From the IMG/VR virus record IMGVR_UViG_3300028048_001604: a stretch of DNA of 63,050 nt, one strand, 5' to 3'. Below, one piece after another: positions 1-63,050 of this stretch. Made by a program: the position numbers and the translations under genes. Positions within the stretch are counted from its first letter, which is position 1. The number at the start of each line of letters is the position of its first letter. Under the pieces are notes generated by a model. The model made no database searches. It saw only the letters and a program-made list of their open reading frames with translations, and was not told the DNA's origin. This stretch comes from an uncultured virus (IMG/VR IMGVR_UViG_3300028048_001604) (lineage: Duplodnaviria > Heunggongvirae > Uroviricota > Caudoviricetes).

Positions 1-402
1 AAATAGAAAATCATTAGTCCTTAAATACTTAAAATAGAAATCGTAGATAATGGTTGTAGTCTTACGGAAAGAATCTTTGAACTTCTTGAATACCCCATAG
101 TTTTCACAAGTACATAAGAATGTTACTGTTGTAGACATACTAATTGTCCTATGTAATTCTTTATTATTAAGTTTCATTAAGTCTATTTGAACAAACCATC
201 TATCTCCAAAAGGTGGAACAATACCCTGCAGGTCACGAACTTTTGCTAAATCCTTTTGAGTATGTACCTCAATAATAGTATCTCTCGTAGTACCTATACG
301 AGCCTTTAATTTATCTACCATATAGATTGTTAAAAGGTTACTAGGTGATTGCAAAAGTACTACATCTGGTAGAGGTCGTTCACTTAAATCTCGTAAAAGC
401 AC
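1..402 (-). CDS. Partial ORF running off the window start; possible DNA polymerase III delta (HolA)-like clamp-loader subunit
   Basis: Not in ORF track. Hand translation from GTG at 402 (AAGGAGGT RBS upstream) is open to base 1: MLLRDLSERPLPDVVLLQSPSNLL...RDLQGIVPPFGDRWFVQID. The PPFGDRWFV segment recalls the HolA LPFFxxxRLVVV motif. Confidence 0.4.
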   Translation of the reverse strand, partial: MLLRDLSERPLPDVVLLQSPSNLLTIYMVDKLKARIGTTRDTIIEVHTQKDLAKVRDLQGIVPPFGDRWFVQIDLMKLNNKELHRTISMSTTVTFLCTCENYGVFKKFKDSFRKTTTIIYDFYFKYLRTNDFLF

Positions 403-2145
403 TTATACCTCCTTGACAAAGCCAAACTGCTTTGCATTCGCTCTTAATTCATCACATAGTACTGTGATGATAGTATTATAAACCTTACCGAATTTTAATT
501 CATCCCAAAAGTCACGCTGAACCTGAACAAAGCCTGCATCCCACTCTGTAACTTTATCTCTGTCAGAATAAGACGCTGAAAAATATAACTTTACAAAATC
601 ATATAACTTCTTGGCAGTTTCAGACCAATAAGATTTTGATTCTTCAATCTGCTTTAATACAAAACCATTCTCTGCTGTAGTATTCTTAAGGTCTTCAAGT
701 ACCCTAGGGTCTTTGCATACTGATTCTACATCTGCCTTACTTAAAATAAACATCTTATTCATAAATGTAGTACCCTTACCACGATAAGAATAAGCTTTAT
801 TATCTGAATCAAGTAAGAATAATACAAGGGCATTTCTTAACCAACTAGCAAAGCCTTCGCTTTCAGTATTGGGTGCATATAATACCCTGCCCTCATAAGT
901 TGTATTGTCGGCATACAATCTTCTAAATGTATAGTTGGCTACACATCTCCAAAAGTTTTCTTCAGTGATTGATACATAGCCTTGCTTATATGGTAGAGTT
1001 GTGATACTTCTGTTATGGATATTATCATTACCCATTACACCTAAAGCACCCTCAAGAATAGGAGAAGTTACCAACTCGCCATCTTTATGTTTAATCTCAA
1101 CAGGTAACTGAAGTCTTGGTAGTACAGTCTTGAAAGCACCACTTCTATCAACTACCCAATCGTACAAAGACATGGTATCAGTATCCCTAGATACAGTAAC
1201 TGTATTCTTCAACTCAATTTTACCATCTAATGTCTTTACACGCTTTTCTAGAACTACATTAGTGTCTAGAGTTGCACTATCGAACCAGTCACCTCTTGAC
1301 TGCATAATAAGATATACAAAATCATCGGTAATAAAACCGTTATTCTCAAATTTATATACCTTGTTTAGTTGTACTAGCATATCACTAGTAGTAAAATCAA
1401 CTGGAGCAATTATGCTCAATCTGACATTTTGCTTCTGTAGAAGTACAGTAAGTAGCATAATCTGATACAGGTATTGATACCCTGTTGACTTGCTGAACGG
1501 AGTGAAGTCAGTAAAATTTAATGCTACGGTAGGCTCCTGCATTGACTTTGTTACTGCGGAACTGCCACTACCCATATTAAGAATGTCTAAATGAATTACT
1601 AATTCCTTGTCGCTATTTAATGCCTCACGCAATTTAGATGGTAGTTTACTTAAAAAACTATCTAATGTGTAGTCGTTTAATTCATACCCAATCAAATTAA
1701 AATCTGAAACGTCTACATTCGGTGTCTTATTCAAAGTCAGTGCATTTAAAACGTCTGGCTTGCAAGACATGGCAACGCAATCAAGACTGCTAGGATAGTT
1801 TAATGAATCTGAAAGTGACCATAAAAGTGTATCGTTTGAAGAAATATTTTCAAGTAACTTTGTAAATACCTCTGATTCAAGAACTGAATCAATATGTGTG
1901 GTCGTAGAAATAGTACCCTGAATTATATTCTCTAACTCAGCCTTACTTTCTTTAATCTCGTCTAAAGTACTGCCTCTATCTATAAATGTGTTTACAATAA
2001 GGTGAGTTAACCAAGCTGAACCTTCTTGCTCGTTAATATTACCTAAAATTGCACTATCTATACCATCATAGAACTGTGTTACTGATTCGTGTGTAGTCTT
2101 ACTAAAGTAAAGTACTGCACATTTGAATACATCTAAATTTAACAT
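403..2145 (-). CDS. Hypothetical protein resembling a degenerate type IIG-like DNA methyltransferase/target-recognition protein
   Basis: 580 aa. C-terminal motifs (ENFWRCV...YAPN...SETAKKL...WDAGFVQ) recall the C-terminus of MGE type IIG-like MTases, but no NPPY/DPPY or FxGxG motif is present. Confidence 0.35.
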   Translation of the reverse strand: MLNLDVFKCAVLYFSKTTHESVTQFYDGIDSAILGNINEQEGSAWLTHLIVNTFIDRGSTLDEIKESKAELENIIQGTISTTTHIDSVLESEVFTKLLENISSNDTLLWSLSDSLNYPSSLDCVAMSCKPDVLNALTLNKTPNVDVSDFNLIGYELNDYTLDSFLSKLPSKLREALNSDKELVIHLDILNMGSGSSAVTKSMQEPTVALNFTDFTPFSKSTGYQYLYQIMLLTVLLQKQNVRLSIIAPVDFTTSDMLVQLNKVYKFENNGFITDDFVYLIMQSRGDWFDSATLDTNVVLEKRVKTLDGKIELKNTVTVSRDTDTMSLYDWVVDRSGAFKTVLPRLQLPVEIKHKDGELVTSPILEGALGVMGNDNIHNRSITTLPYKQGYVSITEENFWRCVANYTFRRLYADNTTYEGRVLYAPNTESEGFASWLRNALVLFLLDSDNKAYSYRGKGTTFMNKMFILSKADVESVCKDPRVLEDLKNTTAENGFVLKQIEESKSYWSETAKKLYDFVKLYFSASYSDRDKVTEWDAGFVQVQRDFWDELKFGKVYNTIITVLCDELRANAKQFGFVKEV

Positions 2146-2159
2146 AATACTTGGTCTCC

Positions 2160-2456
2160 TTAAATAATACTAAATACTGCTACAAGAGTATAAAAAAGAG
2201 CGATGCCGATAGGAATTAATTTACCCGTATCTCCTTGTAACTTGATATGCATTATAATGCCTGCTAAACAAGTACCAATACCCAATATACCAAAACCAAT
2301 ACCCCAAGCACAACACATCATCTTCGCAGTTAAAACAAAAACATTATGTGTATGCGTAACTGATACACAAGTTAAAGGTATGAAAGCATAATAAGTTAAA
2401 CTCTGATAAAGTAAAACTAGTCCGCTTATACCCATTAGTATTGCAAATACTAGCAT
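2160..2456 (-). CDS. Small membrane protein (3 TM)
   Basis: 98 aa with three hydrophobic segments; start abuts the upstream stop. Confidence 0.7.
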   Translation of the reverse strand: MLVFAILMGISGLVLLYQSLTYYAFIPLTCVSVTHTHNVFVLTAKMMCCAWGIGFGILGIGTCLAGIIMHIKLQGDTGKLIPIGIALFYTLVAVFSII

Positions 2457-3412
2457 TACTCTTGACCCTCCAAATTCTTTACAACATCAATAAATTTGGA
2501 TGCGGTTACGATAGGGATATAGTGGTCTCCATCTTTACCCTGTCCTGCATTAAACTTTTCGTTATACCCCTGAACTTTTTTAACTTTATTTGTGTACCTT
2601 GCTGGACTTCCGTCTGCTCCTGCCCATACAAGATAATCAATACTTTTCTTAACTGAGCCTAAAAATTCTACATGAATATCTGGGAACATATTATTAATAT
2701 AACTATAAAAATCTGCCTTTGTTTTGAATGGAGAACCTACTTCATCAGAACAAACTGCAACAAGATGTTTCATACCCTCTGTATGTACTTTAATGATATT
2801 TACCCATTTTAAGCCATCTTCGAGTTCTGACTTGAATTCATATAAACTCTTATAAATTTTTAAAGCTCTGATGCTTTCACTATCATCTGAAATATCAATA
2901 CCAAGTTTCTTTTTGATAAAGGTTGTATCTGAACCAATATGTTTATAAGCCTCATCGAGGTCATCAAAATCAGCAAAAATCTGTGTGGCAGATGTCTGTA
3001 CATCTGGGATATTTGCTAGGCGTACATACTCTGGCAAAGTAAAACTGTTCTTTGCTCTAAACTGGTCTGTAATCTTTTTCATAGCGTCAACAGATACCCC
3101 ATCTGGTACACCGTCATGCTCTGGTTCATATGTAAAAACAGCAAGTGGATTCTGCATATTAAACTTAGCCAAATAATCTATAATCTTACGAGCCATAGAC
3201 TCACCTACGCCTTTTACCCCAAGACTACTAGCCATAGCTACCAAACGTCTTGTTAGTTTACTAGGGCAACGTGGGTTGCTACAACAAAGATGTGTTAAAA
3301 CATCACTAATCTCTGTAGGGTAATTACAAATAGGACATTTTGTAGGAATACTCTCAAAGAATTCAACAGGTAAGTCTCCATTGTTATTATTCTTAAACTC
3401 TGATACTAGCAT
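2456..3412 (-). CDS. ligA: NAD-dependent DNA ligase C-terminal module (C4 Zn finger, HhH, BRCT) as a stand-alone gene
   Basis: PTKCPIC...LCCSNPRCP Zn finger, LGVKGVGESMA HhH, C-terminal BRCT-like GSVKKSIDYLVWAG...KVKK...IPIV. Start moved to ATG 3412 (AGAAAGGA RBS); track start 3502 overlaps the upstream gene. Confidence 0.8.
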   Translation of the reverse strand: MLVSEFKNNNNGDLPVEFFESIPTKCPICNYPTEISDVLTHLCCSNPRCPSKLTRRLVAMASSLGVKGVGESMARKIIDYLAKFNMQNPLAVFTYEPEHDGVPDGVSVDAMKKITDQFRAKNSFTLPEYVRLANIPDVQTSATQIFADFDDLDEAYKHIGSDTTFIKKKLGIDISDDSESIRALKIYKSLYEFKSELEDGLKWVNIIKVHTEGMKHLVAVCSDEVGSPFKTKADFYSYINNMFPDIHVEFLGSVKKSIDYLVWAGADGSPARYTNKVKKVQGYNEKFNAGQGKDGDHYIPIVTASKFIDVVKNLEGQE

Positions 3413-3431
3413 ATAACGTATCCTTTCTAAA

Positions 3432-3800
3432 TTAGGTTTCTGGGATATAAAGTGACAGGAAGTTTCCTCTTTCAAAATAAGGTTTTGTAACTGACTTATC
3501 AATAGGCTTAACTGCTACGCATTTGAATGTTTTCTTTGTATCATCACTATATGTTACCCGAACTTCAAATACATCTCCATAAGATACTACCTTAGCAATT
3601 TCAGATGCACCCTCATAGGTCTTACCCTTGTTTGTGTAGGTGTACTTAATAATCTCACGTTGTTCATCTTCAATCTGAGGTGGTACATCTAAAGAACGTA
3701 TCTTATTAATCTCGTGCAACCTATAAAGACATACGATGTCAATCGCTATTAATACTAACAGGACAAAAATATATACCTTATACTTTTCAATCAGCCTCAT
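3432..3800 (-). CDS. Membrane-anchored hypothetical protein
   Basis: 122 aa, N-terminal TM helix, AAGGAGG RBS. Confidence 0.7.
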   Translation of the reverse strand: MRLIEKYKVYIFVLLVLIAIDIVCLYRLHEINKIRSLDVPPQIEDEQREIIKYTYTNKGKTYEGASEIAKVVSYGDVFEVRVTYSDDTKKTFKCVAVKPIDKSVTKPYFERGNFLSLYIPET

Positions 3801-4308
3801 TGAACGCCTCCTTTAACTGCCTTAGATACCACAAACCTTCTTGAAAATCATCTTCACTGTTATTTGAAGTTATCGAGTACATAGAGTTCAAAATTACGGA
3901 TTCGTCATGTTTTAGCACATTTAGGTCTACATTACCCAAAGTCTCTTTCATTACCTTATCTAATATGGCTACATAAACTACCCCGTCTCTATTAAGATTA
4001 TCTAGAAGTGTCATAACTTTATTTAATCTTACATATTCAGCATAATTTAGTAAAGTCCAATACAACTCATATTCTCCTGAATCAGTGGTTGTATATAAAC
4101 CTAAACTTGACTGTTTAATGTAGCCTTCTGATTCAAGTACGTCTACAAGATTTGCAACCTTGCTACTCAGAAGATACCCACCTGATATTCTGTATCTGTA
4201 GTGAATGTTATACCCGATTGTTTCGAGCAGATACATACGACTAGTAAGCTCATTTAATGTTAATGCTTTACGACTGCAACTCAATAATATAAAGTCTTTA
4301 CCCGTCAT
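3787..4308 (-). CDS. YwgA-like winged-helix protein
   Basis: MYLLE...YRYRI..GYLLSSKVANLVDVLESEGYI...YTTTDSG resembles the YwgA pattern; coupled downstream of an HD hydrolase as in ywfO-ywgA. Confidence 0.5.
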   Translation of the reverse strand: MTGKDFILLSCSRKALTLNELTSRMYLLETIGYNIHYRYRISGGYLLSSKVANLVDVLESEGYIKQSSLGLYTTTDSGEYELYWTLLNYAEYVRLNKVMTLLDNLNRDGVVYVAILDKVMKETLGNVDLNVLKHDESVILNSMYSITSNNSEDDFQEGLWYLRQLKEAFNEAD

Positions 4309-5474
4309 TTTCTAACTCCTTTTGCAATTTTCAATACTTGCTCACGTATTTCAGATTCAATACTACTCTGCGTATAGAAACGTAACTTATGCACGTTAGT
4401 AAACTGAATACCCTTGATTATCGGACTTACCTCGGCACAAGGTACTACTGCACCTGTTATAGAATTCTTTACCAAAACGGTTGTATCTGATTCATCACGT
4501 CTGAATACTACTTTCTTTGGTGTGTCACATAAAATCAAGTCACCTAACTTATTTTCTACTGCCTGTTTTACTTTTGCATTAAACTCGGTATCATATACAA
4601 GTTTATATGCACTATTAAGTAAAAATGGTAATCTTCTTACATATTTTGTATCATCTAAAGCAAGAAACTTCTTAACATCGCTTGGATATTTGCCATTTGG
4701 AAGTAACTTCTGCATAGCTTCTACATATTGATAACGATAAATACGCTCCTGAGGGTTAAAATATACCTTATTGAACATATAATATCTGGCTAGAATAAAA
4801 CTTTCGAGTGCCTGAATACCCTCTTCTTTGATACCCAAAACTTCTCGACCTTTATTGTCACGCAAAATACATAAATTGTTTATCAAATCTTGTCTGTCAA
4901 AAACACCATAAGATACACCACAGTTTAAGGCGTCACGTTCAAGATAATCAAGTTTGTCTGCGTCAATAAAACCATCCATAAAAGTATGCAATACTTGGTA
5001 GTGAGGATTTGAAATATACATATACCCATCACCTTGATAAACCTGATTTACCAAGTCCCATGCCTCTACTGATGTGTTAATCGGTAAAATAATATCTTTT
5101 CGTAAACTCCTTAAAATATCTGTAAGTCTTTCTTCGTGAGTAATATCACTCAACACCTCAGATGCATGACTGAAAGGACTATGACCTAAATCATGTACTA
5201 AAGCCATCATACGCAATAGTTCCAAATCGCCTTCTTGAAAGAAGTTTGGACTGTTTTTGTTTACCGCATTATACATATCTGTAATGCACTGACATACCCC
5301 TAGACTATGCTGGTATCTGTTATGAGTTGCACCTGCATATTCGTACTCTGCAAATGCTAACTGTTTTATGTATCTCATACGCTCGAAAGCCTTAGTTCGT
5401 ACAAGACGTAATTCTGCATTGGAGAGTTCCATGTCTCCATGTATTTGGTCTCTAAAAATCATACACTTCCCCAC
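4305..5474 (-). CDS. HD-domain phosphohydrolase (YwfO/SAMHD1-like dNTPase family)
   Basis: RDQIHG, RMRYIKQL, THNRYQHSLGV, LVHDLGHSPFSH, DADKLDYLERD motifs. Confidence 0.9.
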   Translation of the reverse strand: MGKCMIFRDQIHGDMELSNAELRLVRTKAFERMRYIKQLAFAEYEYAGATHNRYQHSLGVCQCITDMYNAVNKNSPNFFQEGDLELLRMMALVHDLGHSPFSHASEVLSDITHEERLTDILRSLRKDIILPINTSVEAWDLVNQVYQGDGYMYISNPHYQVLHTFMDGFIDADKLDYLERDALNCGVSYGVFDRQDLINNLCILRDNKGREVLGIKEEGIQALESFILARYYMFNKVYFNPQERIYRYQYVEAMQKLLPNGKYPSDVKKFLALDDTKYVRRLPFLLNSAYKLVYDTEFNAKVKQAVENKLGDLILCDTPKKVVFRRDESDTTVLVKNSITGAVVPCAEVSPIIKGIQFTNVHKLRFYTQSSIESEIREQVLKIAKGVRK

Positions 5475-5850
5475 TCACTGCACGTTCTATACAAGTGTCT
5501 ATATCAAAATCAATTACATCGCATTTAAGGAAAGAATACCCATAAACTGCTACTCTATCCTTATTGATACGCTCGTATGACAAATCCTCTAAGTCTTCTC
5601 TGTAGTACGTATTATCCAATCTGACGTAACCATTTTTAAACTTGATAACTTCCTGCATTGGAGCGTCAATGAATTCAATATAACTTGATAAATCCATATC
5701 TAACTCCTTGATTTTATCAAGTGTCATAGATGCACGATAAATGTCTCCTGATTCGGTAGGCTTGCCTCTTAAAACATACCCTAAAGTTTCTCCTGTTGGT
5801 TTGTCTACCAAAATAGTATCAACTTCTAAAACATCATATTTATTAGACAT
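5452..5850 (-). CDS. Hypothetical protein
   Basis: 132 aa, AAAAGGAG RBS, promoter directly upstream. Confidence 0.75.
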   Translation of the reverse strand: MSNKYDVLEVDTILVDKPTGETLGYVLRGKPTESGDIYRASMTLDKIKELDMDLSSYIEFIDAPMQEVIKFKNGYVRLDNTYYREDLEDLSYERINKDRVAVYGYSFLKCDVIDFDIDTCIERAVSGEVYDF

Positions 5851-5873
5851 AATAGTTCTCCTTTTATAGTAAC

Positions 5874-5902
5874 ATTATACCATAAAACTCCTTAAAAGTC
5901 AA
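5874..5902 (-). promoter_or_regulatory. Sigma-A promoter TTGACT-17-TATAAT with extended TG
   Basis: Minus strand TTGACTtttaaggagttttaTGgTATAAT upstream of the 5850 start. Confidence 0.8.
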
Positions 5903-5904
5903 CA

Positions 5905-5931
5905 AGAACTCTAGCAAAAACTAGAGTTCTC
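5905..5931 (-). terminator. Intrinsic terminator hairpin
   Basis: Inverted repeat AGAACTCTAG/CTAGAGTTCT downstream of the 5977 stop. Confidence 0.6.
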
Positions 5932-5976
5932 TAAAATAACCTGTATGATTGACTAAGACTTACTATTACAGTCTGT

Positions 5977-6351
5977 TTAATATGGGTAGAGTTCTGGGTG
6001 CTTATCTTCATCTACCCTTTTATGCTTTCCGCAGATTGGACAAATAATATCAAAGTATTCTTTTTCATGCTTATCTTTATCTACTTCGTCTGAGTAGCCT
6101 TTATAGAGTCCATAATACCCCCATCGAGATGAGTCTATCAAAGAATGGCAATTATCACAAAATATATGCTTACCGAATCTATCGTCTAAATACTCTGTTA
6201 CCCCATCTTTACCCTCTAACTCTGAATGCTTTCCAGTGTACCACATTCTTGCATCGTCTAAAATACCTAGTTTATCAAGTACTTCTTCTCTATTATCGTG
6301 GAAAAAATTATTCATACTTGCTGACTCAATTTGATTATTCGTCTCTGCCAT
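5977..6351 (-). CDS. Zn-ribbon hypothetical protein
   Basis: CDNC...CPICG pairs; AAGGAG RBS. Confidence 0.7.
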   Translation of the reverse strand: MAETNNQIESASMNNFFHDNREEVLDKLGILDDARMWYTGKHSELEGKDGVTEYLDDRFGKHIFCDNCHSLIDSSRWGYYGLYKGYSDEVDKDKHEKEYFDIICPICGKHKRVDEDKHPELYPY

Positions 6352-6352
6352 T

Positions 6353-7447
6353 TTAACTCTCCTTTGATTTGCTTGCTATAAAGTTTGTGACTGCTCGCTT
6401 ATTGAAAGCGTATTCGATTGCAGTCTCATTAGTTACTTTACCCAATGTCCATAATTTTAATATGGTTCTATCCATAGAAACCATACCTGCCTCACGAGCC
6501 TCACGAGTTTCAAGATAGTCTTTAATCTTATAATGCTGTTCTGTACGAATAAGCTCTTTTATGTAATCATTGATAAACATAACCTCAAAGGCTACTACCC
6601 TGCCTCCGTCTTTAGCAGGCATTAACTGTTGACTTACTACCGCCTTTAATACCCCTGATAGCATAGAGCGTACTTCTGCTACCCTATCTGACGGGTACAT
6701 TGAAATAATACGGTCGATTGTGTCTCCTGCACCTAATGTATGCAACGTAGAGCATACTAAGTGACCAGTTTCTGCCGAAGATAAAGCAATATCAGTAGTC
6801 TCTAGGTCACGCATTTCTCCTACTAGAATAACATCTGGGTCTTCACGTAGAGCTGCTCGTAGACCATTAGCAAAACTATCGCAGTCTGTACCTATTTCAC
6901 GCTGGTTTACTATACTTCGTTTATGCCAATGGATATACTCGATTGGGTCTTCCAAAGTAATAATATGTTTCTTGCAGTTGTTATTAATAATGTCCAAAAA
7001 ACTAGCAAGTGTGGTAGATTTACCTGAGCCTGTTGGTCCAACTATCAATATCAAACCACGTCTTTCATTATAAAGGTTGAAAACTGACATTGGAATACCC
7101 AAGGTTTTTGCGCTTGGAATTACCTCTGGTAATACTCTAAATACAGCTGCACAATCACCTTTCTGCCTGAAGATATTTACACGAAACCTTGCTACACTAG
7201 GAACTGAGTAGGACATATCACTCTGACCTGTTGAGTTTACCTCGGTTCTATCACGTAAATCTGTTAGCTTTGGATTACTTAAAATACTATCCCTTAAAAT
7301 CTGCGGAGTTACAATATCATAATTCATAGACTCTAGTGAGCCTGCTAGACGCATCCTAGGTGGAATACCCACAGAGAAGTGAATATCGGTTGCACCTGCT
7401 TTTACTGCCTCGGTTAGTATACTATTTAAATCTTCTGGCTTTTCCAT
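6353..7447 (-). CDS. pilT: Type IV pilus retraction ATPase PilT
   Basis: TDIHF, RFRVNIFRQ, Walker A GPTGSGKSTT, TLEDPIE, ALREDPDVILVGEMRD, His box TGHLVCSTLH. Confidence 0.93.
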   Translation of the reverse strand: MEKPEDLNSILTEAVKAGATDIHFSVGIPPRMRLAGSLESMNYDIVTPQILRDSILSNPKLTDLRDRTEVNSTGQSDMSYSVPSVARFRVNIFRQKGDCAAVFRVLPEVIPSAKTLGIPMSVFNLYNERRGLILIVGPTGSGKSTTLASFLDIINNNCKKHIITLEDPIEYIHWHKRSIVNQREIGTDCDSFANGLRAALREDPDVILVGEMRDLETTDIALSSAETGHLVCSTLHTLGAGDTIDRIISMYPSDRVAEVRSMLSGVLKAVVSQQLMPAKDGGRVVAFEVMFINDYIKELIRTEQHYKIKDYLETREAREAGMVSMDRTILKLWTLGKVTNETAIEYAFNKRAVTNFIASKSKES

Positions 7448-7455
7448 ACTGTCTC

Positions 7456-8703
7456 CTAATGAACAATTACTAATGTACCGTTATCAATGGTATCGAATAA
7501 ATCCTTTGCAAACTGAACAGGTAAATTTACACAACCATGAGAACCATTATGAGTGTAGATGTTACCATCAAATCTGCCTCGCCAACTTGCGTCATGTAAT
7601 GCTACCCCACTGTTTGTTATACGCATAAATCGATTACAAAAAGACGCATAAGATGTACCATTATCATTTGTACCATGCATGGTATAATTTTTACGCATCT
7701 CACTGATAAAAAATAAACCTTTTGGAGTATCGTGCTTATTCAAAGTACCCGTTACACAATCCGAATCCATTACTGCCTGACCGTCAGAAGTATATACCCA
7801 AACGTGTTGATTTGCTATATCAACCTCTACAATATATTTACCGTCATATTTACTAACAGTCTTACCAGTCATAATAGGCTCTCTACCCTTGATTTGTTTA
7901 TCGCTTTTAAGCAACTTTTCAACTTCTTCACATTCAGCATCTGTATCTACTTTTGCTTGATATGTACCGCCCTGCACAGAAATTTCAGAGCCATCGTGTA
8001 ACTTAACTGTTTGACCTTGTGTATCATAATAATCTGCTAGGTCTTTACAGAAAGATTGCAATCTTGTTTTGTCTAGATTTAATGTGCTACCCTGAAGCGT
8101 AATATCGTCAGGCTCAAATTTGATACTTTTACCACAAGTATACTCAATGCTTGATTTTAGATACGTGTTTGCCTCGTTGCAAGTACCTTCTATATTACTT
8201 AAAACTAAACTCGGTTTTATATAATAATCTTCGACTTTAATACCCCTGGTTTCAGAAGATACTGCCTTTAACAATTTATCAATGTCTACCTGAGTACCAT
8301 TTACTTCTTTAACTGCCTCGTAATTACTGCCTGTATATTTTATTTCAGCGTCTTTGGTAGCTGTTTGTGTTTTATTGTATTCTTCAAAATACTTACGAAT
8401 TGCGTCTTTATCATAAGAATACTTAATCTTGGCTTTATAATTTCTATATCTAAAGTGGTCTAGCACAAACTTTAGCTGAGATGGTTTATCTTTTATAGTT
8501 ACACTAGTCTTGATAAACTTTTTGTTAAGAGTATCATCGGCAAAAATATGTGTAGCTGAATTTGCATATTCTTTTTCTAGTTTGTCTACTGACCATATGT
8601 AGGACATGTCTGTATCGTTTACCTTTAAGGGAGTTAAGCCTACCCAAAGGAACATCGCAACTACTATACAAAAAACAAATACTACTGACTTATGTTTCAA
8701 CAA
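7456..8703 (-). CDS. L,D-transpeptidase (YkuD domain, PG-binding-4-like N-region)
   Basis: N-terminal TM; VEVDIANQHV, CVTG...TPKG, ALHDASWR...GSHGCVNL catalytic motif. Confidence 0.92.
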   Translation of the reverse strand: MLKHKSVVFVFCIVVAMFLWVGLTPLKVNDTDMSYIWSVDKLEKEYANSATHIFADDTLNKKFIKTSVTIKDKPSQLKFVLDHFRYRNYKAKIKYSYDKDAIRKYFEEYNKTQTATKDAEIKYTGSNYEAVKEVNGTQVDIDKLLKAVSSETRGIKVEDYYIKPSLVLSNIEGTCNEANTYLKSSIEYTCGKSIKFEPDDITLQGSTLNLDKTRLQSFCKDLADYYDTQGQTVKLHDGSEISVQGGTYQAKVDTDAECEEVEKLLKSDKQIKGREPIMTGKTVSKYDGKYIVEVDIANQHVWVYTSDGQAVMDSDCVTGTLNKHDTPKGLFFISEMRKNYTMHGTNDNGTSYASFCNRFMRITNSGVALHDASWRGRFDGNIYTHNGSHGCVNLPVQFAKDLFDTIDNGTLVIVH

Positions 8704-8968
8704 GTTCTACCTCCGAATCACAATATTCCAATACAGTATCATAAACCTCAAATTCACTGCATACCCTAAACTTTTTATGCATCCAAGTCATACCCTTTGA
8801 GTTGTGAATGTTTGCATACTTGAATCTGCCTAACTTAACATTGCCTGCTCTTACAAAAAACTTCCAACCAGTACCCTCGATTTCTATCGGTACTAAACCT
8901 GATGCGACACCATTAACTCCTATCACAAAGTTACCGCGTCTGTATATATTTAATTGTTTCTTACTCAT
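8690..8968 (-). CDS. Hypothetical protein
   Basis: 92 aa in operon context. Confidence 0.65.
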   Translation of the reverse strand: MSKKQLNIYRRGNFVIGVNGVASGLVPIEIEGTGWKFFVRAGNVKLGRFKYANIHNSKGMTWMHKKFRVCSEFEVYDTVLEYCDSEVELVET

Positions 8969-8979
8969 TACTATGTTCC

Positions 8980-9846
8980 TTAGTCTTCACGCAACTTACC
9001 CAAACTGCGTAGTGTTCTACTCAAACTTATTGGGGTGTCTTTCCAATGTAGTGCAAATTCTAGTGTGGTTACGTCGCAAATACCCATGAAACCAAAACAT
9101 ACTACATCTTTACCCTTACCTATATTGTACCTATAATCACGGCAATAATCTGCATCTCTCATTTTCGTAGAGCGATAATCGTAAAAACCACAAGGAAAAA
9201 TGCTTTTAGTTGGTTTATTAGTATAATTGTTTACCAAGTAATTATACCTGCGAATTCGGTATGAGTCACATACTTTTATCATATTATGTGAGTATAGTAA
9301 ATTAATAAAAGGAATTGCATTTTTCTGCAACTCGAAAAATTTTAAAAAACTTGATGTGTCAATTTGTATGACCTTATATTCAGTCTTTGCATACTTTCGT
9401 ATTGCGTCTAATACATCAGCAGATGGCTCACCAAATAAAATAAAATACTCTACACCAAGATGAACTGCATAAATATCAGCATAAAGCATATGCTGTGAAT
9501 CTAATGGCAAATTGACCTTTACATTATTAGGTGTAGTAAAAAGTACGTCTCCACTCTCTAAATAGTATCTCTTCTTATAATTTTGGAAGTTTAACTTAAC
9601 AGAATACCCCTTATAAGGCATAGCTGCCTGCTGGGTTAAAAATAACTGCTTTATAGAACATTTAATATAGTCTTCAACACTAAAGCCTTTACATGAAGTA
9701 CTCTTTGTATGCCTGAAGTAATACTTACCATGTTTACTCCTACATTTTGCTACCTTTAGACCGCACATAGGGCAGGAAAACTCCTGCCCTACATCATCTA
9801 CATATACTAATTTTCTGTCGCTATTTCTAATAGCATAATCGAACAT
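8980..9846 (-). CDS. CoiA-like Zn-finger/nuclease-family protein
   Basis: N-terminal CPMCG...YYFRH...C motif typical of CoiA-like proteins; downstream YADIY (PD-(D/E)xK-like, possibly degenerate). Confidence 0.55.
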   Translation of the reverse strand: MFDYAIRNSDRKLVYVDDVGQEFSCPMCGLKVAKCRSKHGKYYFRHTKSTSCKGFSVEDYIKCSIKQLFLTQQAAMPYKGYSVKLNFQNYKKRYYLESGDVLFTTPNNVKVNLPLDSQHMLYADIYAVHLGVEYFILFGEPSADVLDAIRKYAKTEYKVIQIDTSSFLKFFELQKNAIPFINLLYSHNMIKVCDSYRIRRYNYLVNNYTNKPTKSIFPCGFYDYRSTKMRDADYCRDYRYNIGKGKDVVCFGFMGICDVTTLEFALHWKDTPISLSRTLRSLGKLRED

Positions 9847-11016
9847 TTAACTCTCCTCGAATACCAACTTATTACCCTTTACCCTAACTTTTACTGATGT
9901 AATTTCTTTCTTGTCTGGTAGTTCAAACATCAAAGGATTTAAAGCATCCTCCATAATACTACGTAAACCTCTTGCACCTGTTTTCTTGTTGATGGCTTTT
10001 TCTGCTATATATGTAATAGCCTTAGGTGTAAACTTGAGGTCTACCCCGTCATATCCAAGCAGAGTAGTGTACTGTCTTACAATACTATTTTTAGGCTCAA
10101 CAAGAATACGTTTTAAGTCAGACTTCGTTAAATCATCTAATTTAACAATAACTGGAACTCTACCCAATAATTCTGGCTTGATTCCTGCCTTTCTTAACTT
10201 TTCAACGATGTCTGCTGTATCTTGTTTTTCTGACTCTTCTTTAGAACTACCAAAACCAATTACATTTTCTTTGTCTTTAGGCTGAGCCATTGTAATCTCT
10301 TCAAAAGCACCACCTAAAATAAATAAAATATTAGACGTATTAACTGTGACATTTCTACGATTTGAAACAACAAGTTCAACGTCTCTACCCTCTAGCAATT
10401 CTAGTAAAGCATCCTGTACACCTTCGCCACTAACATCACGTTCTGCTGAAAGTCTACCACCCTTACGAGCAATTTTATCTAACTCGTCAATATAAACAAT
10501 ACCCTGCTCGGCTTTATGTACGTCACCATTTGCTTTACGCAAAAGAGATGCGATAATATCTTCAACGCTATCTCCTACATAGCCTGCCTGAGTAATGTTT
10601 GTTACCGACTGAATTACGAAAGGCACGTCTAAAAGTTTTGCACAAGAACGAGCAAGCTCTGTCTTACCCACACCTGTTGAACCGAGCATTAGAATATTTG
10701 ACTTACTTACGAAATCATCTTCTGGGTGATTGATTCTCTTATAGTGGTTATAGATACCCGTTGCAAGTGCTCTCTTTGCACTATCCTGACCTACTACCCA
10801 GTCATCTAATGATGCTTTAATCTGACTTGGAGTTAAAAACTTTTCAGTGCTTGTATCTTCTACCTTTGTGAGTAAATCAGACTCGTCTGGCATAAAATCA
10901 TGCTTAAATATCTGGTTAAACATAATATTTTTTGCACAAGATTCACAATATACATTATTGTTGATAATGTATGCCTCAGTAGTATTTAGTTCTTTGTGAC
11001 AATGAAAACAATTCAT
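9847..11016 (-). CDS. clpX: ClpX-like AAA+ unfoldase
   Basis: N-terminal C4 Zn motif, VVGQDSAK, YNHYKR, KSNILMLGSTGVGKT, AGYVGD, IDELDKI, RDVSGEGVQ, IGFG loop, GARGLR. Confidence 0.93.
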   Translation of the reverse strand: MNCFHCHKELNTTEAYIINNNVYCESCAKNIMFNQIFKHDFMPDESDLLTKVEDTSTEKFLTPSQIKASLDDWVVGQDSAKRALATGIYNHYKRINHPEDDFVSKSNILMLGSTGVGKTELARSCAKLLDVPFVIQSVTNITQAGYVGDSVEDIIASLLRKANGDVHKAEQGIVYIDELDKIARKGGRLSAERDVSGEGVQDALLELLEGRDVELVVSNRRNVTVNTSNILFILGGAFEEITMAQPKDKENVIGFGSSKEESEKQDTADIVEKLRKAGIKPELLGRVPVIVKLDDLTKSDLKRILVEPKNSIVRQYTTLLGYDGVDLKFTPKAITYIAEKAINKKTGARGLRSIMEDALNPLMFELPDKKEITSVKVRVKGNKLVFEES

Positions 11017-11042
11017 AGAAGTCCTCCTTTAATTATAGTATT

Positions 11043-11071
11043 ATTATACCACAAGTCTCCTATAATTGCAA
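11043..11071 (-). promoter_or_regulatory. Sigma-A promoter TTGCAA-17-TATAAT with extended TG, upstream of clpX
   Basis: Minus strand TTGCAAttataggagacttgTGgTATAAT. Confidence 0.75.
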
Positions 11072-11078
11072 GAGTAGT

Positions 11079-11492
11079 TTAATGTATTTTTGCTTTTAAC
11101 TTAGCATAGTCTGTTGGGTTAACCTGTGTGATTAGCTTACAGTTATGGTATGCAAGGAACGATGCCGACAACTTGTAATACCCTGTAGCACCTTCGCCAT
11201 CAAAGAATAAGAACTCCTGAGTATGCATATCAAATCCTGCATATAAAGACAGTCTATATGTATTACCATCGATATTTAATTGCAAAGGTGTGCCTTTCTG
11301 CATACCCACAAGCTTTTCTGCTACTTCAGAATAAGTAAAAATATTGCCCTTCTTATACCCTTTAATATCAATACCACGCTTTTCTACGAAGTCTCTTATC
11401 TGAGGAAACGTATATGACTCAGAAACACCATCTTTTGAATCTACTACAAAACATCTTCCTTTATTTTTGAAAACTGTTGTTATACTATACAT
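11079..11492 (-). CDS. Hypothetical protein, D(S/T)KDG paralog family
   Basis: FVVDSKDGVSESYT motif; start moved to the second Met (MYSITT). Confidence 0.7.
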   Translation of the reverse strand: MYSITTVFKNKGRCFVVDSKDGVSESYTFPQIRDFVEKRGIDIKGYKKGNIFTYSEVAEKLVGMQKGTPLQLNIDGNTYRLSLYAGFDMHTQEFLFFDGEGATGYYKLSASFLAYHNCKLITQVNPTDYAKLKAKIH

Positions 11493-11505
11493 ATTTGAAC
11501 CCCCA

Positions 11506-12000
11506 TTAAGCATATACAAAATAAACATTAACGTAAACCCAGTTCTTTTCGCCTGTCTCTACTATGATACGATAATTTGGATACTTAGCTTTAAGGTCTG
11601 CACGTACCTTATCTAATATATTCATAAGAGCAGGACTTGGCTCCATCCAATCATAATCTTCCATCTCATCACCATTGATATGAGGTGGATATACCCATTC
11701 GCCATAGTCACGAACTGAAACTGATACGAAAAAATCCTGTATCTCTACGTCTTTCTGATAATATAAGTCGTATTCACGCAGTTTATGTAAAACAGAATCG
11801 ACAATACCCTGCTTATCAATAGTCTTGGAATTTTTGTACTGCTTTAATATTTTATCTAGACCATCAATTTTTATAGTCGGGTGCGTTTTTCGTATTGTAT
11901 GCAACTGCTGTAACGTGTATTTTTCACGACTATTGTCTTTTGAATCGTGAACAAAAACTGAACTTAGACTAGTTGCAGATGAAATATTAAATCTAGACAT
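11506..12000 (-). CDS. Hypothetical protein, D(S/T)KDG paralog family
   Basis: VFVHDSKDNSREKYT...IKIDG motif. Confidence 0.7.
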   Translation of the reverse strand: MSRFNISSATSLSSVFVHDSKDNSREKYTLQQLHTIRKTHPTIKIDGLDKILKQYKNSKTIDKQGIVDSVLHKLREYDLYYQKDVEIQDFFVSVSVRDYGEWVYPPHINGDEMEDYDWMEPSPALMNILDKVRADLKAKYPNYRIIVETGEKNWVYVNVYFVYA

Positions 12001-12433
12001 TGTAATACCCCTTTCTGTTCAACCTTTGTAATCTAACCCTAGATTCAGTAGTCATTGTGTCAAGATTTATAGTAGACTTCATTGTATAAGGCTTTTCATA
12101 CATACCGCCATTATATGTCTGTACATAAATCATTTTATTACCCTGAACTTTGTATTCAATAATACCATATTGTTCTGCCCATTGTAATGCACGTTCCTCG
12201 TAATAGATTTTTGGCTTTCTGCTTACATTCAGTACCTGAACAGTATCGTAAATGAATATCGTTGTAGGCTCAGCTACAAGTCTCTGACACCTATCAATAG
12301 CACTCTGTACTGAATCTTCAGTATTGAACTTTTTAGCCTCTGCCTGACTTTTTGTAAATATGACTCTACCATTGGCAATAGCTTTTACATACCCTTGGTT
12401 GGCACCGTGTGCCATAATTATGTACTTCTGCAT
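11993..12433 (-). CDS. Hypothetical protein
   Basis: 146 aa, GGAGGG RBS. Confidence 0.7.
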   Translation of the reverse strand: MQKYIIMAHGANQGYVKAIANGRVIFTKSQAEAKKFNTEDSVQSAIDRCQRLVAEPTTIFIYDTVQVLNVSRKPKIYYEERALQWAEQYGIIEYKVQGNKMIYVQTYNGGMYEKPYTMKSTINLDTMTTESRVRLQRLNRKGYYNV

Positions 12434-12441
12434 ATACCCTC

Positions 12442-13881
12442 CTACAATTTAAGACCTTTATAATCTAACCTCTTGTACTTAACAATATCAGTGGCAATAC
12501 TTTCGCACTGCTCGTGATTATACTTAGCCATCTGTGTATCATTTAGTACAACTAATTTGTTACAGTCATAGCAATAACAACGATAATATGCTAAACCGTC
12601 TCTACCTATATAATAAGGTTCCTCTTCTTTTAATAAAGAAGTATTTGGTACTTCTAGCAGTCTAGACTTTTTAGTATTGCCTTCATCAGATATTTTAAGG
12701 TCTGCCAGCTTTAAAATACCCCTAAATGAGTCCTTTTTGTCGATTGACCTAATTTCATCATATACTTCTTTATGAACATTTATAGTCTGGCTAGGACAAT
12801 CAGACGTAGCTGAACCGAAAACAGTAAAAGGTGTAGCGTTAATACCCTTTGCACATTCGTATCTTTGAGAATCCCTATTATATCTTGCGTTCTCACAAGA
12901 CATACAAAAATCTGACTGTAATAAGAATAGAGTTCTTTGAAGTTTAGTACACTTACATGATAATTTATTGTGTAATACACTATACAAATCAGTATTAACA
13001 CGTTTACCGCAAAATACACACTCTACGGAACAACCAAAGTTTGTATCTGACTGTGCTATAATTCGTAACTGATTATGAACCTCCCCCACATGAGATTTTT
13101 TATAAGTACCCTTGACACTTGTGGGTACACCTCCACAACAAGAACACTTAATCTTCTTTTGTAAGTCTCGCTGGCTCAATGTGATAGGTGTACCGCATAT
13201 AGTACAAATCATATGAAATATATAACGACTGCCAACTTTTTCTACTGCACCTAATGTATAATCAGCATTATTGTTTATAAAGTTATCAATCTTTGGTACT
13301 AAAGTTTTAGATGCTTTTAATTTCATAAAGTCTAGCTTGTAGTTCTGTATGAAATCATCATACTTTCCATCAAGCATACGCTTTGTCATTTCAACTCGTT
13401 TTTTATTCTTTTCTTGCTGTTTTTTATGGGCATCTCGTTTAGCCTCTATTCGTCTCTTTTCGCTACAAATAGGACAAGAATAATTACCCGTATGTCTTAA
13501 CTCTGTTGAAGTAAAATCAGTACCACAATATTTGCACTCCAATAACCAAGTAGGGTTATATGCTGTTTTGCCTACCCTCTTTGTGCTAGAATATACAGAA
13601 ATTGTGCAATTCTCTAGGTCTACCCTGTTTATTGGTAGTATTGCACCTAGTATATTCATGTCTCCGATAGAACCATCAATACCCCTATCAACAGTACGGT
13701 CTATATAAGATTCATACCCTGTAATTACCCTTGGATTCGCACGCATATCAGAAAGTGTTACAAGCAAATTACCTGAATATTTATTTATATACATCTGCTC
13801 TTGAAATGTGAGTCTAAATGTGCTTACCTTACGAGAGTCTAACATCAATCTGGTTAAATCATTTTTACTATATTCCTTCAC
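12442..13881 (-). CDS. Cys-rich multi-Zn-ribbon protein
   Basis: Many CxxC pairs; HVGEVHNQLRII...CVFCG...LSCKC recalls N-terminal modules of phage homing-endonuclease-like proteins. Start moved to GTG 13881 (AAGGAGG RBS). Confidence 0.65.
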   Translation of the reverse strand: MKEYSKNDLTRLMLDSRKVSTFRLTFQEQMYINKYSGNLLVTLSDMRANPRVITGYESYIDRTVDRGIDGSIGDMNILGAILPINRVDLENCTISVYSSTKRVGKTAYNPTWLLECKYCGTDFTSTELRHTGNYSCPICSEKRRIEAKRDAHKKQQEKNKKRVEMTKRMLDGKYDDFIQNYKLDFMKLKASKTLVPKIDNFINNNADYTLGAVEKVGSRYIFHMICTICGTPITLSQRDLQKKIKCSCCGGVPTSVKGTYKKSHVGEVHNQLRIIAQSDTNFGCSVECVFCGKRVNTDLYSVLHNKLSCKCTKLQRTLFLLQSDFCMSCENARYNRDSQRYECAKGINATPFTVFGSATSDCPSQTINVHKEVYDEIRSIDKKDSFRGILKLADLKISDEGNTKKSRLLEVPNTSLLKEEEPYYIGRDGLAYYRCYCYDCNKLVVLNDTQMAKYNHEQCESIATDIVKYKRLDYKGLKL

Positions 13882-15601
13882 TTTCTGCCTCCTTAAGTAA
13901 TAAATATAATGTCTTACCACGGGAGCGTCTAGCTCTATAATACTTATGAGCCTTTTCAGAATAAATAAACTTATTCATAGAAAAATCTTTTTGCAAACCA
14001 CAATTAGATTCATCTTCTATTGTAATACCCTGTGATTTTAATACTTTAACTACACCTGTACAACTTATATCAAGTATTGATGCTATTTGATAAATAGGCA
14101 TTTGTTTTTCGTTATAGAAGTCAAGAACTAAAGCTATTGTCTTACCATTTTTTATCCTAGACCAATTAAAGTAACTTTGTACATCAACATTACCTTTATA
14201 TTGTCTGTACTTTGATTCTAACTGTTTAGATGTACGTGCAGTAATCTTTTGAAGCAGAGATGGGTCTATATCGTCTCCGCCATTAGACTTGTAATCATAC
14301 TTTCTTCGCAACTCTAGTTGGTTTGCCATATTATTGAATACATCTATAATGATTGGCTCGTGAATAGCTGATGCGTCAAAACATCTACCCAACATTTGGT
14401 TAAAAGAAATTATGCTACTGCAATTACGATAAATCATTACCCCTGAGGTTGGCTTAATGTGATACCCCATCACGATAGTATCTACATTAAATACCAAACT
14501 GCAAGTAAAGGCTTTTGGTTTCTTCTGTTCTAGTGTATCAAGAGTTTTACCAACAGTACAAGTATATAAGGCATCGTCTCTATAAGTACGTGTTCCGACT
14601 GGGCTGCCAACAGCGTTAAAAATGTTAGATTTACAATGGTCTTTAACAATATTGTTATTGTTATTATCAGCAGTCTTACTTATAACATATTCTACGTCTA
14701 GTTTGATAGAAACATCTGTACCCTCAACTATGCTGGCTTGCGTATTTAGAGCGTTATAAAAGTATTGCTCTACTTCTTCTCCTAATTCTACCATAGACTC
14801 GGTATTTTTGAAGAATACAATAAATCTACAAAAAGAATCATCAGAATTAGAACTCAAAAAATTATACCCACAACTCTTTAGAGTTAAATACAGATTTCTG
14901 CAATTTTCTACGGGTGATAGCTGAGTATATCTCTGCTTTAAGATATTATAAGATGCCTTATCAAAACCACTATCTTCTGCTACTTGAAAGTTGCCTACCT
15001 GAGTGCTAGAATATTTTGCTAGTACAGGTGGTAAAAATACCCCATCTTGCAAAGCGTTTCCAAGGTCATATGTGCTAGTCTGAATACCCTTGAACATATC
15101 ATCGATAATAAAACTTGCACCTTCGTCAGTACGCTCTATGGTGGCGGTTACACCTACTATGTAGATAGAATTACTTAATTCCTCTTCTACATAATCCCAA
15201 AATTTACGAAAACCTACGGCTCCTGCTCTATGTACCTCATCTAGCAGTAATAAATCACAGGTCTTTAACTTTTTAAGAATAGAGGTTCTTGCTTTTTCGC
15301 TACCCGTTTCGCCAAAAGCGATTGATATAGCCTGATAAGAAATCATCTCGATATTTTCATATACATCTGGATAATTATCTCGTACCTCGCTTAAAATGAT
15401 GTTAGTTGGGTATATGTAAACTACCCTCTTTTTACCACTTATAAGCATATTACGTGCTAAATTACATAAAAAGTAAGTCTTACCAAAACCTGTTGGGCGA
15501 ATAACTAAGCACCTACCCTTGTTTTTTAGCTTTGCCTCTACCTCTTTTATTAGTTCTGTTCCTTTTCGGTTTCTTATAACCCTGCAACTTTCCGAACTCA
15601 T
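13868..15601 (-). CDS. Superfamily 2 (ResIII/DEAD-like) helicase
   Basis: RPTGFGKT, LLLDEVHR, GVTAT, QMLGR motifs; possible C-terminal HTH. Confidence 0.85.
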   Translation of the reverse strand: MSSESCRVIRNRKGTELIKEVEAKLKNKGRCLVIRPTGFGKTYFLCNLARNMLISGKKRVVYIYPTNIILSEVRDNYPDVYENIEMISYQAISIAFGETGSEKARTSILKKLKTCDLLLLDEVHRAGAVGFRKFWDYVEEELSNSIYIVGVTATIERTDEGASFIIDDMFKGIQTSTYDLGNALQDGVFLPPVLAKYSSTQVGNFQVAEDSGFDKASYNILKQRYTQLSPVENCRNLYLTLKSCGYNFLSSNSDDSFCRFIVFFKNTESMVELGEEVEQYFYNALNTQASIVEGTDVSIKLDVEYVISKTADNNNNNIVKDHCKSNIFNAVGSPVGTRTYRDDALYTCTVGKTLDTLEQKKPKAFTCSLVFNVDTIVMGYHIKPTSGVMIYRNCSSIISFNQMLGRCFDASAIHEPIIIDVFNNMANQLELRRKYDYKSNGGDDIDPSLLQKITARTSKQLESKYRQYKGNVDVQSYFNWSRIKNGKTIALVLDFYNEKQMPIYQIASILDISCTGVVKVLKSQGITIEDESNCGLQKDFSMNKFIYSEKAHKYYRARRSRGKTLYLLLKEAESEGI

Positions 15602-15839
15602 CTAACTTCTTCAATGCCTCCCTTGCATTAACTAGTAACTCGTTCTTTATATCTAATCTGGACTTAAGAGCATAATACTGTGCCTCAGCATCATCATCTG
15701 ATAGATACCCTACGGTTATATTACGCTCTATTAAAGTCTCTAAAGATTTTACTGCCAATTTGCACTCTTTGATATGTTCTTCTAATTTTTCATGGTCTTT
15801 CCAATAATTCTTTTCCTGATTCGATACCCGATTAAACAT
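15513..15839 (-). CDS. Hypothetical coiled-coil protein
   Basis: 108 aa with basic tail. Confidence 0.6.
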   Translation of the reverse strand: MFNRVSNQEKNYWKDHEKLEEHIKECKLAVKSLETLIERNITVGYLSDDDAEAQYYALKSRLDIKNELLVNAREALKKLDEFGKLQGYKKPKRNRTNKRGRGKAKKQG

Positions 15840-16017
15840 AGTCGATTACCTTAGATGTCCAAACAACCCTACCGTCTGCAAGCTGTATAGTAGCTCTATC
15901 GCCAACCAAAGCCTGGATATATAAGTAGTGTTGAACAGTTCTAAATTTACCACCCCAGCAAGTTTTTGAAACTGGGTCAATATAGTAAATGCTATTTTTT
16001 GTTCTAAAACCTACCAT
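15832..16017 (-). CDS. Hypothetical protein
   Basis: 61 aa, AAGGAGGG RBS. Confidence 0.7.
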   Translation of the reverse strand: MVGFRTKNSIYYIDPVSKTCWGGKFRTVQHYLYIQALVGDRATIQLADGRVVWTSKVIDYV

Positions 16018-16040
16018 ACTTAAACCCTCCTTGATAAAAT

Positions 16041-16071
16041 GGCAAAAGGCTAACTAGTGTTAGCCTTTGCC
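16041..16071 (-). terminator. Intrinsic terminator
   Basis: Minus strand GGCAAAGGCTAAC-loop-GTTAGCCTTTTGCC followed by a T-rich tract, just after the 16080 stop. Confidence 0.7.
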
Positions 16072-16079
16072 TGCTTATT

Positions 16080-17141
16080 TTAACGCATTAACTTCAAACG
16101 AGTTAAAGCCCTCAGAGCATCGTTATGAAGTTCGTCATTCAATACTTTAAGCTGTGTCTTAGTTAATTTATCAAATGCGTCAGTGTACTGCTTATTCATG
16201 CAAGCCTCTAGAATCTCGTCTGGATTCTTTCGCAACATACCCTGCTCATAATACCCATTATCAATAGCAAACTTAAGTGCAGTAATTTTTTCCTGTGTGA
16301 ATTTAGGATGCTTTAAAATAGGACTGTATTTTACTGCATCGTCTTTAGACTTAACAAACTCATTATAGCACCTAATAGTCTCTACCGGATATACGGGGTT
16401 GTTATATGCATAAGAATAAGCTCCATTTGCTGCTCCTACCCACAATGAATTCATCTGCTTTGGAGTTAACTTCGGATTCTTAATGAAATTAATATCACTC
16501 AAATACTTACTAGCCTTATTAAACTGATTTAGCTGTGCCTGAGTGAAAGAAGTACCCTGCTCCTTTGGTTTCTTTGGCTCTGCTTTTGGCTTTGGCTCTG
16601 CTTTTGGCTTTGGCTCTACCTTTGGTTCGTCTTTAGGCTCATTCTTATATTCAATAGTTCTCTTAATTCGCTTGGGTGCTCTCTTAAGTTCAATTACCAT
16701 TGTAGGGAAATGTGCGTCTGGATATTCAGATACAGACTTATTCTTAACAATAAGGTTCTGTACCGCACCAATATCAAGTCCTGCAACCTGAGATGTCTTT
16801 ACATCATATACAGTAACATTTGTACGGTCATAAAGTCTATACCCAAGGGTTCTACCCCTGAGATTATCTACAATTTTTACAACTGCTACAAAACGAGCCT
16901 TACTGAATCGAGAAAATGCACCCTGATTCTCCTTGATTTTACCCTGTTCAACGCTAAAATTGATAGGTGTTCTGTGCATTTTCATAACATTTACTGCTAA
17001 AGATACTTCATCGAGTACAGATGGTGACGTAAAATCTTTACCATCTCTAGATACTAGTACAGTATTATAGCACTTAAGACCATTATTCAAAGTCTTTTCC
17101 ATCTGAATGTTTCTACCCAAAACGGCGATATACGGTTCCAT
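16080..17141 (-). CDS. Hypothetical protein, third gene of the vWA/AAA operon
   Basis: 353 aa; N-terminal region resembles the N-terminal extension of the vWA protein; EPK repeat linker. Confidence 0.75.
   Translation of the reverse strand: MEPYIAVLGRNIQMEKTLNNGLKCYNTVLVSRDGKDFTSPSVLDEVSLAVNVMKMHRTPINFSVEQGKIKENQGAFSRFSKARFVAVVKIVDNLRGRTLGYRLYDRTNVTVYDVKTSQVAGLDIGAVQNLIVKNKSVSEYPDAHFPTMVIELKRAPKRIKRTIEYKNEPKDEPKVEPKPKAEPKPKAEPKKPKEQGTSFTQAQLNQFNKASKYLSDINFIKNPKLTPKQMNSLWVGAANGAYSYAYNNPVYPVETIRCYNEFVKSKDDAVKYSPILKHPKFTQEKITALKFAIDNGYYEQGMLRKNPDEILEACMNKQYTDAFDKLTKTQLKVLNDELHNDALRALTRLKLMR
16561..16642. repeat. Coding tandem repeat (EPKPKA units, 18 bp)
   Basis: tttggctctgcttttggc repeated; encodes EPKDEPKVEPKPKAEPKPKAEPKKPKE. 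Confidence 0.75.
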
Positions 17142-17153
17142 ATGTGTTACCTC

Positions 17154-18551
17154 CTAAATTGCCTCACTAGCACTAATAATTTCTAATAAATCGTCTGCAC
17201 GGTCTGCCAGTACCTGTGTCCAAATAGGACTTGCACTATCAAGTCTCTGGTCTACAAATAATAGGCGAAGATTTGGAATCTTTGTAATGGACTGTACAAG
17301 TGTTGTAACAATAACTTCCATCTGAGCTGATGATAAGAAGAAATTCAAGCAGTTAGCAAACATCTGCACGTCAGCATCCGTCCAATCTGACGCTGTCTTA
17401 AGATTTTCTGTAGTACCGTCGTGAGCCTGTCTAAGTCTTCTATACAACTCGTCAGTAACAGTAGCAAGTAACAGGTGAGTAACCTGAGCTGAAGTATTTT
17501 CTGGCATTGTCTTAACCTTACCCGAAAGAACTGCATCTGGTGTGATATCCTGTGGAATACTATCTCTAAACTTAACAAAGGCTACAAGGTCTTGTACAGT
17601 TGAACTACCCAAAGGTGCTTTGTTACCTGCTTCTAGAAAATCTTCAAGTGTAAGTACAGCAAAGTAATCTGATGGTACTTTTGTTTTACCCTCTTTGATT
17701 GTCTTAAGAACGCACATACGTTTCAACTCTAGGTCAAAGGAAATCCATGTTCTACCGACAGCATAAGCTGTACCAAGATTTTCACGTCTTTCCATATTCT
17801 CCTCTTCGGTAGCAGGATTAGTAAATGCCTCGTTCTTCCAATCGAGATATGCAAGAATATAAGGATTAACCTTACGCTCTATTGCATACTCCTTCCAATC
17901 TTCATAGGTTGTGTATACATTATATGTAATAAAACGTGTAATCATCGCAGTGTCTAGACGCATAAAGTTGTCCCACTGAGGTCCGTTTCCAGCTCCAACT
18001 ACAAGCCAACCATCTGGTAACTTATAACTGCCGATAGAACGTCTAGCATCAGTAAGTGACATAGCTGGTTGCATCTGCTGAACGTCTGCTGTTGTGATTT
18101 CGTCAAGGAAGAATACCCCGTATTTGCCATCACGTTCTTCGTCTGGTAGTTCATCGGCTCTAATGGTACGAATATTACCCTGTTCATCTTCCATAGCAAC
18201 TGGAATACCGTCAAGTGCACCTACAAGTTTCTGACCTAATACAAGCTCTTTATACCCGAATTGAATTGGGTTGCCCTCTTCTCTTAAAGCCCTATTTACC
18301 TTTTCAATAGAACTTTTTACACCTTCGGTTTTACCAATACCTGGGTCACCAATAACAAGATATGGCTTATATAAAAACTCTCTCTTGTTAATACCCTCGA
18401 AATCAGAGCTTTTTAACAAGTCTTCTACTGCTGATGCGTGAGCGATTAAACTTAATCTGCCACGCAAGTCTGAGAAAAATTCATTGATTCGGACAGGTGC
18501 TACCCCGAAATCATTCTCCTTAGACTGCCTTAAATCTTCGCTGTTATTCAT
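17154..18551 (-). CDS. MoxR-like AAA+ ATPase
   Basis: Walker A GDPGIGKT, Walker B FFLDEI, VVGAGN, MITRF; partnered with a vWA protein. Confidence 0.85.
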   Translation of the reverse strand: MNNSEDLRQSKENDFGVAPVRINEFFSDLRGRLSLIAHASAVEDLLKSSDFEGINKREFLYKPYLVIGDPGIGKTEGVKSSIEKVNRALREEGNPIQFGYKELVLGQKLVGALDGIPVAMEDEQGNIRTIRADELPDEERDGKYGVFFLDEITTADVQQMQPAMSLTDARRSIGSYKLPDGWLVVGAGNGPQWDNFMRLDTAMITRFITYNVYTTYEDWKEYAIERKVNPYILAYLDWKNEAFTNPATEEENMERRENLGTAYAVGRTWISFDLELKRMCVLKTIKEGKTKVPSDYFAVLTLEDFLEAGNKAPLGSSTVQDLVAFVKFRDSIPQDITPDAVLSGKVKTMPENTSAQVTHLLLATVTDELYRRLRQAHDGTTENLKTASDWTDADVQMFANCLNFFLSSAQMEVIVTTLVQSITKIPNLRLLFVDQRLDSASPIWTQVLADRADDLLEIISASEAI

Positions 18552-18561
18552 TTTGTACCTC

Positions 18562-21396
18562 CTATGAATCCTTATTCATAATTGCAACTCTACCAAAACA
18601 TTTTGTATTGAACAAATGCTTTGCATCATCTGGTGTGCAGAGCCATACAGTCTTTTTACCAAAAAACTTCTCATATTTTGCATAGTTACTGTCAAAATAC
18701 CCATCGGTTATGATGATTATTAGGCTTATCTCACGAGGTTTGTCTTTTTCTTTCTTACCCTCGATTGCTATCTCGCCTGCTAGGTATCTGAATACAGATG
18801 AAACATCAGTACCGCCCGATGCTCCTGTCTTTATTTTGGCAATATCTCTTATACTTGAAAACTCGCCTACATTACTAATAGAATCTGCCCAGTAAATCAA
18901 TTCACCTGATACTTTATAACGCTTAAATATTCCTGCGATAATACTTAAATAATAATTAAGAGTTGCATCGTCTACTGAACCTGAAATATCAACACAAACC
19001 TTAATATGACTAATATTATTACCCTTTTGACGCATTGGAACTTTGCCTGCTGCGGTAGTACCACCAGACATAAGCAGTTTATTAGGCTGTCCTACCGAAT
19101 ATGTAGACCTCTTTGTTGGAGTACATATCTTCTTAATGATAGCAGTCCAATCGAAATTGACTGCCTGTTCAAATTCAATTTCACGCTGGCAAGATTTACC
19201 ATAACCCCAAGCCTTTGAACCAACTGCAATTTTAGTACTATCAAGCTGTCTTTTTACCCTAATATCGGTTGCTTGACGAGTAGCCTCTTCTCTTGATTCA
19301 GTAAGTACATCCTTGGTAAGTTCTTTGCCTGCATGGTTAGACATAACATCTACCGGTATTCTTGTTGTAACCTTTTTACCATTAAATACAACTGTTACGT
19401 CTTGCATTTGAGTAGAATTATCAAAACCGTCATCTCCGAAAGAAGTTTTACCCTCTCCTACATTTTGAGAGTCACTGTTTGCAAACGGGTCTGACTGCTC
19501 TTGATTACCCTGTTGCTGACTCTGACTACCTTGATTCTGATTTTGACTACCCTGAGATTGGCTTTGATTACTTTGAGTCTGATTACTCTGTTGCTGACCT
19601 TGAGTACCCTGTGATTGCCCTTTCATACCAACGCTATCTTCGAGCAAAGACATACTATTATTCGCACGATTGATAGCTGACTGCATACTTTTAGCATTTG
19701 AATTACCCTGAGATTGAGCCTCGTTTTGAGCGTTCTGCATAGCATCCAAACCGCTACGCATCTTATTTAATCCGCTTTGAATCTGGTTACGATTATTGCT
19801 GTTTAAGCCATCTAGTACTTCCTGAGTACCTTGATTTACTTGTGCCTGAGCAGATTTTGCTGACTGACTGCCGCAAGATTTACAAGCTCTAGAAGATTGA
19901 CTTTGTGTAGAGTTTGCAGAGCTTTCTGCCTGTAGTTTATCTATAACCTGCTTACCCTCTACTGTAGACATATTACCCTGACTTTGAGAGCCATTCTGTC
20001 CTGACTGACCTTGAGACAGCGGAGAATTTGAGTTACCATGACCACTGCCTGATGAGGAGCTACCCTGACCTGAGGAGCTCTGTCCTGACTGATTTTGACT
20101 GCCCTGAGAACTTGAACTACCCTGACCTTGTCCTTGGCTTGAAGAACCCTGATTCTGCCCTGCTTGACTACTGCCTGATTGATTTTGTCCTGACTGACTC
20201 TGACCTGCGGAAGAACTTGAACTACCCTGCTGGGAATTTTGACCTTGCGAACTTGCCTGCTGACTAGGGGATGCTGTCTGTGCATTGTTAAACTGTGCTC
20301 CATTAGGGTTTTCTTTCATTAATGCTCTATAAATGGTCTCGGCACTATCAATTTTAGAGTCGATAGACTTACCAAACATAGCCTGAAATACACCAAAATT
20401 CGGGGCTTTAATTACACCTTTATCGACAGATACCTCTGGCTTACCCCAATAGCAACCAAACTCCTCTTCAATAGTAGAGTTTATATATAAATCAGTTGCT
20501 ATATTCCACAAAGTATGGTTCTCTTTATTTAAGCCTCTGGTAGGGTGCTTTAATGCAATATGATTCATTTCGTGTATCAGAATAAATGTTAATTCTGCTA
20601 TTGATATTGAAGATACAAAATCAATATCATAAACCATCTTATTTTCTGTTACACCTAGAGTACCAAAACCGTGAACAGGAATAATTTCAATCGTCTCCAA
20701 CATAGAATAATAATAAGGTGCAACCTCTAACAGATTTTTCTTTGCCTTATACATTTTTGTATCAGCGTTCTGATAGGTTTGTAAACCTTTAATTTTACTA
20801 AATGCCTGAGCGACAAAACCTGGAGTCTTGTCGGGTCCATACCCGTTAAAACAAGATTTCTTGTCTGCAAAGCCTGAACTACCCTTTGTCATCACGATGT
20901 TCTTCTCTAGTTTTAGTACCTGAGAAGTGAATGGAATACCCTTAGATATGGGTTGTAGTACACCATTTACCAAGCCTAAGGTATAGTTGGCTTGAATAAT
21001 ATGTTTAGATATGGACTGCAAATCTTTTGTCTTTAGATTGCTCTGTATACCACAAGCATCGAATACAACTGCACCTAATACATCATTAGTCTTATCGCTA
21101 GTAAGTAAGGTCGCTACTGTATACCCATGTTTGGATAGTACTTTGCCATTTATATCTATGATAGGATAATCTGCAAGTCTACCCTGAGTGCCTACTAGAT
21201 TGCCATTATTATCAAACTTAGCGTTAACAAAAATATCTTCATTTCTAGCCTTCTGATAGGCAATCTTGATAGCTTTTAGATGTATGTTCCTTGCAATACC
21301 CGAATTGGCTTGCGTACTAACCTCTATGGCTCGATACCCACAAAGGTCTTGGTTGTTATCGTATATTTGCGATACAATTAAATACTTTGTACCCAT
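18562..21396 (-). CDS. Metallopeptidase-like (HExxH, DUF2201-type) plus vWA domain protein with long Q/S/G linker
   Basis: ILIHEMNH, WNIATDLYIN; MIDAS DISGS...GGTD...ITDG. Confidence 0.85.
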   Translation of the reverse strand: MGTKYLIVSQIYDNNQDLCGYRAIEVSTQANSGIARNIHLKAIKIAYQKARNEDIFVNAKFDNNGNLVGTQGRLADYPIIDINGKVLSKHGYTVATLLTSDKTNDVLGAVVFDACGIQSNLKTKDLQSISKHIIQANYTLGLVNGVLQPISKGIPFTSQVLKLEKNIVMTKGSSGFADKKSCFNGYGPDKTPGFVAQAFSKIKGLQTYQNADTKMYKAKKNLLEVAPYYYSMLETIEIIPVHGFGTLGVTENKMVYDIDFVSSISIAELTFILIHEMNHIALKHPTRGLNKENHTLWNIATDLYINSTIEEEFGCYWGKPEVSVDKGVIKAPNFGVFQAMFGKSIDSKIDSAETIYRALMKENPNGAQFNNAQTASPSQQASSQGQNSQQGSSSSSAGQSQSGQNQSGSSQAGQNQGSSSQGQGQGSSSSQGSQNQSGQSSSGQGSSSSGSGHGNSNSPLSQGQSGQNGSQSQGNMSTVEGKQVIDKLQAESSANSTQSQSSRACKSCGSQSAKSAQAQVNQGTQEVLDGLNSNNRNQIQSGLNKMRSGLDAMQNAQNEAQSQGNSNAKSMQSAINRANNSMSLLEDSVGMKGQSQGTQGQQQSNQTQSNQSQSQGSQNQNQGSQSQQQGNQEQSDPFANSDSQNVGEGKTSFGDDGFDNSTQMQDVTVVFNGKKVTTRIPVDVMSNHAGKELTKDVLTESREEATRQATDIRVKRQLDSTKIAVGSKAWGYGKSCQREIEFEQAVNFDWTAIIKKICTPTKRSTYSVGQPNKLLMSGGTTAAGKVPMRQKGNNISHIKVCVDISGSVDDATLNYYLSIIAGIFKRYKVSGELIYWADSISNVGEFSSIRDIAKIKTGASGGTDVSSVFRYLAGEIAIEGKKEKDKPREISLIIIITDGYFDSNYAKYEKFFGKKTVWLCTPDDAKHLFNTKCFGRVAIMNKDS
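19480..20290. repeat. Low-complexity Gln/Ser/Gly/Asn coding tract
   Basis: SQGQNSQQGSSSSSAGQSQSGQ... and QSQGTQGQQQSNQ... degenerate repeats in the vWA gene. Confidence 0.75.
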
Positions 21397-21439
21397 CGCA
21401 CTACCTCCTATGTTTATTATAGAATCAAGTCAAAAAAAT

Positions 21440-21493
21440 TGCGTATTACTGCAAGAATAACTTGAAAATTAAGTATTCTTTTAGTAATACGCA
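21440..21493 (-). terminator. Long hairpin/terminator
   Basis: TGCGTATTACT...AGTAATACGCA inverted repeat with inner AAGAATA/TATTCTT stem, followed by a T-run on the minus strand. Confidence 0.6.
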
Positions 21494-21552
21494 TTAGTAT
21501 AGCATATAAATAATCAATATGCTAAAAATGTTTGAACTGAATGGCTTCCAGC

Positions 21553-21717
21553 TTACTTTTTACTTGATTTAATCAAAGACTGAAGTGATGCAATAAGTGT
21601 ATTTATATCTGATGCTACTGTAAGTTCTTCTACTGTAGCAACGTCATCGTCTGGCATACTGTCAACAGTATACTTCAGAGTACTCTGCAACTGCTTTAAA
21701 TCTTTAATATTATACAT
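21553..21717 (-). CDS. Small hypothetical protein (54 aa), not in ORF track
   Basis: MYNIKDLKQLQSTLKYTVDSMPDDDVATVEELTVASDINTLIASLQSLIKSSKK; AAGGAG RBS, start overlaps upstream stop. Confidence 0.65.
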   Translation of the reverse strand: MYNIKDLKQLQSTLKYTVDSMPDDDVATVEELTVASDINTLIASLQSLIKSSKK

Positions 21718-22900
21718 TACTTAACTCCTTCTTCAACTCAATAATATTTGCCTTTGTAAATGCTCTACCCGATTTGTGCATATACTGTAGATACCCTAAC
21801 TTTTCATTGAACTGTTTAATAAGTATATCTGCCTGCACAAAATTAGGTGCAGCTCTTTTACTTACAAATGCCTTAATAAACGATTCATCTAATGAATCAA
21901 AATTTGAACTGATGTACTTGAATACATCTGGTTCATACCCTATATCAGTACCCTTACCTAAGGCAGTACTGATGGTTGCACCAACGGGTAACGGTGTATC
22001 AATTATATACAAGGCTAAAAGTCTGTCAAGGTTTACCGAATAAGTGGTAGAACTATGATTCATCTTGACTACCTTCTTACCCTCTTGACGTACACGCAAT
22101 GCTCCTGATAATAACTTCAAACTGCGTGGGTCTTGAGTATACTCCTTCTTATCTCGTTGTTCTATATTCTGCAACATGAAATTATCGTCTGAGTAACGCT
22201 TGATAATATCATAAAGGTCACAAGCATATAAATCACACCCTTGATAGTATGACTTGATAAATTCTGTACCTGCTGAACCACAGAACGATGTGACACCGCC
22301 TTTTGAAGATATGCATACTGCTATACACAAATTGTTTAACAAGGCTGACAAAACATTACGAATATCTCGTGTATCTACCCTAATTAGGGCTCCTGTACTA
22401 GATACCCTGGACATAGAAGAAATAGCCTCTTCCACATTACTAGGTATGAGCTTTTCTACCATATATTTGCGTAGGTATTCAGAATATGCTGGGCTACCTA
22501 AACCAAACTGCTCTGCTAGATTTTTAGAAGTAGCTTTGTAGTCTCTTGCAAAAGAATTTTTACGTGCTAACTCATAAAAATAAGCATCGTCATACTTTTT
22601 CAGAATCTCGCCTAACATAAGGCGACTGTCCTCTAAAGCAGAAACTGCCGTTACGGAAATCAATTCCTTATGCTTAGGCTGAAGTGGGTCTGGGTTTTGC
22701 ATAAAGTTATTCTGCTTTATACTTTTAGTTGTATGTACTATCGTAGGGTTATACCCTGTATCTGTAAAGCCTACTATTACAAGGTTAGGGTTAGCCTTAC
22801 ATAAACGTGCCAGTCTTTTGATTGTATATTTTTCAGAAATACCATCTTTTGTGTCTGTTACATTTACAGTAGTGTTTGTTACCCTTGAAATGAAGTACAT
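21710..22900 (-). CDS. Hypothetical protein with N-terminal D(S/T)KDG domain
   Basis: VNVTDTKDGISEKYT...LVIVG; 396 aa. Confidence 0.75.
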   Translation of the reverse strand: MYFISRVTNTTVNVTDTKDGISEKYTIKRLARLCKANPNLVIVGFTDTGYNPTIVHTTKSIKQNNFMQNPDPLQPKHKELISVTAVSALEDSRLMLGEILKKYDDAYFYELARKNSFARDYKATSKNLAEQFGLGSPAYSEYLRKYMVEKLIPSNVEEAISSMSRVSSTGALIRVDTRDIRNVLSALLNNLCIAVCISSKGGVTSFCGSAGTEFIKSYYQGCDLYACDLYDIIKRYSDDNFMLQNIEQRDKKEYTQDPRSLKLLSGALRVRQEGKKVVKMNHSSTTYSVNLDRLLALYIIDTPLPVGATISTALGKGTDIGYEPDVFKYISSNFDSLDESFIKAFVSKRAAPNFVQADILIKQFNEKLGYLQYMHKSGRAFTKANIIELKKELSNV

Positions 22901-22924
22901 AATTTATAAATCCTTTTCTTTTTG

Positions 22925-23185
22925 CTAGAGCTTATATGCTCCATACCTTTTTGCTATCTTCTGACATACTGTAGCTCTATGGGCACGAAAATTATCCTCT
23001 AAAAATTTGTTTGCTCTTATAGTCTCTAATTCTTTTTTATAAACTTCGTGTGCCAGTGAAAATTTATCACAATAATCATGGCATTTGCCACAGCCATTAG
23101 TAAATTCTGCCTTAGATGTGCAAGTGTCGGAGAGATTACAGTTATTACAACGAGAAGTACAGTCTTTACACGGAGATTTAAACAT
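22925..23185 (-). CDS. Small Cys-rich protein
   Basis: PCKDC...CNNC...CGKCHDYC. Confidence 0.65.
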   Translation of the reverse strand: MFKSPCKDCTSRCNNCNLSDTCTSKAEFTNGCGKCHDYCDKFSLAHEVYKKELETIRANKFLEDNFRAHRATVCQKIAKRYGAYKL

Positions 23186-23432
23186 TTTTAATAAAACCCT
23201 CCCCGTCTATTACCCTAATATATCTATCTGTATCTTCTTTGCTACCAACTATTTCCAACGAAACTGGTTCTGTTAGAACAAGACTGAGAATACCCATGAT
23301 TGACTTTGCGTCTACGCTATATTTACCCTGAGATGCACTTACATCAAGTTCTTCAAAACCCTCAGTATGCTTTACAAATAGACTTGCTGCTTCGATTGTT
23401 TTCAACAGAATTGTTACCTTTACCATAGCCAA
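23178..23432 (-). CDS. HPr-family protein lacking the His15 phosphocarrier site
   Basis: VDAKSIMGILSL (Ser46 motif); no GLHARP motif. Confidence 0.85.
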   Translation of the reverse strand: MAMVKVTILLKTIEAASLFVKHTEGFEELDVSASQGKYSVDAKSIMGILSLVLTEPVSLEIVGSKEDTDRYIRVIDGEGFIKNV

Positions 23433-23446
23433 AATACTCCTTCTAA

Positions 23447-23767
23447 CTAGTTCATTTCTTTGTCAAGGTCTGCTGCATGAGTCAAAATAGCCTCAGCAGT
23501 AGACTCATTGCCTGTATATTCAACTAGAAAATCATAAGCCTCAATACCAGATTCACTAGTCTTATACATCTGCTTTGCCATAGCCTTTTCGTCTATATCT
23601 TCACCCTCAATATCTTCGGTAGCACGAATGATATTGTAACTCAGATGGTTTTCACTGCAATACCCTTCGACCGATGTGATTGGTTTACCATAAGACTTTA
23701 GCGTAAAAAATGTTAGTACTAAAAGAACTACAACTGCACTAATTGGAAATACTATCTTCCTACACAT
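23447..23767 (-). CDS. Membrane-anchored hypothetical protein
   Basis: N-terminal TM, GGAGGT RBS. Confidence 0.7.
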   Translation of the reverse strand: MCRKIVFPISAVVVLLVLTFFTLKSYGKPITSVEGYCSENHLSYNIIRATEDIEGEDIDEKAMAKQMYKTSESGIEAYDFLVEYTGNESTAEAILTHAADLDKEMN

Positions 23768-23809
23768 AATACTACCTCCTCAAAAACAAGACCTTTTTAT
23801 ATTATAACT

Positions 23810-23838
23810 ATTATAACATATAATTTACTGAATGTCAA
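23810..23838 (-). promoter_or_regulatory. Sigma-A promoter TTGACA-17-TATAAT
   Basis: Minus strand TTGACAttcagtaaattataTGtTATAAT. Confidence 0.85.
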
Positions 23839-23938
23839 GATATAACTTGAAATTTTATAAAAATCTGCAAGATTTTTTATTGCATCTGCATTGTATAAAA
23901 TGTAATTCAAAATCGTGTCTTTGAAAGAGGTTTTAGTC

Positions 23939-24505
23939 TTAATGCTTTGAAATGTAGTAAATCATAATGTGGGCTGATGTTGTACCCGTTTCTTCATTTA
24001 CCATGCAATTAAATCTGCCTTCTATTGTGATAACATCATTCTTACCCAAACTTAAGGCAATATCTGCAAGTTTCGTGTAAACTCTGCCGTAAACATTATC
24101 TCTTTTACCATTAATATAGTAAGAAGTTAAGACAATACCCGTATAATTGCGTTCAGGTGGGCAAGGCTTGCGTACATCTGCTATAACAATAGCATTATTA
24201 GAGTTTACAACATTTATACTTGTTTTATACCCTACTGCCTGATTATATACTAGAGCCTCATTTTCTGATACCCTTGTTGCAGTACCCAAAACAAAAGTCT
24301 TTGTTGTACCATCATGCTTATGTGTACGAATTGCACCTTCTACTAGTGCATAATCGCCTACATTAAGATTTGGCTTATCTACTGTATTAACTAATACCCT
24401 GTCTACTCGGTTTTTGTTACGCATTGAATCTATGATAAATTCATACCCAAAACCTGTATTTTTAATAATGCTACTAACTTTTCCTGTGAGTTTAATATTA
24501 AACAT
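23939..24505 (-). CDS. SSB-like protein with tandem OB folds
   Basis: Two repeats of the OB pattern: IKLTGKV...VGDYALVEGAIRT and LGKNDVITIEGRF. Confidence 0.6.
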   Translation of the reverse strand: MFNIKLTGKVSSIIKNTGFGYEFIIDSMRNKNRVDRVLVNTVDKPNLNVGDYALVEGAIRTHKHDGTTKTFVLGTATRVSENEALVYNQAVGYKTSINVVNSNNAIVIADVRKPCPPERNYTGIVLTSYYINGKRDNVYGRVYTKLADIALSLGKNDVITIEGRFNCMVNEETGTTSAHIMIYYISKH

Positions 24506-25061
24506 TCTCTTTACCTCTTTGCTCGTGTCTCAATAAAATAATAAACAGAACAAGTTGTACTCCGAAACGAACTAAATTATACATATAATATGTTATACCA
24601 TGGTCTGTTAAATTTGTGATAACTACACCATCTATATCGTGCTTACTGAATGTACCAAACATTCTTGAATCTGAAGAATGGTTACGATTGTCACCCATAA
24701 GCCAATAAGTACCCTTTGGTATTACAGTCTTTGAAACATAACTATCAAATGGTTCTTTGATATAGTCCTCAGAAATTACCTTATTGTTTACCTTGACCTT
24801 AGAACCACTTATCTCTATGGAGTCAGTACCAACTGCTATTACACGTTTAATAAGGTCTTCTTTCAAACTATCAGATTCGGCTATAACTATATCGCCTGCC
24901 TTAGGTTTGAGCAATCTGCATACAACTATGCTATCTCCGTCATGGAAAGTATTTTCCATAGACTGACCTTCAACTTCGGCTGGATAAAATATAAAGTTTG
25001 AAACAATAAATATGAGTAATAAGCAAATTATTAAAATATCTACTGCCTTACCCTTACGCAT
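24498..25061 (-). CDS. lepB: Signal peptidase I (S26)
   Basis: VEGQSMENT (Ser), LIKRVIA (Lys), MGDNRNHSSDSR; TM anchors. Confidence 0.93.
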   Translation of the reverse strand: MRKGKAVDILIICLLLIFIVSNFIFYPAEVEGQSMENTFHDGDSIVVCRLLKPKAGDIVIAESDSLKEDLIKRVIAVGTDSIEISGSKVKVNNKVISEDYIKEPFDSYVSKTVIPKGTYWLMGDNRNHSSDSRMFGTFSKHDIDGVVITNLTDHGITYYMYNLVRFGVQLVLFIILLRHEQRGKENV

Positions 25062-25066
25062 ATACC

Positions 25067-27871
25067 CTAATCCTCCTTATACTTGGATTCGTCTAATGGA
25101 GTTGAATCGTTACTGTTTGGTGTGTTAGATGGTACAGGTGGTAAAGAATTGCACCTTGTAACTGCATTATCGTATTTATCCTTGTAAGAGTTATACTCTG
25201 TATAATCTTTTAACTGCTCAACTGCTACCCTAGCATCCTCTAGTAGTAAAGATGTGCCTGTACCACTATACTGCCGTGTACTTAACATATTAAGATACCA
25301 ATCTGCACGAGCTATTCTAGACTGCTTTAATTCTTCGCCTGCCTTAGCCTTTGAATCATCTGCATCAGCCTGAGCCTGTGCGGTAGCCTTATCAATGTTA
25401 GCCTTATCTTGTTCATCTATGAGTGTTTTCCAATCGGAATCAACTGTGGCTTTTAGCTCCGCATATCTATCCTTTACACTCTTTCTGAGGTCTGGTAATG
25501 TGTATTCATCTTCTAGAACATCAAATGCAGAGATAACTTTATTATATGTACTATCTAGATTTTTAGCATCCTCTACATTTTCAATCTTATAAGATAGAAA
25601 ATCTTCGCCTAATTTCTTGGCTTCGTCTGCAAATTTACCCTGCTCTACTGCTTTGGTTTTTGAAGTAAGTTTTTCGGCATTAAGACTGGAATACCATTCA
25701 GTACCGTTTGCTCTACATTCATACCAAGTCTTGCTACCCTTATCTATTGGCTTATCTTCGCCTGCGTACTCATTACCCGACCAATCACGAAGTGATACAG
25801 AATCTGGCTTGGTGAAATCAGTACCGTCTTTATTTTTATCAACAGATGTCATAAAATCATTCCAAATCTGGGCTGGTAATGCACTACCTGACATACCATT
25901 CATAGATTTAGGTGTATCATAGCCTACCCAAACAGTACAAGTGTATGCTGGAGTAAAACCTGAAAACCAAGCGTCTTTATTTGAGTTTGTTGTACCTGTT
26001 TTAGCTGCTGCGATAAGACCATTGTCTGCATACTTATGTGCAGTACCATAACCTTCTAGAAATGTGCCTCTCATCATATCAGTTAACTCAAAAGCTGTAT
26101 CGGCAGTATATACTTGTTTAGATTTATCACTCGTATTAGAAAGTGCATAAATCAAACCATCAGTATCATTCTCTACCCTTTTTAGACAAGTGGTCTCAGT
26201 ATATACCCCATGCATGGCGATTGTTGCATACCCTTTAGCAAGGTCTACGAGTGTTACACCTCTTGTAAAGCCTCCTAAACAAAGAGTAGCTGATACATTA
26301 TCTGCTGAGTCTAATGTAGTAAAGTGCATATTGTTTAGATAATTAATCGACTCGGCATACCCTGTATCTCTATAAATCTGAAAGGCTACTGTATTTTTAC
26401 TTCGTGCTAGAGCCTCTCTACATGACATATCCCCTGCAAAAGAACCATCTGCATTTTCAGGACTATAACTTGAAGTATCATTTTCATCTACATAAACTTT
26501 CTTATCAGTATATATAGTAGATGGTGCTATTGTACCCTCGTTTAAGCCTGCACCATATACAATTAAAGGCTTGATTGTTGAGCCTGGCTGTCTTACTGCT
26601 AAAAATCCTCTATTGAATTGGTCATTTGCACCTCTACCACCAACCATCGCAACTACTGTGCCATTTGTATTATCAATAACTACCCCTGAGGACTGCAGAG
26701 CAAACTTACCATTTTCCTGAACTTCTGTAAAGCCTGCACTATCAGTATCAACTACATTTTGAAGTTTATTCTGCAAGTCTTGGTCGAAAGTAGTTTGAAT
26801 GGTGTACCCACCACTTCTTATCAAGGTAGAATACTTATTATATTCCTTTTCATACATAGCTCTGTATGACTTGCGAGCGTCTTCATTTTCAAATACGTAC
26901 TTAAACTTAAAACCATTTGTCTCCATAAGTTTTAATGTGATACAATGAATAGCATAGCTTACCATATAATTATCACTAGTCTGACTACCCTCAGAGATTG
27001 CTAGATTAAGTTCTTCTTTTACTGCACTCTTATAAGTATTTTCGTCTATATACCCTTGTTTATACATGGCTTTTAGAACTATGTTTCTACGCTTTATAGC
27101 CAAGTCTTTATCTGCTATCGGGTTATATTTGTTTGGAGAGTTTGATACCCCTGCAAGCAAGGCACTCTCTGCGACAGTTAAATCAGTATTAGGTTTACTA
27201 AAGTAAAACTGAGATGCGGTTTCGATACCATAGCAGTTATTACCATAATAACAAGTATTTACATAAAACTCCATGATTTTTGCTTTATCATACTTGTTTT
27301 CTATTTTAGGTGCAAGCATAAGCTCTATAATTTTACGCTTAAATGAACGTTCTGATGTGAGCAAATTGTTTTTGATAACCTGCTGTGTGATAGTGGAACC
27401 ACCTTGTGTAATCTCGCCCTTATGTCTTATTAAACTAAAACCTGCACGAGTCATAGCCTTTAAATCAAAGCCACAATGGGTATAAAAGTTTTTATCCTCT
27501 ATTGCGACATAGGCGTTCTGTACATTTTTATTTACGTCTGTGATGCCTACATACTTGTAGTCGCCTGAGTTGATACTACCTAATTCGTTGCCGTCTTTAT
27601 CTAGAACTACCGTGTTTCCATGCATACGGAAATCAGAGTCCTTTAGATTAGATAACTTATCATAGGTTGTATAAGCAAGTTCATTATATAAAGGTCTCAC
27701 ACTTGCAAAGAGCAGGATACCCGTAATAACTATTGCACTTAATACTATTACTATGGTCTCCAAGATAGCATTTATAGATTTGGCTATCCACCGAATCAAA
27801 GTTAGTATAAAAGTACCAAATTTCGCAAGACATTTTAATACCTTATTTAGAATCGGCTTTATCTTTACCAT
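25067..27871 (-). CDS. Class A penicillin-binding protein (transglycosylase plus transpeptidase)
   Basis: EDKNFYTH.GFD, GGSTITQQ, RKIIE; transpeptidase STIK, SKN, KTGT motifs. Start moved to ATG 27871 (GGAGGAGG RBS). Confidence 0.93.
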   Translation of the reverse strand: MVKIKPILNKVLKCLAKFGTFILTLIRWIAKSINAILETIVIVLSAIVITGILLFASVRPLYNELAYTTYDKLSNLKDSDFRMHGNTVVLDKDGNELGSINSGDYKYVGITDVNKNVQNAYVAIEDKNFYTHCGFDLKAMTRAGFSLIRHKGEITQGGSTITQQVIKNNLLTSERSFKRKIIELMLAPKIENKYDKAKIMEFYVNTCYYGNNCYGIETASQFYFSKPNTDLTVAESALLAGVSNSPNKYNPIADKDLAIKRRNIVLKAMYKQGYIDENTYKSAVKEELNLAISEGSQTSDNYMVSYAIHCITLKLMETNGFKFKYVFENEDARKSYRAMYEKEYNKYSTLIRSGGYTIQTTFDQDLQNKLQNVVDTDSAGFTEVQENGKFALQSSGVVIDNTNGTVVAMVGGRGANDQFNRGFLAVRQPGSTIKPLIVYGAGLNEGTIAPSTIYTDKKVYVDENDTSSYSPENADGSFAGDMSCREALARSKNTVAFQIYRDTGYAESINYLNNMHFTTLDSADNVSATLCLGGFTRGVTLVDLAKGYATIAMHGVYTETTCLKRVENDTDGLIYALSNTSDKSKQVYTADTAFELTDMMRGTFLEGYGTAHKYADNGLIAAAKTGTTNSNKDAWFSGFTPAYTCTVWVGYDTPKSMNGMSGSALPAQIWNDFMTSVDKNKDGTDFTKPDSVSLRDWSGNEYAGEDKPIDKGSKTWYECRANGTEWYSSLNAEKLTSKTKAVEQGKFADEAKKLGEDFLSYKIENVEDAKNLDSTYNKVISAFDVLEDEYTLPDLRKSVKDRYAELKATVDSDWKTLIDEQDKANIDKATAQAQADADDSKAKAGEELKQSRIARADWYLNMLSTRQYSGTGTSLLLEDARVAVEQLKDYTEYNSYKDKYDNAVTRCNSLPPVPSNTPNSNDSTPLDESKYKED

Positions 27872-28292
27872 CTTTAATCCTCCTCCTAAACACATAAATA
27901 ATATCTCCAAAAACTAATAGTTCTAGTACGATTAAAATAATGCTTGCCTTATGTTGATATATAGGAGTAGTAACGAGAATATCGTGTGGGCAGTACTTAT
28001 TTACCCTTATAGATGTAATTTCTGTTTTGATGCCCAAACGCTCTGGCACTACTACTTCCGTTCTATAAAAATTACCCTTGTATCTATACTTTATTGTATA
28101 TTTTGGAAACTTCATAAATACAGGGTCTTTTGAACAAGTGTACTTCTCTACCTTTACCTTTGCATAGTCTCTGCCATTAAATACTAAAGACAAATTACTT
28201 ATATTACATATTAAAATAAACTGCAATAGCAAAATAAAAAGCACTACGAGTGGTAGTGCTTTTAACTTCTTCTTTCTTCTAAAGTGTCTCAT
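27843..28292 (-). CDS. Membrane protein (2 TM, DUF3592-like layout)
   Basis: TM, beta-rich domain, TM; start moved to MRHFRR (GAGGT RBS). Confidence 0.65.
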   Translation of the reverse strand: MRHFRRKKKLKALPLVVLFILLLQFILICNISNLSLVFNGRDYAKVKVEKYTCSKDPVFMKFPKYTIKYRYKGNFYRTEVVVPERLGIKTEITSIRVNKYCPHDILVTTPIYQHKASIILIVLELLVFGDIIYVFRRRIKDGKDKADSK

Positions 28293-28621
28293 TACACATA
28301 CCTCAAAAAATAAATTAATACAATTACAAAAACAAATTCTAAAATTCCAATTACCCATATCTTTGAGTACGTTGTCAATACCCTAAACAATGAGTAGTTA
28401 TTACAACCTTTTGGTATAGTAGTTAATACCAAGTATATTGAAAGTATAACTGTTATCACGGATAACCAAAGTCCAATAGTAACACTAGTTAGGGTTACTA
28501 GTGCAAACTCGGTAAAAATAATGTGCATTATCAAACCAAAAATAAACTTATTAAAGGTTTTTACATCTGGAAATCGTTTATATTCCTCAACATACAACTT
28601 CCGTAAATCAACGTAATTCAT
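28292..28621 (-). CDS. Membrane protein (3 TM)
   Basis: Hydrophobic 109 aa, GGAGG RBS. Confidence 0.7.
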   Translation of the reverse strand: MNYVDLRKLYVEEYKRFPDVKTFNKFIFGLIMHIIFTEFALVTLTSVTIGLWLSVITVILSIYLVLTTIPKGCNNYSLFRVLTTYSKIWVIGILEFVFVIVLIYFLRYV

Positions 28622-28629
28622 TCTGCCTC

Positions 28630-29352
28630 CTATTTAAAACATTTTGTAACATCATTCTTTTGAGCAACTGAGTTAGATATTTGGTCTAACTTTGTATATA
28701 GACCACCAAAAATATTTGCTCTGTAATCTTCTACCTCAGAATCACTCAATTCAGTACCCCTTATAACTAGTCGCTTTGTACCCTTTTCTGTACAGGTAAT
28801 AATTGTAACTACACTATGTTTATCATCATCTGTGTCTAGTACAGACATAACTGTAGGTTCAACTACCTGTTTACTTGTAACAGTGTACGTATGCTTGTTA
28901 CCCTCGGAATCGTAAGCGTCAAAGGTATCGAACAAGTTAAGATTTTTTACCTCGTTTAAGATACACTTAAATGTTTCGCTGGAGTGACCTGCTAAAGCAC
29001 AATTACCCAATGCACCTACTTCAACTGTACCTTCGTAGTGACCTACACCTTTTGCTAAAGATGTCTTTGATGTACCCTCGTATATGTTCGCTAAAACATT
29101 ACATTTAGGTATGCTTAAAACATTTTTATATTCAGTTACATCGTCTACTTTCTGGTCTTCATCTAACTCATTAATTTCGCCTACGGTCTGCTTATTTAAT
29201 ACATCAGATGACATTTCAATATTGGTATTATCTTTATCAGCTACCCTGTATGCTTTCTCTGTTGCTGACTTCTGGTATAAAAATACCCCAACTAGAGATA
29301 GACTGCCTATAAGACAAATGCCTGCTACAATATATAAAAACTTTTTGTCCAT
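28630..29352 (-). CDS. Sortase (class D-like)
   Basis: N-terminal TM; LSIPK, GVGHY, LAGHS (His), TIITC (Cys) and downstream Arg. Confidence 0.9.
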   Translation of the reverse strand: MDKKFLYIVAGICLIGSLSLVGVFLYQKSATEKAYRVADKDNTNIEMSSDVLNKQTVGEINELDEDQKVDDVTEYKNVLSIPKCNVLANIYEGTSKTSLAKGVGHYEGTVEVGALGNCALAGHSSETFKCILNEVKNLNLFDTFDAYDSEGNKHTYTVTSKQVVEPTVMSVLDTDDDKHSVVTIITCTEKGTKRLVIRGTELSDSEVEDYRANIFGGLYTKLDQISNSVAQKNDVTKCFK

Positions 29353-29361
29353 TAAATCTCC

Positions 29362-30048
29362 TTAAACAAAAGTTATTAAAGGAATTCTAGATATATCTAA
29401 AGTACCTTCAAAAATTTCAGATGCCTTGAGAGTTCTATTGTCGTTCTTTGCCATGTTTGCGAGTCTGTCAGCAATATCATTACCCCTGATTCCTGAATGT
29501 GCTTTTGCATGAGTGAAGTCTATAAACAAATTGTTATCCTTAACAAGTTTGTTATATGCGTTTGCATAGGCAATAGACAACTCTTTTTTGTTAGACCATT
29601 CTCCGTTAATCCATTTTTCAATTCCAATAAAATCGTAGTAGATGTGGCAGATATGCTTATCCATCTGAGAGCATAAAGTAAGAGCCGTAATAACGGATGC
29701 TAACTCGCCTGCAAGCTGTCTACTTTTGCTATGCCCTTCTAACTTGAAAGCAAAATCACGAGATACACCGCCAAACAACTCTAAATGAATACCACTAGTA
29801 GGTGTATTTGTTACCTTATCAAAAGAACCATCAGTGAATATACATACTTCTGCTGGGTCTATTGGAGTCTTAACACTAATAGGCTGGACTGGTGCTAAAG
29901 TACCATTTATGTATGCACGAGCATCGTCGTATGACTTAAAACTCTTAAACTCTGCACCACTAAAACCGCTAACCTGTTCTTGACATTCTTCCCAAGTATT
30001 GTATACACCTTTTACTTTACCTTTTTTAACTGCATAAAATTTAGCCAT
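29362..30048 (-). CDS. rnhA: Ribonuclease HI with N-terminal hybrid-binding (viroplasmin-like) domain
   Basis: FYAVKKG...GVYNTWEEC...FKSF; FTDGS, GEL, YYDF, AHSG..GNDIADRLA. Confidence 0.92.
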   Translation of the reverse strand: MAKFYAVKKGKVKGVYNTWEECQEQVSGFSGAEFKSFKSYDDARAYINGTLAPVQPISVKTPIDPAEVCIFTDGSFDKVTNTPTSGIHLELFGGVSRDFAFKLEGHSKSRQLAGELASVITALTLCSQMDKHICHIYYDFIGIEKWINGEWSNKKELSIAYANAYNKLVKDNNLFIDFTHAKAHSGIRGNDIADRLANMAKNDNRTLKASEIFEGTLDISRIPLITFV

Positions 30049-30085
30049 AATACCACCTCATTAACTAAATACTTTAATTTATTAT

Positions 30086-30114
30086 ATTATAACATAAAGT
30101 ATGCTTTCTGTGAA
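30086..30114 (-). promoter_or_regulatory. RNase H/sortase operon promoter TTCACA-17-TATAAT; -35 partly supplied by the IS right end
   Basis: Minus strand TTCACAgaaagcatactttaTGtTATAAT. Confidence 0.7.
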
Positions 30115-30524
30115 CACCCCCATATGCTTAAGCATAGGGGATTCTGTTACTAAATTTATTTATAGCAACTTGTTCATCTGCATATTCGGAAAAGACTTAG
30201 CTTTATACTCTGACGAGCAGTATCACCACATCTAAACTATTATACAGATGACTGAATCCTTAATTTCTACTGCATAACTTGATGTTAATTTCACACAATC
30301 TCTTTTCCGTAAGTTATTTATCACTCTCTAACTCTAAAATTCTTTGTATCATATACAAAATACAATCTGGAGTATTTCTCCAACCTTGTTCCCAAGATTG
30401 AAGTGTTTTCAAATGTATATGAGATTCTTTAGCAAATTGACTTTGACTAAGCCTCGTTTGCTTTCTTAATTCTAAAATAATTCTATTTTTTATAAGTTTA
30501 TTATACCACAATATAGGGTAAATA
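30111..30524 (-). mobile_element. Internally deleted IS200/IS605-family (tnpB-type) miniature element
   Basis: Right-end hairpin AATCCCCTATGCTTAAGCATATGGGGGTGTTCA; XRE HTH gene; short tnpB-like N-terminal stub (VKLTSSYAVEIK, 30259-30294); left junction follows TTGA(T). Confidence 0.6.
30314..30511 (-). CDS. XRE-family HTH protein (start uncertain, possibly degenerate)
   Basis: ELRKQTRLSQSQFA...KTLQSWEQG. The track's TTG start lies inside a promoter (TG-TATAAT). Confidence 0.7.
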   Translation of the reverse strand: MWYNKLIKNRIILELRKQTRLSQSQFAKESHIHLKTLQSWEQGWRNTPDCILYMIQRILELESDK

Positions 30525-30528
30525 TCAA
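30500..30528 (-). promoter_or_regulatory. Hybrid sigma-A promoter TTGATA-17-TATAAT at the element's left junction
   Basis: Minus strand TTGATAtttaccctatattgTGgTATAAT. Confidence 0.7.
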
Positions 30529-30574
30529 GTTTATCTTAAAATTTAATTTATAAATTTTGTCAGCTAAATTATAG

Positions 30575-30603
30575 AAAAGGCAGACCTTTTTATCGGTCTG
30601 CCT
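30575..30603 (-). terminator. Intrinsic terminator of the 1723-aa gene
   Basis: AGGCAGACC-loop-GGTCTGCCT followed by TTT on the minus strand. Confidence 0.75.
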
Positions 30604-30622
30604 AATCTCTATACCCTATGGT

Positions 30623-33600
30623 TTACCAACTCTGAGTATCCGTTGTAGAACCTGAAATCTTGAAGTCAGTACCCATTACCTTGATATTGTTGATAAATAC
30701 GTCACCACTATTTACTGCCTTGGTATTATCGCTTGTGGTATTATCAAATTCTGTAAAAGCATTTGTACCACGGATATTACCCTTCTTGAAGTAGAGTGAG
30801 ATACCGAAGTATGCGTCTTTTGTAGAATTCTTATTAGCTGAATCAGAAAGACTATAATCAATCTTATCTGTAACTGCTACATTACCAAATTCAATATCGT
30901 TGTTTGTGAATCGTCTTACTACAAAAGTACGTACATATTCATCATACCAATGGTCTTTATTTCCAAAGCCTTCAACTGCCTGAGATTTATTACCCTCCGA
31001 TGTTGAAGATACTACTGAATCACGCATAGCCTCTTCGATGCCAGTTTTATCAAACAACTCGGTAGCTTTTGTTGTTTTGCAGTTGTAATCAGATGCAATC
31101 TGAGCAATTAAAGCCTTATACCCAGTCCCATCACGATTAATTGAACCATTTGCAAACTCTAGAGGATAAGAACCTGCGTCTGTAATGCTACCCGTAACAT
31201 CTGCGATATTACCAAGGCTTGTGCTAAAGCCTGTAGCATATACGTTGTTTCCTACATTTAATGTAAGGTCTGCACCATAATTATCCTTGTTCTGTAACTG
31301 CTTAATCCACTCGGTGTAATCGGTTTTTAAATCAGCATACTTAGAAGTATATTTAGGGTCAATACCCGTTGGAATTACAGACTTATACGACTGTCTGATA
31401 CTACCATCTGCGTTCTTAAAGCCTGCTTTATCAACTCCATAGTTAATTGTATCAAGTACATAGCCTGCAGTACGGAGTTTTGCGTCTATCTTAGACTTTA
31501 CAGAAATATCTGAACCTGAGTAAACGGTTAGCTTGTTTGCACCACCACTAGATGCCTGACCTGTTGTAGCGTTGTCTGACATAACACTACCCGTGGCACC
31601 TGTACCGTTTGTATTTCTCATGCTCATAATATACAGTCCGACAGGAGATGTAGACCTCTTCTTTTCACCAATAGTCCAAATACCAGTTCTATTGATACTC
31701 TGTGATGACAACCACTTCTCTACCATCATTTTAACTTCTGGGAAGTAGTCAAAGGCTACCTGACCGTCGAAGTTTTCTACATATGCTGCATTGTAAGAAC
31801 TGCTATCAGTATTTATAGCTTTAGTATAATCTACAAACGAATCACTTACAGGAGATTTACCTGCTTTTGTATCAGTCTCACTATATTTCTGTACATATTC
31901 GTTAAGAATAAGAGAAATCTTTGATGCTGACCAACCTTTGTACTGTAGACCACCTGTACCCTCAAATACGAATGTGTCTTTGCCAATACCAACAGATGCT
32001 GTACTATTTCGTAAAGCGTCAGCCTGTTTTACAGTCTTAGGACTTGAGTTTACGTCTACCCCTAGATTTGAACATAACCAAGTAACATTTGCCTGATTTG
32101 GTTCATACTGTAATGAGGATACCGTTCTATTATCTCCTACTAAACTACGACTTAACATAAGATGGCTGTCTGCCCATACATTACCCTGGGTTCTAATATT
32201 TCTTGAGCCTGTACCCGACATTGGATAAGCTCCTACACACTGAGGGAATGTACTAGTATCGCCATTCTTCAAATATTCAGTACTCTTTGTATCACTAATA
32301 TTACCCGTTGTACTGTAACTATAATTTACGGTTTTATTTGTACCTCTAGGTGCATAGAATGTACCTACTGTAGTATGATACAAACTGAATACAGTATTTG
32401 TGAAGTACTTATTTAATTCATAGTCTGGTAGAGTAACGTCAGCACTTAAAGTAACATCATTAAGGTTCTTATACTTCAGAGCAATAACTGTATACCCAAC
32501 ATTACCACTGCCATCTGTGGCTCCTGCCCTACCCACATAATACTTGTTATCAGCAGTAAAACTGTTGAACTGATTATACCCAAGCGAATCGATGCTGCTT
32601 ATTACTGCATTTAAACTTGTCTTATCTTTGCTTGCCGTATCTAATAGAGTATTTGTATCAACTGGGCTAGAATCATCGTTATTGTTTTGTACATACCAAA
32701 CTGCTGCACAATTATCGCCTGCACTATATTTTTTCCAATCTGTACTATACTTTGATTCAGATGTGTCAGCACTGGTTACAATAGTGTTTGTGTTGGGGTC
32801 TACTGTAAGCTCTATATATCTCTGATTGACCTTATCTACTCTCTGGCATACCCATGCTGCAACACCAACATCACCGCCTGCTGTAATAGTGCCACCATCT
32901 GCTGATAGAGTAAATGTAGTTCCTTTGCTACGAGCATTTGTAAGGTTTGAACCTGAGAAACTGTTTGTTTGATTATTAACTGAGCTTGCACGTGTTGCAT
33001 TTGCATAAGCCAAGGCACTATCTGCAGAATTTACATCATGGCTTCTTACAGTATCCCAAATCTTAGCTTGACTTGAATCCCAAACATTACCAATAGCATT
33101 AGATTTTGTAGTCGTACTGCAAGAAAAACTGTAGTTTGCATAACTGAATACATCTAATGCGTTCTGTACACTACGCTGACCTGCCAAAGGCTGTGCCCAA
33201 GATGCCCAACCTTGAATGTACTTAGTATTGTTTGTGTCAATAGGAACATAATATTCTCCGTTTGCTACACCTTTGGCAATACCATATGAACCTGTTATTG
33301 CATTTGCTGGGTATCCAAACGTTCTATACTGCCATCTGTCGTAATCATCATTACTAGTATTATTTACTTCTGCTACTGTCGTAACCTTAATATTGTTTGA
33401 ATACCCAAGGTCTGCGTCGTTTACGATATGAGAAGTAGCATGAACACTACCATGTGTATCGTAGGAAACTGAAACATAATCCGCTAAATATACATAATCA
33501 AGATATGTACCGTTACCCCAATCATACCAATAAAGTCTAGGAAGTTCCGCAATGCCACGATTATTAAGTATAGTTATTACATCATCTTTAGTCCCGTTCC

Positions 33601-35794
33601 ATCTTCCACCTGATAAATTCATTGTTTCTGATATTGCACTGTCCAAGTCTCCATATTCAAATAGAAAAGGTCCTTGATTTTTTGTTTCGTTAAGTGGGAA
33701 TCTGTTACTGTCTGGCTTCCAGTTTGAGTATCCGTATACATGAACAGTAGTGCCACCACCAACCTGATAGCATCCTTTAACTTCGCAGGTATTTGTACTC
33801 AAATACCCCCAATATGTTTTGGCGCTTACTCTACCATTGAAAACACCACCGCCAGTACCTGCAGTAGTAACTGATATAGCTTTAGCAGTCTTAGGTTTAC
33901 TTAAAGCTTTAGCAATACTAGAAAAGTCTGGAGTATTTACTGTACCAAGATTACTTACAGGTAAGCCTGTACCGATAATGCCCAAGATTAAAAACAGAGA
34001 AAGGAAAGTATGCTTATTAATTATACCCTTGTCACGGAGTTTTGCATAGATGAAAATACCCAATGCAAGTACACCTAAAAGGATGCCTGCTAGGATAAGA
34101 TACATTCTGGTTACACCTGTCTGTGCAAGAGTACCACCTTTACCACTGCCTGAATAAATATCATCGTTTGTATATGTATAACTCATAGCCTCAACCTGAG
34201 GTGAGTTTTCTTTGATGTCTTTAACCTCAAAGGTCTGCGAATCAAAACCACCATTTTCTGTTACTGCACTTACAGTATAAACACCATTTGCAGTAATTGT
34301 AAATTCTGTGCTAGTTACATAAGCATTTGAATTAGTCTGACCATTTAAACTAAAAATAGATGGCTTATCAGCACTTACCTTAACAACAAGCTTGTTGTCT
34401 GTAATATTACCCAAACTGTATGTGAGTTTTACAGACTCCGTATTATCAGTTTTGCTTGCCTCTGGCATAACATTTGGAGCCTCTACATGAGAGTTGTCGA
34501 TTAAGTCTGTAGCTTTTGGTGCCTTAAACTGTGCCATTAAAGGGATAGATACAATATCTTTATCATCTACATTAGTATTATCCTTATCTTTAGGTATTAA
34601 AGATAGTCTTACGTCTAAAGAATACAAGTTTCCTACATCTGGAGCAACATCGCTTGTGCAAGTTAACTTTAGGCTGTTACCCTTCTTAGGTAGGTCTGCA
34701 AGAGTATATGTTTTCTGAACTGTTGTACCGTCAGACTTTGACAGTCTGTAAGTAGCCTGACCAAGCTTATACCCTGCTTTTGTTACGGAATCATCTAAAT
34801 CTAGAGATGCGTCAATATTGTATGTGTAGTAAGGTTCTGTAGTATTACCATCTAAATCAGCGTACTGTACCTTGTTCGCTACTACGTTGTTAAGCTTAAG
34901 AGATACACCTGAGAGAGTGCTAGGTGCTGTATTTTTGATAAGGTCTGATAACCTTATTTCAGTACCCTCGTTTACGTCATACTGATTAGGGTCAATCCAA
35001 TAACACTCATTCTTATCATCTAAAAATCCGTTAGTACCGCTTGCACCTGGAGCCTTAAATGGTTTAGCCTGAACTCTGATGCTAACGTCTGGCATACCTG
35101 CATCCAACATCTTTGTATAAAGTCCCGAAGTGATAACTTTAGATACAAGCATACATTTTGAGTTTATCTGCTCTTCATCAGTAAGTGTTTCATCTTTAGG
35201 AACATCCAAATCTTTTAGTACTTCATCTAATAGCTTATGATATGTAGCATTATATTCTGAATGGGCATTAAAAAAGTCCATTATGTTTTTATAAACAGGT
35301 TCGCAAGGAAATACCCCATAACTGCCTGCCCAAGTTGTTAAAGCACTACTAATATTACTACCATAAGTAGGTTTATCTTTATGGTAGGTTCTGTCTGCGA
35401 TACCATTTGAATTTGTATCGGTTGTATGATAACTACCATAAAAATTGTAGCCATACAAAGTAGTACCATCTTTATCGTATGTCTTACCTGTCGATTCAAC
35501 ATATCTGCCATAGTAGTTCTCGCCTAGTTTAGATGTGTTAAATCTGAACAGTAAGCACATATTCTCATTAGTACCCTTATCTGTATGGGTAACCTTCAAG
35601 TCCCCATTATCGGTACTAACTGCAACATTACTGCAATCAACAATAGGCAAATACCCACTGATGTCTGGTACTAGAAAGCCTGAAATGTCGTCTGCTTTAG
35701 CTTTTGGCTGTATAAATACCCCTAGACAGGAGCAGAATACCGCTATGACTGCTAGTACAAGAGCGACTCCTTTCATATTTAGTCTCTTAATCAT
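30623..35794 (-). CDS. Very large secreted/cell-surface protein with internal LAQTG sorting signal and second signal-peptide-like segment
   Basis: N-terminal signal peptide ending PKAKA; LAQTG (aa 556-560) + TM + basic residues; second hydrophobic stretch then PKTAKA (about aa 639); S/T/N/G-rich beta-type sequence. Confidence 0.8.
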   Translation of the reverse strand: MIKRLNMKGVALVLAVIAVFCSCLGVFIQPKAKADDISGFLVPDISGYLPIVDCSNVAVSTDNGDLKVTHTDKGTNENMCLLFRFNTSKLGENYYGRYVESTGKTYDKDGTTLYGYNFYGSYHTTDTNSNGIADRTYHKDKPTYGSNISSALTTWAGSYGVFPCEPVYKNIMDFFNAHSEYNATYHKLLDEVLKDLDVPKDETLTDEEQINSKCMLVSKVITSGLYTKMLDAGMPDVSIRVQAKPFKAPGASGTNGFLDDKNECYWIDPNQYDVNEGTEIRLSDLIKNTAPSTLSGVSLKLNNVVANKVQYADLDGNTTEPYYTYNIDASLDLDDSVTKAGYKLGQATYRLSKSDGTTVQKTYTLADLPKKGNSLKLTCTSDVAPDVGNLYSLDVRLSLIPKDKDNTNVDDKDIVSIPLMAQFKAPKATDLIDNSHVEAPNVMPEASKTDNTESVKLTYSLGNITDNKLVVKVSADKPSIFSLNGQTNSNAYVTSTEFTITANGVYTVSAVTENGGFDSQTFEVKDIKENSPQVEAMSYTYTNDDIYSGSGKGGTLAQTGVTRMYLILAGILLGVLALGIFIYAKLRDKGIINKHTFLSLFLILGIIGTGLPVSNLGTVNTPDFSSIAKALSKPKTAKAISVTTAGTGGGVFNGRVSAKTYWGYLSTNTCEVKGCYQVGGGTTVHVYGYSNWKPDSNRFPLNETKNQGPFLFEYGDLDSAISETMNLSGGRWNGTKDDVITILNNRGIAELPRLYWYDWGNGTYLDYVYLADYVSVSYDTHGSVHATSHIVNDADLGYSNNIKVTTVAEVNNTSNDDYDRWQYRTFGYPANAITGSYGIAKGVANGEYYVPIDTNNTKYIQGWASWAQPLAGQRSVQNALDVFSYANYSFSCSTTTKSNAIGNVWDSSQAKIWDTVRSHDVNSADSALAYANATRASSVNNQTNSFSGSNLTNARSKGTTFTLSADGGTITAGGDVGVAAWVCQRVDKVNQRYIELTVDPNTNTIVTSADTSESKYSTDWKKYSAGDNCAAVWYVQNNNDDSSPVDTNTLLDTASKDKTSLNAVISSIDSLGYNQFNSFTADNKYYVGRAGATDGSGNVGYTVIALKYKNLNDVTLSADVTLPDYELNKYFTNTVFSLYHTTVGTFYAPRGTNKTVNYSYSTTGNISDTKSTEYLKNGDTSTFPQCVGAYPMSGTGSRNIRTQGNVWADSHLMLSRSLVGDNRTVSSLQYEPNQANVTWLCSNLGVDVNSSPKTVKQADALRNSTASVGIGKDTFVFEGTGGLQYKGWSASKISLILNEYVQKYSETDTKAGKSPVSDSFVDYTKAINTDSSSYNAAYVENFDGQVAFDYFPEVKMMVEKWLSSQSINRTGIWTIGEKKRSTSPVGLYIMSMRNTNGTGATGSVMSDNATTGQASSGGANKLTVYSGSDISVKSKIDAKLRTAGYVLDTINYGVDKAGFKNADGSIRQSYKSVIPTGIDPKYTSKYADLKTDYTEWIKQLQNKDNYGADLTLNVGNNVYATGFSTSLGNIADVTGSITDAGSYPLEFANGSINRDGTGYKALIAQIASDYNCKTTKATELFDKTGIEEAMRDSVVSSTSEGNKSQAVEGFGNKDHWYDEYVRTFVVRRFTNNDIEFGNVAVTDKIDYSLSDSANKNSTKDAYFGISLYFKKGNIRGTNAFTEFDNTTSDNTKAVNSGDVFINNIKVMGTDFKISGSTTDTQSW

Positions 35795-35846
35795 AACTAC
35801 CTCCTTTGCAATATTAAAAACCTAATATATTATAGATGTATATGAC

Positions 35847-35889
35847 AAAAACCGAGTAGCAAGATACAGTGAATCTCGCTAACTCGGTT
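35847..35889 (-). terminator. Intrinsic terminator
   Basis: AACCGAGT...ACTCGGTT stem with T-run on the minus strand after the 35918 stop. Confidence 0.65.
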
Positions 35890-35917
35890 ATAAAAACTAG
35901 AAATACACTTATTTACA

Positions 35918-36937
35918 TTATTTTGTGGTGGTAGGTAGTTCAGTATTTGTATTTGTACCACCGTTATTAAGAGTCATCATAGCATCTTCAATGCTATCAA
36001 ATGTTGCTACATAATCAGCAGTCTTCTTAACCTGTGTTTTTACATAATCTTTAGCTTTAGATACATCTGGCTTTTGACGTAATTCATATTTTGATGTATC
36101 TGTAATAATTGCACGAGTAAGATTAAGTCTAGTACCCAAACCACCTGTTTCAATATTCACATACTTGATAATACCGTCAGCAACACCAAAAGTAACATTA
36201 GCGTCTGAGAAAGTTAAGTCCATATCCATGTTTTTTACATAATAATCTGCTAGATTTTTAACATTCTCGTCTTTAGAATAGTCTTTTGCGATGGCTTTAT
36301 ACAAACCCTGAGTGCCTACCCCTACAATATCCTTTACTGTGGATGCTGGAAGTTTAGCCTTATAAACCTTAAATTCTTCTTCGCCATTACCGATGTCCTG
36401 TGTAGCCTTCTTTTCTTTTGATACATCAGTAATTTTGTTCATAATCTCTGGCAGATACATATAAACTCTATCGCTTACCATGTCTTTATAACTCTTTGGC
36501 AGTGTGGTTACAGTAGCATTTTCAGAGCCAAAAGCATACAGATTCTTTTTATCGAGCCAGTCTGTAAGCAGATAATTGTTCTTTGTTGAATCTGATTCGA
36601 CTACTCCTACTTTTCCGTTACTGTCTACGGGGTATTCGGTATAACTTGTACCGTCTTTCATAACTACTTCAATATAGTTTGTAGTATCAGTACCTGCAAT
36701 CTGAGTAGTAACGATATACGTATCGTCATACTTCTTTAGAGCCTCATAAGCCTTATCCAGCTCTCTGTACTCTGTTGAGTGCATAACAGATTTTCTTGAA
36801 TCATGTGTGCATAAGATACAGATGAGCAGTAAAGATACAAATATTACAAATGTTAATACTACTGGGTAAATGTAAATACTAACGTCATGCCTTTTACCTT
36901 CTGTGTTACTAGACTTCTTAAACTTATTAAAAAACAT
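35918..36937 (-). CDS. Membrane-anchored extracellular protein
   Basis: N-terminal TM, beta-rich ectodomain. Confidence 0.75.
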   Translation of the reverse strand: MFFNKFKKSSNTEGKRHDVSIYIYPVVLTFVIFVSLLLICILCTHDSRKSVMHSTEYRELDKAYEALKKYDDTYIVTTQIAGTDTTNYIEVVMKDGTSYTEYPVDSNGKVGVVESDSTKNNYLLTDWLDKKNLYAFGSENATVTTLPKSYKDMVSDRVYMYLPEIMNKITDVSKEKKATQDIGNGEEEFKVYKAKLPASTVKDIVGVGTQGLYKAIAKDYSKDENVKNLADYYVKNMDMDLTFSDANVTFGVADGIIKYVNIETGGLGTRLNLTRAIITDTSKYELRQKPDVSKAKDYVKTQVKKTADYVATFDSIEDAMMTLNNGGTNTNTELPTTTK

Positions 36938-36941
36938 TCTT

Positions 36942-37457
36942 TTACTCCTTTTGAGATACGTTAGTTAGGTAACTAATAGTTTCAACTGCGTTTAAATACT
37001 CTCTAGACTTACCTCCATAATGTTTCTTCAATTCGAGCAATTTTGCCTCATACCCAATAACTTTGCCTGCCTGTTCATCAAACTCGCCTACCTGATAGAT
37101 AGCTGTCCATAGAAGTAATAGTTCGCTAGATAGTGTATTGAGTTCTTTATGTAATTCTGCACAAGCCTGCATAGGTGTATCATCATGGCACATAGCAAGG
37201 TCTTTAAATATAGGATTGAAACTTAACAGAGAAGAACTTGCGTCTGCGTGTCCCATGTCATTGATTAGATACCCAATATCGTGATTGTAGGCTAAAATAT
37301 ACATCTCCTCTCTACTCAAATGTTTGCACTCAAATCTGTTATAATACTGATAGCAGTATTCAGCAACTCCATGCATGAATTTTACCCTTGAACTTGGAAT
37401 TACATACCCAATGTCTAGAGAGTTTTCAACTCTATTGTTACTATGCCCAAAAATCAT
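36942..37457 (-). CDS. HD-domain protein
   Basis: FMHGVAE...LAYNHDIGY...GHA...CHD; some ligands look degenerate. Confidence 0.7.
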   Translation of the reverse strand: MIFGHSNNRVENSLDIGYVIPSSRVKFMHGVAEYCYQYYNRFECKHLSREEMYILAYNHDIGYLINDMGHADASSSLLSFNPIFKDLAMCHDDTPMQACAELHKELNTLSSELLLLWTAIYQVGEFDEQAGKVIGYEAKLLELKKHYGGKSREYLNAVETISYLTNVSQKE

Positions 37458-37494
37458 AATATCTCCTTTACACTTATTACTTTTTTATAATAAT

Positions 37495-37523
37495 ATTATA
37501 CATCAAAATTTCAGATTTGTCAA
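37495..37523 (-). promoter_or_regulatory. Sigma-A promoter TTGACA-17-TATAAT
   Basis: Minus strand TTGACAaatctgaaattttgatgTATAAT. Confidence 0.8.
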
Positions 37524-37583
37524 GGCTAAAATTCAGTATTTCTGGATATATTTAAACTAGTCTTGATTTACGAAAATGAGGTC

Positions 37584-37943
37584 TTAGCCTAATATCTTTT
37601 TGACTGCTTCGACTACCCTTTCGGCGTTGAAAGGCTTTACGATAAAGTCTTTTGCACCACTTTTAATTGCATCTACAACCATAGCCTGCTGTCCCATAGC
37701 TGAACACATAATTATGTTAGCATTAGGGTCAAACTCACGAATAAGTTTTACACCTTGAATACCATCTACATCTGGCATTGTAATATCCATCGTTACTAGG
37801 TCTGGGTTTAGCTCTTTGTATTTTTGTAATGCCTCGGCACCGTTCCCTGCCTCTCCTATGATTTCATACCCATTCTTCGTAAGAATATCTTTTAACATCA
37901 TTCTCATAAAATTTGCATCGTCAACTACCAAAATACTTTTCAT
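37584..37943 (-). CDS. cheY: Chemotaxis response regulator CheY (Firmicutes type), orphan
   Basis: VVDDANFMRMMLKDIL, DLVTMDITMP, CSAMGQQAMV, DFIVKPF: typical Bacillus/Clostridia CheY. Confidence 0.93.
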   Translation of the reverse strand: MKSILVVDDANFMRMMLKDILTKNGYEIIGEAGNGAEALQKYKELNPDLVTMDITMPDVDGIQGVKLIREFDPNANIIMCSAMGQQAMVVDAIKSGAKDFIVKPFNAERVVEAVKKILG

Positions 37944-37945
37944 TT

Positions 37946-38308
37946 TTACTGCATCTCCTTATAGATATTATAAGGATTATCAATTAAATCACGTCTATAA
38001 TATCTAAAATTAAACTTACCAGTTTGTTCATTCAAGTCCAAGTACCCATTACAAATCGAAGTGTTGCCATCTACATATTCACGAACTTCAACTCCTAATG
38101 ATATAAAATGTACATCTGGAGTAGAGTTCTGTAAGTCTACCCAATAGTTCATGAGTATTGGAAAGTTTGTTAAATCTATCGGCTCTTTAAACTCTACACA
38201 ATAAGCATTTCTTGAATCTTCCCATACCCTTGTGTACTTATTACTGTCTACCTCGCATAATAACTCCCAATCGCAATCAGAGTCTGCTGGTCTAAAAGCT
38301 AAATCCAT
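37946..38308 (-). CDS. Hypothetical protein
   Basis: 120 aa, GGAGGG RBS. Confidence 0.7.
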   Translation of the reverse strand: MDLAFRPADSDCDWELLCEVDSNKYTRVWEDSRNAYCVEFKEPIDLTNFPILMNYWVDLQNSTPDVHFISLGVEVREYVDGNTSICNGYLDLNEQTGKFNFRYYRRDLIDNPYNIYKEMQ

Positions 38309-38309
38309 A

Positions 38310-39656
38310 TCAACCCTCCATGATTTGCTCGCCCAATCTCTTAGTCTTGATTTTAGAAGTATCCACCTTTGGAGCCGTACCTGGCATCGGATGTCTGATT
38401 GCGTCTTTAGTCATGCTCTGTACATCTTCCTTACTAAAACCTTTATGCTTATCAGCCTTGATTGCTACCCTTGCTAACTTTAAGGCTCGCTTAAGAGAAG
38501 TTTGTTCTGGTTCATCTAAGCCATCAAACTGCTCCTTTGACATAAGAATCATACCACCATTACGCTCCATAAGATGGAGAGCAATATGGCAACCTACACA
38601 TAATGTTACCAAATTATCCATTGTATCCTTACCACCACAATGAACTGGAATTACGTGATGGACTGCAAGAATACCCGAAAGGACTCCGACCATTTTCTTA
38701 CCACAACACTTACAAGTTGCTTGGTCTCTATTAACAACGGCATTACGAAGTGCAGGGTCTAACGGATGTCTGTCACCTACCTGTTGCTGGTCATCACCAT
38801 ACTGCGACTTATTCATATCGCCAAAATCGTCTTCGTCTACATCCTCTAGGTCATCTAAATCATCAGCCATATCGAGAAGTTCTTTTGTATCTTCGTCAGA
38901 CAACTGCATACCGTCATTTTCGGAAATTAGATTACCGTCTTCGTCAAATGTTTGGTCTACCCCTGACGCATCCTCCTCTGCTAGTCTATCTTCTTCCTTA
39001 CGTTTCTTTTCTAGCATTTTGTAGCAAGCGTCTAATGGCTTATCGCCACTTAACAGAGCTTCTTTAATTTCATCATAAGAGCAAAGCATTACATCTCTTA
39101 ACTTCATAGCCTCGCCTGATTCTAGCTGAAGTATGTTCTCAAGAGTATTTGGAGTAATACTACCCTGCAATTCTAGTACCTGATACAAATGCCAAATTTC
39201 TCGCCAACTACGTTTCTGAGTCTTATTCAGAATAAGTGAGATATAAAGACCAAGGTCTGCTGCAGTATCTTCATCATTGAAAGTCCAAACTACCGCGTCA
39301 ATTTCTTTTTGACCGTTTCTCGTAGCTGCGTAAATACGTCTTAAACCATCAAGAAGAATATACTTATAATCTTCTTCGGCGTCTTCTTCTGGTACTGCAC
39401 GTACATGGATAGGTGTTAATACCCCTAAATCTTTTACGATTGCTGTCATACCACTTAAAGTATCCTGCCTGCCCCTTTTAATAGGGTCTGTATACGCAAT
39501 TTCACTAATCTTAATTGTTCTAATTTCTCGTTTAAAAGCATCCGATGATAATTTTAATAATTGAGATAATCTCTCGTCAGAACTAAACGTATCATCATAC
39601 TCTGATACGAGTGAAGAACCTGCTAAATCTTCTGACTCGTCATAAGTACTACCCAT
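38310..39656 (-). CDS. ParB/Srx-domain protein fused to a C-terminal HNH endonuclease
   Basis: GVLTPIHV...YILLDGLRRIYA (ParB-N); RD..TCKCCG...VHHVIP..GGKDTMDNLVTLCVGCH (HNH). Start moved to Met13 (AGGAGG RBS). Confidence 0.85.
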   Translation of the reverse strand: MGSTYDESEDLAGSSLVSEYDDTFSSDERLSQLLKLSSDAFKREIRTIKISEIAYTDPIKRGRQDTLSGMTAIVKDLGVLTPIHVRAVPEEDAEEDYKYILLDGLRRIYAATRNGQKEIDAVVWTFNDEDTAADLGLYISLILNKTQKRSWREIWHLYQVLELQGSITPNTLENILQLESGEAMKLRDVMLCSYDEIKEALLSGDKPLDACYKMLEKKRKEEDRLAEEDASGVDQTFDEDGNLISENDGMQLSDEDTKELLDMADDLDDLEDVDEDDFGDMNKSQYGDDQQQVGDRHPLDPALRNAVVNRDQATCKCCGKKMVGVLSGILAVHHVIPVHCGGKDTMDNLVTLCVGCHIALHLMERNGGMILMSKEQFDGLDEPEQTSLKRALKLARVAIKADKHKGFSKEDVQSMTKDAIRHPMPGTAPKVDTSKIKTKRLGEQIMEG

Positions 39657-39757
39657 AAAATTTCCTCCTGTCTTGATATTAGTATGTGACATATTATAGA
39701 AAATATCGAAATTATTTCACACTATATTATAACAATATACCACGCAATCAAGAACAT

Positions 39758-39792
39758 AAAAATAGAGGGTAGCGAAATGCCTCACTACCCTC
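39758..39792 (-). terminator. Intrinsic terminator
   Basis: GAGGGTAG...CTACCCTC stem followed by TATTTTT on the minus strand. Confidence 0.7.
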
Positions 39793-39822
39793 ATTTATGT
39801 GTGTTTTACAAAATAATACTAT

Positions 39823-40758
39823 TTATTTTACCTTGATAAGAATCTTTTCATTAGACCAAAAAGATGGTGCATATTCAACCTCAACAGATGTTGCATTTAC
39901 AGGAACCTGCCAAAACAGACTGAACTGCATTTTTCTTCCTGCAGAGAGCTGTGCAATTTCTGAACCATTTGGATTCACACCAAACTGAGCCATACCCCAT
40001 CTTTCAGTATATGGGTTATCATCAGCATACAGTTTGAAGTCTGTAAATGATGCAGTCTTATCTGAATCGCCAGTATTCTCCATTGTTACATCCATCTTTA
40101 CATAAGTAAAACCATCTTTTGGCTTGTACATAGCGTCTGTAAATTCATTATCAGTAGATGGTACCTGCCAATCAAACTCAATGTTGTCTACCGTCATCTT
40201 CATATTAGACTCTTCGAATGAATCACCTACGGCTAACTCCTTCTTGTTACCCTTCTTACTTGAATCAGACTTATCAGAACTTGACTTACTAGACTCTGAC
40301 TGATTTGTAGAAGAAGTCTTGCTTGAATGTGTTGTCTTACCAGAGTTAGCAACTCCGATAATAACAAAAAGAACTACAACGGCAAGAAGAATATACAGTA
40401 CAGTATGCTTTTTCTTCTTCTTTGGTTGCTGAGGTGCCTGCTGAGGTGCTCCCCAATTCTGGTTAGGGTTATTGTTCCAATTCTGATTTGGATTACCCTG
40501 ATTCGGAGCATTGTTCCAGCCTGCATTATTGCTGCCCCAATTCTGATTAGGTGCTGGATTGCCCTGATTGGGATTATTCCAATTCTGATTTAGATTACTA
40601 TTCCAGTCTGGAACATCGTTATTCCAATTACCCTGTGGCTGATTCCAATCTGCTCCGTTGTTACCCTGTGGTTGATTCCAGTCCGCATTGTTACCCTGTG
40701 GCTGATTCCAGTCCGCTCCATTGTTACCCCAATCTGGAGTATTTGAATTATTACCCAT
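39823..40758 (-). CDS. DUF4352/MPT63-like membrane-anchored protein with N-terminal WNQPQGN repeats
   Basis: N/Q/W/P-rich repeats, KKKKK + TM, S/K linker, Ig-like domain (VGDSFE...YVKMDVTMENTG...FKLYAD...QLSAG). Start moved to 40758 (AAAGGAGT RBS). Confidence 0.8.
   Translation of the reverse strand: MGNNSNTPDWGNNGADWNQPQGNNADWNQPQGNNGADWNQPQGNWNNDVPDWNSNLNQNWNNPNQGNPAPNQNWGSNNAGWNNAPNQGNPNQNWNNNPNQNWGAPQQAPQQPKKKKKHTVLYILLAVVVLFVIIGVANSGKTTHSSKTSSTNQSESSKSSSDKSDSSKKGNKKELAVGDSFEESNMKMTVDNIEFDWQVPSTDNEFTDAMYKPKDGFTYVKMDVTMENTGDSDKTASFTDFKLYADDNPYTERWGMAQFGVNPNGSEIAQLSAGRKMQFSLFWQVPVNATSVEVEYAPSFWSNEKILIKVK
40620..40735. repeat. Coding tandem repeat (30-33 bp units)
   Basis: ttaccctgtgg(c/t)tgattcca unit three times; encodes (G)ADWNQPQGNN. 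Confidence 0.8.
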
Positions 40759-40864
40759 TTTCACTCCTTTACTCGTAAAACACACTTCCATAACCTATGT
40801 AAATTATACTATATATATACATACAAATGTCAGTAGTAACTCAAAAAAAAAACACGTCTTATAC

Positions 40865-41248
40865 TTAATTTGCACTAGCTAAGTCAATTTTTGGAACATG
40901 GTATTCTAGCATACTCTGATAAATCGAACCAATATGATATGTTATTTTAATAAGGTATGGTTGTTTTCCATCTTCTATCTGTACAATTTTATTTCCATTA
41001 TTGCTTGACTTGTACAGTTTAGTGCTTTTATGCCCATGCTTATCTACAACCTTAAAATTTGTACCCTTATTAGTAATAGATACGCTCTGTATTGTATATT
41101 TTTCTGTCTCTGGATTCAAATGAAATAAATTTGTAGTAAACATTACGCCTATAAAGGCAACAATTACTACTGATGCAGTTCCTGAGAAAAATGCTACATT
41201 TGGTCTTTTATCACTAATGTAAACACAAATACACAATACAATAAACAT
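40865..41248 (-). CDS. Membrane protein
   Basis: Two hydrophobic segments; start uncertain. Confidence 0.6.
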   Translation of the reverse strand: MFIVLCICVYISDKRPNVAFFSGTASVVIVAFIGVMFTTNLFHLNPETEKYTIQSVSITNKGTNFKVVDKHGHKSTKLYKSSNNGNKIVQIEDGKQPYLIKITYHIGSIYQSMLEYHVPKIDLASAN

Positions 41249-41368
41249 AATAGCAAAAGCAATAATAAATAATACCCCCGTGTGCGTGATATACCCGTTC
41301 CTTTCTTACGTGAAATACTAACCTGATACCCTTAGGTATGCTTACTAAAATATAATACCCAATATGGC

Positions 41369-41896
41369 TTAAAACCAATGCTTGATGTATGACGGATTAC
41401 TTATCTTTACCATGTCATTCTCAACTGCATCTATTAGCTCCTGTAAATTAGTTATTCTGCCATTATCCATAAAGATTAAATCTCTATGCTTATCACAACC
41501 AACGATTTGTCTAGTGCTGTCTGCGTCAGCCTTGCTATACTTATTGTTCATTACAAACTTCTCATAAGTTATGCTTGCCTGTGTAATATTTACACCTGCA
41601 ATCTTATACACTTCTTCTGCAATAGTTTCTTTTGATACCCGTGCTAACATTAACCATTTTCTAAATGCGGTTGCGTCACAATCGCAAGCCTGCATATACA
41701 CCTCATGCAGTAAATTATGTGTATCTTGTGCTAAATCTTTTTTAGAAATAGTACCCGTACCATAAAATACGGCATTAAAACGCTTAACTGGAACACCAAT
41801 CTCTAACCTTAACCAATTAACTAACTGGTCTATTTGATTATTAAATGCAGTCTTGTTAATATAAGCATATACGTTCTTTAACTCACTTACTCTCAT
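41369..41896 (-). CDS. Hypothetical protein
   Basis: 175 aa, GGGAGG RBS. Confidence 0.75.
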   Translation of the reverse strand: MRVSELKNVYAYINKTAFNNQIDQLVNWLRLEIGVPVKRFNAVFYGTGTISKKDLAQDTHNLLHEVYMQACDCDATAFRKWLMLARVSKETIAEEVYKIAGVNITQASITYEKFVMNNKYSKADADSTRQIVGCDKHRDLIFMDNGRITNLQELIDAVENDMVKISNPSYIKHWF

Positions 41897-41917
41897 ACCA
41901 TTATCCTCCCATTAAAA

Positions 41918-42541
41918 TTAAAGCCTACCCATTGTAAGCATATAAATAAATACAACTGTAAGTCCAGTGCAGATACCGCCGATTGCCTTTGCCATCGCTG
42001 AGTCTGCATAACAAATACCAAACATCACATTCAATGGTAGAGGGAAAAACAACTTAATAGGCTTCTTATTGAGCAAGTCAATAAGGATATGGCTTAAATA
42101 CCCAAGACCGAACCAGATTGCAAAGGTCTGCCCAAACATGATATACCAACATGACGTAAATAGTACACAAGCAAGCAACCAATGAGTGAACTGACGGTGT
42201 CCTGACATATACCCAATGATTGACAAAACTAGAAAACTTGCTAAACCAATAAATGCTTTTGTATGTAACAACTGACTTACTATACTATCAAGAGAACCTG
42301 TAGAATACCCATATACAAGAGTTGCTACCAAACCACAAGCCAAAAATGTAAGTGTTTTTCTAAACTGCTTTTTGATTTTTGACTCTCCGTTTGCGTCAAT
42401 ATCTGGCATGAGTGCCCCAATAATAGCACAACCGATACCCAAACCTAACATCTTTGTATCAGATGCCTGCATTTGTGGTAGGACTAAAGCCATACCTGTT
42501 GCTGTGGCAGTGCCAACTGCCATATGTACTTCGCCATTCAT
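41918..42541 (-). CDS. YdjM-like membrane metal-dependent hydrolase
   Basis: MNGEVH, GALMPDID, GHRQFTH, LSHILIDLLN...FFP motifs. Confidence 0.88.
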   Translation of the reverse strand: MNGEVHMAVGTATATGMALVLPQMQASDTKMLGLGIGCAIIGALMPDIDANGESKIKKQFRKTLTFLACGLVATLVYGYSTGSLDSIVSQLLHTKAFIGLASFLVLSIIGYMSGHRQFTHWLLACVLFTSCWYIMFGQTFAIWFGLGYLSHILIDLLNKKPIKLFFPLPLNVMFGICYADSAMAKAIGGICTGLTVVFIYMLTMGRL

Positions 42542-42564
42542 TAAGAAATACCTGCCTTTCTAAG

Positions 42565-43167
42565 TTAATACCTTGTTCTCCATATATCTTTACCAGTCTG
42601 AAATGCTTGTAATAATGCTATCTTTTGTGTGTACAGATTATATAGTGGCTCTAATCTATTCAACCTATCTGGTACATCTTGTGAATATATCTGCATAAAC
42701 TCTTCCTTTGTAGGAAGTTTGTTTATGTTTACTATACACCTATATTCGTTTGGTATGCACTTTAATAAATCTAACTCTTTTTCAACAAATGAGTGCGTTT
42801 TTAATCTTGGAACTACAATAGGTAAACTACGTTCTCTAAAAAACATTGAATTACCCGTATCATAAATTGGTGCAAAACCTGTATATGTGTCACGTAATAG
42901 AGCGATATTATTCATATATCTATCTGTATTTGACATAATAAAATCTGTTTCAATCATGTAACGCATAAACGTATAAAATGCGTTTATATCTATACCCAGT
43001 TCTATACAATTATCTCTAATATGCTCTACCCCATTCGTTTCGCAAGGTCTTTTTGGTCTTGTTGTGTAGCTTACAACTTGATTGATACCATAAGCGTCTT
43101 TGATGTATCTAGCAACAGTATCTTTACCTGAACTCGTTTTGCCTATCAATAATATTAGCCTACCCAT
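42565..43167 (-). CDS. Chimeric ORF: guanylate-kinase N-terminus fused to HipA-like kinase C-terminus (probable deletion product)
   Basis: aa 1-49 GKTSSGKDT...SYTTRPKRPCETNGVEH (Gmk); remainder DFIMSNTDRYMNN...FAPIYDTGNS (HipA-C like). Confidence 0.7.
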   Translation of the reverse strand: MGRLILLIGKTSSGKDTVARYIKDAYGINQVVSYTTRPKRPCETNGVEHIRDNCIELGIDINAFYTFMRYMIETDFIMSNTDRYMNNIALLRDTYTGFAPIYDTGNSMFFRERSLPIVVPRLKTHSFVEKELDLLKCIPNEYRCIVNINKLPTKEEFMQIYSQDVPDRLNRLEPLYNLYTQKIALLQAFQTGKDIWRTRY

Positions 43168-43185
43168 AATACTGCTATCCTCGTG

Positions 43186-43554
43186 TTATACATAATATAC
43201 ATCTGGTTTATTTGAAATAACGATAATATCGACAAACCAACCGACAACAAACAAACCGAAAGTACAAATATATAATATCCCTAACACTGACCTACCTTCG
43301 TAAAACTTGTGTGCCCCAAGCCATCCAAATAGAATACATAGCAGTAATGCGGTAGACCTTTCGCAACGCTTAGGATAATGTGGTGTCGAATATGGTGGAT
43401 TACTTACATTCTGATTTGTGTTTACCACTACTTGTGGGTTATACTATGGTGCTTGCTGTAAAGTCTCTACCTGTTTACCACAATGTGGACATACAACGCA
43501 ATCCCAGTCAATCAATGCACCACAAAATTTACAGTATTTTTGTCTGTTATCCAT
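43186..43554 (-). pseudogene. Zinc-ribbon plus TM2-domain protein interrupted by an in-frame TAG
   Basis: ATG 43554 gives MDNRQKYCKFCG...CPHCG..QQAP, TAG at 43444-43446, then the same frame continues into the TM2 domain (LFGWLGAHKFYEG...TFGLF..GW). Confidence 0.75.
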
Positions 43555-43565
43555 ATTGCTACCCC

Positions 43566-44984
43566 TTATTCATCGTAATCGTCTACATACTCTACCCAGT
43601 CATCTTCATCATCTAGAGTTAAAGCATTCTTAATCTTACCATCTACTAAAGGAGTTCCATCCTCGAAACAAGGAACTACACCTGCCTCACCGCCATAACG
43701 GAAATAGATAAGATTACCTGCATATGCGTCTAGAATTACCATGTTTGCTGGTTCATAAAGAGGAACTCGTCTAACACGATTGCCTGCTGCAGTCAATACC
43801 CCTAATTCAGATATATTATCTACTTCTTTTTCGCTTGTGATATAAGGGTGGTAACACAAGTCACCAAACTCTATATCATTTTCGCCTTCTGAAATAATGG
43901 CAACGGGGCTTAACTTTGACTTTCCTGCCTTCCAATAGATAGTCTGGATAAATCCGCAGTACATATCCTGCTTCCAATACCCAACCTTGAGAGCGATATT
44001 ACCAAACTTATAGTGACCGCCATCATCTCCGAAACTTCTAAAGGTCTTTTTATCATTAATTGTGAATACAATACCATCGGTATAGTAGGCATACCCTTGA
44101 AAGCCTGTGCTTTCGTCTGGTACAACATCTGCCTCACAATCAGAAACAATACCTTTTAGGTCAGAGATTAACGATTCCTTTGTTAAGTCTGGAATTTCCC
44201 AAGCAAGTGGTACTTCAAAACCTAAAGACTCAAGGTAATCATACTCTTCTGATTTGCTGGAAAATGAGTCTGATTCGTTAGATAACATCTCATAGGCTAC
44301 AAAATGAAGTAGATTCCATTCTTCTTCTGTACCTGATTCTCTACCCATAGAAGATACGGCACTAAAAGGTGACTTAATATCTGGATTAAAACTTCTTGCT
44401 TTATCCATATTATCGAAAGGCAGTACCCATTCTCCTCTGATTTCACAAATGCTTAAACCCGAAATATCGTCAATATAAGTAAGACCGTCTCGTTCTAGGA
44501 TTACCCTAAGCTGGGCAGTAATGTCTTTACCTGCCGAATGTCTAGCTCTACTGCGAGCCTTCTTAAACTTACCATACTCATATACAAGTCTGATACCATG
44601 ACCATTCAACTTAACAGATGCGTGACCATCAAATACAAAGCCATCGGGCATCCTGTTGACATAATCACGCAATTCGTCACAATCAAAGGACTTGACTGTT
44701 TGAATACTGTACATTGGGTTTGACTTAAAAACTGCGTCATCATCAGTGAGGTCTGTACCGCCATCTTCCCAAATAGCTTTAAGTACATCAGCGTCTGGAT
44801 TAATGTGCTTAAGAATTGCTACCATACGGTCATAAATGGCATCTGGTACGATAGGGTCTCCCATATTCATAGCATCGTTGCACTTCTTAATATGGTCGAT
44901 AAGAGACTCAACCTGCTCATTTGTAAGCGAATCTACCCCATTTTCATCTACGCAACCTAGTAATGCGTCTAACTCTAAATTCAT
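43566..44984 (-). CDS. ligA: NAD-dependent DNA ligase N-terminal part (Ia, adenylation and OB domains; no Zn/HhH/BRCT)
   Basis: PDAIYD, PMYSIQ, motif I SVKLNG, EIRGE, TDGIV, IALK, KLSPVA; ends after the OB fold. Confidence 0.85.
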   Translation of the reverse strand: MNLELDALLGCVDENGVDSLTNEQVESLIDHIKKCNDAMNMGDPIVPDAIYDRMVAILKHINPDADVLKAIWEDGGTDLTDDDAVFKSNPMYSIQTVKSFDCDELRDYVNRMPDGFVFDGHASVKLNGHGIRLVYEYGKFKKARSRARHSAGKDITAQLRVILERDGLTYIDDISGLSICEIRGEWVLPFDNMDKARSFNPDIKSPFSAVSSMGRESGTEEEWNLLHFVAYEMLSNESDSFSSKSEEYDYLESLGFEVPLAWEIPDLTKESLISDLKGIVSDCEADVVPDESTGFQGYAYYTDGIVFTINDKKTFRSFGDDGGHYKFGNIALKVGYWKQDMYCGFIQTIYWKAGKSKLSPVAIISEGENDIEFGDLCYHPYITSEKEVDNISELGVLTAAGNRVRRVPLYEPANMVILDAYAGNLIYFRYGGEAGVVPCFEDGTPLVDGKIKNALTLDDEDDWVEYVDDYDE

Positions 44985-44996
44985 AATACTAATCTC

Positions 44997-45305
44997 CTAC
45001 AATCTATTTCCAATGCCTGCACGAATATAAGCCTCTTCTCTGCTACAACCTCTATCCATGTAATACTTTGCAAATGCCTGACGAGCCTCAAGTTCTGAAA
45101 TAGATACCCCACAATTAAGAGGTACACTATCACTCTTCTGACGCTTATTTAGTGGAATGATGCCATGAATCTTAAACTCGCCTGCCAAGCACTTCTCTAC
45201 GATACTGTTAAATGGAACTGCATCGTAAGTAGCGTCAGTAGTATCAAATACAGTAACCTGATTTCTTTCAAAGTCTACGTTTGCCAAAATATACATACAT
45301 ATCAC
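44997..45305 (-). CDS. Hypothetical protein, D(S/T)xD paralog family
   Basis: VTVFDTTDATYD...FKIHG. Confidence 0.7.
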   Translation of the reverse strand: MICMYILANVDFERNQVTVFDTTDATYDAVPFNSIVEKCLAGEFKIHGIIPLNKRQKSDSVPLNCGVSISELEARQAFAKYYMDRGCSREEAYIRAGIGNRL

Positions 45306-45314
45306 CTCCTTATG

Positions 45315-45614
45315 TTAATACTGCATATCTAAATGTGACGGGAAGAATAATTTACCACATTTGTTGCAAAAATAATAGTAAACTACCCGATACCCATCAC
45401 GGTCTACTACATCAAACTGTTGCTTAGGCAACCATTGAATATACCCATAAGCACAAGCGTGTCTTAATAGTTCGGGAAATTCATCAATACGTTGTACCTG
45501 TATCTGTGCTGGATTTATATTATACTGCATAGCTAACTGCTCTCTCAAAGCCGTAAGTATTTGACTTGTTGAGAATTTAAGCATTTGATACCCCATGTAA
45601 TCCATACCAATCAC
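45315..45614 (-). CDS. Hypothetical Zn-binding protein
   Basis: HAC...FCNKCGK. Confidence 0.7.
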   Translation of the reverse strand: MIGMDYMGYQMLKFSTSQILTALREQLAMQYNINPAQIQVQRIDEFPELLRHACAYGYIQWLPKQQFDVVDRDGYRVVYYYFCNKCGKLFFPSHLDMQY

Positions 45615-46549
45615 CTCTTTTTGTAAAAATATAACCAGCCTTCGTCATCTTCATTACAAAAGAATTCTAAATGATGTCTGGTTCCAAAAATACCCAATTT
45701 GCTTGGTGGTAGATACGCACATAATAATTTATTTGGAAACTGCTCGATATATCCTAGGATTGACTTCTCAATGTTACGAAAATCTAAATCTACATTTTCA
45801 AAGTCTCCTGAACTAAATACCTCATCTCGACTATAATAAACATCACTCGAGTCTTCTACATAAAGCATTTTAATATCGTTGAATCTGATATGCTTTTTCT
45901 TTTCGCTCGTAGTAACAAAATTTAACTTTGCTACAATACTAAATATCATACCATAAGAATCGCATATATCTTCAAAACATTCTAAAGCCTTCTGTTTTGC
46001 GGTATCGTCTTTATGCTCTAAATAGTAAGAGCAGTGCATATAATCTAAGAAATTTTGAACCTCTACTTTACTTGTAGGTTTATTCTTCTGCTTGTAGATT
46101 AAACGCATATCTCTAGACCAAACAGTTTGTTTTTCACGATAAAGAGTCTTTACATTACATACCCCATCTAATATAAGTTCATCGATTACAGTGTTAAGAT
46201 TTAATAACTGTACAGTTGTGTTGTAGTTCTCACCACCATAAACACCTTCTACCAAGCAATAGTCAAAACTTCTACCCTTTACTATTTCTTCAAGATGCTT
46301 TTTAAAGACTCGTCTTTGCTTTATTGCCCACATAGGAGAAACAGACTCGTCTTGAATACCCTCTTTGCGACTTAAATGAAAATAATACTCCTCAAAACTA
46401 GAGCCATTCCAAATTACTACCCCTGTATGCAAAGGTGCTATATCTAACGTAATAGCTGTACCATGTAACAAGGTCATAATATTTAATTCATTGACTGCCT
46501 CTACTTTTGAGGTATCTTCACAACAATCTTCTAAACCATAATTAATCAT
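45611..46549 (-). CDS. RuvC-like (RNase H fold) nuclease / Holliday junction resolvase
   Basis: ITLDIAPLHTGVVIW, CLVEG, EDICDS acidic triad pattern. Confidence 0.65.
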   Translation of the reverse strand: MINYGLEDCCEDTSKVEAVNELNIMTLLHGTAITLDIAPLHTGVVIWNGSSFEEYYFHLSRKEGIQDESVSPMWAIKQRRVFKKHLEEIVKGRSFDYCLVEGVYGGENYNTTVQLLNLNTVIDELILDGVCNVKTLYREKQTVWSRDMRLIYKQKNKPTSKVEVQNFLDYMHCSYYLEHKDDTAKQKALECFEDICDSYGMIFSIVAKLNFVTTSEKKKHIRFNDIKMLYVEDSSDVYYSRDEVFSSGDFENVDLDFRNIEKSILGYIEQFPNKLLCAYLPPSKLGIFGTRHHLEFFCNEDDEGWLYFYKKR

Positions 46550-47108
46550 ACAAATGCTTTTCGGTGGCTATCATCTTGACGTTTTCAGAATTGAGTGCGT
46601 CAAGACTATGTGTGCCTACCCGATTTTTCCTAATCTCCCTAATATAATCATTACGAGTATAACGATACTTCATAATATCTATCTTGCGTAATTTACGAAG
46701 ATATTTACCCTCATAATCGTCTTCTGATAGTTCAGATAACTCTGGCAGTTGAATACCAAACTTGGCTGCTAGGTCACGACAAGCGTCTTCAACATTTAAT
46801 CTATTATTATGATAAAGCTCTTCTATCTGCTGATGCAGACGTATTACATTACCCGACTTACCGCAACCGAAACAATGGTAGATATATTGACCTTTGTGAG
46901 TACGGTCTGGTATATACCCCATTGATGGGTTTACATCTTCATGGTCTGGAAACCAACATAATACCAACTTATCTTCTAAAAAGCTCCAACGTGAAAATTC
47001 ACGTCTTAATGGTTTGATATATCGTTCATAATAGGTTGCCAATGTTACTACTAATTCGCCTGTTTCTGAGTCTCTATATTCTAGGATAAAATCTTCTAAA
47101 CTAGACAT
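46542..47108 (-). CDS. Stand-alone primase CHC2 zinc-binding domain protein
   Basis: LCWFPDHEDVNPSM...YHCFGCGKSGNVI...ACRDLAAKFGI; no TOPRIM domain. Confidence 0.8.
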   Translation of the reverse strand: MSSLEDFILEYRDSETGELVVTLATYYERYIKPLRREFSRWSFLEDKLVLCWFPDHEDVNPSMGYIPDRTHKGQYIYHCFGCGKSGNVIRLHQQIEELYHNNRLNVEDACRDLAAKFGIQLPELSELSEDDYEGKYLRKLRKIDIMKYRYTRNDYIREIRKNRVGTHSLDALNSENVKMIATEKHLYD

Positions 47109-47127
47109 TACTAAAACCTCAAAATAC

Positions 47128-47149
47128 GAGGGGCAAATATCTGCCCCTC
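47128..47149 (-). terminator. Hairpin/terminator
   Basis: GAGGGGCA-loop-TGCCCCTC followed by GTATTTT on the minus strand. Confidence 0.65.
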
Positions 47150-47159
47150 TAAAATACTT

Positions 47160-47834
47160 TTATCTATACTGAGCCTTAAACTGCTTCTTAAGGTTATCAG
47201 CCTGAGCCTTGTTGCCTGCAAATCTAATATGAATCAAAGCACCATGTCTTGTCTCATGGATAGCCATTGACTTATACACCTCTGACATATGTCCTACACA
47301 ATCCATAGGGTTTCTCCAAGCACCTGCTACATAAACCTGATACCCCATTGAAGCTAACTGCTGAAACAGTGTGGAAATTGTTACCTTAAAAGCTGGGAGA
47401 GTTCTACCCTTATATACTACCCTGTTGCTATCATTAAGGTTATACACACAAACTGTACCACCCTGCATGAGCTTGTCAGCCTTTGTTGCAAGGAAAGTTG
47501 CACAATCTGCAACTGCCTTACTCTGAAGTTCTACGATGGTTTTCAAGTCTTTATTGACAATACCACCTTCTGCTGTGACTGACATAAGGCTCTGCAGAAG
47601 ATACTGCGTATTAACTTCTACAATAACGTCTTCGTTACCAATAGCTGCAACTGTAATGTTAGAATCCTTACTGAGTGCCTCAGCATAAGGTCTAGCCTTT
47701 TCAAGCGGAACAAAACCCCAGTTACAACCATCTTTAAGATTGCCTGCACAAGAAATGATTGCAAACTGTGTCGATTCGGGCAACTGGAGTGCCTTTTTTG
47801 CGTGTTCTCTCGCCTTACTGTTAATCTGTGCCAT
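47160..47834 (-). CDS. Hypothetical protein (monocistronic)
   Basis: 224 aa; own promoter, AGGAGGT RBS and terminator. Confidence 0.8.
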   Translation of the reverse strand: MAQINSKAREHAKKALQLPESTQFAIISCAGNLKDGCNWGFVPLEKARPYAEALSKDSNITVAAIGNEDVIVEVNTQYLLQSLMSVTAEGGIVNKDLKTIVELQSKAVADCATFLATKADKLMQGGTVCVYNLNDSNRVVYKGRTLPAFKVTISTLFQQLASMGYQVYVAGAWRNPMDCVGHMSEVYKSMAIHETRHGALIHIRFAGNKAQADNLKKQFKAQYR

Positions 47835-47857
47835 AAGAATACCTCCTATTATGTACT

Positions 47858-47886
47858 ATTATACCATATTTCTGCTTATTTGTAAA
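47858..47886 (-). promoter_or_regulatory. Sigma-A promoter TTTACA-17-TATAAT with extended TG
   Basis: Minus strand TTTACAaataagcagaaataTGgTATAAT. Confidence 0.75.
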
Positions 47887-47893
47887 GAGCGTC

Positions 47894-48421
47894 TTAAAGT
47901 TCCTTTGGTTCAAAGTAATCAGAACCTATATAACTGTGATACCCTATTGTTGCATTGATGTCTATGAAATCATATGTGTTTGTATCTAGCATAACATTTA
48001 CACTAAAATCGCTAACTTCTAGACAGATACATAAAACTCCATCGTTATTCACGATATTAGTTACCCTGAGTCCAACTTTTTCATCTGATACCTCCTTTTT
48101 TAATACACAAAGTGTATCATTATCTAAACAGTCTATTGTATAATACTTATCGTCTAAAGTACCTACGTGTAGATTATAATATACCCCGTCTTTGAAGAAA
48201 ATAATTTTACAAGAATTTTCTCCAAACTCGAACTGAACGCCGTACTTATTCAAACGAAGTGAACCTAAATCGTGAAAGTCTTTATCTCTAACTACCCTAT
48301 CTTTCGTAAACATACGCTTAAATTCGTCTGGCGTTCTAGTGTAATAATCTAATGAACACAATGCTAAAAAATTTACCTCATCTTCATTTTCAGATACAAC
48401 AAATACCCTGTTTTCCGACAT
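47894..48421 (-). CDS. Hypothetical protein
   Basis: 175 aa. Confidence 0.7.
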   Translation of the reverse strand: MSENRVFVVSENEDEVNFLALCSLDYYTRTPDEFKRMFTKDRVVRDKDFHDLGSLRLNKYGVQFEFGENSCKIIFFKDGVYYNLHVGTLDDKYYTIDCLDNDTLCVLKKEVSDEKVGLRVTNIVNNDGVLCICLEVSDFSVNVMLDTNTYDFIDINATIGYHSYIGSDYFEPKEL

Positions 48422-48424
48422 AGC

Positions 48425-49657
48425 TTAACTCCCTAAAACTTCATCTACACTTAAACACTTACAAGTGAATAGAGTATCCTGTATATCATCGGCACTTAAA
48501 TGCTCTGGGTCACCATTTGATGCCTGTATAAAAATCTCGGGCAGGCTACCCTTTTTATCGCTATTATATGATACAGACATATTACAAGATTCATCGTTAG
48601 TCTGCTTATAGGCTTTTTCAAAAAATGTATTCAAAGCACCAACATACGTTGGATATACAAATTTGGCTTGTTTAGATGAAATCTTTTCATATTTTAAGAC
48701 TGATGTTATAATATTTTTAGCAAAATCTGATTCTATATGTGTGTTTGTTTTAATACAATATGCTAAAATATCTTTCATAAACGGAATACTATTTATTGGC
48801 TCTATCTCGTTTGTAACTTTATTTTCAGATGATACAAATTCGATAGCGTCTAAACCTGTTAAGGCTTTATATGCACGTTTAATATGCCAATACTGTTTCT
48901 CTGAACAGGTCTCATTACCCCGTTTTTCTAAAGTACCAAGAATTGCTACTGCTGTGGTAAATTTACTACCCATCGATTCTAGGTCACTCTTATGTCTTTG
49001 TACAAGGTCTATAACGTCTGTATAGGTTTTTACATTCTGTACCTCGCTACTAATATCAGTAGTAGTTTTTATCTCTGCTTGGTCTATCTTCTTCATACGA
49101 GAAATATTGTTCTCACACTCAAGAATATTTTTCTCTATGCTGAATTTTTCATCTTCCAAGTCCATACGTTTATGTCTCAAGGCATTATATTTATCAATAT
49201 ATGTATCCATATAATTGTCTAGAGCCTTGTTGAAACGGTCTGCCAATACCCCATTGATTAAACTTTTGTAATCAGTAATAGCAGAAACCATTTTATCTAC
49301 CGAAGTGTCATCCTCGAAATTTACGTCAAGTGTGCCTCTTTTATCCCTTGGTATGTTATCACTTATTTTATCCTTGCTTATCGTAAAATCAGTAAGCAGT
49401 TTTTCTTCACGTGACTCTACCAAAGTATATTTATGTCTGTTTACCAAGGATTCTGGGTCTCGTAGATACAAACCACTAATCTGTGAACATAAATCATATG
49501 ATATGTCTTTTATCTGCATATCAGTATCAAATTGCTCACGCATACGATTTGTTAATGTGCGGAGTTCTTCAGTAAGACTACCCTGTTTGGTTTCATTCTC
49601 CTTTAGAGATGCCTGCAAATTTGTTAGTTTTTCTTCATATTCTTGTGTCGTCATCAT
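48425..49657 (-). CDS. Coiled-coil hypothetical protein
   Basis: Heptad-rich N-terminal half. Confidence 0.75.
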   Translation of the reverse strand: MMTTQEYEEKLTNLQASLKENETKQGSLTEELRTLTNRMREQFDTDMQIKDISYDLCSQISGLYLRDPESLVNRHKYTLVESREEKLLTDFTISKDKISDNIPRDKRGTLDVNFEDDTSVDKMVSAITDYKSLINGVLADRFNKALDNYMDTYIDKYNALRHKRMDLEDEKFSIEKNILECENNISRMKKIDQAEIKTTTDISSEVQNVKTYTDVIDLVQRHKSDLESMGSKFTTAVAILGTLEKRGNETCSEKQYWHIKRAYKALTGLDAIEFVSSENKVTNEIEPINSIPFMKDILAYCIKTNTHIESDFAKNIITSVLKYEKISSKQAKFVYPTYVGALNTFFEKAYKQTNDESCNMSVSYNSDKKGSLPEIFIQASNGDPEHLSADDIQDTLFTCKCLSVDEVLGS

Positions 49658-49658
49658 T

Positions 49659-51839
49659 TCAAGCCTCCTGTCTAAATATTAGTTCGGAGTCATACGGATA
49701 CCTATCTAAATGTACCCCCATTAATGAGTTTAATACCCTATTGGCGTTGTATAGTACCTTTAATACCTTATTTAAGCAATACATATCATCATCTCTATGC
49801 TCATACATACCATCGTAATTCTTTCTGTAATTATTATACCTAGTAAGCATACAAGATGCGTATAGTTCACGAGAGTCTGCTGAAGAACCAAATTCCCAAT
49901 CAGTACCTGCAATACCCAATTCTGACTGTAAATCTAACATTCTGTTGCGGTTTGCAGTAAGTTCTGGTGACTCTACAAATGTCTGGTTCTTTATCTCTGG
50001 TAATGTATAACTTGTTTCTAGAGCTTGATTTAACGCCTTTTTGCTCTCATTAGAAAGAGGTGTCTGAGCATAAATACCCTCACACTCATAGCAGAAAATA
50101 CGTACCAAATTCTTACACAGAATTACTAACTGCCGTTGAATACTTGAATCAATGTAGCCTAACGAACCTACATTTACACAAGGCATTACTACCCCTAGAT
50201 TATTAAATACTGCTAAATTCAATGGTATGTATGCATTTCTATACAGTCTTTCAAAGAGTTCTGTATACCGTAAGTTGTATCTGATACTCTTTGCTAATTC
50301 TGCTGGTTTTTGTCCTATTGAATACATGAGAGGTTTTTTACCCAAAAGATAATGATTTACTATGCTACCATAATTATCTGGCTTGTCTCCTGTAAGATAC
50401 AACTCCAACATTTGAATCAATGTCTGTGGATATGGTAAGCCCAACTCTGTAAAATCATAATAATAATTAAGTAGTTCAGTATTGAGTTCGTTTGTTTGAG
50501 AGTCTAGAGCATCCTTTGTTACTGCACCTGACAGTACCAACTTCAAAGATAGCTTTTTTAATGCACGTCTATCAGTACCCATAATAGCCTGCAGTGGCTT
50601 AAAAGTACTCATAATTTGGTCTTTTCGTGAACTCTTCAAAATACCCAAAATGTAGTTATAATCTTTTTCCATCTTAGATGATGCATTTAACAACTGGCTA
50701 AGCTGTGTCTTGTCTAGGTCAAAGAAATCGCCAACGCATTGAGAACCAAACTGAATGATATACCCTTTAGCTAAGCCTTCCTGTATTGCTACCTCTACTG
50801 AGCCTTTATTCTGTGCCATGTTTTCTGATACCATCTCTTCGTCGATAGAACCATCTTCTGTAATAACATCATTTACAAAAGAAGTAAAGTTTGCTGAACG
50901 AAGTATAGATGAATCAAAATCTTTAACATCTGATGCCCATGCTAGATGTACATTGTGAATTTTATGATTTAATCTGCAACGTGTGACTTCGGGAGAATAA
51001 AAATACCCTGCATATTCCCATGTATGATTGCCAATAAGAGCATCTAGTTTTGCCTTTTTTAACTTATACATGTCTGGTTTTAATCTAGTCTTCATTGTCT
51101 GACCACGCTGACCGTCAGATTCAAAAATCTGCCTAGACAACCAAAGAGAATAACGTGTGAGCAAATCTTTCTGCTCTGGTGTAATAATCTTATACAGTAA
51201 ATCTCTAGCAAAGTGACCGTTGGTATCATACCAATTAATGAAGTTTTCCAATATGTCTGGGTTGACGTTATAAGTACCCTGAAGATAGTCCTTGAAATTA
51301 CTTACAGTATTTAATAAACCATTTTCAGAAAGGTAGTTCTCATAACTTTGTTTTAATTCTGGAACACTACCCAAATAATCGTTCAGCTCACGCAAAGACA
51401 GGTTTGCTTTTTCTAGCTTACCAAAGATTTCCTCTGTATCCTCATCAATAAAGTCATCTTCGATACTTTCGTCAATATCTTCGGTATCTTCATCAATATC
51501 CTCTATACTCTCATAAATATCTTCGGTATCTTCTTCAACATCTTCTATACTATCGTCAATATCTGCGTCTTCATCGTAATCAACGTCTTCGTCGATATTT
51601 TCATCATAATCGATGTCTTCATCTACCTCTTCCTGAGCAAAAACCTTTGATTTATCATAGACTAATTCGCCTGTATCAGAAAGAGATACCCCTGATAGTA
51701 CTTCTACCCCATTATACTTTGAGTATTTTAAGAGTAGTTTTAGGTCTGCCTCTGGTATAACGTCAAAGCCTCCATTACCGTCTGAAAAGGCAAAATAGCG
51801 TACATCGTCTTTATCCATATAAGATACAAAAGGAAACAT
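49659..51839 (-). CDS. Large hypothetical protein with acidic repeat tract and putative Zn site
   Basis: D/E tract; RCRLNHKI..VH...FGSQCV motif. Confidence 0.75.
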   Translation of the reverse strand: MFPFVSYMDKDDVRYFAFSDGNGGFDVIPEADLKLLLKYSKYNGVEVLSGVSLSDTGELVYDKSKVFAQEEVDEDIDYDENIDEDVDYDEDADIDDSIEDVEEDTEDIYESIEDIDEDTEDIDESIEDDFIDEDTEEIFGKLEKANLSLRELNDYLGSVPELKQSYENYLSENGLLNTVSNFKDYLQGTYNVNPDILENFINWYDTNGHFARDLLYKIITPEQKDLLTRYSLWLSRQIFESDGQRGQTMKTRLKPDMYKLKKAKLDALIGNHTWEYAGYFYSPEVTRCRLNHKIHNVHLAWASDVKDFDSSILRSANFTSFVNDVITEDGSIDEEMVSENMAQNKGSVEVAIQEGLAKGYIIQFGSQCVGDFFDLDKTQLSQLLNASSKMEKDYNYILGILKSSRKDQIMSTFKPLQAIMGTDRRALKKLSLKLVLSGAVTKDALDSQTNELNTELLNYYYDFTELGLPYPQTLIQMLELYLTGDKPDNYGSIVNHYLLGKKPLMYSIGQKPAELAKSIRYNLRYTELFERLYRNAYIPLNLAVFNNLGVVMPCVNVGSLGYIDSSIQRQLVILCKNLVRIFCYECEGIYAQTPLSNESKKALNQALETSYTLPEIKNQTFVESPELTANRNRMLDLQSELGIAGTDWEFGSSADSRELYASCMLTRYNNYRKNYDGMYEHRDDDMYCLNKVLKVLYNANRVLNSLMGVHLDRYPYDSELIFRQEA
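51430..51632. repeat. Acidic coding repeat (EDIDE / DEDTEDI units)
   Basis: Repeated atcttc/tcatc units encoding DEDIDYDE...EDTEDIDESIEDD. Confidence 0.7.
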
Positions 51840-51840
51840 A

Positions 51841-52179
51841 TTATTTTACCCCCTCTAGCGATAACTTTAACAGATTTATAATCTTATCCGTCATACTGCC
51901 TTCTTTTAGCTCTGTTATAGCAATAGAATTATCTAATTCTTCCTGAGTATATAAACCACCATTATGTCTAATTAAACTTGCTTTAGGTAACGTATGTGAG
52001 TTTAAATACCCCTGCATATCCTTTAGGACAGAGGAACTGACGTCATAATACATATATTTTTGAGATTCTAAATCAAAGACTTTAATACGATACCCAAGTA
52101 CCTTATCATCAAGAACTAATGCCTGCAAAGCATTACCACGAATCTTCTTAACAAAATCAGATAAAACCATAGGAATCAC
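51841..52179 (-). CDS. Hypothetical protein
   Basis: 112 aa; VLGYRIKVFD motif. Confidence 0.7.
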   Translation of the reverse strand: MIPMVLSDFVKKIRGNALQALVLDDKVLGYRIKVFDLESQKYMYYDVSSSVLKDMQGYLNSHTLPKASLIRHNGGLYTQEELDNSIAITELKEGSMTDKIINLLKLSLEGVK

Positions 52180-52311
52180 CCCCTGTGTACTTTCTGTTCT
52201 TACAATAATTCATAGCATTTTTTATATAAGACAAAAGCATGACTTCAATAATAAAAAATAAACTGTATTTTTATTCTAGTATGCGGAGTTATTCTTTTAG
52301 AATCCTATAAT

Positions 52312-52341
52312 AAAAGGCGACTCAATTTTTAGAGTCGCCTT
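52312..52341 (-). terminator. Intrinsic terminator
   Basis: AAGGCGACTC-loop-GAGTCGCCTT followed by TT on the minus strand. Confidence 0.75.
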
Positions 52342-52348
52342 ATATCTA

Positions 52349-52456
52349 CTACTCTTCGATATAATCACTAATCTTTATATGGTCTGGAGTTATAAATACA
52401 AGTATGCCAAGGCAAACTGCAAATACCCCTATGGTTGCTAGTACAATCTTCTTCAT
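52349..52456 (-). CDS. Small membrane peptide (35 aa), not in ORF track
   Basis: MKKIVLATIGVFAVCLGILVFITPDHIKISDYIEE, immediately after the helicase stop and before the terminator. Confidence 0.55.
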   Translation of the reverse strand: MKKIVLATIGVFAVCLGILVFITPDHIKISDYIEE

Positions 52457-52457
52457 T

Positions 52458-53990
52458 TTATACCCCATCGATGCTATAAAATAAGCAACTTCGTAAGTCT
52501 ATGTTAATCTTAATATCACGGAAAGGTCTAGCCATTCTACTAGGTACAGACATAATAGTCATCTCACGTCTCTGTAAATCTTCTACCGATGCGTACAGGG
52601 CGATATTAATATCTGGTGTTCTAATAATCTCGGAAGATTCACCACCTGCTGTTCGAGTTTCGTGTCCTACCCCCTCTTTGCTATTCTGCATCTCCTTCAT
52701 AAAGTCCTGAGTAAACTGAGATGGAGAAATAGCCATAACATTTCTTTTCTTACAATAAGCAAGCAAATCCTGATAAGCTTTACCAATAGCCTGTGGTTTT
52801 GATAAATTCTTGCTATCCCAACCAATCAACTGTAGGTAGTCAATACAAACTGCTTTAGACTGATTCATCTGCACCGAGGTTTCAATTTCATCTATAAAAG
52901 TTTCAACCTTAAACGGTCTATCAATCATATACATATTACCATAGTTAATATTGGTAAATAAGTCTAGACGTGATGCCTCTTCAAGCATTTTAATTTCTTC
53001 TGATGGGTAATCATCATACAAAATCTCGCGTTGAGATAGAGGTGCAACTTTTTCACTTTCAGACTTGTTTCTAATATACATATACTCAAAGTGAATAGCA
53101 CGCATCTGTGCCCACCAAGCTTTGTATCCACCTTCGTGTGCCCATACAGATACATTGTGACCGTTCATCAAAATAGTATGAACTGTTCTGGCACACCATT
53201 TTGACTTACCACCTTTAGTGGGTGCCATGATGTTGTAAAACATAGATGTGTAATACCCACCTAATTCTGTATTAAGCTCATTGATTAAATCAAAGTTACC
53301 CAAAAGCTCTGGCTTGGCAGTCTTATCATCGTCTACAATACCCTGGGTACGGGAGTCAATAAAGCCTACACCACTTGTCTGGTCTAAAACTGCGTCAACA
53401 TCAGCGACTACCTTTTTAATATAGGCTACCGAATCGTCATACCCTTGATAAAACTTTCTGCCTACCTGTACACCATCATACAGAATAAGTTTTGATGTGC
53501 TATAAGCCTTGTTTACCTCATAAGCAGAAAACTCTTGTTTATACTTTTCAAGGCTTAATGTAAAATCATCATGATTTAACGGTTCTAGTTGCATTAAACG
53601 ATTAAACTGTTTAAGTACACCTGAAACATACCCAATCAAAGGATTGTCATCTAAGTCTTTATACGCATTTACATCAATATACGCAACTGCATCTTTAATC
53701 AGCTTTGTATTCCTTGTAAGGTGCAACTTGATGAATTCTTCGTCTGGTGTAATACCCTTATCCTTGAAGTTATAGAAAACTTTATAGATGATATAATTCT
53801 CGTCTTTGAATACCTCTGGCGGAACCTGACCAAAAATATATCTTCTATTACTTAATGATAAGTCGTCTTTATGAATGATACTTTGAATGAGAGTATCGCT
53901 TAATACAGACAAACGCTCATCTGGAGTAAGTTCATACCCTGTTGGCTCTTCCGTACTTGGCATATTGTTTTCTAAAACACTATTATCCAT
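52458..53990 (-). CDS. dnaB: DnaB-like (SF4) replicative helicase
   Basis: Walker A MAPTKGGKS, WAHE, CIDYLQL, SPSQF motifs. Confidence 0.82.
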   Translation of the reverse strand: MDNSVLENNMPSTEEPTGYELTPDERLSVLSDTLIQSIIHKDDLSLSNRRYIFGQVPPEVFKDENYIIYKVFYNFKDKGITPDEEFIKLHLTRNTKLIKDAVAYIDVNAYKDLDDNPLIGYVSGVLKQFNRLMQLEPLNHDDFTLSLEKYKQEFSAYEVNKAYSTSKLILYDGVQVGRKFYQGYDDSVAYIKKVVADVDAVLDQTSGVGFIDSRTQGIVDDDKTAKPELLGNFDLINELNTELGGYYTSMFYNIMAPTKGGKSKWCARTVHTILMNGHNVSVWAHEGGYKAWWAQMRAIHFEYMYIRNKSESEKVAPLSQREILYDDYPSEEIKMLEEASRLDLFTNINYGNMYMIDRPFKVETFIDEIETSVQMNQSKAVCIDYLQLIGWDSKNLSKPQAIGKAYQDLLAYCKKRNVMAISPSQFTQDFMKEMQNSKEGVGHETRTAGGESSEIIRTPDINIALYASVEDLQRREMTIMSVPSRMARPFRDIKINIDLRSCLFYSIDGV

Positions 53991-53991
53991 A

Positions 53992-54792
53992 CTACTTAAT
54001 CAACCTCACATTTATAGCTTTCTCATGTGGTAAATCGCTACCACTATATAATACTAACTGAGTACCCTTAAGCATTGAAATTGCCTGAATAAGCCTAGAA
54101 GTGAGTATATCTTTACTATCCTTGTTAATAGTACCATCAGAAAAAATATCCAACGGTGGAAGAAGAACTACCCTTTTATAGTCATAGGGCGTTAGCATAC
54201 ATTCTGCTAACAGTAGAAATACAGACTGTACAGGCTTAACATCATACAGATACTTAATTGTAAAGCCTAAAGGTGTGGTCTCCAAATGAACTACATTGTC
54301 CGAACCGTAAATACCCCTAAACACATTGTTTGTCAGCTTTACAATCTTCAGCCAATTTGTACCTGAGATTCTATCATTATATTCTCTCATATCGGTAGAT
54401 AGCATATCGCTAAAATCTGCATCTTCTACATTACCGAAAGACCTGAAAGCACCACCATTTGTATATCTGATACAATGCACTTTAGGTAAATCACCCTTAA
54501 TATCGACATTACCTGTTTTACTGTCTCCTATTATAGTAGCACCATTTGTAAAACTTAAGATTGCCTTACCTGTAAATGGTGATGCCTCAAACCCAGATGT
54601 ACTAGCCTGAGTATCTAGTTTATTGTAATACCCTGAGTAGTCACGCATAAGCAGAGATTCTACAGTCTCTAGTACCTGATTACCGCTACTGTTAACTGAC
54701 TTACCCTTACCAAGATGAACAATCTTTTCGTCTGGTAAAGTTAGTGCATACATCTCGCTACCCTGAGCATATTTTAGTGATTTGAAAATCAT
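53992..54792 (-). CDS. Hypothetical protein
   Basis: 266 aa between topoisomerase A and helicase; GGAGGG RBS. Confidence 0.75.
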   Translation of the reverse strand: MIFKSLKYAQGSEMYALTLPDEKIVHLGKGKSVNSSGNQVLETVESLLMRDYSGYYNKLDTQASTSGFEASPFTGKAILSFTNGATIIGDSKTGNVDIKGDLPKVHCIRYTNGGAFRSFGNVEDADFSDMLSTDMREYNDRISGTNWLKIVKLTNNVFRGIYGSDNVVHLETTPLGFTIKYLYDVKPVQSVFLLLAECMLTPYDYKRVVLLPPLDIFSDGTINKDSKDILTSRLIQAISMLKGTQLVLYSGSDLPHEKAINVRLIK

Positions 54793-54805
54793 AGTACCCT
54801 CCTAG

Positions 54806-56977
54806 TTATACAGGAATCAACTGATTTGCCTTAAACTGAATATCAGTACTATTTACCTGCTTATGAAGTACATCTTTATAAACTTCATTTGTAGCAACAT
54901 TAACTGCAATATCAGTTAGTGTGGTTGGAAGAATCGAATCAATAACAGAGTTTGTAGTATTTCTAAAGGCTCTAGTTCTAGCCTTACGGTCTTTATGTTT
55001 CAACTCTGATGGGATACACCAGCCTACCCTTGCATCCTTGGTCGTTACAAAGAGTGCCTCTGGAATCTGATTTTCATGGAATACCATGCATAGCTTATCT
55101 GCATGAGCAGTTGAAATACCCTTTTCGAGTACCTTTACACGTCTATTATTACCTACAAATTCTGATTCGTCTACAAAACCTACACAACCATCATTGTAAA
55201 GTAACATGAGAGTTTCGCCTGTTAGTCTACTAATCCAAACTACCTTATAGTCTTGGTCTGTCTCGCTGATACCACACATTCTAGGAATGTACTGACCTAA
55301 ACCTGACATAGCACTCATAGGCATATCCTCGCAATAGATACGCATGAGTCTACCCTTGTTATCCAGCGCAATAAGAGTATCTGATGCAGTACCAACAAAC
55401 GAAATGACGTCAGAACTCTTATCTGCTACTGGGTTTGGAGTCTTTCTCAAGAAATTACCCTTCATAGTGTAATAGCAAGTAGAAGTATCCTTGATGTCCT
55501 CTGCCTTAGTATCAGATTTATCGCCTGTAAAGTTGTAATCTGTCTTAGATACCTTTGTAAGGCGTGGCATACGCTTTCCGTATTTTGCAATAAGAGAATC
55601 CATCTGCTTTGAGATAACTGTATCAATATCAGCAAGATTATTCTCTAGCTCTTTAATCTCTAGCTGGATTGTATTAAAAGTAGTCTTATACTTACCACCG
55701 TCATTATAGACAGACAAAGCACGATTTGTTACAAAATCAATATACTCCTCTGGAATATCGTCTCTAGAGAAGTTTTCTTTAATGTACTTCGCTCCTGCAC
55801 GTTTACCATTTTTTGTAACAATATTAACGAATTCGATACATTTTTCTCTATCATTTACAACTGTCATAACCGCCTTTGATTCTTTAAGAGCCTCTTTTGC
55901 ATCCTCAAGACGATAGTTGTATTCCTTCTCTAGAACGGAACGTCTCCAAGCTACCCAGTGCTCAATGATACCCCATACACCTAAAATGATTGGCATACCA
56001 TCTTCAATTACAGTCATATCAGCTGAATAAGTGTACTGAAAATCTGTATTCTTATACAAATCATATATTGCCTCTTGTACAGCCTGCTTATTTTTACAGT
56101 TAACTGTAAAGGCAATACCATGTGTTAAATCTGAAGAATCATATGCGTTCTTAATGTAATCAGATTCAAGATTATTAATCTGATGTACAATATTCTGAAT
56201 CTTCTTACCATAAGGAAGATTGGTTACATCAATCTTACTTCCATTAACGATATATGAACCTCGAAGTTTGAGTTTTGCTCTACCCGTTTGCATGAGTTTC
56301 TGCAACTCCTTGGCGTCATGTACATATTCTCCGCCTGTAACAAAATCTGGCTCAATAACAGTAGTACACTTACCGTCTTTAATATACTCTTTTACAAGAT
56401 TACAAACGTCTGTAAAGTTAAAAGACGGCATATTAGACTTAAAGCCGACTGCAATACCCGATGATGCATTGACAAGTATAGCTGGGAAAGATACAGGCAA
56501 CTCGACAGGCTCTGTTTCAGTACTATCGAAGTTTGGAATCATTGTAATACCATGCATCTCACCAAAGAATTCATCAGCCTGAGGTGGGTAAGCAAGCTCT
56601 GTGTATCGAGCTGCTGCTGGTTTATCAGTATCAATAACTGAAGAAAAGGCTCCTGTACCCTTTAACAAAGGAAATGCCATGCTACCATTACTATCTGTCA
56701 TAGGAACGGCAGACTTATAAATAGATGCATCTCCATGTGGGTGCAAAGCGAGTACATTACCCGTTAGTCTTGCAGACTTAATTGGAGCAGTCGATTTACT
56801 CTTTTTCAGAGTAAAAATAATACGTCTCTGTACAGGTTTCAGACCGTCATGCAAACTTGCAAGTGCTCTGTCTGTAATAACTGACATACCATATTCAATA
56901 TACCCGTCAGCAAGGTAACGTACACCTGAACTCATATTTTTCAAATCGGTTACAGTTTTATTCAAATCCTCGGACAT
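54806..56977 (-). CDS. gyrA: Type IIA topoisomerase subunit A (GyrA/ParC-like)
   Basis: DRAL...DGLKPVQRR, KSAR, HPHGDASIY, AAARYTE (catalytic Tyr), GIAVG; short divergent CTD with no evident GyrA box. Confidence 0.9.
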   Translation of the reverse strand: MSEDLNKTVTDLKNMSSGVRYLADGYIEYGMSVITDRALASLHDGLKPVQRRIIFTLKKSKSTAPIKSARLTGNVLALHPHGDASIYKSAVPMTDSNGSMAFPLLKGTGAFSSVIDTDKPAAARYTELAYPPQADEFFGEMHGITMIPNFDSTETEPVELPVSFPAILVNASSGIAVGFKSNMPSFNFTDVCNLVKEYIKDGKCTTVIEPDFVTGGEYVHDAKELQKLMQTGRAKLKLRGSYIVNGSKIDVTNLPYGKKIQNIVHQINNLESDYIKNAYDSSDLTHGIAFTVNCKNKQAVQEAIYDLYKNTDFQYTYSADMTVIEDGMPIILGVWGIIEHWVAWRRSVLEKEYNYRLEDAKEALKESKAVMTVVNDREKCIEFVNIVTKNGKRAGAKYIKENFSRDDIPEEYIDFVTNRALSVYNDGGKYKTTFNTIQLEIKELENNLADIDTVISKQMDSLIAKYGKRMPRLTKVSKTDYNFTGDKSDTKAEDIKDTSTCYYTMKGNFLRKTPNPVADKSSDVISFVGTASDTLIALDNKGRLMRIYCEDMPMSAMSGLGQYIPRMCGISETDQDYKVVWISRLTGETLMLLYNDGCVGFVDESEFVGNNRRVKVLEKGISTAHADKLCMVFHENQIPEALFVTTKDARVGWCIPSELKHKDRKARTRAFRNTTNSVIDSILPTTLTDIAVNVATNEVYKDVLHKQVNSTDIQFKANQLIPV

Positions 56978-57036
56978 TCTTACCTCCTAAATTTTTAGTA
57001 ATTATTTAATTACCTGCTATTTTTAACTTATATCTT

Positions 57037-57065
57037 ATTATACCATGTATCTGCTAATTTGTCAA
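57037..57065 (-). promoter_or_regulatory. Sigma-A promoter TTGACA-17-TATAAT with extended TG, for the topoisomerase A-helicase operon
   Basis: Minus strand TTGACAaattagcagatacaTGgTATAAT. Confidence 0.85.
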
Positions 57066-57973
57066 TAGCATGTGAGCATTAAATAGAAAATACCCAAAGG
57101 TATTAAATAAGATAAAGGCATTAGAATACTTGCTATGTATAGTCTTTTTAGACTCTTACCCGAAATATAAAAGTCAGCAATAAGCTTATCACGTCTGACT
57201 AAGTAAAGCACAACTACCCAAAGCACATTAAACACTAATACGAAAAGCATTTTTGACTCTAGAATGTAAGTACCTAAGAAATCAACTCCTGCATTTTTAA
57301 GCAGTGTGTTGGTGCTAGAATCGAAATACACATCGTTTGTCTTTAAATTTGTTACTAGCATAATTTCTTTAGAAGAACTTGTACTAGAGAACTTACTTGT
57401 AAATTTCAGTTTGTACTGATTGTTTTTATATACTGTCTTCTCTACGTTATCGAGAGATTTTTCTACAAAATTGTTACCCTGCTCGTTTGCTAGAAAAATC
57501 TGGAAGTCGCCTGTTTCCATAATAGAACAGGTATAAATCGGACTGTTTTTACCACTAACTGTAAATGTAATATTATTTACAGTAACTTCATACCCATCTT
57601 TGACCTTCTTGATTTTTGAAACTAGAGAGTCCCCTGTAGTATATAGTCTCTGGTATCTACCCTTGATGTCGTAGTATAGCCAATTATCATCTTCGAGATA
57701 CAAAGTATATAGAGTTGTATTTGCTTTTGCAGATAGCTCCTCTACATCTGAGCCTTCTACTGTAATCTTGTATTTACCATTTTTTGTTTTACTATATTTC
57801 TTAACTGTATCAATATACTTTGAATTGGTCTCAACAATTTTATTATTTGTATTGAAAATTGTATAGTATTTACTAAAGTCATATACAAATGCGATAGCAT
57901 AGGTAAATGTCAAAACAAACACAAAAAATACCAAAATAGATTGTACCCTGCTACTTAAATGCCAACGTCTCAT
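57062..57973 (-). CDS. Membrane protein (1 N-terminal and 2 C-terminal TM)
   Basis: 303 aa, hydrophobic ends, extracellular middle. Confidence 0.7.
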   Translation of the reverse strand: MRRWHLSSRVQSILVFFVFVLTFTYAIAFVYDFSKYYTIFNTNNKIVETNSKYIDTVKKYSKTKNGKYKITVEGSDVEELSAKANTTLYTLYLEDDNWLYYDIKGRYQRLYTTGDSLVSKIKKVKDGYEVTVNNITFTVSGKNSPIYTCSIMETGDFQIFLANEQGNNFVEKSLDNVEKTVYKNNQYKLKFTSKFSSTSSSKEIMLVTNLKTNDVYFDSSTNTLLKNAGVDFLGTYILESKMLFVLVFNVLWVVVLYLVRRDKLIADFYISGKSLKRLYIASILMPLSYLIPLGIFYLMLTCY

Positions 57974-58512
57974 ATCTTTCCTTTCTTAAATAACTGCTCT
58001 GGAGTGAAACTACCCATCTTATTGAGGACTGCTAAAGTCATCTCACAATCATCTAATGCTCTATGGGCATTTTCTTTCGCTACACCGTAATAGTTTGCAA
58101 CTGCTTGCAAACTATGAGATGGTTCATCTTTTAGAACTGACCGTGCCAAAGATAATGTGTCTACCCCATATCTTGTACCGCCTAGGCTGAAGTCTACACC
58201 TAACTCTTTACCCTTTTCCTGCAAAAAAGACATATCGAACTTGATATTGTGTCCTACAACTGGATACCCACGCATCATTTTATATAAATGAAGTAATGGC
58301 TCCTCAATAGTAGGCATATCTTTTACCATATTGTCAGTTATCCTTGTTAAAGATTGTATATTTACAGGAATTGAACGACATGGGTTGATTAACTGAGAGT
58401 ATCTCTCAACTATTACCCCATTGTTGACACTTATTGCACCAATCTCTATAATACTATCAGAAACAGGACTAAAGCCTGTTGTCTCTAAATCTACTACCGT
58501 GAATAATTTCAT
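57970..58512 (-). CDS. DEDDh 3'-5' exonuclease (DnaQ/PolC proofreading-like)
   Basis: VVDLETTG, GHNIKFD, DTL, AHRALDD. Confidence 0.92.
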   Translation of the reverse strand: MKLFTVVDLETTGFSPVSDSIIEIGAISVNNGVIVERYSQLINPCRSIPVNIQSLTRITDNMVKDMPTIEEPLLHLYKMMRGYPVVGHNIKFDMSFLQEKGKELGVDFSLGGTRYGVDTLSLARSVLKDEPSHSLQAVANYYGVAKENAHRALDDCEMTLAVLNKMGSFTPEQLFKKGKI

Positions 58513-58988
58513 TAAGTAACCTCTCTTAATACTTTATCTTCTAATAGTGTAAAGGCATTAGTTTCGCTCAAGGCAAGTTTCAACTTACCCTGAGCGTCTA
58601 GCTTTGGTATGTTATTTTTATATGTCTGAATACCATGTGGGCGATATGTTTCCGTACCGTTATATTCTACCGTTAGTATTCCTGTCTTAGTATTATAGTT
58701 AACATGAATAATTACATACCCTGTATTGTTTAAGTAAAGACTAAATGCGTAAGTATCCTTATCATAATGTATGTCGCACATAGTAATGCAGTAATAATTA
58801 TGAAATGTTGGAGCATTTTTTGTGTCTGTGATAGGTTTATCTAAAACCATATAAAAAACAATATCTAGAGTACGTCTATTATATACATAGTAGGCAGTAT
58901 CAGTCTTGTAAATACTAAACAATTCATTCGGATATTCATCACTGTCATATATTGTGCAGTTTTTTAAGTTCACATACAAAGTACACAT
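58512..58988 (-). CDS. Hypothetical protein
   Basis: 158 aa, beta-rich. Confidence 0.7.
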   Translation of the reverse strand: MCTLYVNLKNCTIYDSDEYPNELFSIYKTDTAYYVYNRRTLDIVFYMVLDKPITDTKNAPTFHNYYCITMCDIHYDKDTYAFSLYLNNTGYVIIHVNYNTKTGILTVEYNGTETYRPHGIQTYKNNIPKLDAQGKLKLALSETNAFTLLEDKVLREVT

Positions 58989-58993
58989 ATGCT

Positions 58994-59569
58994 TTACCTA
59001 CCCATTTGAGATAGCTTAATCTTTAAAGCCGTCTTGCTACCAAACAACTCCTGAGGAGAAATACTATCTTCAAACTCAAAGTCATCTCCATATATCTTGA
59101 GAGTTTTATTGACTATATCGTTTTTAGTATGAACTCCATCATACTCCTGTGTGACTTCTAATGTATCATGACTGCAGTCATCTACAAGTATGCTTATAGT
59201 ATATGTAACATCAGTACCCTCTATACCTGCACTTGGGAAATCTACCCTATCTAATACACCTAAAGCAAAACCACGATGGTCGTTAACTTCATCTGTGAAA
59301 GGAGTGTACCAATCTCCCTCAGGTTTAAACTGAATCATAGGCATACCCAAAATGAACCAGTCGAACTTTAACTTAAATACTAGAAAGATACACTTATTAC
59401 TGTTATCTATAACTGAGATTGTGTGTACCTTGTCTTCATAGACATCAATAAAGCTGAAACCTAGGGCTGGATACCCACTATCATCTAACATCTGTAATTT
59501 TAGGGAATCGATACTTTCTGAGTCTTCCCAAGAAATCCTATAATCATAAAAACTAAATACTTTACTCAT
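58994..59569 (-). CDS. Hypothetical protein
   Basis: 191 aa, GGAGG RBS. Confidence 0.7.
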   Translation of the reverse strand: MSKVFSFYDYRISWEDSESIDSLKLQMLDDSGYPALGFSFIDVYEDKVHTISVIDNSNKCIFLVFKLKFDWFILGMPMIQFKPEGDWYTPFTDEVNDHRGFALGVLDRVDFPSAGIEGTDVTYTISILVDDCSHDTLEVTQEYDGVHTKNDIVNKTLKIYGDDFEFEDSISPQELFGSKTALKIKLSQMGR

Positions 59570-59686
59570 TTGTTGTCCTCCAAATTCTATCTACCCGTAG
59601 TGGGTAATTTAAGCGTATCATGTACTTTAGGATAGACTGAATCATACCAGTCTGTCCCTGTACAAATACCCCGTTTTCTACAATTA

Positions 59687-61981
59687 TTAAATGTCTACAT
59701 CAACAACTTCTGTATCGTCACCAATATCCTCACTATCAATAGATTCAAGGATAAGAGCATTTTCTTCCATCATATCTGCTACTTCTTTACCAAGTACTGC
59801 GGTAAGAATACCCTTTCTCTGCTTATACTTATCTGCACCAAACAGTGCGTCAATAAATTCACACTCAGTCTCATTCGAGAAGTCACAATTCAGAGGAATC
59901 AAATTTCTTGTAGCTGGGTTAATAGTCGTTTCAGATAGAATATCAGCATTAACCTCACCAAGTCCCTTAAATCTGGATACCTTCTTTACATTACCCTTAC
60001 GCTTGTTTAGAATCTTATCTCTTTCAGCATCGTTACGTGCATAGAGTACCTCACCACTATGCAAGTCAATCTTGAATCTTGGAGTTTCTCCAATGAATAC
60101 ATGACCTTCTGTGATAAGTCTTGGTGCGAGTTTATAAATGGTTAGAAATAACAGTACCCTAATCTGGTAGCCATCTTCATCTGCATCTGTACCAAAGATG
60201 ATTTTGTTAAACCTAAGTTTACTAATATCAAAATGCGACTCCATACCCTTGATTGAGATGTCAAAGCCTGTACCCAACAGAGCGAATATTTCTCTAATCT
60301 CCTTGTTAGCAAGAATACGGTCATACCCTGCTTTAGCTACATTAAGACCTTTACCTCTAACTGGATAGATGGCTTGAAACGTCTTATCCCTAGCCTTTTT
60401 AATACCGTTCATAGCAGAGTCGCCCTCTACAATCCAAAGTTCAGCCTTATCATAGTGCTTACTTTCGTATGCATCGCAAGATACAAATTTCTCTGGCTCT
60501 TTTTCACGTGTGACCTTTTTAGATTCACGAACAATCTTCTCCTGCATCTTAATGGTCTCACGTACTTCTGCGTTCTGAATAACAGCCTCTACTACATTTA
60601 CAATATCTGGATTACCCTTTGCGTATTCTGTTTCAAGAATCTTTGTAACTGCATTGTAAACCAAAGTATAAATAAATGTATCGTCAATACCGTCTTTAGT
60701 CTGACCTCTAAATGATGCATAGTTAGACTGTGTGCTGACAACTACATCGAAAGAAACTAAATAATCTCTTTCTTCGAGTTTTGAATACCCCTTTGACCTT
60801 GCTTTAGTTTTAAGGAATGTTACAATGGCGTCATTTACACCTGAGTACTGAACACCACTATTCATGTGTACAAAATTGTGATGACAACTAACAATATTTC
60901 TTTCTGCATTTTCCTTTGTAGGTGTGAGAGCAACATCACAATGTGCGACATAAGTAAATGGTTTCTCGTTTACAGTAATATCTCCATGAGAGAAATTTGT
61001 AGACGTAAGAACGTGTCTATCTGAGCTAAAAAGCTCTGAAATACTGCCTGCAGTATAAATCTCGTCTTTACCCGTGTTATCGTCAACGAAATGTAATTCA
61101 ATATTGGCTACCTTTGCGATGTCTTTACATACCCCAATAAGCCAATCACCACCAATATTTACGTCTGAGAATACAAGAGAATCTGGTTTCCAATAGATAA
61201 AAGTACCATTAGGCTCGTCTGTATCCTTGATTTCTTCGGGAATAGCCTTAATCTGCTCAGTTGTGAGGGCTTTATCGAACATATCAAATTTTTCGCCGTT
61301 AACCAAAGGATACCCGTTCTTGAATGAACGAGATGTGACTTTACCATCTCTATAAGACTTAACAGTAAAAAATTCAGATGTGTACTGAGTTGATGCTGCT
61401 CCAAGACCATTAAGACCAACTGATGCCAGATAATTGAGTCTTCTGTTTAAGAACTCCCAAGTAACGGTATCCCAAGTCTGATTGTTTACCCTGAGTACGA
61501 CATCAGTACCATCGATTTTTACATCAATATCGGCATAGGAATGAGATTCTCCGTCTTTAGGAATGTCTGCAATCGGAGTTACATTAGATTCAAAACCCTT
61601 TACGAAATCTATATCGTTCATGCTAAATCTAGCATAGTTTCCGATACCCCTCAAGTACCACTGACCATTATCGTACTTACCACCACCATAAAGTTCATTA
61701 TAGATGATGTGCCAGTTCCAAGTCATATTCTTTTCATTCCAACCAAGTGGTACACCTCTACCATAATCTCGTACAGAAACTGCACCATTCTTGTAGTAAT
61801 GAACCTCAAGTTTGTCACCATAGCCTGCTGACTTTTCATCTAAAGCATTACCATAAATTTCTGTAAAACCGTGTCTTGCACCATCAAGTCCTGAACTACC
61901 CAACATGGATGCTGCACGTTTACGAACTCTTCTAGCACCACTAAGCAAATCGATACTATCATCGTTGTACTGTTTAGCCAT
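59687..61981 (-). CDS. gyrB: Type IIA topoisomerase subunit B (GyrB/ParE-like)
   Basis: EIYGNALDE, DYGRGVP, GGKYD...GLNGLG, VEGDSA, PVRGK, TDADEDG, RFKGLGE. Confidence 0.92.
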   Translation of the reverse strand: MAKQYNDDSIDLLSGARRVRKRAASMLGSSGLDGARHGFTEIYGNALDEKSAGYGDKLEVHYYKNGAVSVRDYGRGVPLGWNEKNMTWNWHIIYNELYGGGKYDNGQWYLRGIGNYARFSMNDIDFVKGFESNVTPIADIPKDGESHSYADIDVKIDGTDVVLRVNNQTWDTVTWEFLNRRLNYLASVGLNGLGAASTQYTSEFFTVKSYRDGKVTSRSFKNGYPLVNGEKFDMFDKALTTEQIKAIPEEIKDTDEPNGTFIYWKPDSLVFSDVNIGGDWLIGVCKDIAKVANIELHFVDDNTGKDEIYTAGSISELFSSDRHVLTSTNFSHGDITVNEKPFTYVAHCDVALTPTKENAERNIVSCHHNFVHMNSGVQYSGVNDAIVTFLKTKARSKGYSKLEERDYLVSFDVVVSTQSNYASFRGQTKDGIDDTFIYTLVYNAVTKILETEYAKGNPDIVNVVEAVIQNAEVRETIKMQEKIVRESKKVTREKEPEKFVSCDAYESKHYDKAELWIVEGDSAMNGIKKARDKTFQAIYPVRGKGLNVAKAGYDRILANKEIREIFALLGTGFDISIKGMESHFDISKLRFNKIIFGTDADEDGYQIRVLLFLTIYKLAPRLITEGHVFIGETPRFKIDLHSGEVLYARNDAERDKILNKRKGNVKKVSRFKGLGEVNADILSETTINPATRNLIPLNCDFSNETECEFIDALFGADKYKQRKGILTAVLGKEVADMMEENALILESIDSEDIGDDTEVVDVDI

Positions 61982-62200
61982 TTACCTGTCTCCTCCTAAA
62001 TACTTTCTGGTTTTCAGCAAATACAAGTCTTTAACTACCCAATAGTGTTTGTAGCAACTTTTACAGAATCTCTTTTTGTCAAAAGCCTTATATCTAGCTT
62101 TATTAGTGCTACCCTGACGATAAAGATGACTGTCTGATACAACAATCATATCATCGATTAGAAACTGCTTGCCACAAACGTAGCATTTGCAATACTTCAT
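61982..62200 (-). CDS. Small Zn-finger protein
   Basis: CYVCG...CKSC; AAAGGA RBS. Confidence 0.7.
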   Translation of the reverse strand: MKYCKCYVCGKQFLIDDMIVVSDSHLYRQGSTNKARYKAFDKKRFCKSCYKHYWVVKDLYLLKTRKYLGGDR

Positions 62201-62235
62201 CTCTTGTATTTCCTTTCATTTTAGATTTTAATAGT

Positions 62236-62264
62236 ATTATAGCATATTGACTTTTATTTGTCAA
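62236..62264 (-). promoter_or_regulatory. Sigma-A promoter TTGACA-17-TATAAT with extended TG, for the topoisomerase B operon
   Basis: Minus strand TTGACAaataaaagtcaataTGcTATAAT. Confidence 0.85.
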
Positions 62265-62295
62265 TATTACCTGCTAAAAAATAAACGAGCCTGCC

Positions 62296-63050
62296 TTAAT
62301 GCTTAAGCAAATTGAGTGGACTACTGTTGTTTAATGAACCAATATCCCTTGCAGGTTCATCTGGAATAACAGAAATGGCAAGAGGAACCTCGCAACTTGC
62401 CTCTTGCTCATGAATAGTAGCATTATCCATGATAAATTTACCCGTATCTGTTTCACTTGCATTACAGTCAGTAACAATAATTGTAGGTAGTTTTCGCTGA
62501 CCTCTATATCTTACTAAACCGAATATACTATCAACTTCATTCCTTGTTCGATTACCCATTAACTGTATTACACAAACTTGATTGTTATACAAATCTCTTT
62601 CATTAATGTAAGGTGTGAGGTACTCTGCATCGTCTGGTAATAATCTATTTTGAATTATTCTAATAATTTCATCTACTGTACAATAAGATACTATGGTTAA
62701 GCCTGCTATATACCCTTTCTTTAGGCACTCTACATGGAAGTCCATAAGATTACATCTTCTACCCAAGCTAATTACATATGACTTATCTGGTAGAGTGTCT
62801 GCATTGTACTTTGATACTATATCTTCCATCAAAGACTTAATCTTTTCAAACTGTACTTTCTGCTGACTTGTTAGCTGTTCCTTAACAGACTTCGGTATTA
62901 CATCATCGGAAATAAAAGAATCTCCGTGTGCAGTACCCTTGGTTCTGAGTATTTCGTCTAAGTCTTTGTACTCAACATCCTCATCGTTTAAAAGTAACTT
63001 CTTGCGTATGTTAGCACAATATTCACACTCAACGTACTTACGCTTGTATG
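62296..63050 (-). CDS. Partial ORF starting beyond the window; degenerate DnaC/DnaI-like helicase-loader fold
   Basis: Frame stays open upstream of the track start to the window end (...YVECEYCANIRK...). C-terminal VRYRGQRKLPTIIVTD resembles the DnaC/IstB R..xxLPTIITSN motif; Walker A not recognisable. Confidence 0.45.
   Translation of the reverse strand, partial: YKRKYVECEYCANIRKKLLLNDEDVEYKDLDEILRTKGTAHGDSFISDDVIPKSVKEQLTSQQKVQFEKIKSLMEDIVSKYNADTLPDKSYVISLGRRCNLMDFHVECLKKGYIAGLTIVSYCTVDEIIRIIQNRLLPDDAEYLTPYINERDLYNNQVCVIQLMGNRTRNEVDSIFGLVRYRGQRKLPTIIVTDCNASETDTGKFIMDNATIHEQEASCEVPLAISVIPDEPARDIGSLNNSSPLNLLKH

Follow-up and report, generated by a model that had tools for sequence, protein, structure and literature searches.

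All 65 genes predicted in the window, i.e. the whole analyzed stretch of 63,050 nt, lie on the minus strand. The products of ten of them match proteins of pXO16 (E≤1e-4; 25-45% identity), and the order of the corresponding genes is kept, running from 188 kb to 98 kb of that replicon. Plasmid pXO16 (= pBTHD789-1, NC_018516.1) is a 349,599-bp circular, aggregation-mediated conjugative plasmid of Bacillus thuringiensis sv. israelensis. By these matches, the window represents the replication region of a distant pXO16 relative and is not an ordinary phage. The collinear replication module common to both elements is composed of genes for GyrB, GyrA, a DnaB-like helicase, a stand-alone CHC2 zinc finger, a RuvC-like nuclease, a split NAD-dependent DNA ligase and a ParB-HNH protein. 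The distinguished features of the window are:

59687..61981, minus strand: GyrB-like topoisomerase II subunit B (Pfam Toprim and DNA_gyraseB; 41% identity to pXO16)
54806..56977, minus strand: GyrA-like topoisomerase II subunit A (Pfam DNA_topoisoIV, E=1.8e-84; 38% identity to pXO16)
52458..53990, minus strand: DnaB-like replicative helicase of 510 aa whose N-terminal part is of DnaB type (PHROG phrog_19; weak Pfam DnaB_C match; 40% identity to pXO16; atlas look-alikes)
46542..47108, minus strand: stand-alone CHC2 (DnaG-type) zinc-finger protein, 188 aa, a candidate reader of the word described below
45611..46549, minus strand: putative RuvC-like nuclease, 312 aa, the start of its gene overlapping the end of the zinc-finger gene
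43566..44984, minus strand: adenylation half of the NAD-dependent DNA ligase (Pfam DNA_ligase_aden; phrog_3869 positions 4-330; 45% identity to pXO16)
38310..39692, minus strand: ParB-N + HNH nuclease, 460 aa (Pfam HNH and ParB_N; 42% identity to pXO16)
2456..3502, minus strand: C-terminal half of the NAD-dependent DNA ligase (phrog_3869 positions 390-624; 40% identity to pXO16)
1..63050, minus strand: array of 385 copies of GGGTA (consensus W-GGGTA-K; mean spacing 164 nt; 6.1 per kb)
41249..41368, minus strand: intercistronic non-coding stretch in which the word occurs four times and no promoter is recognizable
29485..30616, minus strand: longest word-free gap (1131 nt), covering the 5′ part of an RNase H gene, a 265-nt promoter region and a small HTH gene

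The zinc-finger protein matches Pfam Zn_ribbon_DnaG (E=9.5e-9), the DnaG zinc-binding domain 1D0Q (E=9e-4) and PHROG primase families. It is conserved and syntenic in pXO16 (30% identity) and in a plasmid of B. velezensis. The adjoining 312-aa ORF does not encode the primase catalytic domain: residues D36, E101, D194 and D197, within the blocks GLDiS, IEdv and D..DA, are invariant among 139 relatives, and from these conserved motifs we read the protein as probably RuvC-like. No primase catalytic domain was found among the 65 proteins of the window, while pXO16 encodes a stand-alone Toprim_2 protein (E=2.8e-9); a search of pXO16 for DNAG_N found it absent. The two ligase halves are encoded 40 kb apart.

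Both elements have their genes on one strand (422 of 440 ORF calls in pXO16), both lack GATC and GGCC, and both carry a polar word with a GGGTA core. The G+C content of the word-bearing DNA is 33-36%, with G exceeding C on the word-bearing strand. They differ in host, Bacillus for pXO16 and a cattle-gut Firmicute for the window element, and the ten matching proteins are the only ones recognizably in common. The window also encodes a T2SSE-type ATPase, PBP1A, a sortase, a signal peptidase and YkuD, all without a match in pXO16, an element whose conjugative ssDNA transfer is by the tip locus.

A preliminary description of this DNA had reported a pervasive, one-strand GGGTA motif, and the asymmetry proved stronger than claimed: on the plus strand of the whole window TACCC occurs 385 times and GGGTA 17 times, which, given the gene orientation, places GGGTA on the coding strand. 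The hand tallies made there for positions 1-5000 (recounted as 31 and 1) and 45001-47000 (14 and 0) are reproduced, as is the two-copy example at 45381-45398, where the reverse complement reads GATGGGTATCGGGTAGTT. When all 5-mers of the coding strand are counted, GGGTA ranks first (59.9 copies expected from base composition). Each full 5-kb bin holds 23-34 TACCC and 0-4 GGGTA on the plus strand. GGGT is followed by A in 385 of 414 cases, and the flanks carry no information beyond W and K. GGGTC is strongly avoided in a strand-specific manner (1 vs 15.4 expected in the window and 7 vs 59 in pXO16); GGGTG, which would match the anti-Shine-Dalgarno sequence better, is likewise avoided rather than preferred in the window.

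In-gene copies are made in every reading frame, as had been noted (xxG-GGT-A, 191; xGG-GTA, 97; GGG-TAx, 75), and the word is as dense in non-coding as in coding DNA of the window. Intercistronic and 3′-UTR stretches carry it, whereas 13 intergenic regions classed by eye as promoter-bearing, 1,453 nt in all, contain no copy, against 8.9 expected at window density. A comparable non-homopolymer word was found in none of 129 other sequences of at least 10 kb used as a control set, the highest GGGTA/TACCC density among them being 1.6 per kb.

Selection on the word acts at the nucleotide level and is near saturation. The 363 in-gene copies compare with 108.2±8.5 after within-gene synonymous shuffling (maximum of 133 in 300 shuffles) and with 73.8±7.2 under a context-free codon null, giving an observed/expected ratio of 3.4-4.9, rather than one near 1, and z of ~30-40 over these two codon-preserving nulls. 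The reverse word is at chance in the genes (14 vs 17.8±3.8, synonymous shuffle). Codon choice depends on whether the word is formed, as had been suspected: GGG encodes Gly in 75 of 93 cases before Tyr vs 64 of 1131 elsewhere, and AGG encodes Arg in 38 of 52 cases before GTA vs 73 of 690 elsewhere. Val following xGG is encoded by GTA in 97 of 101 cases, and A comes next after G-GGT in 189 of 207 cases vs 223 of 530. In total, 361 of 679 synonymous opportunities are used. The synonymous nulls and conditional codon tests thus uphold the earlier view that the nucleic-acid word, not the protein, is selected.

The copies are spaced more evenly than random placement would give, with 12 intervals shorter than 20 nt (vs 29.2±4.4) and 11 gaps longer than 500 nt (vs 18.3±2.8). 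An opportunity is used in 68-71% of cases when isolated and in ~40% when another lies within 20 nt. Clusters are rarer than expected (4 vs 15.3), so of the non-coding cluster described at 41270-41360 the four copies are real, but the special clustering is not. In six orthologous genes only 5 of 54 copies coincide with pXO16 copies; the core is kept at ~40% protein identity while individual sites turn over. Even spacing, the preferential use of isolated opportunities and the few coincident sites show that coverage is selected, not particular sites.

The pXO16 word is one G longer (W-GGGGTA-K, most commonly AGGGGTAG) and three times sparser than that of the window (1.9 vs 6.1 per kb). Counts on the two strands are 658 vs 5 for GGGGTA and 461 vs 2 for AGGGGTA. 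Copies are spread round the whole circle at 14-26 per 10 kb with a single polarity, and the GC skew never flips over the 349,599 bp; this one polarity round the entire circle is compatible with handling of the strand as one unit, and conjugation of pXO16 sends single-stranded DNA (PMC6199540). Non-coding density is at least equal to coding density (168 non-coding copies vs 8.2 expected from composition). The word serves as the Shine-Dalgarno sequence of 86 of 422 pXO16 genes, a role added to whatever else it does; start codons downstream of in-gene copies are not above background. No start codon lies near 64 of the 168 non-coding copies, and predicted untranscribed spacers hold 3 copies vs ~0.4 from composition. 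These non-coding, start-codon-free and spacer copies argue for a signal at the DNA level.

Enrichment shared with the host, which would have spoken for a host signal, was not seen in two replicons of the relative's host group, a plasmid and a phage. The co-resident 235-kb plasmid pBTHD789-2 carries 15+21 copies, below its reversed-pattern control (31+31), and Bacillus phage Kirov 14+13, also below its control (21+23), so the word is specific to the element. Co-variation of its form is also seen between the relatives (GGGTA in the window, GGGGTA in pXO16), and in a third syntenic relative, which keeps the zinc finger, the word is weak (GGTTA, 609 vs 402). In distant huge phages whose base skew is the same, the word is not enriched (0.4-1.3x). 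An oriented signal, as originally proposed, is supported by these data. The likeness to pXO16 and the one-strand word round its whole circle point further, to the handling of single-stranded DNA (second-strand priming or transfer), which the preliminary description had not considered.

Several other explanations have to be weighed. Coding on one strand alone produces strong asymmetry of many purine-rich words, as seen in control loci. Nevertheless, it is scarcely credible that the word lacks a function and simply reflects codon, dicodon or amino-acid usage or a context-dependent mutation bias: codon usage as its source is refuted by the codon-preserving nulls, the spacing is regular, non-coding DNA is equally rich in copies, the core persists at a protein identity at which sites turn over, and the equally skewed huge phages lack the enrichment. 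A Chi-like signal, by which the word would attenuate a RecBCD/AddAB-type helicase-nuclease entering from a DNA end and so protect the element, is very improbable. With copies numerous and regularly spaced, degradation starting at any break would be limited, B. subtilis has a 5-nt Chi that is likewise polar and G-rich, and counts of AGCGG/CCGCT in a Bacillus plasmid (117 and 150 vs ~44-50 expected) indicate that Chi-type words can reach ~1.8 per kb. However, the word is specific to the element and differs in form between relatives, AGCGG itself is depleted (9 vs 30 in the window, 83 vs 147 in pXO16), enrichment and polarity lie far above the Chi yardstick, and no helicase-nuclease was seen in the window; the host signal of this kind suggested earlier is therefore disfavoured. 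The suggested phage packaging mark is unlikely as well, given that the nearest relative is a conjugative plasmid. Possible, though unlikely, is a word for transfer or translocation, acting in one direction on one strand either as a dispersed oriT-like nick site (e.g. for ParB-HNH as a nickase) or as a polar handle by which an FtsK/SpoIIIE- or VirD4-type motor is loaded and oriented on the strand destined for export. KOPS and SRS, known motor-orienting words, are G-rich and polar, and FtsK/SpoIIIE-domain proteins are annotated in pXO16 adjoining the replication module. ParB-HNH ranks among the best conserved proteins common to the window and pXO16, and the single polarity round the circle fits. 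The accessible text of PMC9673590 describes pXO16 as an element whose oriT and relaxase have not been identified, yet which mobilizes plasmids devoid of both and moves chromosomal segments of at least 791 kb. A search of pXO16 for relaxase families found none, and chance copies of the word every 6-7 kb in other Bacillus replicons could explain promiscuous mobilization. Against this, one or a few nick sites would suffice, so that even coverage at 100-500 nt and near-saturation are not expected, and nicking one strand so densely would seem costly. Among the 65 proteins of the window none resembles FtsK. KOPS and SRS are 8-mers, roughly a hundredfold sparser, and converge on the terminus; of the KOPS-like signal raised in the preliminary description the polarity thus fits, while density and convergence do not.

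Less probable again is a transcription or RNA signal, in which an element-encoded factor would read the word on the non-template strand (ops-like) or in mRNA (GGGUA) and promote RNA polymerase processivity or mark or protect transcripts. The word always lies on the coding (non-template) strand, and with the genes all pointing one way, such a signal accounts for each of the polarity results just as well. The presence of copies in intercistronic and 3′-UTR stretches, their absence from the 13 promoter-bearing regions, the occurrence of the window stretch in metatranscriptome runs and the Shine-Dalgarno role in pXO16 are all in its favour. The GGTA loop of ops (GGCGGTAGCGTG) is read by RfaH on the non-template strand, according to excerpts of PMC5995543, and resembles the commonest pXO16 form given above; RfaH-like activators can occur on conjugative plasmids (PMC11880322, likewise in excerpt). 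No NusG-type protein was matched among the 65 proteins of the window, though, and a search of pXO16 returned only a 14.2-bit match (cut-off, 22.2 bits) inside an FHA-domain protein. At the position at which ops requires C3 the word has G, and a single ops per operon leader contrasts with one copy of the word every 160-500 nt. Predicted untranscribed spacers of pXO16 keep the word, in-gene copies show no start-codon excess downstream and GGGTG is avoided. The sigma-A promoters and terminators of the window are ordinary, one every few kb, and long-range antitermination is not obviously needed.

We favour, tentatively and at clearly less than an even chance, the reading of the word as a dispersed, orientation-specific priming signal on a strand that is displaced or transferred in single-stranded form. 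Unidirectional (rolling-circle-like) replication would displace the strand bearing the genes, the G>C skew and the word, and/or conjugation would send it to the recipient; once exposed, this strand would be primed repeatedly, in the manner of a lagging-strand template. The reader of 5′-GGG(G)T-A-3′ may be an element-encoded split DnaG-type primase, made up of two separately encoded parts, the CHC2 zinc finger (window and pXO16) and a TOPRIM protein (pXO16). Primers would start opposite T and be rich in C (pppACCC...), the 3′ A remaining an unread ‘cryptic’ base. Since DNA of 33-36% G+C would by chance contain too few copies of a G-rich word, selection would write them wherever they are tolerated, one per 100-500 nt.

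The primase of T7 uses sites 5′-(G/T)2GTC-3′ and makes ACCC-type primers (177 sites in ~37 kb, i.e. 4.8 per kb), according to the available part of PMC12839067. A single zinc-finger change shifts its specificity from GTC to GTA/GTG, Firmicute DnaG has a cryptic 3′ A, and the zinc finger can work in trans (PMC12839067, PMC2978363, both in part). Plasmid primases and orientation-specific single-strand origins are established means of priming transferred or rolling-circle single-stranded DNA (PMC4595007, in part).

Several observations count against priming. No primase catalytic domain is encoded in the window and the neighbour of the zinc finger appears RuvC-like, the 13 promoter-bearing intergenic regions lack the word, the third relative keeps the zinc finger yet has a weak word, and the avoidance of GGGTC is not predicted. 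Moreover, simple arithmetic on the 177 T7 sites indicates that these are not enriched, and we know of no precedent for selection-driven enrichment of primase sites. If the priming reading is true, a ‘second-strand code’ would extend across giant one-strand Firmicute mobile elements, pXO16 included, with a 5-7-nt word in over half of the permissive positions of one strand. Wherever rolling-circle replication or arrival in a recipient exposed single-stranded DNA, the split primase of the element itself would find a priming site no more than a few hundred bases away. The word would then act as a single-strand origin in dispersed form, and would be the first case known to us in which selection has shaped primase sites replicon-wide. 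In pXO16, with no known oriT or relaxase, it might also be a start point of DNA processing.

The uptake sequences DUS and USS of Neisseria and Haemophilus, used in dsDNA uptake by competence pili, resemble the word in their genome-wide excess in coding (all frames) and non-coding DNA. They are 9-12-mers present on both strands at about one per kb, whereas the word occupies one strand and measures 5-7 nt (core, 5-6 nt). Chi of B. subtilis (AGCGG) is similarly short, polar, G-rich and over-represented, but it is a host-wide signal, while the word belongs to the element and is absent from pBTHD789-2 and Kirov. The Chi-type excess in the control plasmid is ~2.6-3x on both strands, compared with 5-8x over codon nulls and a polarity of 22:1 to 130:1 for the word, and the polarity of Chi switches between replichores, which that of the pXO16 word does not. 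The 8-mers KOPS and SRS, which orient FtsK/SpoIIIE, share with the word a G-rich composition and strong polarity, and pXO16 encodes proteins with the FtsK/SpoIIIE domain. Their polarity switches at the origin and they converge on dif, in contrast to the word of pXO16, whose circle shows no switch of polarity or GC skew.

The ops element, like the word, lies on the non-template strand and has a GGTA core, which in ops is contacted by RfaH (PMC5995543, in part). Its consensus GGCGGTAGnnTG includes a C3:G8 pair and stands as a single copy in the operon leader, whereas the word is dense and has G at C3; the ops reader is a NusG paralogue, of which the window yielded none and pXO16 only the sub-cut-off match. 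Sites of T7 gp4 and Firmicute DnaG (5′-CTA/TTA-3′) are short words on a single-stranded template, at which initiation takes place opposite an inner base and the 3′ base is cryptic; the form GGG(G)T-A would be compatible with such a site. In the available text of PMC12839067 the best T7 site (GGGTC) has a GGGT core identical to that of the window word and the density of T7 sites is similar (4.8 vs 6.1 per kb), and the final A of the word could match the cryptic 3′ A of Firmicute DnaG (PMC2978363, in part). The T7 sites are at chance level, unlike the word with its 5-8x excess over codon nulls. A co-oriented displaced strand would be expected to have more G than C, as the word-bearing strand does. 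The sso of rolling-circle plasmids and ICEBs1 is an orientation-specific start of second-strand synthesis on the displaced or transferred strand, which parallels the strict polarity of the word (PMC4595007, in part); it is one structured element of 100-200 nt, present once or a few times per replicon, whereas the word consists of hundreds of unstructured 5-7-nt copies.

Counting across the 63,050-bp, 36% G+C window gave 385 copies of TACCC vs 17 of GGGTA on the + strand, distributed evenly along its length. Gene calls cover 93.5% of the window, and all 65 are on the minus strand; read along the coding strand, the word is therefore GGGTA. It is the most over-represented 5-mer in the window (59.9 copies are expected from composition), and GGGT is followed by A in 385 of 414 cases. 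The preliminary description had flagged GGGTA as strand-polarised, and its four specific figures on counts and positions proved correct on recount. No comparable word was found in the 129 other sequences of at least 10 kb used for comparison. The 33:3 GGGTA bias of another locus (L005) is explained by base composition (1.3x), and in distant huge phages the word occurs at 0.4-1.3x.

Within genes, 363 copies were observed vs 108.2±8.5 after synonymous shuffling within genes (maximum 133 in 300 shuffles), and the reverse word occurs at expectation (14 vs 17.8). A second null, with codons resampled from usage outside the word, yielded 73.8±7.2 copies. Codon choice in the window is conditional on making the word. 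Glycine is encoded by GGG in 75 of 93 cases before tyrosine vs 64 of 1131 elsewhere, and arginine by AGG in 38 of 52 cases before GTA vs 73 of 690 elsewhere; valine following xGG is encoded by GTA in 97 of 101 cases, and the base following G-GGT is A in 189 of 207. The word is realised at 361 of the 679 positions permitted by the protein sequence, i.e. 53% of synonymous opportunities, and word-permitting dipeptides are mildly enriched (QG 1.67x, GY 1.47x). Its density is 5.4 per kb in non-coding vs 6.2 per kb in coding DNA. A separate hexamer, GCAGGC, is also biased to the coding strand (46 copies vs 2 of its complement; 44 vs 16.2 under the codon null); it was rejected as a second polar signal, since it reaches only 2.7x the codon null and lies mostly in one frame (Ala-Gly).

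The consensus in the window is W-GGGTA-K. The 5′ flanking base follows the preference A>T>G>C, the 3′ flanking base exceeds the null 8.3x for T, 5.3x for G, 3.3x for A and 2.9x for C, and the flanks add little overall. Avoidance of near-cognates with a different final base is confined to the coding strand (GGGTG 0.39x, GGGTT 0.38x). GGGTC is found there once vs 15.4 copies under the codon null; the complement, GACCC, shows no such deficit (21 vs 15.1). This strand-specific avoidance of GGGTC is accounted for by none of the readings offered here.

Spacing in the window was compared with a null in which realised labels were permuted among potential sites. Spacings below 20 nt (12 vs 29.2±4.4) and gaps above 500 nt (11 vs 18.3±2.8) are both fewer than expected, and the coefficient of variation (CV) is 0.83 vs 0.98. 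An opportunity standing alone is taken 68-71% of the time, vs about 40% for one with a neighbour within 20 nt. Clusters of the word are scarcer than under random placement (4 vs 15.3), which rules out an origin-like cluster. The regular placement and the paucity of clusters indicate that selection favours coverage rather than count or particular sites. Some reverse-orientation copies pair with a forward copy as the two arms of a hairpin; the terminator-like stem at about 39767-39790 (window 39759-39790) is an example. The distance to a forward copy is at most 40 nt for 9 of the 17 reverse copies, with about 6.6 estimated by chance.

The following features were distinguished in the window:
Window, minus strand: GyrA- and GyrB-like topoisomerase subunits
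Window, minus strand: DnaB-like helicase
Window, minus strand: stand-alone CHC2 (DnaG-type) zinc finger
Window, minus strand: RNase H
Window, minus strand: ParB-HNH nuclease
2456-3502, minus strand: C-terminal half of a split NAD-dependent DNA ligase
43566-44984, minus strand: adenylation half of the same ligase
6353-7447, minus strand: T2SSE-type ATPase
7456-8703, minus strand: YkuD L,D-transpeptidase
24498-25061, minus strand: signal peptidase I
25067-27910, minus strand: class A penicillin-binding protein (PBP)
28630-29352, minus strand: sortase
23178-23432, minus strand: HPr-like protein
37584-37943, minus strand: receiver-only response regulator

The T2SSE-type ATPase, YkuD, signal peptidase I, PBP and sortase make up a cell-envelope set, which on a mobile element would fit a Gram-positive mating apparatus. 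For the 1723-aa ORF at 30623-35794, Pfam, PHROG and a tblastn against phages gave no match, and the window contains no tRNA. Its promoters resemble those of sigma-A, with GGAGG as the Shine-Dalgarno sequence. Three features make up the longest word-free stretch (29362-30622): the RNase H gene, where the density is 1.5 copies per kb, a promoter region of 265 nt, and a small HTH gene that has 0 copies. The stretch may have been acquired recently or have a regulatory role. GATC and GGCC are wholly absent from the window (0 vs about 180-200 and 54-63 expected, respectively), and CCGG (2), CGCG (3) and GCGC (3) are nearly so, which looks like restriction-site avoidance.

A phage megablast search returned no hit, and neither two exact window strings nor the GyrA-like protein found a match in viral_contigs, where alignment scans gave relatives at 24-29% identity only, or none. 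Scans of genome_contigs and metagenome_contigs were dominated by ordinary gyrases, the best identity among the matches listed being 41%. At protein level, the GyrA-like protein has relatives that share 45-59% identity with it and are encoded on contigs as long as 589 kb. Public runs from 16 studies of bovine gut metagenomes contain the element, RNA libraries among them; strains about 5-6% diverged from the window are present in three further studies (2234 differences, in runs made up of contigs).

The closest readable relative is pBTHD789-1 (NC_018516.1) of Bacillus thuringiensis HD-789, whose GyrA shares 37.7% identity; 10 of the 65 window proteins match this plasmid in conserved order. None of the cell-envelope proteins is among the matches. 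The ligase halves, about 40 kb apart in the window, are separate in the plasmid too (45% and 40% identity). The record is the conjugative plasmid pXO16 (PMC6199540), which, in the sections consulted, is described as transferring single-stranded DNA (PMC6199540) and completing transfer of its 350 kb in 3.5-4 min (PMC6199540, PMC9673590). Its 42-kb locus at 163519-205492 also contains 0 GATC and 0 GGCC; GATC is not avoided in a syntenic B. velezensis plasmid (849 copies).

In pXO16 the word is one G longer. GGGGTA occurs 658 vs 5 times by strand, at 14-26 per 10 kb round the whole circle, and AGGGGTA 461 vs 2 times (20 and 1 for the reversed-pattern control); the consensus is W-GGGGTA-K. The plasmid has 422 of 440 ORF calls on one strand and a GC skew of constant sign. 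GGGGTA is enriched in genes (490 vs 59.3 under the codon null) and in non-coding DNA (168 vs 8.2 from composition), and glycine is encoded by GGG in 316 of 459 cases before GTA vs 511 of 5174 elsewhere. GGGTC is avoided here as well (7 vs 59.1) and GACCC again is not (132 vs 64.2). Spacing is regular (CV 0.71), with 3 spacings below 30 nt vs 36 expected and 2 gaps above 2 kb vs 15. Of the 54 window copies in six pairs of orthologous genes, just 5 coincide (±1 codon) with one of the 27 in pXO16 (1.3 by chance): the sites turn over and the density is kept.

GGGGTA occupies the Shine-Dalgarno position (-20 to -1) of 86 of the 422 pXO16 genes, about as often as GGAGG (84). ATG is not above background after in-gene copies, and 64 non-coding copies have no nearby start codon. 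We read the G-richer form as dual use, with a Shine-Dalgarno role in addition. Ribosome binding was rejected as the main function, given the lack of ATG excess after internal copies and the presence of the word upstream of only 6 of the 65 window genes.

A co-resident 235-kb plasmid of the pXO16 strain carries 15+21 copies of GGGGTA (control 31+31), and 14+13 (control 21+23) were counted in Bacillus phage Kirov, whose gyrase module is related. These low counts indicate that the word belongs to the element and not to the host. Its element specificity, together with a form that co-varies between relatives, argues for an element-encoded reader. Only a weak word (GGTTA, 609 vs 402) is present in the syntenic B. 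velezensis plasmid (216 kb), 254 of whose 280 ORFs share one strand. The Bacillus sp. PM8313 plasmid NZ_CP083581.1 was considered as a member of the same kind and proved not to be one. Its top over-represented words are AGCGG/CCGCT (117 and 150 vs about 44-50 expected, 2.6-3x, on both strands), and AGCGG is the B. subtilis Chi sequence. The counts serve as a measure of how far a host Chi can be enriched on a plasmid; AGCGG is depleted in both the window and pXO16.

A word that is specific to the element, confined to one strand round the whole circle, evenly spaced and selected both within and outside genes points to a process in which that strand is handled in single-stranded form. The reading we rank first, tentatively, is a dispersed priming word, on the basis of this distribution, a T7-like core, and the zinc finger and Toprim_2 genes. 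Second-strand synthesis on rolling-circle or transferred single-stranded DNA requires primers, and these would be laid down at dispersed copies, the spacing scale being 100-500 nt. Known priming on such DNA, as covered in part of PMC4595007, relies on plasmid-encoded primases and orientation-specific single-strand origins. T7 primase sites are 5′-(G/T)2GTC-3′, with primers ACCC and the like and 177 sites in about 37 kb (PMC12839067, in part). The word shares the core of the best T7 site, and its final A would stand in the place of the cryptic base. In the relevant passages of PMC2978363, one zinc-finger substitution gives T7 this very change, the cryptic base of Firmicute DnaG is A, and the primase zinc finger determines template specificity and works in trans. 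The stand-alone zinc finger, kept in the replication module of both the window and pXO16, may read the word and set template specificity. The residues before its knuckle are I-Y-H-C in the window, I-F-H-C in pXO16 and T-C-N-C in the weak-word plasmid, an anecdotal comparison (n=3). pXO16 also encodes a stand-alone Toprim_2 protein. The window yielded no primase catalytic domain: the ORF overlapping the zinc-finger gene, a candidate for it, was rejected as RuvC-like, and the N-terminal part of the DnaB-like helicase did not qualify as a TOPRIM domain. Besides this negative result, weak points of dispersed priming are the avoidance of GGGTC and the B. velezensis plasmid, where the zinc finger is kept but the word is not strong. 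To our knowledge, selection-enriched primase sites have no precedent, which also counts against it.

A word acting in transfer, translocation or nicking is unlikely, yet it would suit pXO16, which, in the passages available from PMC6199540 and PMC9673590, promiscuously mobilises DNA lacking oriT or other transfer signals, and has no known relaxase or oriT of its own. FtsK/SpoIIIE-domain proteins of pXO16 and the conserved ParB-HNH nuclease also favour such a role, under which selection for coverage would not be expected. Slightly less probable still is an ops-like or RNA-level signal: the GGTA core is common to both, and RfaH reads ops on the non-template strand (PMC5995543, in part), but no NusG-type reader was found among window or pXO16 proteins and the word has G where ops requires C3. 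In the absence of any inverted gene, transcription would account for every polarity result equally well, which also bears on the priming reading. The evidence for DNA vs RNA is thin and mixed. Predicted untranscribed spacers of pXO16 hold 3 copies (about 0.4 from composition, 4.4 at uniform density), in a terminator-to-promoter test of low power (the strict script selected 19 intergenic regions of pXO16 and 1 of the window); 13 promoter-bearing intergenic regions of the window (1,453 nt), classified by eye, hold 0. A Chi-like signal is improbable in view of the co-resident plasmid, phage Kirov and the AGCGG counts, and the same kind of controls leaves very little room for a word of no function.

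The word belongs to a family that includes pXO16, a plasmid well studied, yet still unexplained in the review passages at hand (PMC9673590). The word offers a concrete, testable handle on DNA processing by pXO16-like elements, and a sequence signature for finding metagenome relatives with proteins too divergent to annotate. It is unreported in the searchable literature, including pXO16 review passages; the primary pXO16 sequence papers lie beyond that scope and may bear on it. Short polar words such as Chi, KOPS and uptake sequences are among the few cases in which codon choice visibly yields to selection on how DNA is handled. The kind is already known, and what differs here is the density, saturation, single polarity over a whole replicon and element specificity. 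Compared with Chi, KOPS and uptake sequences, this word is far denser and more polar, with 22:1 to 130:1 of its copies on one strand.

Follow-up and report, generated by a model that had tools for sequence, protein, structure and literature searches.

A probable immobile relic of an IS200/IS605-family element and a predicted hybrid promoter upstream of an RNase H gene on an uncultured rumen replicon

The window, by which we mean the whole stretch of DNA analysed (63,050 nt; IMG/VR record IMGVR_UViG_3300028048_001604), shows one-strand coding, with all but five of its ORFs of at least 120 aa lying on one strand. Its genes encode topoisomerase II subunits, a DnaB-like helicase, an NAD ligase and a ParB-HNH protein, and further a T2SSE ATPase, an L,D-transpeptidase and a PBP. 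The sequencing runs containing the window are labelled bovine gut metagenomes, and the replicon that the window represents is large, phage- or plasmid-like, and belongs to an uncultured rumen Firmicute. A 24-kb piece of it matched nothing in the plasmid or phage collections. A contig carrying the same sequence as the window is present in run X3, and run X10 holds a relative, mostly 95-99% alike, whose contigs cover both genes flanking the locus described here and lie outside 29903-30623.

That locus is a 0.5-kb 'intergenic' stretch between the gene for a large surface protein, which ends in an intrinsic terminator, and a row of genes for an RNase H, a sortase and a class A PBP (Table 1). All the features listed for it by a first-pass annotation, namely two promoters, an HTH ORF, a short coding stub, a hairpin and the RNase H gene, are present on the minus strand. 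The two promoter-like sites, P1 and P2, are the best of their kind in 27500-31500. Over the whole window, 12 promoter-like sites score at least 11/12, ten of them on the coding strand, compared with 3.9 +/- 2.1 in 100 shuffles; since the sites exceed the shuffles, strong consensus promoters are a real trait of this replicon.

Table 1. Features of the locus, listed in the direction of minus-strand transcription (a slash within a motif marks the element boundary)
Feature	Position	Strand	Remarks
1723-aa surface-protein gene	ORF 30623-35794, stop at 30623	minus	upstream of the relic
Intrinsic terminator of the surface-protein gene	30578..30603	minus	9-bp stem with 6 GC pairs, then T run; host sequence adjoining the relic
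TTTAT (30554-30550) + AAATTA (30549-30544), TTTATAAATTA	30544..30554	minus	identical to the TTTAT/AAATTA left junction of L057
P1, TTGATA-17-TATAAT with TG extension	30500..30528	minus	predicted promoter; 11/12 consensus positions
XRE-type HTH gene	30314..30493 (ORF 30314-30511)	minus	59 codons + stop; ATA in place of ATG start
tnpB codons 1-12	30259..30294	minus	GTG start at 30294 (ATG in relatives); Shine-Dalgarno sequence retained upstream
Internal deletion junction	30258..30259	minus	~1.29 kb of tnpB lost (L056 5253 to 6542); blastn blocks abut
Last few tnpB codons + right end, omegaRNA/reRNA scaffold region	30110..30258	minus	149 nt; 78-79% identical to L056 and L057 right ends; corresponds to L056 6542-6695
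Subterminal right-end hairpin CCCCTATGCTTAAGCATATGGGG	30117..30140	minus	followed by GTGTTCAC; stem covaries across 15 family members
TTCAC, right-end terminal pentanucleotide	30110..30114	minus	family terminus '...GAG..TTCAC/'
P2, TTCAC/A-17-TATAAT with TG extension (GTGTTCACA-17-TATAAT)	30086..30114	minus	predicted promoter; 11/12 consensus positions
Flank, candidate guide segment	30090..30109	minus	also P2 spacer; proposed by analogy with ISDra2
RNase H gene	29362-30048, ATG at 30048	minus	Cauli_VI E 5e-20, RNase_H E 8.7e-11; first gene 3' of the relic
Sortase gene	28630-29352	minus	3' of the RNase H gene
Class A PBP gene	25067-27910	minus	Transgly + Transpeptidase domains; 3' of the sortase gene

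The origin of the stretch between the terminator and the RNase H gene had been sought in an IS200/IS605 element, and homology to the reference-genome loci L056 and L057 bears this out. By blastn, the window matches L056 in two blocks, the first pairing window 30550..30256 with L056 4962..5253 (79.7% identity, E 1e-71) and the second pairing window 30262..30105 with L056 6542..6699 (78.3%, E 4e-28). L057 gives the same two-block pattern. Block 1 begins at the tnpA stop codon of L056 and spans the tnpA-HTH spacer, the HTH gene and 12 tnpB codons, and block 2 spans the last few tnpB codons and the right end. The 20-codon stub ORF, assigned to the N-terminus of TnpB in the first-pass annotation, starts at GTG 30294 and reads VKLTSSYAVEIK, while L056 TnpB begins MKLTSSYAIEIK. 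Ten of 12 positions match L056 TnpB residues 1-12 within an alignment of ~80% DNA identity, confirming the assignment; the 30-aa stub ORF on its own gave no Pfam match.

The rest of the element was not detected. A tblastn search of the window with L056 TnpA reached E 2.1 at best, no tnpB was found elsewhere in the 63 kb, and the left-end subterminal hairpin is absent between 30544 and 30620. For the DNA from the terminator to the RNase H gene, the plasmid collection offered one 56-nt hit and nothing of substance, the phage collection likewise held no real match, and the window contains no second copy. We consider it very probable that the minus-strand stretch from ~30550 to 30110 is an immobile relic of an IS200/IS605-family element, of which a promoter, the HTH gene, a tnpB stub and the right end are left. 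It is immobile because tnpA and the left-end hairpin are missing: without TnpA and a left end it cannot transpose, and without TnpB it cannot cut. What had been described as a miniature element is instead left-truncated and internally deleted. The parent subtype would have had the layout left end - tnpA - small XRE HTH gene - divergent tnpB - right end. One loss would have taken the left-end hairpin and tnpA, that is, all sequence left of the tnpA stop codon, and another, an internal deletion of 1.29 kb, would have joined tnpB codon 12 to the last few codons of the gene, any order of these events being our reconstruction. P1, the HTH gene with its ATG changed to ATA, a 12-codon tnpB stub and the complete structured right end would have been retained.

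Close relatives of the HTH gene occupy six loci in reference-genome contigs, and in five of these (L056, L057, L058, L059 and L060) a Y1 transposase gene lies directly upstream (Pfam Y1_Tnp E 8e-33; NCBIfam transpos_IS200 122.9 bits against a cut-off of 55). In L056, L057 and L059 the gene after HTH encodes a divergent TnpB starting MK(L/I)TSSYA(I/V)EIK, and these loci, with tnpA, HTH and tnpB, are the full-length copies whose existence a BLASTN search had been proposed to reveal. The divergent TnpB scores 61.8 bits (E 6.7e-17) with NCBIfam guided_TnpB, against a cut-off of 100, and stands at the cut-off of TIGR01766; that of L056 aligns with solved Cas12f and TnpB chains across the RuvC motifs AVDLG, FEHL and NCD...N. 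The gene after HTH in L060 encodes a canonical TnpB (NF038281, 471 bits), and L058 carries the same kind, as judged by N-terminal similarity, split into shorter ORFs. Upstream of tnpA, a left-end hairpin was found with a GCTTTAGC loop in L057, L058 and L060, and a similar one with a CTTTAG loop in L059.

When 401 genomes from the order of genome G001 were sampled, TnpB relatives at 28-52% identity turned up in 12 besides G001 (13 including it); R. albus 7 and B. proteoclasticus B316 carry such relatives on plasmids. A right end of the window's kind was seen only in L056 and L057, which both come from one MAG and are 83% mutually identical. Among 401 genomes sampled from the family of G001, right-end DNA was found only in G001 itself, plus one 21-nt chance hit.

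A right end and guide-RNA scaffold had been placed just before the RNase H promoter, and this is supported by homology to the L056 and L057 right ends, a covariance model and covariation. All right ends of the TnpB relatives close with a covarying hairpin and then GAG..TTCAC, and the terminus T(T/C)CA(C/A) is common to 14 of the 15 aligned right ends. The covariance model R1 was built from 12 distant right ends, leaving out the window, L056 and L057. Its best match in 83 kb was window 30230..30110 (37.1 bits; E 2.5e-7, a rough value) over the full model length, and the next-best match in the window reached 12.7 bits. Compensatory changes affect 8 of 13 consensus pairs in 15 sequences, and 6 of 48 pairs among the three close sequences (window, L056 and L057). 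The 149-nt region folds at -46.8 kcal/mol, compared with -30.0 +/- 3.4 kcal/mol for shuffles (z -4.96). Such structures would equally suit a single-stranded DNA end. Searches of Rfam at E up to 10 gave two chance hits only, the exact hairpin is absent from viral_contigs, and a degenerate 17-nt right-end motif matched 85 viral loci, with none of the 80 fetched being related by blastn.

The position of the boundary is fixed by comparison with other copies. Five copies in the R. albus 7 plasmid pRUMAL01 diverge right after TTCAC. The uninterrupted paralogues L228 and L229 match the flank of L057, whose terminus is TTCAA, from the very next base after TTCAA onwards; in these paralogues that boundary base follows CTTAT or TTTAT, and L228 has a left-flank homologue directly in front. 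Because the pRUMAL01 divergence, the L057 paralogue boundary and the end of the R1 match agree, we place the end of the element at TTCAC (30110), one base off the cut proposed earlier. The L057 alignment, which reaches 30082, had hinted at a right end that takes in the P2 spacer and -10 as well; this was ruled out by the R. albus copies and the L057 paralogues. The ~30 nt of flank past the right end are loosely alike in the window, L056 and L057. We treat this likeness as AT-rich chance because the L056 flank is host coding sequence and the L057 boundary is fixed by its paralogues.

On the left side, P1 lies column for column over the TTGACA-17-TATAGT of L056 and L057 in the alignment, between tnpA and the HTH gene. 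The HTH gene is preceded by TTGACA-17-TATAGT in L061 too, and by similar boxes in L058 and L059. This conservation marks P1 as a predicted promoter that belongs to the element itself and serves its HTH-tnpB unit, not as an insertion junction. The left cut had been set at TTGA/TA, with TTGA borrowed from the target; because the P1 -35 box is homologous to the element-internal TTGACA of the full copies, this TTGA was not borrowed. The similarity to L056 begins at 30550, which corresponds to the stop codon of L056 tnpA. The TTTATAAATTA segment at this point may be a retained target motif followed by the first 6 nt of the left end, or alternatively may be a diverged tnpA stop region.

The HTH ORF matches Pfam HTH_3 (26 bits against a cut-off of 23, E 9.9e-6), and the L056 HTH protein aligns with it at 81% identity over 58 residues by tblastn. 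Of the 76 relatives of the protein, nearly all show 63-89% identity; their consensus start is MKN, and one of them was seen on 421 contigs. Where the homologues carry ATG (Met), the window has ATA (Ile; 30493-30491), and the run X3 contig shows zero differences across it. The only in-frame ATG, GTG or TTG start upstream of the ATA is TTG at 30511, which overlaps the P1 -10 region. The gene is probably inactive, the loss of translation being deduced from these start codons. Neither the ATA nor the upstream start overlapping the -10 had been recorded in the first-pass annotation.

The P1 -10 sits 6 nt before the position of the homologues' ATG, an arrangement that in the homologues implies a leaderless mRNA. 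The 'MWYSKL' N-terminal extension of many database HTH ORFs is in fact translated TGGTATAGTAAACTT, the extended -10 box, which ends 6 nt before the ATG; this spacing suggests that the HTH family is built for leaderless mRNA. The P1-HTH module also occurs outside transposons, in L061 and in the viral contig L050.

At the other end of the relic, five of the six -35 bases of P2 come from the element, and its last -35 base A, 17-nt spacer and extended -10 TGTTATAAT come from the flank. P2 sits ~31 nt upstream of the RNase H start codon. Because the right end stops inside the -35 hexamer, the site is part element and part flank, and we regard it as a predicted hybrid promoter for the RNase H gene. 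A contribution of the element end to the RNase H -35 box had been recognised before; the shared hexamer stands, and the exact cut was off by one base. The RNase H, sortase and PBP genes would be transcribed from predicted P2. Read-through from P1 probably adds to their transcription because nothing like a terminator separates P1 from the RNase H gene, except for one weak site within the HTH ORF that has no conserved counterpart in L056. P1 would also be unrepressed if the HTH protein was its repressor and is no longer made, a role suggested by analogy with Arc (see below). RNA-library contigs cover parts of the stretch, but they show neither start nor strand, and such libraries can contain DNA.

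For the site into which the element inserted there are two candidates. Left junctions of the tnpA-HTH subfamily follow TTTAT in 4/4 cases, and the six left junctions of the pRUMAL01 sister subfamily fall after TTGAC (5) or CTGAC (1). We give roughly equal chances to TTTATA and TTGACA as the -35 hexamer before insertion. If the TTTAT at 30554-30550 was the target, the old site would have been TTTATA-17-TGTTATAAT; the left-end hairpin and tnpA would have been lost through deletion between AAATT(A) repeats. An old TTGACA is favoured by the window terminus TTCAC, which is that of the TTGAC-targeting sister subfamily, and by the replicon's own promoters, which are mostly perfect TTGACA. With either target, the element falls precisely where the -35 of a well-placed extended -10 promoter should be. 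An empty-site allele, in which the terminator would be joined directly to the target motif and AGAAAGCATACTTTATGTTATAAT, was not found among the RNase H relatives or read contigs searched, and no read joints were found in four runs. There were no RNase H relatives in viral_contigs. The 49 loci found in metagenome_contigs are all distant, with none full-length above 35% identity and no syntenic locus.

The same junctions bear on whether such elements choose promoters, since the element had been proposed to target -35 boxes. When right-end junctions were tabulated, a -10 hexamer matching at least 5/6 at a spacer of 16-18 was present in 3 of 19 (window, L057 and L092), and the closest subfamily inserts after TTTAT; the proposal is not upheld. 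Chance in AT-rich DNA would give a roughly estimated ~5%; the excess over this is small, as is the sample, and the count gives no ground for a general -35 rule. The idea of a family generally landing in promoters was rejected on these 3/19 junctions.

Other readings of the locus have to be set against that of a decayed relic. The one advanced in the first-pass annotation, a complete miniature element of ~413 bp lying between TTGA (30525) and CA (30110), which inserted in TTGACA, borrowed TTGA and returned TTCA, is very improbable in our judgement. The excision arithmetic behind it does work, as removal of 30524..30111 (414 bp) joins TTGA to CA, but this join provides no evidence for insertion because any two near-consensus -35 boxes give the same arithmetic. 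The R. albus 7 sister subfamily offers a precedent, with five of six left junctions after TTGAC and the terminus TTCAC, whereas in the closest subfamily TTTAT precedes all four left junctions. Moreover, the TTGATA at 30528, which would have to be a junction, aligns with an internal TTGACA downstream of tnpA in L056 and L057, homology extends ~25 nt upstream of it to 30550, and the left-end hairpin that a complete element should carry is absent. These observations favour the left-truncated, internally deleted relic.

Two further readings would give the relic a present function. The HTH gene might still be expressed, through AUA or read-through, and have been recruited to regulate the RNase H-sortase-PBP genes; the 59-codon frame is uninterrupted, with identity to homologues reaching 89%, HTH_3 scores above the Pfam cut-off, and the P1-HTH module is seen outside transposons in L061 and L050. 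Leaderless translation depends on a 5' AUG, however, and ATA stands at the homologous start in a layout that implies leaderless mRNA in relatives; nor was an HTH operator identified at P2, and we hold recruitment to be unlikely. Somewhat less likely again is a guide-only locus, in which P1 would make an omegaRNA consisting of the scaffold and 16-20 nt of flank, and a host TnpB acting in trans would cut replicons with the uninterrupted site. The whole structured right end has survived the deletion and, at 149 nt, is close to the ~150 nt given for the ISDra2 reRNA in the accessible part of its description (PMC8612924), compensatory changes keep the structure between the window and L056, and a strong predicted promoter lies upstream with no terminator between. 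Against this, the 63-kb window holds no TnpB gene, the right end is needed anyway to supply the P2 -35, and at ~20% divergence from relatives the conservation may reflect recent ancestry and not selection. The compound reading, with a guide-only relic whose guide is the RNase H promoter spacer, a derepressed P1, TnpB supplied in trans and an XRE HTH protein playing the role of Arc in relatives, we rate as no more probable than the guide-only locus by itself.

Taken as a decayed relic, the locus is an ordinary IS200/IS605 element with a neat junction, and neither it nor its relatives overturn current understanding. The relic accounts for 0.5 kb of 'intergenic' DNA in the replicon, which is of uncultured rumen origin, and it means that two of the strongest promoter-like sites of that replicon are transposon-derived, one wholly and one partly. 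IS200/IS605 elements are usually regarded as transcriptionally quiet, and P2 shows cleanly how one of them can provide a -35 box through its right end (TTCAC). Among the relatives an IS605 subtype came to light whose accessory gene is of XRE type and whose internal promoter is predicted to yield a leaderless mRNA, a counterpart to the Arc repressors reported in 2026.

Hybrid promoters with a -35 in the IS end and a -10 in the flank are classical for insertion sequences with terminal inverted repeats, such as IS1, IS2, IS256 and IS257. P2 resembles them in having -35 bases in the IS terminus and the spacer and -10 in the flank; in a brief literature search at title and abstract level, no hybrid promoter was found described at an IS200/IS605 right end. 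PATEs (palindrome-associated transposable elements), miniature IS200/IS605 derivatives with a hairpin retained at each end and open to mobilisation in trans, are like the relic short and non-coding or nearly so. The relic differs from them in that its left end is missing.

The full-length relatives share with the IS605 group (ISDra2, IS608) a Y1 transposase, a TnpB-type gene, hairpins at both ends, insertion 3' of a short motif, and a right end that encodes a structured RNA ending at the element boundary. In the text accessible for ISDra2, the target is TTGAT and is not duplicated, and the reRNA of ~150 nt derives from the tnpB 3' end and the right end, with ~16 nt of flank as the guide (PMC8612924). 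The window copy departs from this group in having no tnpA, no left end and almost no tnpB. The subfamily differs in the extra XRE HTH gene between tnpA and tnpB, a divergent TnpB and an apparent TTTAT target.

The nearest parallel to the HTH protein is Arc, which, according to the accessible text of a recent preprint, represses tnpB in IS605 elements by binding to its native promoter (bioRxiv 10.64898/2026.09.24.754181). That text contains no occurrence of 'HTH' or 'XRE' and one of 'helix-turn-helix' (bioRxiv 10.64898/2026.09.24.754181), and a brief literature search found no description of an XRE HTH accessory gene in IS605 elements. As far as the same text goes, Arc, a ribbon-helix-helix (RHH) protein, is like the HTH protein a small DNA-binding protein encoded inside the transposon beside a strong internal tnpB promoter (bioRxiv 10.64898/2026.09.24.754181). 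The HTH protein is unlike Arc in being of XRE helix-turn-helix type and not RHH, and its gene stands between tnpA and tnpB on the same strand with a predicted leaderless transcript. By this analogy, the likeliest role of the HTH protein in intact relatives would be that of a repressor of the tnpB promoter.

A 59-aa XRE HTH gene lying between tnpA and tnpB marks a subtype of IS605 elements (loci L056-L060), three members of which, L056, L057 and L059, are full-length relatives of the decayed element in the window. The same tnpA-HTH pair accompanies two types of TnpB, divergent at L056, L057 and L059 and canonical at L058 and L060. The HTH gene of the subtype is driven by a strong predicted promoter. 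Since the -10 box of this promoter ends only 6 nt before the ATG, the HTH mRNA is implied to be leaderless.

Location of the HTH-bearing IS605 subtype
Locus	Coordinates
L056	4554-6695
L057	4423-6696
L058	4537-5201
L059	2104-2999
L060	4631-6460

Members of the HTH family also occur independently of transposons, one in a Lachnospiraceae MAG from sheep rumen (L061:5001-5261) and one on a viral contig (L050:4342-4533). The TTGACA-17-TATAGT promoter of the transposon-borne HTH genes at L056 and L057 is found at the L061 gene as well. From these sequences, occurrence of the family outside transposons, at L061 with an identical promoter, indicates that promoter and HTH gene move as a module between kinds of mobile element.

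A related tnpB element is present on the R. albus 7 plasmid (NC_014824.1; loci L113 and L115-L121) as five near-full copies, 94-100% identical, and two solo left ends. Junctions of the plasmid copies are sharp, the left falling directly after TTGAC in 5 of 6 and the right directly after TTCAC. These copies provide a ready-made set, in a cultured strain, for work on this TnpB clade.

A repeat with the core GAGCGAAAGCGTGGCTTCGCTGGAATACTTCCTTGCC (L057:6782-6852) adjoins the L057 insertion site and, likewise, its uninterrupted paralogues. The repeat measures ∼55-70 nt and recurs on 12 or more contigs, which belong to the related Lachnospiraceae MAGs G001 and G188.

In sequencing run X3, which contains the window sequence, another organism is represented by a contig of high depth (38.7) that aligns to the hairpin region at 30092-30175. 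This contig differs from the window by deletions of 3 nt at 30138 and 1 nt at 30144, is unlike it beyond the aligned part, and may represent a further member of the right-end family.

Among the ORFs of ≥120 aa in the window (1-63050), all except five are encoded on the minus strand. The gene content pairs replication functions (topoisomerase II, DnaB, ligase and ParB-HNH) with functions in the cell wall (class A PBP, L,D-transpeptidase and sortase). A 1723-aa protein carries an internal LAQTG motif, after which comes a hydrophobic segment. Of seven predicted promoters with a perfect TTGACA-N16/17-TATAAT sequence, six are on the coding strand.

The divergent TnpB of L056 (5215-6564) keeps the RuvC-type motifs AVDLG, FEHL and NCD..N. 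When aligned with Cas12f and TnpB chains of solved structure, it lacks the zinc-finger CxxC cysteines, this stretch reading TSKLAFDGSG in place of their TSQTCSKCG. By analogy, the HTH gene of the subtype is probably a counterpart of the Arc ribbon-helix-helix repressors encoded in IS605-family elements.
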